Positions 1 through 22,841 of a DNA stretch of 22,841 nucleotides are shown here, one piece after another. The DNA comes from Thermosulfurimonas dismutans (GTDB lineage: Bacteria > Desulfobacterota > Thermodesulfobacteria > Thermodesulfobacteriales > Thermodesulfobacteriaceae). The translations under genes and the position numbers were made by a program. Each line of letters starts with the position of its first letter. Positions within the stretch are counted from its first letter, which is position 1. The stretch is from positions 1 through 22,841 of the forward strand of contig NZ_LWLG01000022.1 of the NCBI RefSeq assembly GCF_001652585.1. The letters are read 5' to 3'. Under the pieces are notes generated by a model. That model saw only the letters and a program-made list of their open reading frames with translations, searched no databases and was not told the origin of the DNA.

Positions 1-213
1 GATACTTTCTGGAAAGAAGCTGAAAATTTCAAATTTAACGAAAAGAAATATAAAAAATTTGAGAGATTTTTAATTTTTTATTCTCAACTGAACGGAAGTT
101 TACATAAAAGAATTAATAAACATAGTTACACTGGTCTTAAATGGTATAATGTAGATAATAAAGAAATAACAAACATTCTTCAAAAAGTCTGTAAAATATC
201 AAATACTACCTAA
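1..213 (+). CDS. 3' end of an unidentified protein-coding gene (partial, runs off the left edge)
   Basis: Frame 1 is open from nt 1 to TAA 211-213. That is 70 sense codons in ~25-30% GC sequence, where stop codons are normally frequent. The stop abuts the AAGGAGG ribosome-binding site of the next gene. No family recognised. Confidence 0.4.
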   Translation, partial: DTFWKEAENFKFNEKKYKKFERFLIFYSQLNGSLHKRINKHSYTGLKWYNVDNKEITNILQKVCKISNTT

Positions 214-224
214 GGAGGAAAACA

Positions 225-1328
225 TTGCAATTTTTTAAAAAACATTTCTTTTTTTTAATGGTGGTCGTTTGTCCTACATTATTGACCATTATATATGAAG
301 CTTTTATTGTAACTCCAGTATATATAAGTGAATCTAAGGTAATAGTAAAAAGTCTTCACGACCAGCAGGGATTTCAGGGATTTGGGACCTTTCTTCAGAG
401 TATAGGTGTACTAAGTCCATCGTTTGTTGGTGCCAGTCTGGTCATGAATTACATGTCCTCTCGCACCGCTATGTTTGAACTGGAAAAAATCTTAAATCTT
501 AAGAAGTATTTTTCCAGAAAAGATATTGATTTTATACAAAGGTTTGATCCGTTTCATATTGATCCAAGTTATGAAAATTTTTTTGAATATTACCAAAAGA
601 AAATAGTAAATATAGGTATAGACATAAATTCCTCAATTCTTATTATAAAGGTCAGAGCCTTTGATCCTGAATTTGCATATAATGTCAATACAAATCTTAT
701 CAAGTTAAGCGAAAATTTTATAAACAGATTAAATGAACGGGCATCAACCACAGCAATCAAATTTTATGAGGCTAAACTCGAAGAATCCAGAAAAAAAGTT
801 CAACATTTCTCAGAGAAATTGGCAGAATTTTTAAGCCAGACCAAAGTGGTTGCTCCTGAAAGACAAATTGGAATTCTGCTGGAACATACAGCAAAACTGC
901 AAGAACAACTTATTCTAAAACAGATGGAACTTTCGAGAATTATTTCCGTGACTCCGGACAACCCCAAGATTGCCACTCTGAAAAAAGATATAGAGGAGAT
1001 AAAAAGAGAAATAAACAAAAATATAAACATAATTGCGGGCGACAAAAAATCAGTGGCATCTTATTCAATAAAATTGGAGCTTATGAGAGCAGAACTTGAG
1101 ATGTTACAAAAGGAGCTTGAGGCGAATTTGACGGCTTTTATTCAGGCGCAGAATCAGGCCCTTTTACAGCATCTCTTCATCGAGAAAGTGGAAGAACCCA
1201 CGAAGCCCGATGCCCCTAAGGAGCCCAAGCGGATCAAGAGCATTTTAACGGTATTTGCGATAAGCTTTGCAATATGGGGGATAATTTCTCTTTTTGCGGC
1301 CGGAGTCAAAGAACATCTGGGAAAATAA
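225..1328 (+). CDS. kpsE: Capsule polysaccharide export inner-membrane protein, KpsE-like (PCP-3 type co-polymerase/adaptor)
   Basis: TTG start lies 6 nt after AAGGAGG (212-218). An N-terminal TM helix is followed by PVYISESKVIVKS (KpsE-type signature region). The centre is long and K/E/L/Q-rich (coiled-coil-like), and there is a C-terminal TM helix (ILTVFAISFAIWGIISLFAAG). The gene sits immediately upstream of kpsM/kpsT homologues. Confidence 0.85.
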   Translation: MQFFKKHFFFLMVVVCPTLLTIIYEAFIVTPVYISESKVIVKSLHDQQGFQGFGTFLQSIGVLSPSFVGASLVMNYMSSRTAMFELEKILNLKKYFSRKDIDFIQRFDPFHIDPSYENFFEYYQKKIVNIGIDINSSILIIKVRAFDPEFAYNVNTNLIKLSENFINRLNERASTTAIKFYEAKLEESRKKVQHFSEKLAEFLSQTKVVAPERQIGILLEHTAKLQEQLILKQMELSRIISVTPDNPKIATLKKDIEEIKREINKNINIIAGDKKSVASYSIKLELMRAELEMLQKELEANLTAFIQAQNQALLQHLFIEKVEEPTKPDAPKEPKRIKSILTVFAISFAIWGIISLFAAGVKEHLGK

Positions 1329-1331
1329 AAA

Positions 1332-2126
1332 ATGAATAGCCTTACGGAATTTATAGAGGCCTTCAGAATTCAGAAACGGATTATTCATGCCCTCATGATG
1401 CGCGAAATTATCACCCGCTACGGAAGAAAAAACATAGGTTTCCTATGGCTGTTTGTAGAACCGGCCCTCATCACCCTGATATTTACCCTGGTTCATGGGT
1501 TATTTAGAGGACGTTCACACTCGGATTTTCCAGCCGTAATCTTCATGTTGAGTGGGTATTCCGCCTCCTCCCTTTGGAGAAATGTGGCTACCCATTGTTT
1601 GGCGGCCATAAAAGCCAACATAGCCCTTCTCTACCACAGATATGTGAAGATCCTGGACCTTCTTCTCTCCAGATTTGTGCTGGAAATAGGAGCGGTCACA
1701 GGGGCCTTTCTATTTCTTTTCATGGTGTTTCATGCCTTGAAGATGGCCTCTCTACCGGTAAATTACTTCCACGTAGTTCAGGGATGGTTTCTTATGTGCT
1801 GGCTTGGTATGGCCCTCGGTTTCATCACCGGCTCTCTGGCCACCATCTCTGAGGTATTCTCACGTATATGGCCTCCGCTAAACCTGATTTTTTTCATCAC
1901 CGGCGGCACCTTTTTCCTGATAGAATGGGTTCCAGAGCACTTCCGTAAACTAATCCTTCTTCTCCCCATGGCTCACAATATAGAAATGGTGCGATACGGA
2001 TTTCTCGGGGGAAAAATGCATCCTTACTATAGTGTGGAATATTCCGTAATGGCCAATCTTTTTCTTACCCTTATAGGTCTTTTATTGGTTAAATATGTGA
2101 GCCAAAAGGAGGAATTGATTACATAA
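1332..2126 (+). CDS. kpsM: Capsule polysaccharide ABC transporter permease (ABC-2 type), KpsM-like
   Basis: ATG lies 3 nt after the kpsE stop. The 264-aa protein is multi-TM, with an N-terminal ABC-2 permease motif REIITRYGRKNIGFLWLFVEP typical of KpsM/Wzm/TagG. Confidence 0.9.
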   Translation: MNSLTEFIEAFRIQKRIIHALMMREIITRYGRKNIGFLWLFVEPALITLIFTLVHGLFRGRSHSDFPAVIFMLSGYSASSLWRNVATHCLAAIKANIALLYHRYVKILDLLLSRFVLEIGAVTGAFLFLFMVFHALKMASLPVNYFHVVQGWFLMCWLGMALGFITGSLATISEVFSRIWPPLNLIFFITGGTFFLIEWVPEHFRKLILLLPMAHNIEMVRYGFLGGKMHPYYSVEYSVMANLFLTLIGLLLVKYVSQKEELIT

Positions 2127-2127
2127 A

Positions 2128-2787
2128 ATGAGTGAAAAATTTCTGGAATTGATCAATATAAGAAAAATATATCCCACTAGGTCCGGGCCTAAAATAGTCT
2201 TAAACGGTATCAATCTGCGGATCAATTACGGAGATAAGATAGGAATTCTTGGAAGGAATGCCGCCGGGAAATCCACATTGATCAGGATTATCGGAGGGGT
2301 ATCCAAGCCCACTAGTGGGAAAATCCTCAGGAGAATGAAAGTCAGCTGGCCCCTGGCCTTTCAAGGTGGCTTTCAGGGTAGTCTTACCGGTCTCGACAAT
2401 CTGAAATTTATATGTCGAATCTACGGAGTTCCCTGGAAGGAAAAATACGAATTTGTGAAAGAGTTTGCGGATTTGGGAGATTATTTTTATGAACCCGTAA
2501 AGACCTACTCTTCCGGTATGAGAGCAAGGCTGGCCTTTGCCATTTCCCTAGCCGTTGACTTCGATTGTTATCTGATAGACGAGGTAGTAGCGGTTGGGGA
2601 TAGCCGATTCCATCAAAAGTGCAAAAGAGAACTTTTTGAAAACAAAGCAGAGAAGAGCTATATACTGGTATCCCATCAGGGAAATTATATAAAACAGTTT
2701 TGCAATCGGTTCTTTGTACTCTCTAACGGTCAATTGCAGGAGTTTCCGAATTTTCAGGAGGCCTGGAATTTTTATACTTCACAGTGA
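2128..2787 (+). CDS. kpsT: Capsule polysaccharide ABC transporter ATP-binding protein, KpsT-like
   Basis: Walker A GRNAAGKST, ABC signature YSSGMRARL, Walker B DCYLIDE. The 219-aa size is typical of KpsT. ATG lies 1 nt after the kpsM stop. Confidence 0.92.
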   Translation: MSEKFLELINIRKIYPTRSGPKIVLNGINLRINYGDKIGILGRNAAGKSTLIRIIGGVSKPTSGKILRRMKVSWPLAFQGGFQGSLTGLDNLKFICRIYGVPWKEKYEFVKEFADLGDYFYEPVKTYSSGMRARLAFAISLAVDFDCYLIDEVVAVGDSRFHQKCKRELFENKAEKSYILVSHQGNYIKQFCNRFFVLSNGQLQEFPNFQEAWNFYTSQ

Positions 2788-4811
2788 AGCCTGATCTTCT
2801 TTCCCAAACGGAAGTCTTCCCTGTAAATGGTCAAATTAGGATTATAGTAAGGATCTCTTTCGATGTATTTTTTCCATTTTTTTCGTATGTAAGCTAGCTC
2901 TTTCTGCGCCTGGCGGTTTCGGTTAGAATTATATCCCCTGGATCTGCTTTCATAGTGATAAAGTTCCGCGTAAGGGGTATAGACAATCCTGTACCCCTTT
3001 TCATAAACTTTCAGGCAAAAGTCAAGATCATTGAAGGAGATGGCAAGATTTTTTTCATCGAATCCCCCCACTTCCCAAAAAATTTCTTTCCGGAAAACCA
3101 TGCAGGCCGCCGTTACGGCCAGATAGTTTCCGGGAAGAATCGCTCTGTACATATAACCGGGATCATCGGCGGGGAGACGTTTGAAGGCGTGGTCAGCCCC
3201 CCTCCATAGTCCAACCACCACCCCGGCGTGCTGAACCCTGTGATCGGAATAAAGCAGTCTGGCCCCCACTACCCCTATCTCTTTTCTAATAGCGCGGGAC
3301 ACCATTTCTTTTAACCAGATAGGTGATATTACCTCCGTATCATTGTTCAAAAGGCACACAATTTCCCCACGGGAATGTTTTACTCCGAAGTTGATGAGTT
3401 TAGAAAAGTTAAAAGGAATATCATATTTTAATACCCTCACCTTCTCTTTTCGTGAAATGCTCTTGAAGAATTCAAGAGTTCCTCTTTTCCGGGAACCGTT
3501 GTCCACAATGAGGATTTCATAGGCTTGGTAGTCTGTTTTTTCAAGAATGCTTGATACGCACCTTGAGAGTAAATCCACTCTATCCCTGGTAGGAATGACA
3601 ATGGATACCGGCGGCTCTTCCAGAGGTAGAGGATAGCGAACCCTGAAAGTATGGGGAATTTGGCCTTTTTCTACCTTGGCGTCCGGGGCGTACCAGGAAA
3701 GGAATTCTTTCAGGGCTAAAAGCCCCCGTTCCCATTCCTCCTCTTCGTATTCCCAGCCTTTACTGTAAAGAACGATCGGGATGTGCCCCACCTTCAGTTT
3801 CCCTTTGTGCTTCCAGAGTTTCAGGAAGGCACGGTATATCGTATAATGTCCGTATCCTCTTTCGAATCCCCCGATTGCTTCCAGATCGTCTATTTTGAAA
3901 ACCACAAGATTCTGTATGTAATCATGGGAAAGATAATATTCTGGACTAAAGTCTGGTTTTAGTCGTGGGGAACATCTCTTTTCTTCGTCTATAGAGTCGC
4001 TATCCGTATAAATGACATCAAAATCTCCATTTTTATTAAGAAAACTTACGATGCAGGCCAGAGCTATCTCCGACAGGACATCCCCCGCAAAAAGAAAACA
4101 CAGGTATTCCCCACTCGTTTTTGCTAAAACTTGATCGAGATTTTCATCATTGACGAGAAAATATTCCCAGCGATCGTAAACCTGTCTTTTCAGAGACTCG
4201 ATGGTTCTATCCGGGTTTTTCTGACCATTGTCAACATAGATTATTACGGAAATCAGAGGCTTGTATTTCAGCCTGTGAACCCGGTTCTTCCATTTTGGAA
4301 GTTGTTCGTGCAAAAGCCTTTCATAGATAGCCAGCCAGTCTGAATAATTTTCATCTGCACAAATCCTTAAATATCTGGCATAACTTATACGGTGATAGCT
4401 CTTCTTTGGACTCATAAGTATATCCCACACGCTCAGTCCCGCTTCTCTTTTCAGGTCTCTCGTAATTTTATTCCTCGAAAAGAGCACGGGGAGAATTGTG
4501 CGATAAAACCTGTAGATTCTTTCGGGAAAACTTATCTCTTTTATTTCTATCCTTTCGGCGATTTTTATAATACCTCTTTCTAAACAGAAGTTGATATCTA
4601 TTGTTTTTAATTCTTTAGCGGCATAAAAAATGTAATTTATCGAGCCACTTTTAGCTATGGGCAACCTTTTGGTTTCGTGCCTACCATCCTGGTAGTGCAA
4701 TATGATTTTGGTCTTACATAAATCACAGGTGGCCTTCACCCTGCCTCGGATGAGGAACCAGCCTCTTTTCCCTGCGAAAGGAAAGGTCAGTGTATTTCCA
4801 GAGAGGTCCAT
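2772..4811 (-). CDS. Multidomain family-2 glycosyltransferase (two GT-A regions), rhamnosyltransferase-like architecture
   Basis: ATG at 4811 has GGAG 5 nt upstream on the - strand. First GT-A-like region: LISVIIYVDNGQKNPDRTIESLKRQVYDRWEYFLVND. Second, canonical GT2 region: VSIVIPTRDRVDLLSRCVSSILEKTDYQAYEILIVDNGS ... LLNNDTEV ... FNDLDFCLKVYEKGYRIVYTPYAELYHYES. Sugar specificity cannot be read from sequence. Confidence 0.85.
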   Translation of the reverse strand: MDLSGNTLTFPFAGKRGWFLIRGRVKATCDLCKTKIILHYQDGRHETKRLPIAKSGSINYIFYAAKELKTIDINFCLERGIIKIAERIEIKEISFPERIYRFYRTILPVLFSRNKITRDLKREAGLSVWDILMSPKKSYHRISYARYLRICADENYSDWLAIYERLLHEQLPKWKNRVHRLKYKPLISVIIYVDNGQKNPDRTIESLKRQVYDRWEYFLVNDENLDQVLAKTSGEYLCFLFAGDVLSEIALACIVSFLNKNGDFDVIYTDSDSIDEEKRCSPRLKPDFSPEYYLSHDYIQNLVVFKIDDLEAIGGFERGYGHYTIYRAFLKLWKHKGKLKVGHIPIVLYSKGWEYEEEEWERGLLALKEFLSWYAPDAKVEKGQIPHTFRVRYPLPLEEPPVSIVIPTRDRVDLLSRCVSSILEKTDYQAYEILIVDNGSRKRGTLEFFKSISRKEKVRVLKYDIPFNFSKLINFGVKHSRGEIVCLLNNDTEVISPIWLKEMVSRAIRKEIGVVGARLLYSDHRVQHAGVVVGLWRGADHAFKRLPADDPGYMYRAILPGNYLAVTAACMVFRKEIFWEVGGFDEKNLAISFNDLDFCLKVYEKGYRIVYTPYAELYHYESRSRGYNSNRNRQAQKELAYIRKKWKKYIERDPYYNPNLTIYREDFRLGKKIRLHCEV

Positions 4812-5776
4812 ATTTGCTCCGATTTTTGTTTCAGGTGTTCGATTAACCTCAGGGCGTTTTGATAAATTTCCTGTCTTTTCTTTTTGTTTCTGGCAAGTTC
4901 AATTATAACTTCTACCCAGTCTTTTACCTCCATAGGCAAGACCATTCCGGCCCCGGCAGAACTTATCATCTCCGCATAAATACTTTCAGCAGAATAGATT
5001 CCGACCCCACCGGCCCGGGTTATGTCGAAAAATTTGGTGTAACTCCGTCCCCGGTTAAATGGAGTATCGAACATCGGGGCAAGCCCTATGTGCCTGTATC
5101 TCATGATCGAGAAACGCAGATAGGTGCGCCAGGACATAGGCTTAAAAAGGATGACATTTTTTAGATTTTTGAAGAAGGAAACGGTGCACTTGTTGGCAAT
5201 GATCTCAAAGAGAATATTAGTTTTCTTTTCGGTAACCTTTCTCACCACCTCGGCAAGCCATTCGAACTCCTTTCGATAGGAATAGGTGCTGTGATAAAAG
5301 ACGAGGATATTACCGTCCGGGTTAAAATTTACCCCCAAAGGCCCTATCTCCAGGGGATAGGGTAAAACAACTCTGGGATGCAGGTCGCGATATTTGCGGG
5401 CGAGATGCTCATTACAAACCCATACCTCGGCCCCAATATCTTTGATCCAGCTCTTGTGTCGGGTAGCGTACCAGAAAACCTTCCATCTATATCTCAGCGA
5501 GAGTCCGCTGGTGGCTCTTACATCGAGGAGATCATCGTCCATTAAATAGATCAATCTTTTTATGTTTCTTCGATTGGCTTTTATCAAGTTTTTCAGGGAA
5601 TCGGTTAGGTAGCGGACGATGAAGACCGTTTTACCTTTCAGGTCTATGTTTTTGGGAAGGCTGTGAAGATGATAATTTTCCACCTGTAAACCTCTTTTTT
5701 GGAGAAAGGGCTTCAGGAAATAGGCCGTTGTGGGCTCGGTATTGAACTCGAAGATCAGAAATCTATTAGATACCAC
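4787..5776 (-). CDS. Uncharacterised protein, possibly a GT-B-like glycosyltransferase
   Basis: GTG start, 329 aa. It overlaps the downstream same-strand GT2 gene by 25 nt, which suggests one operon. The C-terminal half (ILVFYHS ... GLAPMFDTPFNRGRSYTKFFDITRAGGVGIYS) looks Rossmann/GT-B-like, but I saw no diagnostic motif. Coding status is well supported; function is not. Confidence 0.45.
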   Translation of the reverse strand: MVSNRFLIFEFNTEPTTAYFLKPFLQKRGLQVENYHLHSLPKNIDLKGKTVFIVRYLTDSLKNLIKANRRNIKRLIYLMDDDLLDVRATSGLSLRYRWKVFWYATRHKSWIKDIGAEVWVCNEHLARKYRDLHPRVVLPYPLEIGPLGVNFNPDGNILVFYHSTYSYRKEFEWLAEVVRKVTEKKTNILFEIIANKCTVSFFKNLKNVILFKPMSWRTYLRFSIMRYRHIGLAPMFDTPFNRGRSYTKFFDITRAGGVGIYSAESIYAEMISSAGAGMVLPMEVKDWVEVIIELARNKKKRQEIYQNALRLIEHLKQKSEQIWTSLEIH

Positions 5777-5835
5777 TTTTTTCTAACCCCATCCTGGAAA
5801 ATCATCAGTGTAATTCATACCATAAAAACAACCCT

Positions 5836-5864
5836 TTGCATAACAAGAACAACCCATTTACAAT
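5836..5864 (+). promoter_or_regulatory. Candidate sigma70-type promoter for the cysC-led operon
   Basis: TTGCAT (5836-5841), a 17-nt spacer, then TACAAT (5859-5864), in the divergent intergenic region. This is ~45 nt upstream of the SD-supported cysC start. Hexamer match only; the host sigma specificity is unknown. Confidence 0.4.
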
Positions 5865-5907
5865 AAAGAGCGTTCCGTTCAAACGAGATCGGAGGGGAGG
5901 TACGAAA

Positions 5908-6513
5908 TTGAAAAGTCCGCATGTGGTTTGGCATCCCCAGTTGGTAACCCGGGAAGATCGGGAACGTCTGAACAAACACCGAAGCGGAGTGATCTGGTTT
6001 ACTGGTCTCCCTGCCTCGGGAAAATCCACCATCGCCCATTTCGTGGAGAGGAATCTCTTCGAGAGGGGTATTCGGGCCTATGTGCTCGATGGAGACAATG
6101 TCCGCCACGGTCTGTGTGCGGATCTAGGTTTTAGTCGAGAAGACCGGCGTGAAAACCTGAGGCGCATTGCGGAAGTTTGTAAGCTGATGGTGGACGCGGG
6201 TCTGATCGTGTTAGCGGCTTTCGTTTCCCCCTTTCGCGAGGACCGTCAGTATGTGCGAGAAATCATAGGCAATGACTGTTTCTTTGAGGTTTACGTAAAA
6301 TGTAGTCCGGAAACGTGTGAAAAACGGGATCCCAAAGGGCTCTATCGAAAGGCCCGGGCCGGAAAGATCGAAGGTTTTACCGGAATCAACGCCCCTTATG
6401 AAGAACCGGAAGCCCCCGATCTTGTTCTGGATACAGAAAAACACGATCTGGAGGAATGTGTTTCTTTGGTCCTCAAGATGCTTTCTCAAAAGAAATTTAT
6501 TTTACTTATTTGA
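5908..6513 (+). CDS. cysC: Adenylylsulfate (APS) kinase, makes PAPS
   Basis: P-loop GLPASGKST, then LDGDNVRHGL, FVSPFREDR and KGLYRKARAGKIEGFTGI, all colinear with CysC. I placed the start at in-frame TTG 5908, 7 nt after GGAGGGGAGG (5891-5900), which gives 201 aa. The longest-ORF TTG at 5836 has no SD and coincides with the -35-like box. Confidence 0.9.
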   Translation: MKSPHVVWHPQLVTREDRERLNKHRSGVIWFTGLPASGKSTIAHFVERNLFERGIRAYVLDGDNVRHGLCADLGFSREDRRENLRRIAEVCKLMVDAGLIVLAAFVSPFREDRQYVREIIGNDCFFEVYVKCSPETCEKRDPKGLYRKARAGKIEGFTGINAPYEEPEAPDLVLDTEKHDLEECVSLVLKMLSQKKFILLI

Positions 6514-6659
6514 CAAAAGAGTTGAAAGGGATTATGGAAATGGGCCGGATCGTCTCTTGAGATTTGGAGCTGGTGTCCCTTTCGGGCTTTTCGACAGAAG
6601 GGGGGGATGGGGTTGCTTTTGACCCTTAAGGATCAAGAACGATTGGGAGTACAGCTTCT

Positions 6660-7850
6660 ATGAAAGAAGAGGTTTACCCCTGGCAAAGAAGGCTAGTATT
6701 ACTCATTATGTTTTTGTTGGTGGTTCTGAATGCTTCTTGTTCCTATTTCTTGCCTCAATCTGGTCCTTCTACTTTCGGCATAAAAAAAATTTCCCTCGAT
6801 CAAAGATTAGGTATTGAGAAATATGTCACTTTAGTGAAGTTGAACCCCCGAATCATCCTGGCCTTTCCAGATGTCAAGATCTTTTGGACCAAAGATTTGG
6901 AAGGTTTTGTGGTTGGTAGGTATTCTCCGATAATAGACACGGGGGATGTTCTGGAAATATTCGTATATGAATCTCCTCCCCCACTACTTTTCAGTTCGGC
7001 TTCCATTTTGGGCATCCAGCAGAACGAGGTGGTGGCCTTTCGCATCCCTCCACAAATTGTGGATGAAAACGGGTATATTCTGGTTCCCTTTGCGGGCCGA
7101 ATAAAGGCTAAGGGCAAAAGGCCCGAAGAAGTCGCTCAATCCATAGCGGCCAAACTTGCGCGAAAAGCGAACAATCCCCAGGTAGTGGTCAAGTTGTCTG
7201 GGTTCAATTCCTCTTACGTCACCGTCTTTGGAGAGGTAAGGGAAAGCAGGAAGGTGCCCCTCACTTATTCCAACTTCAGGCTTCTCGACGCCCTGGCTTC
7301 CGTAGGAGGGGTGACCTCACCCATAAACAAGACTCTGGTTCAGATCGACCGAAAAGGGAAGACCATACGGTTGCCTCTGGAGGAAGTCATAAGGGACCCT
7401 AAACTGAATCTGAATCTCCAACCCGGTGATGTGATAACTGTGGTTTATAAGACCCAGTCGGCGGTCTTTCTGGGAGCCTCCGGCCGCAATATGGAGCTGG
7501 AATTCGAGGCCAGGGGAATAAACCTTTCGCAGGCCCTGGGAAGGGTTGGAGGGCTCCAGGACGACAGGGCCCACGCCAAGGGACTTTTCATTTTCCGGCT
7601 TGAAGATAAGGACGTTTTACGTAAAATAGGGATCAAACCGAAAGCGGTAGCTATGGGGGGTAAGATACCGGTAATCTACAATGTAGATCTTTCCGACCCT
7701 GCTTCTTTCCTCATCCTCAAAAATTTTTATTTAAAAGACGGAGATATTGTGTATATAGCCACGGCTCCTGCCGTGCAACTACAGAAGTTCTTGCGGGTAA
7801 TTTCGCCCATAATTTCCGACATTTTTATGATAGATCGGCTTTCGAAGTAG
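6660..7850 (+). CDS. Outer-membrane polysaccharide export protein (OPX family; Wza/KpsD-like)
   Basis: N-terminal signal sequence ends in the lipobox-like LVVLNASC. Poly_export-like segment: GDVLEIFVYE ... ILVPFAGRIKAKGKRPEEVAQSIAAKL. Repeated SLBB-like segments: VTVFGEVRESRKVPL ... LLDALASVGG; LQPGDVITV; LSQALGRVGG ... GDIVYI. Confidence 0.85.
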   Translation: MKEEVYPWQRRLVLLIMFLLVVLNASCSYFLPQSGPSTFGIKKISLDQRLGIEKYVTLVKLNPRIILAFPDVKIFWTKDLEGFVVGRYSPIIDTGDVLEIFVYESPPPLLFSSASILGIQQNEVVAFRIPPQIVDENGYILVPFAGRIKAKGKRPEEVAQSIAAKLARKANNPQVVVKLSGFNSSYVTVFGEVRESRKVPLTYSNFRLLDALASVGGVTSPINKTLVQIDRKGKTIRLPLEEVIRDPKLNLNLQPGDVITVVYKTQSAVFLGASGRNMELEFEARGINLSQALGRVGGLQDDRAHAKGLFIFRLEDKDVLRKIGIKPKAVAMGGKIPVIYNVDLSDPASFLILKNFYLKDGDIVYIATAPAVQLQKFLRVISPIISDIFMIDRLSK

Positions 7851-7885
7851 TTTGACCACTATCAATAGAGGGGGGTAAGACAAAA

Positions 7886-8764
7886 ATGAAAGGTGTGGTT
7901 CTGGCCGGGGGCTCGGGTACCAGGTTGTACCCGGTTACCAAGTGCATCAACAAACATCTATTGCCCGTCTATAACAAGCCCATGATTTATTATCCGCTTT
8001 CGGTGCTCATGCTGGCAAGGATAAGAGAGATCATCCTGGTGGTCAATCCGGAAGACGAAGGGGTATATCGAGAACTCCTTTCCGATGGTTCTCAATTGGG
8101 GATGAGCATCAGTTACGCTATTCAAGGCAATCCCGGTGGGCTGGCTCACGCCCTTCTTTCGGCGGAAGAGCTGGTCCAGGGAGACAATGTGTGTGTGCTC
8201 CTCGGGGACAATATCTTTTTCGGGCACGGCCTTACGGAAATGGTAAACGAAGCCCGGAGGGAAATTGAAGAACATGGCGGGGCTTACATTTTTGGCTATT
8301 ACGTCCATGATCCTGAAAGGTACGGAATAGTTGAGTTCGATGAGGAGGGAAGGGCTATATCCCTGGAGGAGAAACCCAAGAAGCCGAAATCCCACTACGC
8401 CGTGGTAGGGCTTTACTTTTACGATCCAACGGTCTTTGAAAAGGCCAGAAAGGTGAAACCTTCCAAAAGAGGGGAAATGGAAATCACCTCGGTCAACGAA
8501 AAGTACCTCAAAGAAGGGAAACTCAGAGTGAAGCGTTTGGGGCGCGGTTTTGCCTGGTTCGACGCCGGAACCCACGACAGCTTTTTGGATGCCGGGAAAT
8601 TTGTGTCCACTATAGAGAAGAAGGCCGGTCTGATGGTGGGCTGTATCGAAGAGATAGCCTACCGAAACGGATGGATAGACAAGAAACAACTCAAAGAACT
8701 GGCCAAATCTATGGAAAAGACGGATTACGGAAAGTATCTTCTGGAAATCGCCAAAGGGGGCTAA
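7886..8764 (+). CDS. rfbA: Glucose-1-phosphate thymidylyltransferase
   Basis: [18 protein letters not shown] (G-x-G-T-R-L), [29 protein letters not shown]. The 292-aa size is typical. A strong SD (GAGGGGGG) lies upstream. Confidence 0.95.
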
Positions 8765-8766
8765 AA

Positions 8767-9333
8767 ATGCCTTTTACGTTCACTCGTTTGGAGATACCCG
8801 ATGTGATCCTGATCGAACCGAAGGTTTTCGGCGATGAAAGGGGGTTTTTCCTGGAAACCTACAAGGCTTCGGAGTTCAGGGCCAACGGGATATCCTATGA
8901 TTTTGCTCAGGACAACCATTCCCGGTCTCAGAAAGGAGTTTTGAGGGGGCTTCACTATCAGCTTGAGCCCATGGAGCAGGGAAAGCTCGTGAGGTGTATC
9001 AGGGGCAGGATATGGGACGTAGCGGTGGATATAAGGAAGGGCTCTCCTTGGTTCGGAAAGTGGGTAGCGGCGGAGCTTTCGGGGGAAAACAAGCTTATGC
9101 TCTGGATCCCGCCGGGTTTTGCCCACGGTTTCGTGGCCCTGGAAGACGGAACGGAGATCCTTTACAAGGTCACCAAGGAATATGCCCCGGAGCTCGACCG
9201 GGGGATAATCTGGAACGATCCGGATCTGGCTATAACCTGGCCGGTGGAAAACCCGATTCTTTCCGAAAAAGACAGTCGTCTTCCCAATCTTAAAGAAGCC
9301 GAGATCAATTTCGTTTACGGGGGGAAAAAATGA
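8767..9333 (+). CDS. rfbC: dTDP-4-dehydrorhamnose 3,5-epimerase
   Basis: Start set at ATG 8767, 2 nt after the rfbA stop and preceded by AAAGGGGG. The longest-ORF start at 8671 lies inside rfbA. Motifs: FGDERGFFLETY, RGLHYQ, KLVRCIRGRIWDVAVDIR, GFAHGF. 188 aa. Confidence 0.93.
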   Translation: MPFTFTRLEIPDVILIEPKVFGDERGFFLETYKASEFRANGISYDFAQDNHSRSQKGVLRGLHYQLEPMEQGKLVRCIRGRIWDVAVDIRKGSPWFGKWVAAELSGENKLMLWIPPGFAHGFVALEDGTEILYKVTKEYAPELDRGIIWNDPDLAITWPVENPILSEKDSRLPNLKEAEINFVYGGKK

Positions 9334-10349
9334 GGATTCTGGTTACGGGGGGGGCGGGTTTCATAGGAAGCGACCTGGTAAGGAGCCTTACGAGGGACGG
9401 TTGCGGGATTTCCGTGGTGGACAAGCTTAATTACGCCGGGGATCTAAGGCGTCTTGAGGAGGCGAGGGATAGGATCAATTTTTATCAATTGGACATCACC
9501 GATGAAAAAGGCCTCCGGGAGGTCTTCGAGAAAGAAAAACCGGAGGTAGTAGTCCACTATGCAGCCGAGACCCATGTGGACCGAAGCATACTCGATCCGG
9601 ACGTTTTCGTGAAGGCCAACGTTATCGGAACTCTGAATCTGCTCAAACTTTCCTTGAAACACGGAGTCAGGAAGTTCGTGCATATTTCGACAGATGAGGT
9701 TTACGGAGAACTTCCCTTGGATAGCGAATCGAAGTTTACGGAGGATTCCCCTCTCCAACCCAATTCTCCTTATTCGGCAAGCAAGACCTCGGCGGAAATG
9801 CTGGTGAGGTCTTTCGTGGAAACGTACGATCTTCCGGCGGTAATCGTAAGGGCTTCTAATGCCTATGGGCCGTGGCAGTATCCCGAAAAGCTGATTCCAC
9901 TTTCCATCGCCAGACTTCTTTCAGACGAAAAGATCTCCGTTTACGGAACGGGACAGAACGTCCGCACGTGGCTTTTCGTGGAAGATTTCACGGAAGCGGT
10001 CCTGAAAATCATCGAGAAAGGAGAAAAGGGCGAAATCTATAATGTTGGAAGTGCCGAGGAGAAAAAAAACATCGAGGTGGTAAGAAAGCTTCTGGAACTG
10101 CTGGACAAGTCCGAGGACTTTATAGAGTTTGTGCCCGACAGACCCGGGCACGATCTTCGATACGCAGTGGACACCACCAAAATAGAGAGAGAGCTTGGCT
10201 GGCGGGCGAAGGTAGATTTCGAGGAGGGGATGAGAAGAACCGTGGAGTGGTATCTGGATAATCGAGACTGGCTTTTTGAGAAAAAGAAAGAGGTCGAGAC
10301 CTTCGTCAATCAACTAAGGAAGGAGTTCGAAAGATGGGCCTCAAGATAG
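9330..10349 (+). CDS. rfbB: dTDP-glucose 4,6-dehydratase
   Basis: GGAGFIGS Rossmann motif, STDEVYG, catalytic YSASK, RPGHDLRYA. ATGA overlap with rfbC. Confidence 0.95.
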   Translation: MRILVTGGAGFIGSDLVRSLTRDGCGISVVDKLNYAGDLRRLEEARDRINFYQLDITDEKGLREVFEKEKPEVVVHYAAETHVDRSILDPDVFVKANVIGTLNLLKLSLKHGVRKFVHISTDEVYGELPLDSESKFTEDSPLQPNSPYSASKTSAEMLVRSFVETYDLPAVIVRASNAYGPWQYPEKLIPLSIARLLSDEKISVYGTGQNVRTWLFVEDFTEAVLKIIEKGEKGEIYNVGSAEEKKNIEVVRKLLELLDKSEDFIEFVPDRPGHDLRYAVDTTKIERELGWRAKVDFEEGMRRTVEWYLDNRDWLFEKKKEVETFVNQLRKEFERWASR

Positions 10350-11197
10350 CCCTTTTCGGGGCCGGCGGCCAGCTTGGAAGCGATCTGGTCAAAATCTGTC
10401 CTTCGGAAGTGGAGCTCGTGCCCTTAACCCGCAAAGAAGTAGATGTCACGGACAGGGGGCAAGTATTGGAGGTCCTTCGGAATATCAAGCCGGATCTGGT
10501 ATTGAACGCCACCGCCTACGTCAAGGTGGACCAAGCGGAAGATGAGGTCGAGGCCGCCTTTGCGGTCAATGCCGCGGGGGTCAGAAATCTGGTGGAGGGA
10601 TGTCTTGATACGGGTAGCGTGCTTTTGCACGTAAGCACAGACTATGTGTTTGACGGCGGAAAACTCGATGCCCGAGATCCCTATACGGAGGAGGATCCTG
10701 AGAACCCCATAAACATTTACGGTTTGTCCAAATATGCCGGCGAGGTCATAGTTCGAAACTATCTCGAGAGGTTTTACATCGTTCGGGTGGCTAGTCTCTA
10801 CGGGAAGGCCGGGGCCAGCGGAAAAGGTGGAAACTTCGTTTATACCATTCTGCGCAAAGCCCGTGCGGGCGAACCCCTAAGGGTGGTAGACGATATCTTT
10901 ATGTCTCCCACTTACACCCTGGATGCGGCGCACAAAATATGGGAGATAGTCCTTGAAGAACGTCCCTATGGTCTGTATCACCTTACCAACTCAGGGTACT
11001 GCAGCTGGTACGAATTTACGAAAAAAATTCTTGAATACGCAAGACTGGACACAGACCTCAAGCCCATAAAACACACGGAGTTCAAGACCAAAGCCCGGAG
11101 GCCGCTCTGGAGCCCCTTGCGAAGCGTAAAAGGAATAACTATGCGGAGCTGGCAGGAAGCTCTCGAGGCCTTCATTTCTGAAGTGACATGCCGGTAG
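10334..11197 (+). CDS. rfbD: dTDP-4-dehydrorhamnose reductase
   Basis: GAGGQLGS, STDYVFDG, YGLSKYAGE (Y-x-x-x-K). 287 aa. Overlaps rfbB by 16 nt. Confidence 0.9.
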   Translation: MGLKIALFGAGGQLGSDLVKICPSEVELVPLTRKEVDVTDRGQVLEVLRNIKPDLVLNATAYVKVDQAEDEVEAAFAVNAAGVRNLVEGCLDTGSVLLHVSTDYVFDGGKLDARDPYTEEDPENPINIYGLSKYAGEVIVRNYLERFYIVRVASLYGKAGASGKGGNFVYTILRKARAGEPLRVVDDIFMSPTYTLDAAHKIWEIVLEERPYGLYHLTNSGYCSWYEFTKKILEYARLDTDLKPIKHTEFKTKARRPLWSPLRSVKGITMRSWQEALEAFISEVTCR

Positions 11198-12144
11198 GTG
11201 TCTTCTCCAGGCAGATCCTGAAAAACGTCCCCCACCTGGAAGTGTTCCTTGAGGATTCGGTGGTGTATAAACCCAAGGGGCCCGAGGGACTTTCGGCCGT
11301 GGCCGGATGGGGATACAAGAGCACGGCCCGAAAGGCCATGCAGAAGGCCAGGGAGTGGAGGCTCCCGTACTTGGCCCTGGAAGACGGTTTTCTCAGGTCC
11401 GTGGGTCTTGGCCACGAGGCTCCTCCCCTTTCTTTGATCGTGGATCCAGTGGGCATTTATTACGATGCCACAAGGCCGTCCCTTCTCGAAAACCTATTGA
11501 ATTTTGGAGGATGGGAAACTCCGGAACTCATGGATCAGGCTGAAAGGGCCCTCAAACTGATAAGGGACCACAAGATAAGTAAGTACAACCGGGGAAAACC
11601 CGTGCCTCGAGGATATTTCACCCCTTACCGAGAAAGGGTCCTCTTGATAGATCAGACCTATGGAGACATGTCCGTAAGGCTCGGGCTGGCCGATGAAGAT
11701 ACCTTTCGGGAGATGTATTTCGCAGCTCTGGAGGAGAATCCGGGGGCCGAGATCTACGTAAAGGTTCATCCGGAGGTCATAGTCGGTAGAAAAAAGGGCT
11801 ATCTCGCGCGGATGAAACTGCACAGGAGCGTCAAAGTCATCCGGGAGGAGTTCAATCCCGTGGATTTGCTTTCTCACTTCGATAGGATATACACCGTATC
11901 CTCTCAAATGGGGTTCGAGGGGCTGATGCTGGGCAAGGAGGTAATCTGTTTCGGCATGCCCTTCTATGCGGGCTGGGGGCTTACGCGGGACGGGAAGAGA
12001 TGCGAAAGGCGGAAGAGGCGGAGGACGCTTTTGGAACTCTTTGCGGCTGCCTACCTTCTTTATCCCCGCTACATAAACCCCGCCACCGGCAAGCCGGGAA
12101 ATATTTTTGATGTGATAAACCATTTGATTGGAGGGAAAGGATAG
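11188..12144 (+). CDS. kpsC: Capsule biosynthesis protein, single-domain KpsC-like (putative beta-Kdo transferase family)
   Basis: AGWGYKSTARKA ... LPYLALEDGFLRSVGLG ... PPLSLIVDPVGIYYDATRPS, LLIDQTYGDMSV, VKVHPE, YTVSSQMGFEGLMLGK, FYAGWGLT. These are colinear, as I recall it, with the N-terminal domain of KpsC. At 318 aa it is one domain, not the two-domain ~670-aa form. Overlaps rfbD by 10 nt. Confidence 0.8.
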   Translation: MPVGVFSRQILKNVPHLEVFLEDSVVYKPKGPEGLSAVAGWGYKSTARKAMQKAREWRLPYLALEDGFLRSVGLGHEAPPLSLIVDPVGIYYDATRPSLLENLLNFGGWETPELMDQAERALKLIRDHKISKYNRGKPVPRGYFTPYRERVLLIDQTYGDMSVRLGLADEDTFREMYFAALEENPGAEIYVKVHPEVIVGRKKGYLARMKLHRSVKVIREEFNPVDLLSHFDRIYTVSSQMGFEGLMLGKEVICFGMPFYAGWGLTRDGKRCERRKRRRTLLELFAAAYLLYPRYINPATGKPGNIFDVINHLIGGKG

Positions 12145-14006
12145 TGATCAAAAGTTTTTTCAAAATTCTTCTTTTCAGGTTTTTGTTTCTGGATACCGTG
12201 GCCTTCTATGGGAAGGACCTGAAGAAGCTCGTATCCGTTTCACGGGAGGACGGAGGAGCGACTCTGGTCTTCGAAAGACTGTTGAGCAGGTGCTTCTCTC
12301 GAGGGGACTTCCTGCTCAAGATAACCCTTCCTCCTCATACCGGGATCAGGTTGCTCAAGCTTTCTATAGATTACGGCTCTGGATCTTTCGAAGAGGTGCA
12401 TCAAATACACTTGAACCTCTTCGGGCGTTTCGACACCGTTGTCCATTTTGAGCGCCCTCCCGCAGGTATAAAGATCTGTCCGGTTGAGACCTCGGGAAAA
12501 GATATCTCCATAGAAAGGCTCGTCATAAAGCGCCTAAAAGGCGGCGAAGTCCAGTCTGCAAAGGAGACAATAAGCTCCGCAGTTTCGGCTTTCCCCGCGG
12601 AGGAAGGTTCCGCTGCGGTTTTCGATCCCCAGAAGTCCAAGGCTGTCCATCTTCCTGACAGATTTCATTTTGCCGTGGACAAGTGTCTGTATGTTCCGGA
12701 TGTCGGGTTCATGGTTGTGGGTTGGTTTTTCAGTCCTTCTTCTCGGATGAGTATAACGGCTCTTCGTTTTTCCGTTGACGGCCGGGAGATCTCTTCGGAT
12801 TTGAATAAGATGGTTAGATTCAAGCGCAAAGACGTGTATGAGAATTACAAAGACATTTACAGAAATATGGAAATAGATACTGGTTATTTCATGCTCATTC
12901 CTTTCAAAGATAAAATTGACGGTTTCAATCGGTTAAACCTGGAAATCTTTTTGGGAGAGGAAAGTCATTCTTTAGAGATGAGCAAGCAGGAAGTCGAAAA
13001 AATTCCTTTGGACATGAGGATAGTCCTAAACAAAACTTACGAACTCTGCGGGCATGCTGTCTCCAGGATCAAGCTTCCTCATCTGTTTGAGGTCATGCAT
13101 GAAGTTTTTTCTTCTAAAAATACGGGTTTTTCTGAAAATATTGCTCCGGAATACAGAAATTTTGGTATGGTGTCTGATGATCCAGAAATCAGTCTGATAA
13201 TCCCTCTCTATGGCAGATTTGATTTTTTGAAACATCAGCTCGCACATTTTTGTCGGGATCGAATTTTTAAAGATAGAAGGATAGAGATTATCTATGTTAT
13301 AGATGATCCCCAGATAATAGAAGATACTTTGAACTCTTGTGAATGGATTTACAGATTGTTTGCATTACCTTTCAGATTGGTCTGGTATAATCGCAATCTT
13401 GGATTTGCCGGTGCCAACAATGTAGGGGTCAAAATTGCAAAGGGCAAGTATGTGGTTCTTATGAATTCAGACGTTATTCCTAAAGAAAGTGGATGGATCG
13501 AAAAATTACACGCAAAGTTTAGTGATTTACCGGATGCCGGGGTTGTTGCTCCTACTCTTCTTTATTTTGACGGAACCATCCAGCATGTTGGAATGTATTC
13601 TTCCTTTCGTCCGGAGTATCCCGGCCTTCTGTTCAATCTTCACTATTATAAGGGTATGTTCCTGGATTTGAGTGATTTTCCCGAACACATAGAGGTTCCT
13701 CTTCTCACGGGGGCTTTGATGTTTCTTCGCAAAGACGATTATCTCAAGGTTGGAGGATTCGACGAAAGTTTCGTATTTGGTGATTTTGAGGATAGTGATT
13801 TTTGTCTGAAGATGAAGAAGCTGGGGTATAAATTTTATATTTTACCTCACGTTCAATTGTATCATCTGGAGAGACAGTCCCAGAATCTCATAACACAGTC
13901 AATGAATTATAGACACTTTGTTACTTTATACAATTCTTATATATATACTAAAAGGGTTCTTGAAAATGGATTGCTAGAAGAAATCAATAGAGAGGTTCTT
14001 GTATGA
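12144..14006 (+). CDS. Family-2 glycosyltransferase with a long non-catalytic N-terminal region
   Basis: GTG start overlaps the kpsC-like stop (TAGTG) and follows GGAGGGAAAGG. GT2 domain from ~aa 348: ISLIIPLYGRFDFLKHQL ... IEIIYVIDDP ... NLGFAGANNVG ... LMNSDVIP ... FGDFEDSDFCLKMKKLGYKFYILPHVQLYHLE. The N-terminal ~340 aa carries two accessory modules (see findings). Confidence 0.85.
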   Translation: MIKSFFKILLFRFLFLDTVAFYGKDLKKLVSVSREDGGATLVFERLLSRCFSRGDFLLKITLPPHTGIRLLKLSIDYGSGSFEEVHQIHLNLFGRFDTVVHFERPPAGIKICPVETSGKDISIERLVIKRLKGGEVQSAKETISSAVSAFPAEEGSAAVFDPQKSKAVHLPDRFHFAVDKCLYVPDVGFMVVGWFFSPSSRMSITALRFSVDGREISSDLNKMVRFKRKDVYENYKDIYRNMEIDTGYFMLIPFKDKIDGFNRLNLEIFLGEESHSLEMSKQEVEKIPLDMRIVLNKTYELCGHAVSRIKLPHLFEVMHEVFSSKNTGFSENIAPEYRNFGMVSDDPEISLIIPLYGRFDFLKHQLAHFCRDRIFKDRRIEIIYVIDDPQIIEDTLNSCEWIYRLFALPFRLVWYNRNLGFAGANNVGVKIAKGKYVVLMNSDVIPKESGWIEKLHAKFSDLPDAGVVAPTLLYFDGTIQHVGMYSSFRPEYPGLLFNLHYYKGMFLDLSDFPEHIEVPLLTGALMFLRKDDYLKVGGFDESFVFGDFEDSDFCLKMKKLGYKFYILPHVQLYHLERQSQNLITQSMNYRHFVTLYNSYIYTKRVLENGLLEEINREVLV

Positions 14007-15211
14007 AATTTTTCATCATCTCTCATGGTCATCCGGAAATTACCAAAGGTGGAGGAGAGCTTGCCGCATATTCTCATTATAAAGGACTGCTTAAGGAGGG
14101 GCATGAAGCCTATTTTCTGGCCAGAGCTCCTGAAAAATACCTGCATCTTGGCACCCAGATAATAGCTTTCAGACCTCGGGAATATCTTTTCCCTGCGGCC
14201 CCGGACCTCTTCAATCTCTTTTCTCACATAGATCTGGGGGAAGACTCTCCTCTGATCACTCTCCTGAAAGAGCTGAAACCGGACGTCGTTCATTTTCATC
14301 ATTATTTTTACATAGGAGTTGATGCCATATATGCTATTAAAAGGTCTTTTCCTGATACCAAGATTGTTATGACTTTGCATGAATACATAGCTATCTGTCT
14401 TCATAACGGACAAATGATCAAACCTGATTTTTCTCTATGTTATAAATACAGCCCTCGCGACTGCAATGAGTGCTTCCCTCAATTTTCTCCTGAAAATATA
14501 TTTTTAAGAGAAATGTATATCAAAAATATGTTTGGTTATGTTGATCTTTTTATTTCTCCAAGCCATTTTTTGAAAAGTAGGTATGTCGAATGGGGCATTC
14601 CTCAGGAAAAGATTGTTGTTTTAGAGAACGGCCTTCCTGAAGGGGAAAGGGTTCCACCAAGACCTGCGAAAGGGGTAAGGGGGAGGTTCGCATATTTCGG
14701 CCAGATCAATCCTTACAAGGGAGTTGATTTTTTGATAGAGACTTTTTCGCTTCTTCCCAGATCTATAAAACAGAAAGTTAAGCTGGAGATATACGGAACG
14801 TGGCATCCGGATCAGAGCTTCAAAGAGAGGGTTGAAAAATTGATTAAAAGGAATAGGGATGTGGTAAGATATCATGGCCCTTATGAGAACTCCGAGCTCG
14901 GTAGCCTAATGTATAATATAGATTGGGTGATAATGGGTTCTATATGGTGGGAAAATTCTCCTCTGGTGATCCAGGAAGCATTCAAATATGGGAGGCCCGT
15001 TATCTGTCCGGACATAGGAGGTATGGTGGAGAAGGTAAAGCATGGCTACGGCGGATTGAACTACAGGGCAAGGGACCACGTATCTCTGACCGATTTGATT
15101 GCGGATATAGTAGAGGGAAAATACGACTATGAAGATATCCTGGCCAAAATGCCTTCCTACAAGCCACTGAAGCAGTTTGTGAGAGAGTATCTTGATCTGG
15201 TTGCTACTTAA
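14003..15211 (+). CDS. GT-B fold glycosyltransferase (family 1/GT4-like)
   Basis: ATGA overlap with the upstream GT2. The N-terminus MKFFIISHGHPEITKGGGE is typical of GT4. C-terminal E-x7-E-like region: ENSPLVIQEAFKYGRPVICPDIGGMVE. Confidence 0.85.
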   Translation: MKFFIISHGHPEITKGGGELAAYSHYKGLLKEGHEAYFLARAPEKYLHLGTQIIAFRPREYLFPAAPDLFNLFSHIDLGEDSPLITLLKELKPDVVHFHHYFYIGVDAIYAIKRSFPDTKIVMTLHEYIAICLHNGQMIKPDFSLCYKYSPRDCNECFPQFSPENIFLREMYIKNMFGYVDLFISPSHFLKSRYVEWGIPQEKIVVLENGLPEGERVPPRPAKGVRGRFAYFGQINPYKGVDFLIETFSLLPRSIKQKVKLEIYGTWHPDQSFKERVEKLIKRNRDVVRYHGPYENSELGSLMYNIDWVIMGSIWWENSPLVIQEAFKYGRPVICPDIGGMVEKVKHGYGGLNYRARDHVSLTDLIADIVEGKYDYEDILAKMPSYKPLKQFVREYLDLVAT

Positions 15212-15226
15212 AGGGGACTTCGAATC

Positions 15227-16456
15227 ATGGAGAACAAGGGCAAGCAGAGTTCGAAACTCGCGCCAAAAGATAGACCGGTTTTTCTGATAACCACAGGCAG
15301 AACAGGAAGCACTTTTCTTCAGAGATTGCTCAATTGCCATAAAAACCTTGTGATATGGGGAGAACATTTTGGCTTTCTGAACAGTCTTGCCGCGGCGTAT
15401 GTAGCCATGAAGAGTCCGAACCAGAACCTGTATCCCAGAACTCCGGAAGAAAATAGAGGGCCAGACATTCTTCTTCCCACCCTCAGATCGCCTGACATTG
15501 CAATAGAGTGGGCCAATCCTTGGTCGTTCCGGGAATACAGAAATTTTGTAAAAGAATTCATAGAGAAATATTTTGCTTCTAGGCTCGATTCTCCTCACAA
15601 GAGATGGGGATTTAAGGAGATAAGATATAACAACCTCCAAGTTTTGAATATGCTCAAAGACATTTATCCCGGAGGCAGATTTATATTTTTGAAGAGAAAG
15701 CCGGAGGAAGTTATTAGAAGCAAAATTTTTGCCTTTATAAAAGAAGATAGATGGGCAAAAATGTCAGACAGAATGAAGAGACAGCATATCCGGAAGTTAT
15801 ATGATGAACTCAAATCTCACTACTCTGTTTATGATGCTTTCGTAAAATCCAATCATAATATCTCTACGATAGTTATATATGAGGAACTTGTAGCATATCC
15901 CAGAAAGATTATTAATCATCTCTTGCGTTTGCTTGGTTTATCTGGTGATACCTACGACTGGCAACTTGCTGAAAAGATTATAAAAAACGTTTTGTGCAAG
16001 ACCAAAAGAGATCACGAGGTTTATAAACTCATAAATGAAGTCTTGAATAACCACAAAAAGGTAGAAATAAAGGGACATCTTGATGTGGTAGATGAAACAC
16101 GTTGTAGTGGCTGGGCTTTTGATAAATTCAATAAAGACTACCCCGTGAGTGTGGTTGTTTCCGTAAACGGAAAGGTGGTGGGCAAAACTCTGGCTCATGC
16201 TTACCGGGAAGATCTCAAGAAAAAAAACATTCATCCCACCGGTCATTGCGGTTTTGTCTTGATGTGGAAAAATCTCGGATTAGAGCTGAAGGCTGGAGAC
16301 AGGGTGGAGGTATTTGTGGAGGGGGCTAATGTTCCCCTACCCGGTTCTCCGATGGTGTATGAGCCACGAGCTGTGAAGGAGGACGACGTTTCTGTGGTAA
16401 AAAGAGAGGTAGATATAAAAACCGATTTCTCATATGCTAACATAAATTTGTCTTAA
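15227..16456 (+). CDS. PAPS-dependent sulfotransferase-family protein with a C-terminal accessory module
   Basis: 5'-phosphosulfate-binding-loop-like TTGRTGSTFLQRLL (aa 22-35). 3'-phosphate-binding-like FIFLKRKPEEVIRS (aa 152-165). The C-terminal ~90 aa (nt 16073-16342) is homologous to the N-terminal repeats of the next gene. Confidence 0.8.
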   Translation: MENKGKQSSKLAPKDRPVFLITTGRTGSTFLQRLLNCHKNLVIWGEHFGFLNSLAAAYVAMKSPNQNLYPRTPEENRGPDILLPTLRSPDIAIEWANPWSFREYRNFVKEFIEKYFASRLDSPHKRWGFKEIRYNNLQVLNMLKDIYPGGRFIFLKRKPEEVIRSKIFAFIKEDRWAKMSDRMKRQHIRKLYDELKSHYSVYDAFVKSNHNISTIVIYEELVAYPRKIINHLLRLLGLSGDTYDWQLAEKIIKNVLCKTKRDHEVYKLINEVLNNHKKVEIKGHLDVVDETRCSGWAFDKFNKDYPVSVVVSVNGKVVGKTLAHAYREDLKKKNIHPTGHCGFVLMWKNLGLELKAGDRVEVFVEGANVPLPGSPMVYEPRAVKEDDVSVVKREVDIKTDFSYANINLS

Positions 16457-16533
16457 GTATGAGAAGCATTTGTAAAATTGCCAGAGATAATTAAAAGAAA
16501 CAACGAAAAAATTTTAAGAAGGGGGGCGAATTA

Positions 16534-19500
16534 GTGATCCAGGGGCATTTCGATAGAGTAGATGGCCTTTACGTCCACGGATGGGCTTTTAATCCCGAAA
16601 ATCCAGAAGAAAGGGTAGAGGTGGTAGTTCTTGTAGATGGAAAGCCTGTGGCAGAGGGAGTTGCTGATCAGTTTAGAGAGGATCTTAAAGAAGCCGGTAT
16701 TGGAGATGGCGGGTATGCGTTTGTAATTAAGCTTCCTAATGAGATTGCTGATGGGAAGGAACACGAAATAAGGGTAGTTGTGAAGAACACGGGGAATGAT
16801 TTAGAAAACAGTCCGCAAATAGTTATATTTCAGCAATTAGAAGATAGTTATATAGGTCATCTAGATTCAGTGGATGGATTACTTGTTACAGGCTGGACAT
16901 ATAACAAGGCTAATCCAGAAGAAAGGGTAGAGGTGGTAGTTCTTGTAGATGGAAAGCCTGTGGCAGAGGGAGTTGCGGACCAATACAGGGAAGATTTAAA
17001 GCAGGACGGTATAGGAGATGGAAAGCATGCTTTCAAGATAAAACTTCCTGATGAACTTGCTGATGGGGAGGTACATGAGATAAAGGTAGTTGTGAATTCA
17101 TATCCCAATTTCAAAGTAGAACTCGCAGAAAAAAAATATATTTGCATTAAAAGTGATATCATATTTGATGAAGAATTTTACTTAGAGCAAGCTAGAAGAA
17201 AAGATATTTTGGTAAATGAAACACCAATACTGCATTATTTAAAAAATGGTTGGAAATTAGGCTTAGACCCTCATCCTTTATTTGACACATGGTACTATTA
17301 TGAAGTTAATAACCCATCAAGAGAAGTTTGCCCTCTAGTTTCGTATTTACTTGACAGAAAGTTTTTCCAGTGTTCTCCTTTTGTAGATGAAGCATATCTT
17401 AATCATATGCTTCACATAAATAAGATATCCCCTGATAAAACACTAAGGAATCTTGCTTTTGCTATAAAGCAAGGTTTGCCTCCTTCTTTCCTTCATCCAC
17501 ATATATTTGATCCAGTTATTTCTTTTTTAAGAATGAATTTGAGCTTAGCGATTGATTATACCGACATTCTTGATGTTATAAAAACAAAGCCAAGCATAGA
17601 AGATTTGATTGTTTTGTTGAGGTTTTTGCGTTCGCAAAGAATATATAATTTTTCTGATGATGAAAGTCCTATAATAAGTGTTGTAATTCTTAATTATAAG
17701 AAGCCTATTATGACTATTTTATCTGCCCTGAGTGTTCTTATTGCATTGAAAGATGTGCCACACGAGATTATAATAGTAGATAATGAATCTGATCGTTTTT
17801 TTACTGAAATTTTATACCGCTATTTACAAAAGCAAAAAAATGTGAAGATCATTGCCTCCAAGAATAATCTTTTCTTTGGGGAAGGAAATAATATAGCAAT
17901 AGATAGAGTACAAGGAAGATATGTTTTATTTCTAAATAACGATGCGTTTATTGGTCCTAATATAAAGTATTTATTGGATATTTTAGAAGAAAAAGAAGAT
18001 ATAGGGGCTGCTTCTCCGATTATTATTAATCAAGATTTTAGAATATCAGAAGTTGGAGGAATTGTTAGTCCATTAGGAGATGTTTTGCAAATAGGTAAAT
18101 TTATGAACTTTGAGAAAACATTATGGAATTCTCTGAACAATATGGCATTTATAGAAGTTGATTATGCATCAGCAGCATGTTTGATGGTTAGGGCAGAGAT
18201 ACTAAAAAAATACGGTGGATTCGACTATATATATGAACCCTTTTATTACGAAGATACAGATTTATGCTTAAGAATAAAATGTTTGGGGTATAAAATTGTA
18301 TGTATCCCTAAAGCAATTTCTTTGCATATTGAAAATTTTACAACTAAAGAGTTTTTGAAAGATAAATGGGGCACTGTTGTCCAGAATTCTAAGGAAAAGT
18401 TCTTTAATAGATGGGTATTTAAAAATAAAGAATATAAACCTGTTGAAATAAAATATTCCCAAAGAAAGAAAAGAAAAACAATTGCTTTGTATACACCCTT
18501 TCCAATTACTATTGGAGGAGGCGAAAACTATTTCTTGTCTATGGGAGCAGCTTTGTCTAAAATAGCCAATATAGTTTTTATTACAGAAGAATACACATCA
18601 AGAACAAGAATATCTTTTGTCTGTAGAGATTTGGGTATAGAACAATTTGAATTTGAAGTAATGAAGAGAAATGAGGTTGGAAAGTACTATTTTGATCTTG
18701 CTATAGTAATGGGTAATGAGATCGTGCCTTCTTGGATTCCTCCTGCCCAAAAAATAATTTACCTTTGTCAATTCCCCTTTCCTCTGTACCATGTTAAATA
18801 TCATGATTTCAGCTCTTATGATAAAATTGATTTATATATAGCATATTCTTTCTTCGTAAAAGAAAATATACAGAAAGAAATTGAAAAATATTCACTACCA
18901 GAAAAACCTATTGAGGTGATTTATCCGCCTAGTAACTTGCCTAATTATACAGTTGATGAAATTTTGGAAAAAAAGTTGCGGAATAAAAATAAAAAAATGT
19001 TTATAAGTATAGGTAGATTTCAATCACACGGTCATAATAAGCGACAGGATGTAATAGCTAAGATACTAAGTGAAGCTTCTACAAAGTTACCGATAGAGGG
19101 GTATATTTTTGGCGGTTTGCGAGAGAGTCCAGAAGATAAAGAATTTTTTCAAAAAGTGAGATCATATCAAAATAAAGGTGTTCTTCTAGTGAAAGCTAAT
19201 GTTGATAGAGATACAATTGAGTCTCACTTATTAAGATCACATTTCTATATACATGCTACAGGTTTAGGTATTAATCCTGGAGTAGAACCATATAAATGTG
19301 AACATTTCGGAATAACTTTAGTGGAAGCTATGGCATATGGGTGTATTCCTTTAGCATACAAATGTGGTGGACCAAAGGAAATACTTGAAAGTCACAATGT
19401 GGGATATGTATTTAGTTCAGAAGATGAATTGAAAAATCTTGTATTCGATTTGATCGAGATGGATATTGAATCAGAAGAATATTGGATCACAGTTGAGAAA

Positions 19501-19605
19501 TGTATGAAAGTAGCAGAAAATTTTTCAAGAGAAAATTTTTATAAAAAAGTAAGCAATATAATAGAAAAATTAATGTCAACAAGTAATTTTAACGGGTTGC
19601 TATAA
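16534..19605 (+). CDS. 1023-aa bifunctional glycosyltransferase (two N-terminal accessory repeats + GT2 domain + GT4-type GT-B domain); candidate polymerase
   Basis: GTG start follows AAGGGGGG. aa 4-190: two tandem ~104-aa repeats. aa ~210-290: FDEEFYL ... HYLKNGWKLGLDPHPLFD motif region. GT2 (aa ~379-605): ISVVILNYKKP ... EIIIVDNESD ... FLNNDAF ... YYEDTDLCLRIKCLGYKIVC. GT4 (aa ~648-1005): IALYTPFPITIGGGENY ... EHFGITLVEAMAYGCIPLAYKCGGPKE. Confidence 0.85.
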   Translation: MIQGHFDRVDGLYVHGWAFNPENPEERVEVVVLVDGKPVAEGVADQFREDLKEAGIGDGGYAFVIKLPNEIADGKEHEIRVVVKNTGNDLENSPQIVIFQQLEDSYIGHLDSVDGLLVTGWTYNKANPEERVEVVVLVDGKPVAEGVADQYREDLKQDGIGDGKHAFKIKLPDELADGEVHEIKVVVNSYPNFKVELAEKKYICIKSDIIFDEEFYLEQARRKDILVNETPILHYLKNGWKLGLDPHPLFDTWYYYEVNNPSREVCPLVSYLLDRKFFQCSPFVDEAYLNHMLHINKISPDKTLRNLAFAIKQGLPPSFLHPHIFDPVISFLRMNLSLAIDYTDILDVIKTKPSIEDLIVLLRFLRSQRIYNFSDDESPIISVVILNYKKPIMTILSALSVLIALKDVPHEIIIVDNESDRFFTEILYRYLQKQKNVKIIASKNNLFFGEGNNIAIDRVQGRYVLFLNNDAFIGPNIKYLLDILEEKEDIGAASPIIINQDFRISEVGGIVSPLGDVLQIGKFMNFEKTLWNSLNNMAFIEVDYASAACLMVRAEILKKYGGFDYIYEPFYYEDTDLCLRIKCLGYKIVCIPKAISLHIENFTTKEFLKDKWGTVVQNSKEKFFNRWVFKNKEYKPVEIKYSQRKKRKTIALYTPFPITIGGGENYFLSMGAALSKIANIVFITEEYTSRTRISFVCRDLGIEQFEFEVMKRNEVGKYYFDLAIVMGNEIVPSWIPPAQKIIYLCQFPFPLYHVKYHDFSSYDKIDLYIAYSFFVKENIQKEIEKYSLPEKPIEVIYPPSNLPNYTVDEILEKKLRNKNKKMFISIGRFQSHGHNKRQDVIAKILSEASTKLPIEGYIFGGLRESPEDKEFFQKVRSYQNKGVLLVKANVDRDTIESHLLRSHFYIHATGLGINPGVEPYKCEHFGITLVEAMAYGCIPLAYKCGGPKEILESHNVGYVFSSEDELKNLVFDLIEMDIESEEYWITVEKCMKVAENFSRENFYKKVSNIIEKLMSTSNFNGLL
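16543..17103 (+). repeat. Intragenic tandem duplication, period 312 nt (104 codons), two copies
   Basis: Copy 1 is ~16543-16791 and copy 2 is ~16855-17103. A 65-nt block is perfectly identical (16600-16664 = 16912-16976, encoding NPEERVEVVVLVDGKPVAEGVA). The flanks are clearly more diverged (roughly 70% identity by eye). Confidence 0.9.
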
Positions 19606-19853
19606 TGAGCGAGAATAAACTTTAAATATACATAGAACCTCATAAAACTGGAAATGCCTTTATTCAGAAATTTTTCCTTGATTACATGGATGAATTATTA
19701 AAGCTTGGAGATGGCTATCTAAACGAATTGATTTACTTATATGGACATTATGAATTTGTTGAACTATTAAAAGTGAGTGAATATAATGGATTGCTTCCTT
19801 TTGTAAATAGTATCTTAGCGCTGGACACTTTTTTTGGCAAGAAGATTGATTAA
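19605..19853 (+). pseudogene. Remnant of a sulfotransferase-like gene: in-frame TAA at codon 7 and truncated after ~80 codons
   Basis: ATG 19605 overlaps the stop of the upstream gene (TAATG). Reading: MSENKL-TAA(19623-19625)-IYIEPHKTGNAFIQKFFLDYMDELLKLG ... KKID-TAA(19851-19853), all in one frame. IEPHKTGNAFIQKFF resembles the PAPS-loop regions HIGWPKTGTSAIQHF (20625 gene) and TTGRTGSTFLQRLL (15227 gene). It is far too short for a complete enzyme. Confidence 0.5.
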
Positions 19854-20624
19854 GGGGAGTTGGATTATATTTGCTTAAAAGTTTATTTGTTTTTTGGTTA
19901 GGGAAAATTAAGATTTATTTGGCAATAGCTTGTCACGAGTGATATTATGACAAGAAGGTCAGCAACTTATCGATGGTAATGATGTATGACCCGATCCTGA
20001 ATATAGGGATACTAGTACAGGTTTTAGATTTGAACCATAAGGGTGGATTTTTCATTTTTCTGACAGGGGGTTATTTTAGAAAAGATTTAAATGATAGGCG
20101 AGCTGCAAGTTTTGCATTAGTGACTTTGGGTATGGAAAGTGAAGCAGATGATATGATAGAGATATATAGAGAGGTGGAGAATAGAGAGGATGTTTTACAA
20201 TATGGAGAGCAATGGATTTGAGGTTAGCCAGATGCGTTTTAGAGGTAATACGAAGATGGAAATGTTATTTTATGTGGTAGCGATATGTTAATATCTATTG
20301 GAGGTTATAGGTAAAATTAAGTAGAAGATGAGAGGTGATGGCAGGGATAGTGTATTTTTATGGAGATTAAGGTAATTAAAGAAGATATTAAGAGGATTTT
20401 GGTTAAAGAAGTGAACCGGATTTGTGAGATATTCTTAGAATGTTATAGAAGGTTAAGAAATAAGTTGTTTTTTATGTTTCTAGTAAAAGGTGTCTGCTAG
20501 TATGTTGCGTTTTAGAGAAATCATTTTGAGTTAATAAACATATTGATGAAAAAGTAGACGATATTTTAGAGAGAGTTTTTAATATAGTTGAATACTTGAT
20601 TTTAAAGATTTTGGAGAATAAGAA

Positions 20625-22025
20625 ATGGCATTTGAAAAAGTTAAATTTATTTTCCATATAGGATGGCCTAAAACTGGTACTAGCGCTATTCAACATTTTT
20701 GCTTTAAAAATAGAGAGAAAATTGCAAAGTTATACCAAATTTTATACCCAAAAACAGGAAAAATGCATTTTGAACATCACTATTTTGTTGTGGCTTTAAC
20801 TTCAAAACAAAATATAAACAGAGTGGTTTATAACTTTTATAAAGATCATAAAGAAATGTTTGCTGATTTGACAGATGAAATGAATTCTGTTAGAAAAGAT
20901 GATATAAAAAAGATTTTAATAAGTAGTGAATTTATGTGCGGTCCTAGTTTCGTTAAAGAATTGTCTGAAATAAAGAAAAAAATAAACGAATTTAAAATAA
21001 ATATTGACAAACTAATTGCCTATGTAAGACGTCAAGATTTGTTGTTAGATAGTCATTACAGGCAGCATATGAAAGAAATTTGGTTTTTTTCTGATTTTAT
21101 TTCATTTGCCAGGAAGAATATGTGTTTAGTGGATTTTTTTAATATACTTAACACTTGGGCTACTGTTGTAGATAAATCTAATTTTTTGATCAGAGTATAC
21201 GACAGAAAACTTTTTCCAGAAGGAAATATTATACTTGACTTTTTACAGCTACTTGGGATAGAGATGTCAGAAGCCAGAAATTTCAAAGCAGATATAAATC
21301 CGTCACTTTCGCACCTTTCAGCTCTTGCTTTCAGAAAATTTAAATTTAAATACGATTTTACCAAAGATGAACATCCCAAATTATTGAAATTTCTATTTGA
21401 TATAGATAGAAGAGAAGGAAGCTTTTTGAAAACATTTCTAAGTTTAGAAGAAAGAATAGAGTTGCTTAGAGAATTTAAAGAATCTAATGATTTGTTATTT
21501 AAAGAATATTTTAATTCTTCTAAGAATTTATTTGCTATTTCTGAAGAAGAAATAGTATTTTATAAAAAACAGGATAAAATAGAGAAAGAGAGGATAGATG
21601 AAGCTATAGAAAATAGATTCAAAGAATTAGAAAGATATTATTTTAAAATTACTAAAAGACCTTCAAGGCGTGAATTTATATATTTTATTGAAAAATTTGA
21701 TGAAAAAACTATAAGTGGTTGGATTATAGATCTTATAGATCCACCAGCAAAACTTATTCTTAAAGTAAATGATATTTCTATTTGCGAATTTGAAACAAAT
21801 CACCCTCGCAAAGATGTACTAAATGCATTTCCTGATTTAGGGTATTTAAACTGTGGTTTTGAGCTTAACTTGCTGAATATTAATTTGCCGAAAAGTATAT
21901 TAAAATTAGGAAATGATAGAAGGATAAAGTTAAGTCTAGTTCATAAACGGAGCAATATAGAATTGCGAAATGTTGAAATTAATTCAAACAGTTTGAAAGA
22001 GCTATTAAAAATAAGGGTTGTTTGA
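20625..22025 (+). CDS. Sulfotransferase-like protein with a C-terminal accessory module
   Basis: ATG lies 8 nt after GGAG. N-terminal FIFHIGWPKTGTSAIQHF (P-loop-like 5'-PSB region, aa 8-25) and AYVRRQDLLLDSHY (3'-PB-like R-x-x-D-x-x-x-S, aa 132-145). The C-terminal ~90 aa (nt ~21681-21959) shares the G-W / R-x-D-V / G-F pattern of the recurrent module. Confidence 0.65.
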   Translation: MAFEKVKFIFHIGWPKTGTSAIQHFCFKNREKIAKLYQILYPKTGKMHFEHHYFVVALTSKQNINRVVYNFYKDHKEMFADLTDEMNSVRKDDIKKILISSEFMCGPSFVKELSEIKKKINEFKINIDKLIAYVRRQDLLLDSHYRQHMKEIWFFSDFISFARKNMCLVDFFNILNTWATVVDKSNFLIRVYDRKLFPEGNIILDFLQLLGIEMSEARNFKADINPSLSHLSALAFRKFKFKYDFTKDEHPKLLKFLFDIDRREGSFLKTFLSLEERIELLREFKESNDLLFKEYFNSSKNLFAISEEEIVFYKKQDKIEKERIDEAIENRFKELERYYFKITKRPSRREFIYFIEKFDEKTISGWIIDLIDPPAKLILKVNDISICEFETNHPRKDVLNAFPDLGYLNCGFELNLLNINLPKSILKLGNDRRIKLSLVHKRSNIELRNVEINSNSLKELLKIRVV

Positions 22026-22841
22026 TTTTAAATCTAAATGACTTTTTGAAACGGCCTATTAGTCAAGTTAAATTTTTTAATACTTGCAGGAGGATTTGAA
22101 ATAAACTATTGGCCTTTATCTAAAAAGTTTTCCTAAACAGAATGGTAACTTAAAATTTAGTGCTGAACACCTTTGAAATTCGTAAATCATTGAGTAAATA
22201 GATGAGTAAAATTATTCGCTAAGATTAAATTTTTGCTTGACAAGAGATTCTTTACATGTTGAGAAATAAACAGTTAAGTGGAGGGCTACTGAGAAAATTT
22301 TTAAAAAAGATTCGAGAGGATTAAATAAATAATGTCAGACTGTTTGAATATGTGAGGCAATTTACTTGCTTTACGGTCTATAATTTTGAAGTTTTGAGCT
22401 TGCTTATTTATGAAATGATAGTTGAAAATACAGTAAATTGTAATAGCATCGCAGAATCCCTACCATATTGGGCTAAAAACGATAGCCTCTGTAAGAGATT
22501 TATTCGATTTTTGAAAGGAAGATGGATTTAGGAGGGGTAGATTTGTATTTAGAAAGAAATTTTTGTATCTACTTTCTTGGAGTTGCAAGAAAGGATTTAA
22601 ATTTGTTTGGTAATAGATTGTCATGAATGGCATTTTGTTAGCAAAGTTAACAATTTGTTAGCTATAATGCTTTGTGGGCTTATGGCAAATTTGGTCGTAC
22701 CTGTGTTGATCTTGGATTTAAATATTATAGGTAATTCTTCTTTTGATGGGAGAGGATTAATGTTAGACGATATTCATGAAGTTTTAAATTAACCGTTAAG
22801 GAAAGGATTGGCAAATGTAGAAGTGTTAAACTCAACTTTGA

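Follow-up and report, generated by a model that had tools for sequence, protein, structure and literature searches.

A predicted sulfated rhamnose capsule locus of the Kps type

The window analysed here, a whole 22,841-bp contig of the draft genome of Thermosulfurimonas dismutans S95, is predicted to encode most of a Kps-type capsule system, i.e. ABC-transporter-dependent and resembling those of E. coli groups 2/3. Judged from its gene content, the best prediction for its product, to which we give a probability of roughly 0.7, is a capsule that contains L-rhamnose and carries sulfate esters. The host is a thermophile of deep-sea vents, which disproportionates sulfur. The window holds 17 genes, each of them intact, with neighbours that overlap (kpsT with the gene for the glycosyltransferase GT679, and the latter with orf329, among others) or are separated by gaps of at most ~150 bp.

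An initial annotation had listed KpsE/KpsM/KpsT-like and OPX export genes, a KpsC-like gene, a complete RfbA/C/B/D set, an APS kinase, at least five glycosyltransferase catalytic domains, two intact sulfotransferases and a decayed one. Analysis of the window recovered all of these classes at the same coordinates, with qualifications, detailed below, for the KpsC-like gene, the second sulfotransferase and the decayed copy. KpsS, KpsC-C, KpsF/U, ATP sulfurylase and CysQ were not found on the contig by profile searches. The capsule proposed by that annotation (sulfated, rhamnose-containing and Kps-exported) holds as a prediction, resting on KpsE/M/T, OPX, KpsC-N, the full dTDP-L-rhamnose pathway, an APS kinase and two sulfotransferases with PAPS-loop motifs. 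Its remark that no locus of this kind had been described is, however, out of date. In Cobetia marina KMM 1449, the capsule was determined chemically as ->4)-a-L-Rhap2S-(1->3)-b-D-Manp6PGro, and the locus contains kpsETMD, kpsSC, rml genes, PAPS genes and sulfotransferases (PMC11766843). In Vibrio sp. KMM 8419, the capsule, its structure likewise determined, is ->2)-a-L-Rhap3S4Ac-(1->6)-a-D-Glcp, and the locus contains kpsDME, kpsT and kpsS, but no kpsC, together with rml, PAPS and sulfotransferase genes (PMC11641403). By its predicted product, the T. dismutans locus joins these already described sulfated-rhamnose Kps loci of marine bacteria: it shares with the loci of the Rha2S capsule of Cobetia and the Rha3S capsule of Vibrio the logic of kps, rml, PAPS and sulfotransferase genes.

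Export genes and a stand-alone KpsC-N module

The export genes were confirmed by profiles and transmembrane (TM) topology. KpsE, an inner-membrane/periplasmic adaptor of the PCP-3 type (225-1328, +; gene GC 0.354), gives a full-length match to TIGR01010 (BexC/CtrB/KpsE) of 253 bits, under the curated cut-off of 437, and has TM segments at its N- and C-terminus. It is followed by the ABC-2 permease KpsM (1332-2126, +), with several TM segments and matches to PF01061 (ABC2_membrane, 40.8 bits) and NF050053 (KpsM, 98 bits), and by a KpsT-type ABC ATPase (2128-2787, +; PF00005, ABC_tran, 60.5 bits), the best NCBIfam matches of which are TagH, Wzt and VexC, ATPases of polysaccharide and teichoic-acid exporters. 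The OPX outer-membrane polysaccharide export protein (6660-7850, +) is of the short KpsD/Wza type, starts with a hydrophobic signal and matches Poly_export (58.2 bits), SLBB_2 (66.1 bits) and NF011658 (147 bits); it is 55-56% identical to the proteins of two Aquificaceae loci (L001 and L002).

The KpsC-like gene (11188-12144, +; GenBank OAQ19866.1) encodes one Capsule_synth domain (PF05159, 171 bits) and is identical to PDB 6MGB_A across all 318 residues, which ties the locus to the Kps pathway. It corresponds to KpsC-N, a stand-alone N-module β-Kdo transferase. The gene stands as originally proposed, but as the N-module only; the profile search found no further Capsule_synth gene in the window, be it KpsC-C or KpsS. 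In T. dismutans, KpsC-N and KpsC-C are two separate polypeptides, both characterised β-Kdo transferases: native enzymes of the KpsC-N kind transfer β-(2->4)-Kdo, and KpsC-C (6MGD) is a monofunctional β-(2->7)-Kdo transferase (PMC10148158).

Rhamnose synthesis and sulfate activation

All four enzymes of the dTDP-L-rhamnose pathway (7886-11197) score above their NCBIfam equivalog cut-offs, bearing out the complete set: RmlA, glucose-1-phosphate thymidylyltransferase (7886-8764, +; TIGR01207, 439.3 bits, cut-off 360.65); RmlC, dTDP-4-dehydrorhamnose 3,5-epimerase (8767-9333, +; TIGR01221, 270.7 bits, cut-off 155.75); RmlB, dTDP-glucose 4,6-dehydratase (9330-10349, +; TIGR01181, 422.9 bits, cut-off 365.1); and RmlD, dTDP-4-dehydrorhamnose reductase (10334-11197, +; TIGR01214, 300.9 bits, cut-off 224.05). 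The mechanical reading frame of rmlC begins at 8671, its likely start being the ATG at 8767.

The adenylyl-sulfate (APS) kinase CysC (5836-6513, +) matches PF01583 with 228.6 bits and exceeds both NCBIfam cut-offs (NF003013, 298.5 bits against 163; TIGR00455, 269.4 bits against 138.7). Its start codon is uncertain, the listed reading frame differing from the annotated protein. Because cysC is present alone, with no ATP sulfurylase or PAP phosphatase gene in the cluster, the arrangement suggests that PAPS is made from the dissimilatory APS pool; the T. dismutans genome contains sat, aprAB and dsr, which run in reverse during disproportionation (PMC4911364).

In two Aquificaceae MAGs, the order OPX-rmlACBD-[Sat/CysC-CysQ]-kpsC-N is syntenic with the window at 55-86% identity, and the PAPS genes sit directly between rmlD and kpsC-N. 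The recurrence of this block links rhamnose, sulfate activation and Kps export.

Glycosyltransferases and a shared β domain

Five glycosyltransferase (GT) domains are confidently assigned by Pfam, three GT2 and two GT4/GT1, in agreement with the number first put forward. GT679 (2772-4811, -), of 679 aa, has a C-terminal GT2 domain (PF00535, 96.3 bits, residues 403-581) preceded by a weak, degenerate GT2-like start (residues 188-226). Its 329-aa partner, orf329 (4787-5776, -), has a weak GT1-like C-terminus with PF00534 as its only match (E 0.004). In 8 of the kpsC loci retrieved, homologues of orf329 and GT679 occur together; in 7 loci of Aeromonas, Leclercia or Silvania, both (GT679 at 33-40% identity) lie with rmlBDAC beside kpsC. 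The 620-aa GT2 enzyme (12144-14006, +; PF00535, 52.7 bits) is 32% identical to the syntenic gene product of a related locus, L082, and reaches 37.7 bits with the rhamnosyltransferase profile TIGR01556, under its cut-off; no GT of the window attains an NCBIfam rhamnosyltransferase cut-off. Next to it lies a 402-aa GT4 enzyme (14003-15211, +; Glycos_transf_1, 74.9 bits; Glyco_transf_4, 69.5 bits), 47% identical to its L082 counterpart. Finally, a 1023-aa bifunctional enzyme (16534-19605, +; gene GC 0.328) contains two tandem β domains, then GT2 (PF00535, 52.6 bits, residues 382-560), then GT1/GT4 (PF00534, 69.0 bits, residues 808-984). Its gene has an internal 206-nt repeat (16579-16784 versus 16891-17096, 79% identical), and the GT2+GT1 architecture is likewise seen in L082 and in a second related locus, L009.

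The β domain, of which the 620-aa GT2 enzyme has one copy in its N-terminal extension (residues ~188-284), is common to these neighbouring GTs and to the C-terminal parts of the two sulfotransferases, ST1 and ST2. By the criterion of the TM scan, the GTs and sulfotransferases, ST1 included, have no TM segment, the exception being a single hydrophobic stretch at residues 236-258 of GT679. Soluble enzymes fit assembly and sulfation in the cytoplasm ahead of ABC export.

Two candidate sulfotransferases

ST1 (15227-16456, +; GenBank OAQ19869.1) consists of a PAPS-type sulfotransferase domain (residues ~11-280) and the β domain. Profile, structure prediction and PAPS residues, the points on which the initial annotation proposed to check it, all favour its assignment. 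It scores 60.5 bits with PF13469 (Sulfotransfer_3), for which the cut-off is 27. Its AF2 model has pLDDT mostly > 90 for residues 11-250, with two blocks at 82, and a Foldseek search of the PDB returned 49 sulfotransferases among the 50 matches listed, the other being a retinol dehydratase of sulfotransferase fold; the best of those listed was 3ap3 (E 9e-9). All 33 sequences of its family share R25, G45-E46 and R157, and nearly all share G27-S28-T29 and S165; aligned with TPST1, these residues fall on the 5'-PSB, the GE pair and the 3'-PB.

Since the nearest solved structures are protein-tyrosine sulfotransferases, a glycan acceptor for ST1 is suggested solely by context. We considered whether the acceptor of the sulfotransferases is something other than a glycan, such as protein tyrosine (as for RaxST/TPST), a small molecule or a lipid, in which case their place in a capsule locus would be incidental. 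Tyrosylprotein sulfotransferases are indeed the best structural and profile matches of ST1, its distant metagenomic relatives occur in varied contexts, and a sulfur-transport role was proposed for a "sulfotransferase TDIS_0343", which may or may not be ST1 (PMC4911364). However, the ST1 gene has GT genes on either side, closely packed and read in the same direction (overlaps or gaps of at most ~80 bp), and L082 keeps the GT2-GT4-ST1 order at 47-49% identity. In relatives, fused ST1 and ST2 family domains adjoin GTs, ST2 relatives reside in glycosylation loci, the β domain is shared with the neighbouring GTs, and cysC adjoins kpsC in 5 of 80 independent kpsC loci. We consider a non-glycan acceptor very unlikely.

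ST2 (20625-22025, +; GenBank OAQ19873.1; gene GC 0.271) is a divergent protein of predicted sulfotransferase fold (residues 1-345) followed by the β domain. The second intact sulfotransferase of the initial annotation, it has no match in Pfam or NCBIfam; direct sequence search gives no link to known sulfotransferases, and in profile-profile comparison the P-loop alone aligns, at 15% probability. Its assignment as a sulfotransferase is instead made by predicted fold, motifs and the Pfam links of its family. The AF2 model has pLDDT mostly > 90 over residues 1-340, and all of its top 14 Foldseek PDB matches are sulfotransferases (3rnl, 2.4e-5; NDST1 sulfotransferase domain, 1e-4), with moderate TM-scores of ~0.5 on the target. 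Among the 31 family members, K16-T17-G18-T19, S100, R135 and S143 are conserved at >= 90%, E102 and R136-Q137-D138 are invariant, and members match Sulfotransfer_4 (best 1e-7), _1 and _3.

The two enzymes might sulfate two positions or two residues, as the initial annotation suggested. Another possibility is that the Kps polysaccharide is sulfated on a sugar other than rhamnose, or as a non-reducing-end cap controlling chain length, one sulfotransferase being perhaps redundant or serving another glycan. L009, one compact locus with kpsD, E, T, M, kpsC, kpsS, cysC, orf329, a GT679-like gene, a GT2+GT4 gene (1029 aa) and an ST2-like gene, would fit the former, as rml genes are absent within it; the number of sulfotransferase genes varies from one to five in relatives sharing the GT block; and the C-terminal β-sandwich of both enzymes could bind a glycan terminus. 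Yet Cobetia and Vibrio carry the sulfate on rhamnose, with a sulfotransferase gene beside rml and rhamnosyltransferase genes, and the position of the Aquificaceae PAPS genes described above argues likewise. This alternative appears unlikely, though it is the one we take most seriously.

Proposed model of capsule assembly

The predicted sulfated, rhamnose-containing capsule would be made as follows. At the cytoplasmic face, a phospholipid would receive a β-Kdo oligosaccharide made by the KpsC-N of the contig along with KpsS and KpsC-C, the genes of which lie elsewhere in the genome; the KpsC-N structure is solved, its β-Kdo transferase role is published (PMC10148158) and the lipid acceptor in T. 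dismutans is presumed. RmlA, RmlB, RmlC and RmlD, assigned by family, would supply dTDP-L-rhamnose, and at least five soluble GT2 and GT4 domains would lengthen the chain from dTDP-Rha and housekeeping sugar nucleotides. CysC would convert APS, probably derived from the dissimilatory Sat/AprAB pathway, to PAPS, with which the soluble ST1 (Sulfotransfer_3) and ST2 (divergent family) would sulfate the growing chain before it leaves the cytoplasm. As their family membership suggests, KpsMT, KpsE and the OPX protein would then export the finished polymer.

Probable mosaic origin of the locus

From its composition and relatives, the locus appears to be mosaic, with laterally exchanged modules set around a core of native GC. 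GC varies from 0.27 to 0.54 along the contig (genome value 0.50), and the 3' third (0.27-0.33) contains decayed fragments, the contig ending in AT-rich, decayed sequence. The modules differ in their relatives, which are found in Aquificaceae, in sulfate-reducer-like MAGs and in glycosylation loci of archaeal type. In L082, the GT2-GT4-ST1-...-GT2/GT1 order is that of window positions 12144-19605, with further sulfotransferases, and ST1 forms a single protein with an ST2-family domain; the nearest relatives of ST2 itself are in archaeal-type loci.

ST2 is flanked by two mutually homologous decayed stretches. At 19606-19852 (+) lies a putative ST2-family gene remnant, consisting of ~50-80 N-terminal codons with an in-frame stop. 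Hmmsearch with the ST2-family profile matches 19617-19772 to HMM positions 3-55 (7.2 bits, i-E 8.4e-4), and the motif HKTGNAFIQ corresponds to PKTGTSAIQ in the family. The decayed sulfotransferase reported earlier is plausible as a short N-terminal piece of ~50 codons, the match being weak.

Such features raise the question of whether the locus is cryptic, i.e. a horizontally assembled, partly decaying mosaic in a cultured strain that has no capsule. The GC range, the remnant and the decayed stretches around ST2 are compatible with this, and the low-GC 3' third may reflect recent acquisition without expression; in addition, kpsS and kpsC-C are unlinked, and a capsule goes unmentioned in both Thermosulfurimonas genome papers. 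Against it, each of the 17 genes is intact and their spacing is tight, and the KpsC-N of this contig folds, as seen in crystal structure 6MGB, and is among the characterised KpsC enzymes (PMC10148158). We regard a cryptic locus as improbable, somewhat more so than sulfation of a sugar other than rhamnose; GC-deviant variable regions are usual in functional capsule loci, that of Vibrio KMM 8419 being one example (PMC11641403).

Capsule export, priming and precursor genes

Thermosulfurimonas dismutans is a deep-sea-vent, sulfur-disproportionating member of the Thermodesulfobacteria, grown at 65 °C, and the genome of strain S95 is a draft of 61 contigs with a G+C content of 50.1% (PMC4911364). 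One of these contigs makes up the whole window, which brings together kps export genes, rml genes, a PAPS gene and sulfotransferase genes within 22 kb. From this gene content we predict, with a probability of about 0.7, that the contig encodes a sulfated, rhamnose-containing Kps-type capsule; any specific site of sulfation would deserve much less confidence. The components can be placed in their families, the second sulfotransferase (ST2) by predicted fold and motifs, and a crystal structure exists for the KpsC-like protein. The initial annotation had proposed such a capsule from a list of genes that our ORF list and profile searches bear out, and profile-HMM searches, a kind of check it had suggested, recovered the Kps export, rml, APS kinase, Capsule_synth and glycosyltransferase (GT) families as well as that of the first sulfotransferase, ST1.

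KpsE (225-1328) gives a full-length match to TIGR01010 (253 bits), with membrane segments at both its N- and its C-terminus. The genes for KpsM (1332-2126; ABC2_membrane 40.8 bits, NF050053 KpsM 98 bits) and KpsT (2128-2787; ABC_tran 60.5 bits) are adjacent and abutting, and both proteins score below the equivalog cut-offs, as expected for a distant phylum. The OPX protein (6660-7850; 396 aa) carries Poly_export and SLBB domains behind a signal-like N-terminal segment. The strongest single anchor for the Kps-type assignment is the KpsC-like gene (KpsC-N, 11188-12144; 100% identical to the deposited protein OAQ19866.1), the product of which has one Capsule_synth domain and is identical to PDB 6MGB (primary paper, Doyle et al. 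2019) across all 318 residues; the initial annotation was unaware of this crystal structure. The KpsC modules of T. dismutans, which are described as characterised β-Kdo transferases, are unusual in being separate polypeptides: native KpsC-N enzymes add β-(2->4)-Kdo, and 6MGD is T. dismutans KpsC-C, a monofunctional β-(2->7)-Kdo transferase (PMC10148158). A Pfam-type profile search of the window returned no second Capsule_synth gene (KpsC-C or KpsS), and KpsC-C and KpsS would thus lie elsewhere.

The genes for RmlA, RmlC, RmlB and RmlD are contiguous (7886-11197), and their products all exceed the curated NCBIfam equivalog cut-offs (TIGR01207, 439 bits against 361 for RmlA; TIGR01221, 271 against 156 for RmlC; TIGR01181, 423 against 365 for RmlB; TIGR01214, 301 against 224 for RmlD). 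As called mechanically, the rmlC ORF (8671-9333) runs back 94 nt into rmlA; the gene probably starts at the ATG at 8767. The APS kinase CysC (5836-6513) reaches 298 bits in NCBIfam against a curated cut-off of 163. Its start is uncertain: the longest ORF, opening with TTG at 5836, differs from the deposited protein, and family alignments begin at about residue 25. Promoter and terminator scans of the window matched shuffled expectation and were uninformative on operon structure.

Glycosyltransferases

Five confident GT domains are present, in agreement with the minimum of five initially counted. GT2 domains occur in three proteins of 679, 620 and 1023 aa (GT679, 2772-4811, reverse strand; GT620, 12144-14006; GT1023, 16534-19605), and GT4/GT1 domains in two, the 402-aa GT4 (14003-15211) and the C-terminus of the 1023-aa protein. 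Additional to these are a weakly GT1-like ORF of 329 aa (orf329, 4787-5776, reverse strand) and a degenerate second GT2 start. A transmembrane scan found no hydrophobic segment of membrane type in the GTs or sulfotransferases, except at residues 236-258 of GT679, which fits with chain building and modification in the cytoplasm, where PAPS is found, before ABC export.

Homologues of GT679 and orf329, encoded side by side, adjoin rmlBDAC and a two-module kpsC in seven loci from Silvania, Leclercia and Aeromonas (L027, L029, L032, L034, L043, L051 and L054), none of which contains sulfation genes. This adjacency to rmlBDAC lends circumstantial support to the use of dTDP-rhamnose by the GT679/orf329 pair. 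The seven loci probably encode unsulfated, rhamnose-containing Kps capsules made with the same GT pair.

ST1 is a sulfotransferase encoded between glycosyltransferases

ST1 (15227-16456; 100% identical to OAQ19869.1) is unambiguously a sulfotransferase, matching Sulfotransfer_3 (PF13469) at 60.5 bits against a gathering score of 27. An alignment of 33 family sequences shows no variation at R25, G45-E46 or R157 and almost none at G27-S28-T29 and S165; residues 24-29 form the motif GRTGST. When the family profile is aligned with human TPST1, the conserved residues fall on the 5'-phosphosulfate loop (PRSGTT), the GE pair and the RD...S 3'-phosphate motif. Structure prediction, which had been proposed as a check for both sulfotransferases, recovered the sulfotransferase fold: pLDDT of the AlphaFold model is mostly >90 over residues 11-250, and the 50 PDB matches listed by Foldseek are all sulfotransferases bar one sulfotransferase-fold retinol dehydratase (best E 9e-9). 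In this model, ST1 combines the predicted 5'-PSB and 3'-PB motifs with the fold that characterises the superfamily.

The nearest structures to ST1 are protein-tyrosine sulfotransferases, which raises the question of whether the acceptor is a glycan at all. We consider a non-glycan acceptor very unlikely, given that the position of ST1 between GT genes is conserved. In the Logan contig L082, the order GT2 (692 aa), GT4 (414 aa), ST1-like (642 aa) and, further on, GT2/GT1 (926 aa) is that of 12144-19605 in the window; the GT4 and ST1 proteins are 47-49% identical to those of the window, and at least five sulfotransferase-like genes lie within the GT block. A 'sulfotransferase TDIS_0343' has been suggested as a possible aid to sulfur transport during disproportionation (PMC4911364). 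If this protein is ST1, as it possibly is, the gene context argues for polysaccharide sulfation instead.

In the closest homologues of ST1 (49-52% identity; 555-642 aa in the two loci fetched, L082 and a second one, L081), the ST1-type domain is fused to a domain of the family of the second sulfotransferase, ST2. The sulfotransferase genes concerned lie at 7517-9184 in L081 and at 7733-9661, 9731-10843 and 17313-19097 in L082. The ST1-homologue gene of L081 has aprAB and a qmo/hdr-like cluster a few kb away, so the organism appears to be a dissimilatory sulfur metaboliser. A metagenome scan with the ST1 family yielded just distant (~30%) generic Sulfotransfer_3 genes in mixed contexts, and no locus with the full layout. 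Matches in six kps loci of Granulosicoccaceae/Chromatiales were confined to the C-terminal β domain of ST1 (residues 281-377) with no sulfotransferase, and these loci were therefore not counted as sulfated.

ST2 belongs to a divergent family with archaeal relatives

ST2 (20625-22025; 100% identical to OAQ19873.1) matches no Pfam or NCBIfam model, even at E = 10, and no sequence in the PDB. Its family of 31 members nevertheless keeps PKTGTS (15-20), S100, E102 (invariant), R135-R136-Q137-D138 and S143. In the predicted model (pLDDT mostly >90 over residues 1-340), PKTGTS occupies a strand-loop-helix and R135-D138...S143 a strand-helix junction, a placement that corresponds to the canonical geometry of the two PAPS-binding motifs. 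The top 14 Foldseek matches in the PDB are all sulfotransferases (E 2e-5 to 2e-3; target TM ~0.5), among them 3RNL, the NDST1 sulfotransferase domain, the CurM ST, 3-OST-5 and TPST. At the sequence level, 2 of the 31 members match Sulfotransfer_4 at 1e-7 and others weakly match Sulfotransfer_1 or _3; profile-profile comparison (hhalign) with the ST1 family aligns the P-loop alone. We conclude that ST2 is, on its model, a divergent protein of sulfotransferase fold with plausible predicted PAPS motifs.

The closest homologues of ST2 (35-42% identity) are found in two loci with archaeal features, L083 and L085, and in a truncated protein of Archaeoglobus fulgidus. In L083 (1-11446), the ST2-family gene closes an AglB (STT3) glycosylation cluster, with a DDE transposase directly downstream. 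In L085 (7796-11734), it adjoins a double-GT2 gene, and the locus also has a gene of the AF_0155 family, which takes its name from Archaeoglobus fulgidus. Together with the protein relative P0063, these genes give a hint of transfer across domains and of a possible sulfotransferase acting on archaeal surface glycans. Vent bacteria and archaeal N-glycosylation loci, in the neighbourhood of AglB, may have exchanged members of the ST2 family.

A mosaic locus with several sets of relatives

Base composition and relatives indicate that the locus is a mosaic, each part of which has different relatives. Against a genome value of 0.501, G+C is 0.47-0.54 in cysC, OPX, rmlACBD and kpsC-N, 0.35-0.45 in kpsEMT (KpsE 0.354), GT679, orf329, GT620, GT4 and ST1, and lower still in GT1023 (0.328) and ST2 (0.271); the ends of the window, which take in KpsE, GT1023 and ST2, are at 0.24-0.35. 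Such deviant G+C, together with decayed fragments, could mean that the locus is a cryptic mosaic. That is improbable, since all 17 of its genes are intact and tightly packed, with overlaps or gaps of no more than about 150 bp, and since the KpsC-N encoded on this very contig folds and can be crystallised.

Two Aquificaceae MAG contigs, L001 (887-7816) and L002 (1313-9297), are syntenic with the native-composition block OPX-rmlA-C-B-D...kpsC-N, with protein identities of 55-86%. Between rmlD and kpsC-N, both encode a close orthologue (595 bits) of the Aquifex aeolicus enzyme 2GKS, a bifunctional ATP sulfurylase/APS kinase, whereas the window has a stand-alone cysC upstream of OPX. A scan of the intervening ORFs in L002 showed the sulfurylase/kinase split by an apparent frameshift and followed by an inositol-monophosphatase-family (CysQ-like) gene. 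No sulfotransferase is visible on these short contigs. Judging from their arrangement, a Kps-type capsule may be what the crystallised Aquifex enzyme supplies with PAPS through its active APS-kinase domain.

Of 80 kpsC loci retrieved, five (L001, L002, L009, L012 and L060) have cysC next to kpsC, so sulfation modules are a recurrent minority in Kps loci; a genome scan with KpsC-N returned no Thermosulfurimonas genome. The compact L009, from an uncultured MAG, comprises an ST2-like gene, a 1029-aa GT2+GT4, kpsD, kpsE, kpsT, kpsM, a two-module kpsC, kpsS, cysC and homologues of orf329 and GT679. L060, from an Aquifex MAG, has cysC beside kpsC-N. In L012 (320-18389), from the cultured sulfate reducer Desulfobulbus rhabdoformis DSM 8777, cysC sits between a two-module kpsC and two KpsS-like genes, accompanied by WcbI, GT2/GT1 genes, a sulfatase-family protein and wcb-like lipid genes (aminotransferase, KR-ACP). 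L012 is a candidate for another sulfated capsule showing cysC only.

Comparison with characterised capsules

The initial annotation knew of no described kps-type locus for a sulfated rhamnan. While its interpretation was a sound prediction from gene content, this claim of novelty fails, as such loci have been published for Cobetia marina KMM 1449 and Vibrio sp. KMM 8419. The Cobetia capsule is ->4)-α-L-Rhap2S-(1->3)-β-D-Manp6PGro-(1->, its L-Rha-2-sulfate shown chemically, and the locus contains kpsETMD, kpsSC, cysNC/cysD/cysQ, rmlBDAC and a sulfotransferase beside the rhamnose genes (PMC11766843). By gene content, the Cobetia locus and the window have in common Kps ABC export, a KpsC-family Kdo transferase, rml genes, PAPS gene(s) and a sulfotransferase; kps, rml, PAPS and sulfotransferase genes in one locus is the combination by which the Cobetia authors recognise comparable loci (PMC11766843), and the window has it. 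The locus of Cobetia, a mesophilic gammaproteobacterium, runs to ~70 genes, as against a compact 17 here. Unlike the window, it has the complete set of cysNC/cysD/cysQ/sulfate-permease genes together with GDP-Man genes, a wcb lipid operon, a two-module KpsC and KpsS; the window, for its part, offers cysC by itself, a split KpsC represented by its N-module and two sulfotransferases of different families.

The Vibrio capsule is ->2)-α-L-Rhap3S4Ac-(1->6)-α-D-Glcp-(1->, and its locus holds kpsDME, kpsT, kpsS, rmlA/D/C/B, cysNDC and three sulfotransferases, one of them beside the rhamnose operon; the authors regard PAPS and sulfotransferase genes in a polysaccharide cluster as a hallmark of sulfated polysaccharide synthesis (PMC11641403). 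Like the window, the Vibrio cluster is GC-deviant and shaped by HGT. It lacks kpsC, and a WecA-started undecaprenyl-phosphate route (group 3) has been proposed for it (PMC11641403), whereas the presence in the window of a KpsC-N with a solved structure argues for a β-Kdo-lipid route. For T. dismutans, the possibility that the sulfate is carried by a sugar other than rhamnose, or acts as a chain cap, seems to us unlikely.

With E. coli group 2 systems, the window shares a KpsMT ABC transporter, the KpsE adaptor, an OPX protein, a KpsC-family β-Kdo transferase and GT genes of deviant G+C. Its KpsC-N matches 6MGC, the E. coli KpsC N-module (PMC10148158), with E 3.6e-72. It differs in that KpsC is split, that the export genes lie at one end with OPX beside rml, and that sulfation genes are present; of the group 2 set (KpsMTED, KpsC, KpsS, KpsF, KpsU), the window contig has no kpsF, kpsU or kpsS. 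The window OPX is also short, 396 aa against ~560 in L009. An E. coli origin was rejected, as megablast of the entire window against 5,426 E. coli genomes gave no match. The 'KpsS' of Mesorhizobium loti is reported, in the citation of Townsend & Keating 2008 by PMC11625862, to be a PAPS-dependent polysaccharide sulfotransferase with fucosyl sulfotransferase activity, in a rhizobial setting. By description, it resembles the predicted sulfotransferases of the window in being a PAPS-dependent modifier of bacterial surface polysaccharide or glycolipid, and shares its name with the Kdo transferase KpsS by coincidence. Related predictions exist for Campylobacter jejuni HS:19.

The T. dismutans locus is no new class of system, both its gene logic and its type of product being already documented in Cobetia and Vibrio. 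Its features include a reduced PAPS module, a split KpsC and a poorly recognised second sulfotransferase family. In the limited set of literature searched, we found no report of a capsule, of sulfation or of this locus for Thermosulfurimonas beyond the use of its KpsC modules, and no data on T. dismutans polysaccharide composition. Chemical confirmation would make this, as far as that literature goes, the earliest sulfated Kps-type capsule reported both from a thermophile and from the Thermodesulfobacteriota.

A possible pathway and source of APS

By the established Kps pathway, KpsS, KpsC-C and KpsC-N would build a β-Kdo oligosaccharide on phospholipid, which soluble GTs would lengthen by adding L-rhamnose made by RmlABCD and sugars drawn from housekeeping nucleotide pools. 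CysC would make the PAPS with which ST1 and ST2 would sulfate the nascent chain, and KpsMT, KpsE and OPX would export the finished chain.

The APS for CysC may come from the dissimilatory sat/aprAB pool. Profile searches of the window found neither ATP sulfurylase nor CysQ. The T. dismutans genome has a dissimilatory sat (TDIS_1516), and sat and aprAB run via APS during disproportionation (PMC4911364). With cysC alone in the cluster and these enzymes working via APS, APS is probably drawn from that pool; a stand-alone CysC tapping APS from reverse AprAB/Sat would explain a locus devoid of sulfurylase. The Desulfobulbus (L012) and L009 loci likewise have cysC and no sulfurylase among the ORFs examined, and a sulfurylase is present beside the PAPS genes in the Aquificaceae, Cobetia and Vibrio loci. 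This cysC-only pattern is no more than suggestive of a dissimilatory source of APS.

That APS from energy metabolism feeds capsule sulfation, that ST2 represents a cross-domain family of glycan sulfotransferases with no Pfam model, and that Aquificaceae PAPS serves capsule sulfation are three proposals which, taken jointly, we regard as doubtful. If confirmed, they would tie surface-glycan sulfation to dissimilatory sulfur metabolism and hint at the use of PAPS in Aquificaceae, giving the Aquifex-type PAPS synthetase, through its active APS-kinase domain, a physiological role in capsule sulfation. Little is known of enzymes able to sulfate rhamnose or other neutral sugars, and there is demand for them in sulfated-glycan synthesis. 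If the prediction is true, the locus would be a source of thermostable, soluble polysaccharide sulfotransferases, and ST1 and ST2 are likely to be tractable proteins because the host's KpsC modules have already been crystallised.

A shared β domain and the surroundings of ST2

A β-rich domain of ~90 aa is present in five copies in four enzymes of the locus: two at the N-terminus of GT1023 (16534-16830 and 16855-17100), and one each at the C-terminus of ST1 (16067-16357), in GT620 (~12705-12995) and at the C-terminus of ST2 (~21670-22000). Its motif is GH.D.v....GWa......v.V.vDG......A...R.DL...G.G.HgF. While a word-indexed search was uninformative (4 proteins), an exhaustive profile search retrieved 7,919 cluster representatives at E<=0.001, of which 1,950 had E<=1e-10; in some proteins as many as 15 copies stand in tandem. 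Among the 53 sampled, the partners of the domain are GT2, methyltransferase, sulfotransferase, TPR and secreted-protein domains, and no Pfam model extends over it. We can only guess at its role, which might be to bind glycans or to scaffold enzymes.

The initial annotation had also counted a decayed third sulfotransferase gene. A remnant with an in-frame stop does exist, reading "KL*IYIEPHKTGNAFIQKFF", yet it is just a short piece of the ST2 family and a weak match (nt 19617-19772; HMM positions 3-55, 7.2 bits, i-E 8e-4). GC skew is strongly positive at 20-21 kb (0.51). An RNA or intron was suspected in the G-skewed 19.9-20.6 kb; the Rfam scan of the window, in which no family reached its gathering score, showed none. 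On either side of ST2, stretches of ~200 nt (19860-20120 and 22545-22805) are ~60% identical by MAFFT and have a conserved core of ~30 nt, ATTTRTTTGGYAATAGMTTGTCAYGARTG. Their translations, 'IYLAIACHE*YYDKKVSNL...LDLNHKGG' and 'ICLVIDCHEWHFVSKVNNL...LDLNIIGN', are like decayed copies of one ORF. We take this repeat as tentative, because the ~60% identity comes from MAFFT alone and a blastn comparison of 19.6-20.6 kb with 22.0-22.8 kb did not reach significance. Judged by sequence, the flanking repeats and the remnant look like traces of a duplicated or transposed ST2 cassette.

Follow-up and report, generated by a model that had tools for sequence, protein, structure and literature searches.

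Enzymes of a Thermosulfurimonas dismutans capsule locus carry a non-catalytic module of about 95 to 105 residues, which our analysis supports as a mobile accessory β-sandwich and which is a previously undescribed family of a known sort of domain. The window analyzed is a whole 22.8-kb contig (22,841 nucleotides). Its capsule locus is ABC transporter–dependent, with KpsE/M/T/D and KpsS/C-like genes, and also contains dTDP-rhamnose genes, an APS kinase, glycosyltransferases, and a sulfotransferase. An initial annotation, made by eye, had proposed five copies of the module, here called a to e, and quoted a peptide from each; all five peptides were found where it had placed them. All features described below lie on the forward strand, and no further copy was found in the window by HMM, signature, and hhalign searches.

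The four host proteins have no signal peptide by inspection, and no transmembrane segment was noticed in their translations. Since signal peptides are lacking and copy a begins at residue 2, the module copies in this locus are likely cytoplasmic.

Results

Copies a, b, and c are clearly homologous

Two copies lie in tandem at the N terminus of a bifunctional GT2 + GT1/GT4 glycosyltransferase of 1023 aa (16534..19605), which is likely a chain-building enzyme; its Pfam GT2 and Glycos_transf_1 domains are located at aa 382-560 and 808-984. Copy a occupies 16537..16824 (aa 2-97; quoted peptide, aa 4-68, nt 16543-16737), and copy b occupies 16849..17106 (aa 106-191; quoted peptide, aa 108-172, nt 16855-17049). 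They score 117-124 and 98-106 bits, respectively, with a family HMM built from 482-629 instances, all foreign to this organism. The two copies are 68% identical, follow each other with a period of 312 nt (104 codons), and form a 206-nt direct repeat with 79% identity at the DNA level. A 65-nt tract inside copy a (16600..16664) is identical to 16912-16976 inside copy b against a background identity of 63%, which suggests local gene conversion between the tandem copies. A Caldimicrobium protein of 956 aa has the same architecture as the 16534 protein.

Copy c is located at 16067..16363 (aa 281-379; quoted peptide, aa 283-347, nt 16073-16267) and scores 66-76 bits with the family HMM. It belongs to the C-terminal part of a 409-aa sulfotransferase (15227..16456) that is identical to OAQ19869.1/WP_068671779.1 of T. 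dismutans and whose Sulfotransfer_3 domain (Pfam, E 3.6e-16) spans aa 17-239. The clear homology of a, b, and c claimed in the initial annotation is borne out by BLASTP, which aligned c with a over 99 aa (E 1.4e-8) and c with b at E 2.9e-8.

Copy d is a divergent member in a protein with a sulfotransferase-like motif

Copy d (21672..21968, aa 350-448; quoted peptide, aa 353-416, nt 21681-21872) lies in the C-terminal part of the 466-aa product of 20625..22025, a protein with an N-terminal PKTGTS P-loop. In pairwise comparison, copy d yielded no significant match. When profiles were used, hhalign aligned it with a 45-sequence family alignment over 89 columns (probability of 94.9%, E 4.7e-8), the HMM of foreign instances matched it with 18.7-19.5 bits (E 8.6e-6 among 233 six-frame pieces and 7e-7 when scored among 9 proteins), and jackhmmer with copy d as the sole seed converged on the family and recovered a, b, and c. 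The possibility that d is unrelated to the other copies, for which a profile-profile comparison had been named as the check, is thus refuted by the hhalign result. Judged by these sequence profiles, copy d genuinely belongs to the family but has diverged, its Gly-rich loop being replaced. The closest homologues of the 20625 gene lack copy d, having either no C-terminal extension or one that is unrelated, which suggests that copy d is a lineage-specific fusion.

For the 20625 product, the sulfotransferase models of Pfam and NCBIfam gave no match, and neither sequence nor profile searches retrieved any PDB chain. When this product was compared to the 15227 enzyme by hhalign, only 24 columns around the PKTGTS P-loop aligned (probability of 2.4%). 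In one foreign locus (L001), a Sulfotransfer_3 fragment is found near homologues of the 20625 gene, in separate ORFs. The tie of this gene to sulfotransferases is one of proximity and not of homology, and the term “sulfotransferase-like” refers to the PKTGTS motif only. The proposal that the module is fused to two glycosyltransferases and both sulfotransferases therefore holds for the 15227 Sulfotransfer_3 enzyme and the 16534 protein, while the sulfotransferase identity of the 20625 product was not confirmed and the copy in the second glycosyltransferase, considered below, is probable.

The module is predicted to be a seven-strand sandwich with conserved loops

The structure of copy a, predicted by AF2 with the 45-sequence alignment (pLDDT 97.8), is a seven-strand β-sandwich, the fold that the initial annotation had expected, with a short helix at R-E-D-L after strand 4. 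The family signature comprises G-x-x-[DE], G-W-[AV]-x-D-x(3)-P, V-x-V, [DG]-G, A-x(3)-R-x-D-L, G-x-G-x-G-x-[HY]-G-F, and P. The full signature regex is matched by copies a, b, and e and by 58% of 629 family instances; copies c and d have GW, R-x-D-[LV], and G-F, and lack the P at the set spacing. Going by the order of DSSP strands in the model, GW..D...P, A...R.DL, and GxGxGxHGF should lie in loops at one end of the sandwich.

No solved structure of the module was found in the PDB by sequence. The closest PDB structures identified by Foldseek are generic FN3/Ig domains (E at least 0.01, TMq 0.36-0.50, rmsd 3.5-7.7 Å, 13-17% identity), the best being the FN3/Ig-like domains of carbohydrate-active enzymes (GH84C FN3, chitinase A1 FN3, GH2 Ig-like sandwich, and GH28 N-terminal FN3). 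Many of these FN3/Ig neighbors are spacers or protein-binding domains and not carbohydrate-binding modules (CBMs).

As the initial annotation had suspected, the module belongs to no named family: scans of the window proteins, of 70 + 35 family proteins, and of 45 isolated modules returned nothing in Pfam-A (models to 2025) or NCBIfam that covers it, even with the cutoff relaxed to E ≤ 1. PEGA and Big_7 gave one sub-threshold Pfam match each in single modules (E 0.07-0.11), and a BFVD match led to a phage protein with a carboxypeptidase-regulatory-like domain (TMq 0.57). These three kinds of bacterial Ig-like domain are seven-strand sandwiches like the module, but none of the matches is significant and, to our knowledge, the GW, R-x-D-L, and GxGxGxHGF signature is absent from all three families.

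The family is large and mobile

A profile of copies a to c retrieved 9,815 representatives of clusters at 50% identity at E ≤ 1e-3, and 295 at E ≤ 1e-30, from 1.84 billion proteins. The family is present in Dictyoglomota, Caldimicrobium, Rhizobiaceae, Acetobacteraceae, Bacteroidota, Nitrospirae, Actinobacteria, Saccharibacteria, Acidobacteria, cyanobacteria, and Firmicutes, as well as in archaea and in one phage protein (TM 0.78). Among the 150 best-scoring family proteins, a ranking that favors multi-copy proteins, the module is N-terminal in 58, C-terminal in 40, internal in 32, and present at both ends in 20; the most frequent copy number is 3-4 and the maximum is 15, with a period of 104 residues, and 22 of the 150 consist of modules only.

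Among Pfam-annotated partners, GT2 and GT1/GT4 glycosyltransferases are the most frequent, followed by methyltransferases, sulfotransferases, and radical-SAM enzymes. GT2 and GT1/GT4 were each found in 13 of 35 genome ORFs, along with radical SAM (3), Sulfotransfer_3 (2), and WbsX (1); among the 70 top matches, the partners were GT2 (7), methyltransferases (5), GT1/4, Sulfotransfer_3 (2), Laminin_G, and Peptidase_M23. Members are found in secreted T9SS and Hint-domain proteins as well. The variety of placements and the many different catalytic partners agree with the earlier view of the module as a mobile accessory domain. Fusion appears to be independent of catalytic ancestry, since homologues of the 20625 product lack copy d and since copy c is only 38% identical to copy a, which is no higher than the 41-48% identity between copy a and the rhizobial protein WgeE described below.

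The module could be a structural Ig-like spacer or solubility domain that has no specific ligand, positions or stabilizes catalytic domains, and was spread by domain shuffling. Its generic FN3/Ig/carboxypeptidase-regulatory-like neighbors, the arrays that reach 15 near-identical copies, and the module-only proteins are all in line with this explanation. We nevertheless consider it quite unlikely. The conservation of polar and aromatic residues across the 629 instances (W 93%, R 86%, D 80%, G-F 74%/91%, and the Gly-rich loop) far exceeds what the fold needs and spans phyla as well as cytoplasmic and secreted contexts. In addition, single copies are retained at the ends of enzymes (c and d), where a spacer is not needed.

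Another explanation, the second of the two roles (glycan binding or docking) put forward by the initial annotation, is protein-protein docking, in which the sandwiches would pair mutually or with a common scaffold, thus assembling glycosyltransferases and modifying enzymes in a membrane-associated complex. The module is common to four enzymes of one locus, and protein contacts are often mediated by FN3/Ig-like folds. When 81 loci were inspected within ~6 kb, 9 had two or more module-bearing ORFs, including four ORFs in locus L001 and three adjacent ORFs in a Nitrospirae MAG (L054). However, a single detectable module-bearing ORF was present in the other 72, which argues against obligatory docking; many members are secreted or consist of tandem modules only; and the strong divergence of the five copies, which share 38% identity or less apart from the a/b pair, fits poorly with homotypic pairing. 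Even with the scaffold-like composition of WgeE, which joins the module to a coiled-coil-like segment and a membrane anchor and adjoins a gene with a divergent copy, docking seems rather unlikely to us.

A stand-alone module in the galactoglucan cluster of Sinorhizobium meliloti

One canonical copy of the module is present in WgeE (ExpE5, SMb21310), encoded in the S. meliloti galactoglucan (EPS II) cluster. The rhizobial protein was assigned to WgeE by gene order and not by accession; the name follows PMC12542648. WgeE is a stand-alone protein of 235 aa in which the module is followed by a coiled-coil-like stretch and a C-terminal hydrophobic membrane anchor. Its gene lies between GT4 genes, downstream of genes for a MarR regulator, a type I secretion pair, a Ca-binding protein, and a GT2, and the next gene, wgeF, carries a divergent copy of the module. 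Like the T. dismutans host proteins, WgeE is encoded in a polysaccharide biosynthesis cluster; unlike them, it has no enzyme domain. No function of WgeE is reported in the literature searched, and the protein is annotated as hypothetical or as a putative membrane protein. With its membrane anchor, the single module of WgeE would sit at the polysaccharide machine, on the cytoplasmic side of the membrane.

The anchor also bears on the idea that the module is a C2-like membrane- or lipid-binding domain, whose end loops would bind phospholipid or a polyprenyl/lipid anchor and recruit soluble enzymes to the inner membrane. The host enzymes are soluble by inspection yet must act on a lipid-linked polymer, and the conserved W, R, and several D would be situated in loops at one apex of the sandwich. 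Such a role is very unlikely, however: WgeE already has a membrane anchor of its own, lipid binding has no evident purpose in secreted T9SS members, and no C2-like similarity was detected in Pfam.

Copy e is probably a WgeF-like module

Copy e (12639..12983, aa 166-280; quoted peptide, aa 187-253, nt 12702-12902) is internal to a 620-aa GT2 glycosyltransferase (12144..14006) and located upstream of the catalytic domain, which starts at aa 347 (Pfam Glycos_transf_2 at aa 350-485). The 345-aa N-terminal region that contains it is an orphan for which searches of the protein database and of metagenome contigs turned up no homologues. Copy e has a 5-residue insertion between the R-K-D-V helix and the G-Y-F strand. 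It falls below standard thresholds, and we regard it as a probable, though unproven, homologue of the module that belongs to a WgeF-like divergent subtype.

The same segment could be a chance or convergent GW/R-x-D-V/G-Y-F pattern in an unrelated β-rich region, in which case the locus would have four copies in three proteins. This would explain why copy e scores just 2.2 bits with the family HMM, why jackhmmer seeded with it found nothing, why there are no homologues from which to build a profile, and why its single-sequence AF2 model has low confidence (pLDDT 46.5). The profile-profile comparison by hhalign, which the initial annotation had named as the check for this copy too, gave a probability of 22-27% (P 7e-4 to 9e-4) over just 33 columns. 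However, the segments containing e scored 24, a clear outlier over 60 non-module window segments, which scored at most 12.8 (background P at least 0.12).

A signature composed of the most conserved family positions, GW..R.D[LVI]..[GA][FY]....P, had no matches in the window other than a, b, and e; its gap tolerances were set after copy e was seen, which favors the chance explanation. The signature had no matches in 20,000 shuffled versions of the 12144 GT2 and four in 1.12 million background residues, three of them in WgeF orthologues. With an HMM of the WgeF internal domain, copy e was the top match in the window (E 0.0012), followed by the ORFs with a/b and with d. The low-confidence AF2 model of copy e shows strands and helix in the same order as in the module. 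These tests overlap with one another and are partly post hoc; together, they make a chance pattern somewhat unlikely in our view.

Discussion

Polymer binding is the function of the module that we favor, tentatively. A CBM-like polymer-recognition domain would keep the chain-building GT2+GT4 protein, together with the modifying enzymes, attached to the lipid-linked polysaccharide as it grows at the inner membrane. Such tethering may make substrate locally more abundant and link sulfation to elongation, ahead of export by the ABC transporter. The conserved loop apex would be the putative ligand site, as in loop-site CBMs, C2 domains, and antibodies, and tandem modules would add avidity for a repetitive ligand. 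Binding of a repetitive polymer is consistent with the 3-4 tandem copies typical of the family, the glycan-acting partners, and the additional secreted occurrences. The 9 of 81 loci with several module-bearing ORFs and the presumed membrane location of WgeE also count in favor of this reading. Against it, the FN3/Ig neighbors in the PDB were found at E of at least 0.01 and TM of 0.4-0.5, and many are not CBMs; arrays of up to 15 copies and module-only proteins are also typical of inert stalk domains. It is also uncertain that one ligand would serve all five copies, since c, d, and e differ in their Gly-rich loop.

A broader reading, possible though doubtful, is that the module stands for a new and very large family of cytoplasmic domains for substrate tethering, CBM-like and attached to transferases instead of hydrolases, which through recognition of the nascent lipid-linked chain would set processivity and couple elongation to modification, with WgeE acting as a free, membrane-anchored chain-holding or chain-length factor. 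The modifications named in this reading are sulfation, methylation, and pyruvylation, and the pathways are ABC transporter–dependent and related ones. Since secreted T9SS and Hint-domain members exist, a role on cytoplasmic nascent chains cannot be the family-wide function.

In capsule and O-antigen pathways, the retention of soluble transferases on the chain and the coordination of modification with elongation are understood in few ABC transporter–dependent systems, such as the WbdD/WbdA ruler and the Wzt carbohydrate-binding domain. The latter, Wzt_C, is the C-terminal domain of the O-antigen ABC transporter Wzt and a larger jelly-roll. No Wzt_C (PF14524) match was detected by Pfam in the window proteins or in the 45 isolated modules, and the KpsT-like ATPase (2128-2787, 219 aa) has ABC_tran as its sole Pfam match. 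The favored polymer-binding mechanism draws on a functional analogy with Wzt_C, which recognizes cytoplasmic lipid-linked polymer and, like the module, is a non-catalytic β-sandwich of an ABC transporter–dependent glycan pathway; it is located on the transporter ATPase, whereas the module is located on transferases (cf. PMC9445017). The FN3/Ig domains of carbohydrate-active enzymes resemble the module in being β-sandwiches of ~100 residues, often in tandem, on glycan-acting enzymes. In contrast to the T. dismutans copies, which are likely cytoplasmic and on transferases, they are extracellular and attached to hydrolases, and there is no sequence relationship.

An add-on domain common to chain-building, methylating, and sulfating enzymes across phyla would offer a general handle on chain retention, and defining a family of ~10,000 clusters would improve the annotation of thousands of “hypothetical” regions. 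It would also provide a hypothesis for WgeE/ExpE5, an uncharacterized gene in the model EPS cluster of a genetically tractable organism. Whether targeting of sulfotransferases requires the module is of practical value for the engineering of sulfated polysaccharides. A further feature of the family is a Cys at profile position 10, which is present in 31% of weighted instances and often occurs in the secreted T9SS and Hint-domain members.

Homology of the module copies

All five peptides quoted in the initial annotation lie where it had placed them, and the homology it proposed for copies a, b, and c is clear. Copies a and b occupy the N terminus of the GT2+GT1 fusion protein (16534–19605), and copy c lies in the C-terminal part of the Sulfotransfer_3 enzyme (15227–16456), whose sequence is identical to OAQ19869.1/WP_068671779.1, "sulfotransferase [Thermosulfurimonas dismutans]." In BLASTP, c was aligned to a over 99 residues (E = 1.4e-8); a and b are 68% identical. 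The latter two are tandemly duplicated with a period of 312 nt and a DNA identity of 79%, including a 65-nt tract that is fully identical in both (16600–16664 and 16912–16976), the rest of the repeat being 63% identical. A perfect tract on such a background points to recent gene conversion acting locally between a and b. Copy c is 38% identical to a, no closer than is WgeE, a protein of the Sinorhizobium meliloti galactoglucan (EPS II) cluster, at 41 to 48%. Therefore, a and b aside, the copies are not recent intralocus duplicates.

Pairwise comparison of copy d with the other copies was unsuccessful. In a search of 233 six-frame pieces with a narrow profile built from a, b, c, and one database hit, d and e were the two best non-self matches but had E values of 1 to 2, and outside sequences were therefore gathered. 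A hidden Markov model (HMM) of outside instances only (482 to 629 instances from the best 150 proteins) scored d at 18.7 to 19.5 bits (E = 8.6e-6 among the same 233 pieces). Comparison of a diverse 45-sequence alignment with the d region using hhalign gave a probability of 94.9% (E = 4.7e-8, 89 columns), and jackhmmer started from d alone converged on the whole family, a, b, and c included. Since all three approaches connect d to the family, d is a genuine member, as had been supposed.

The 466-aa product carrying d (20625–22025) has no family match, and what remains of its initial designation as a sulfotransferase is a PKTGTS P-loop. Its N-terminal domain is 49% identical to that of a homologue from Caldimicrobium, whose C-terminal extension looks module-like by eye. 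Used as a negative control for hhalign, this extension proved unrelated to the module (P = 0.24). A second homologue, at genome locus L001, has no extension at all. Homologues of the 20625 product thus carry an unrelated extension or none in place of the module, in agreement with the earlier view of the module as a mobile fusion partner.

No sixth copy was found in the window by profile scans, signature search, or an hhalign segment scan. Degenerate copies were also looked for in the minus-strand GT2 (2772–4811) and in the minus-strand open reading frame (ORF) at 4787–5776, and none is there. Residues 150 to 400 of this GT2 have homology to the stretch that module-bearing GT2s carry between their modules and their GT2 domain; relatives of this part include an ORF of L001 (10393–12465, E = 2e-27), database proteins P0139, P0108, and P0084, and locus L008. 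The minus-strand GT2 seems to be a relative from which the module has been lost or in which it was never present. The 4787–5776 ORF (329 aa, no Pfam or NCBIfam match) resembles, over residues 143 to 310, the C-terminal region of P0038 (E = 1e-6), a 1456-aa protein with three N-terminal modules.

Distribution and partners of the family

A word-indexed protein search, which is nearly blind to so short a domain, returned one match with copy a and four with the 45-sequence alignment. When 1.84 billion cluster representatives were scanned using HMMER and the narrow profile, 9,815 proteins had E ≤ 1e-3, of which 3,043 had E ≤ 1e-10 and 295 had E ≤ 1e-30; single proteins had as many as 15 matched stretches. 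In a genome scan, 80 loci with the module were found in Dictyoglomota, Caldimicrobium, about 40 Rhizobiaceae, Acetobacteraceae, Azospirillum, Dyadobacter, a Nitrospirae metagenome-assembled genome (MAG), Conexibacter, Saccharibacteria, Acidobacteria, Lyngbya, and Lachnospiraceae; archaea also hold family members. The close relative Caldimicrobium encodes a 956-aa GT2+GT4 protein that has two modules at its N terminus.

Among the best 150 proteins, a set biased to multicopy proteins, modules lie at the N terminus in 58 cases, at the C terminus in 40, at both ends in 20, and internally in 32. Copy numbers of 3 to 4 are the most frequent, the period is 104 residues, and 22 proteins consist essentially of modules only. 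Pfam partners in the 70 best-scoring proteins were GT2 (7), Por_Secre_tail (7), SAM methyltransferases (5), Laminin_G_2 (4), GT1/GT4 (3), TPR (3), and Peptidase_M23, radical SAM, and Sulfotransfer_3 (2 each). Those in 35 genome ORFs were GT2 (13), GT1/GT4 (13), Hint_2 (6), radical SAM (3), Sulfotransfer_3 (2), PhyH (2), and WbsX (1).

In 31% of weighted instances, the residue at profile position 10 is a cysteine. Some proteins (P0007, P0011, and the Dyadobacter ORF at 3559–7536 of locus L031) combine the module with a Por_Secre_tail (T9SS) sorting domain and Laminin_G. Together, the position-10 cysteine and the T9SS sorting domains indicate that a secreted subgroup of the family exists. As judged by eye, modules of this subgroup have a second cysteine near the C terminus; cysteines near both ends suggest that they are disulfide-stabilized, extracellular domains.

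Several module-bearing genes share one neighborhood at 9 of 81 loci. L001 (9977–17311) has four module-bearing ORFs amid a GT2, WbsX-type glycosyltransferases, and fragmented sulfotransferase-like ORFs, which look frameshifted; at locus L054 of the Nitrospirae MAG (3293–8112), three adjacent ORFs carry two, three, and four modules. A search of the family loci for KpsM/T/E/D-like genes within ~6 kb was uninformative, a KpsT-like ATPase being present at five loci.

Rhizobial family members and copy e

A module protein of 235 to 242 aa is conserved in rhizobia and is encoded on pSymB in S. meliloti. Its upstream neighbors code for a MarR regulator, a type I secretion ATPase/HlyD pair, a calcium-binding protein, a GT2, and a GT4, and its downstream neighbors code for a 738-aa hypothetical protein and another GT4. 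The order of these genes is that of the galactoglucan wge (expE) operon, and by synteny, the protein would be WgeE/ExpE5. WgeE consists of the module (residues ~20 to 105), a heptad-like helical (coiled-coil–like) stretch, and a C-terminal hydrophobic tail or membrane anchor. The next gene, wgeF, encodes the 738-aa protein, which is without a Pfam domain and contains an internal divergent module copy (approximately residues 329 to 450 of a 763-aa ORF piece of locus L030). The two genes lie at 9995–12924 of L083 (S. meliloti pSymB) and at 5944–8915 of L004. The architecture of WgeE and the co-occurrence of the module in several genes of one locus would fit a protein-protein docking domain; however, most loci have a single module bearer, and we consider docking somewhat unlikely.

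Copy e lies in a 620-aa GT2 (12144–14006), upstream of the GT2 domain. With the outside HMM, it scored 2.2 bits, which is below conventional significance, and hhalign gave a probability of 22.5% (P = 9e-4) over 33 columns, from the GW strand to the V-D-G turn. A profile of e could not be made because the N-terminal 345 aa of this GT2 had no homologue in the word-indexed protein search or in a metagenome scan. Four further tests were applied, which overlap and one of which is partly post hoc. In an hhalign comparison of the family alignment with all 17 window proteins, which were cut into 68 overlapping segments of 180 residues, every non-module segment scored ≤12.8 (P ≥ 0.12), the two e-containing segments scored 24, d scored 38 to 43, and a to c scored 94 to 178. 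The signature GW..R.D[LVI]..[GA][FY]....P, made of the most conserved family positions with gap ranges set after e was seen, is present in 58% of family instances and, within the window, only in a, b, and e. It was not matched in 20,000 shuffles of the GT2, and unrelated ORF pieces totaling 1.12 million residues contained only four matches, three of them WgeF orthologues.

The internal domain of WgeF was aligned to the family with a probability of 40% (E = 3e-4, 85 columns) and to e with a probability of 31% (E = 5e-4, 67 columns) in a consistent register. An HMM of this domain, run on the window, ranked e first (E = 0.0012), the a/b ORF second, and the d ORF third. Last, an AF2 single-sequence model of residues 160 to 345 of the GT2, although poor (pLDDT of 46.5), shows the elements of the module in the same order: a strand, the GW strand, a V-x-V strand, a short strand, a helix at R-K-D-V, and a G-Y-F strand followed by two others. 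Copy e thus falls short of conventional significance but is set apart from chance by these tests, and it is probably a divergent, WgeF-like family member.

Fold and conservation

The AF2 model of the module (45-sequence alignment; pLDDT of 97.8, pTM of 0.88) is a compact seven-stranded beta-sandwich with a short helix at R-E-D-L, the kind of fold that had initially been expected. Foldseek against the PDB returned generic FN3/Ig-like domains only (best E = 0.0098, TMq of 0.36 to 0.50), among them the FN3 domains of GH84C and chitinase A1 and the Ig-like sandwich found in GH2 enzymes. In BFVD, one uncharacterized siphovirus protein matched the module (E = 3.7e-6, TMq of 0.78, 28% identity) and is a real family member; other matches were FN3, Ig-like, or carboxypeptidase-regulatory–like.

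No Pfam-A or NCBIfam model covered the module, be it in the window proteins, in two sets of family proteins (70 and 35), or in modules scanned in isolation (45), and the family thus has no name in these two collections. A known Pfam domain missed by thresholds was rejected, since the 45 isolated modules gave no consistent family at E ≤ 1. Sequence and profile searches of PDB chains yielded noise only, and a description of the domain was not found in literature searches. The nearest structural likeness, too weak to place the module firmly in the FN3 class, is to FN3/Ig-like appendages of glycoside hydrolases and the nearest functional analogue is the carbohydrate-binding domain of Wzt (O-antigen export), though a test for Wzt_C membership did not place the module in that family. 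The module is an undescribed family of a familiar domain kind. A beta-sandwich on a multidomain transferase will not surprise a specialist; what deserves note is the size of the unannotated family and its leaning to biosynthetic over degradative enzymes, together with the WgeE connection, which offers a tractable test.

The most conserved positions (weighted, 629 instances) are G3 (83%), [DE]6 (84%), G15 (98%), W16 (93%), A43 (89%), R47 (86%), D49 (80%), L50 (75%), G56 (75%), G58 (80%), G61 (74%), F62 (91%), and P67 (73%). Strand 2 has hydrophobic or small residues at positions 13, 15, and 17, a polar and variable position 14, and an often aromatic position 18. By alternation, W16 and position 18 would face outward, and the order of the strands should bring GW..D...P, A...R.DL, and GxGxGxHGF together at one end of the sandwich, both points being read from the DSSP string rather than from coordinates.

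Proposed function

Polymer recognition is the reading we favor, tentatively. The commonest Pfam-annotated partners act on glycans, a repetitive ligand suits tandem multivalency, and the occurrence of the family both inside and outside the cell would fit a class of ligand found on either side. In addition, polar and aromatic conservation exceeds the needs of the fold, and the conserved residues appear grouped at one apex. The same sandwich could instead be an inert Ig-like spacer, which we think unlikely, or bind membranes as a C2-like domain, which seems improbable. If the module recognizes polymer, the GT2+GT4 enzyme would be kept at the inner membrane on the nascent lipid-linked chain through its two modules (a and b); the GT2 would be tethered to this chain through e, the sulfotransferase through c, and the 20625 enzyme through d. 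APS kinase would supply the PAPS pathway, and the KpsMT-like transporter would then export the chain.

Gene content of the locus

The window is the entire contig, and its genes are those of an ABC-transporter–dependent capsule locus. Besides the genes considered above, it encodes a BexC/CtrB/KpsE-family protein (225–1328), an ABC-2 permease and ATPase (1332–2787), APS kinase (5836–6513), a Poly_export/SLBB protein (6660–7850), rmlA, rmlC, rmlB, and rmlD (7886–11197), a KpsS/KpsC-like Capsule_synth protein (11188–12144), and a GT4 (14003–15211). The longest rmlC-like ORF (8671–9333) runs 94 nt into the end of the rmlA-like gene (7886–8764); because its Pfam epimerase domain begins at residue 40, the true start probably lies downstream of the first codon of this ORF. 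Scanning the window against Rfam and for tandem repeats revealed nothing relevant.

The final 800 bases (22026–22841; ~28 to 31% G+C) contain only short ORFs (≤61 aa), and no RNA family or repeat was detected there. Between the GT2+GT4 gene and the 20625 gene, ~1 kb (19606–20624) contains ORFs of 82 aa at most, and its GC skew is very strong, reaching 0.7. Within it, a short frame (19644–19742) reads HKTGNAFIQKF and resembles the P-loop of the neighboring enzymes (tblastn E = 0.23, not significant); the region may be a decayed gene. The G+C content is ~50 to 56% over the rml and KpsS-like genes (7 to 12 kb), ~38 to 45% over 12.7 to 17.2 kb, and ~25 to 33% from there to the window end. It thus drops stepwise near 12.7 and 17.2 kb, the last step being inside the 16534 gene, just past module b. 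These steps could reflect a mosaic or horizontally acquired serotype-specific region or, in part, the amino acid composition of the module.
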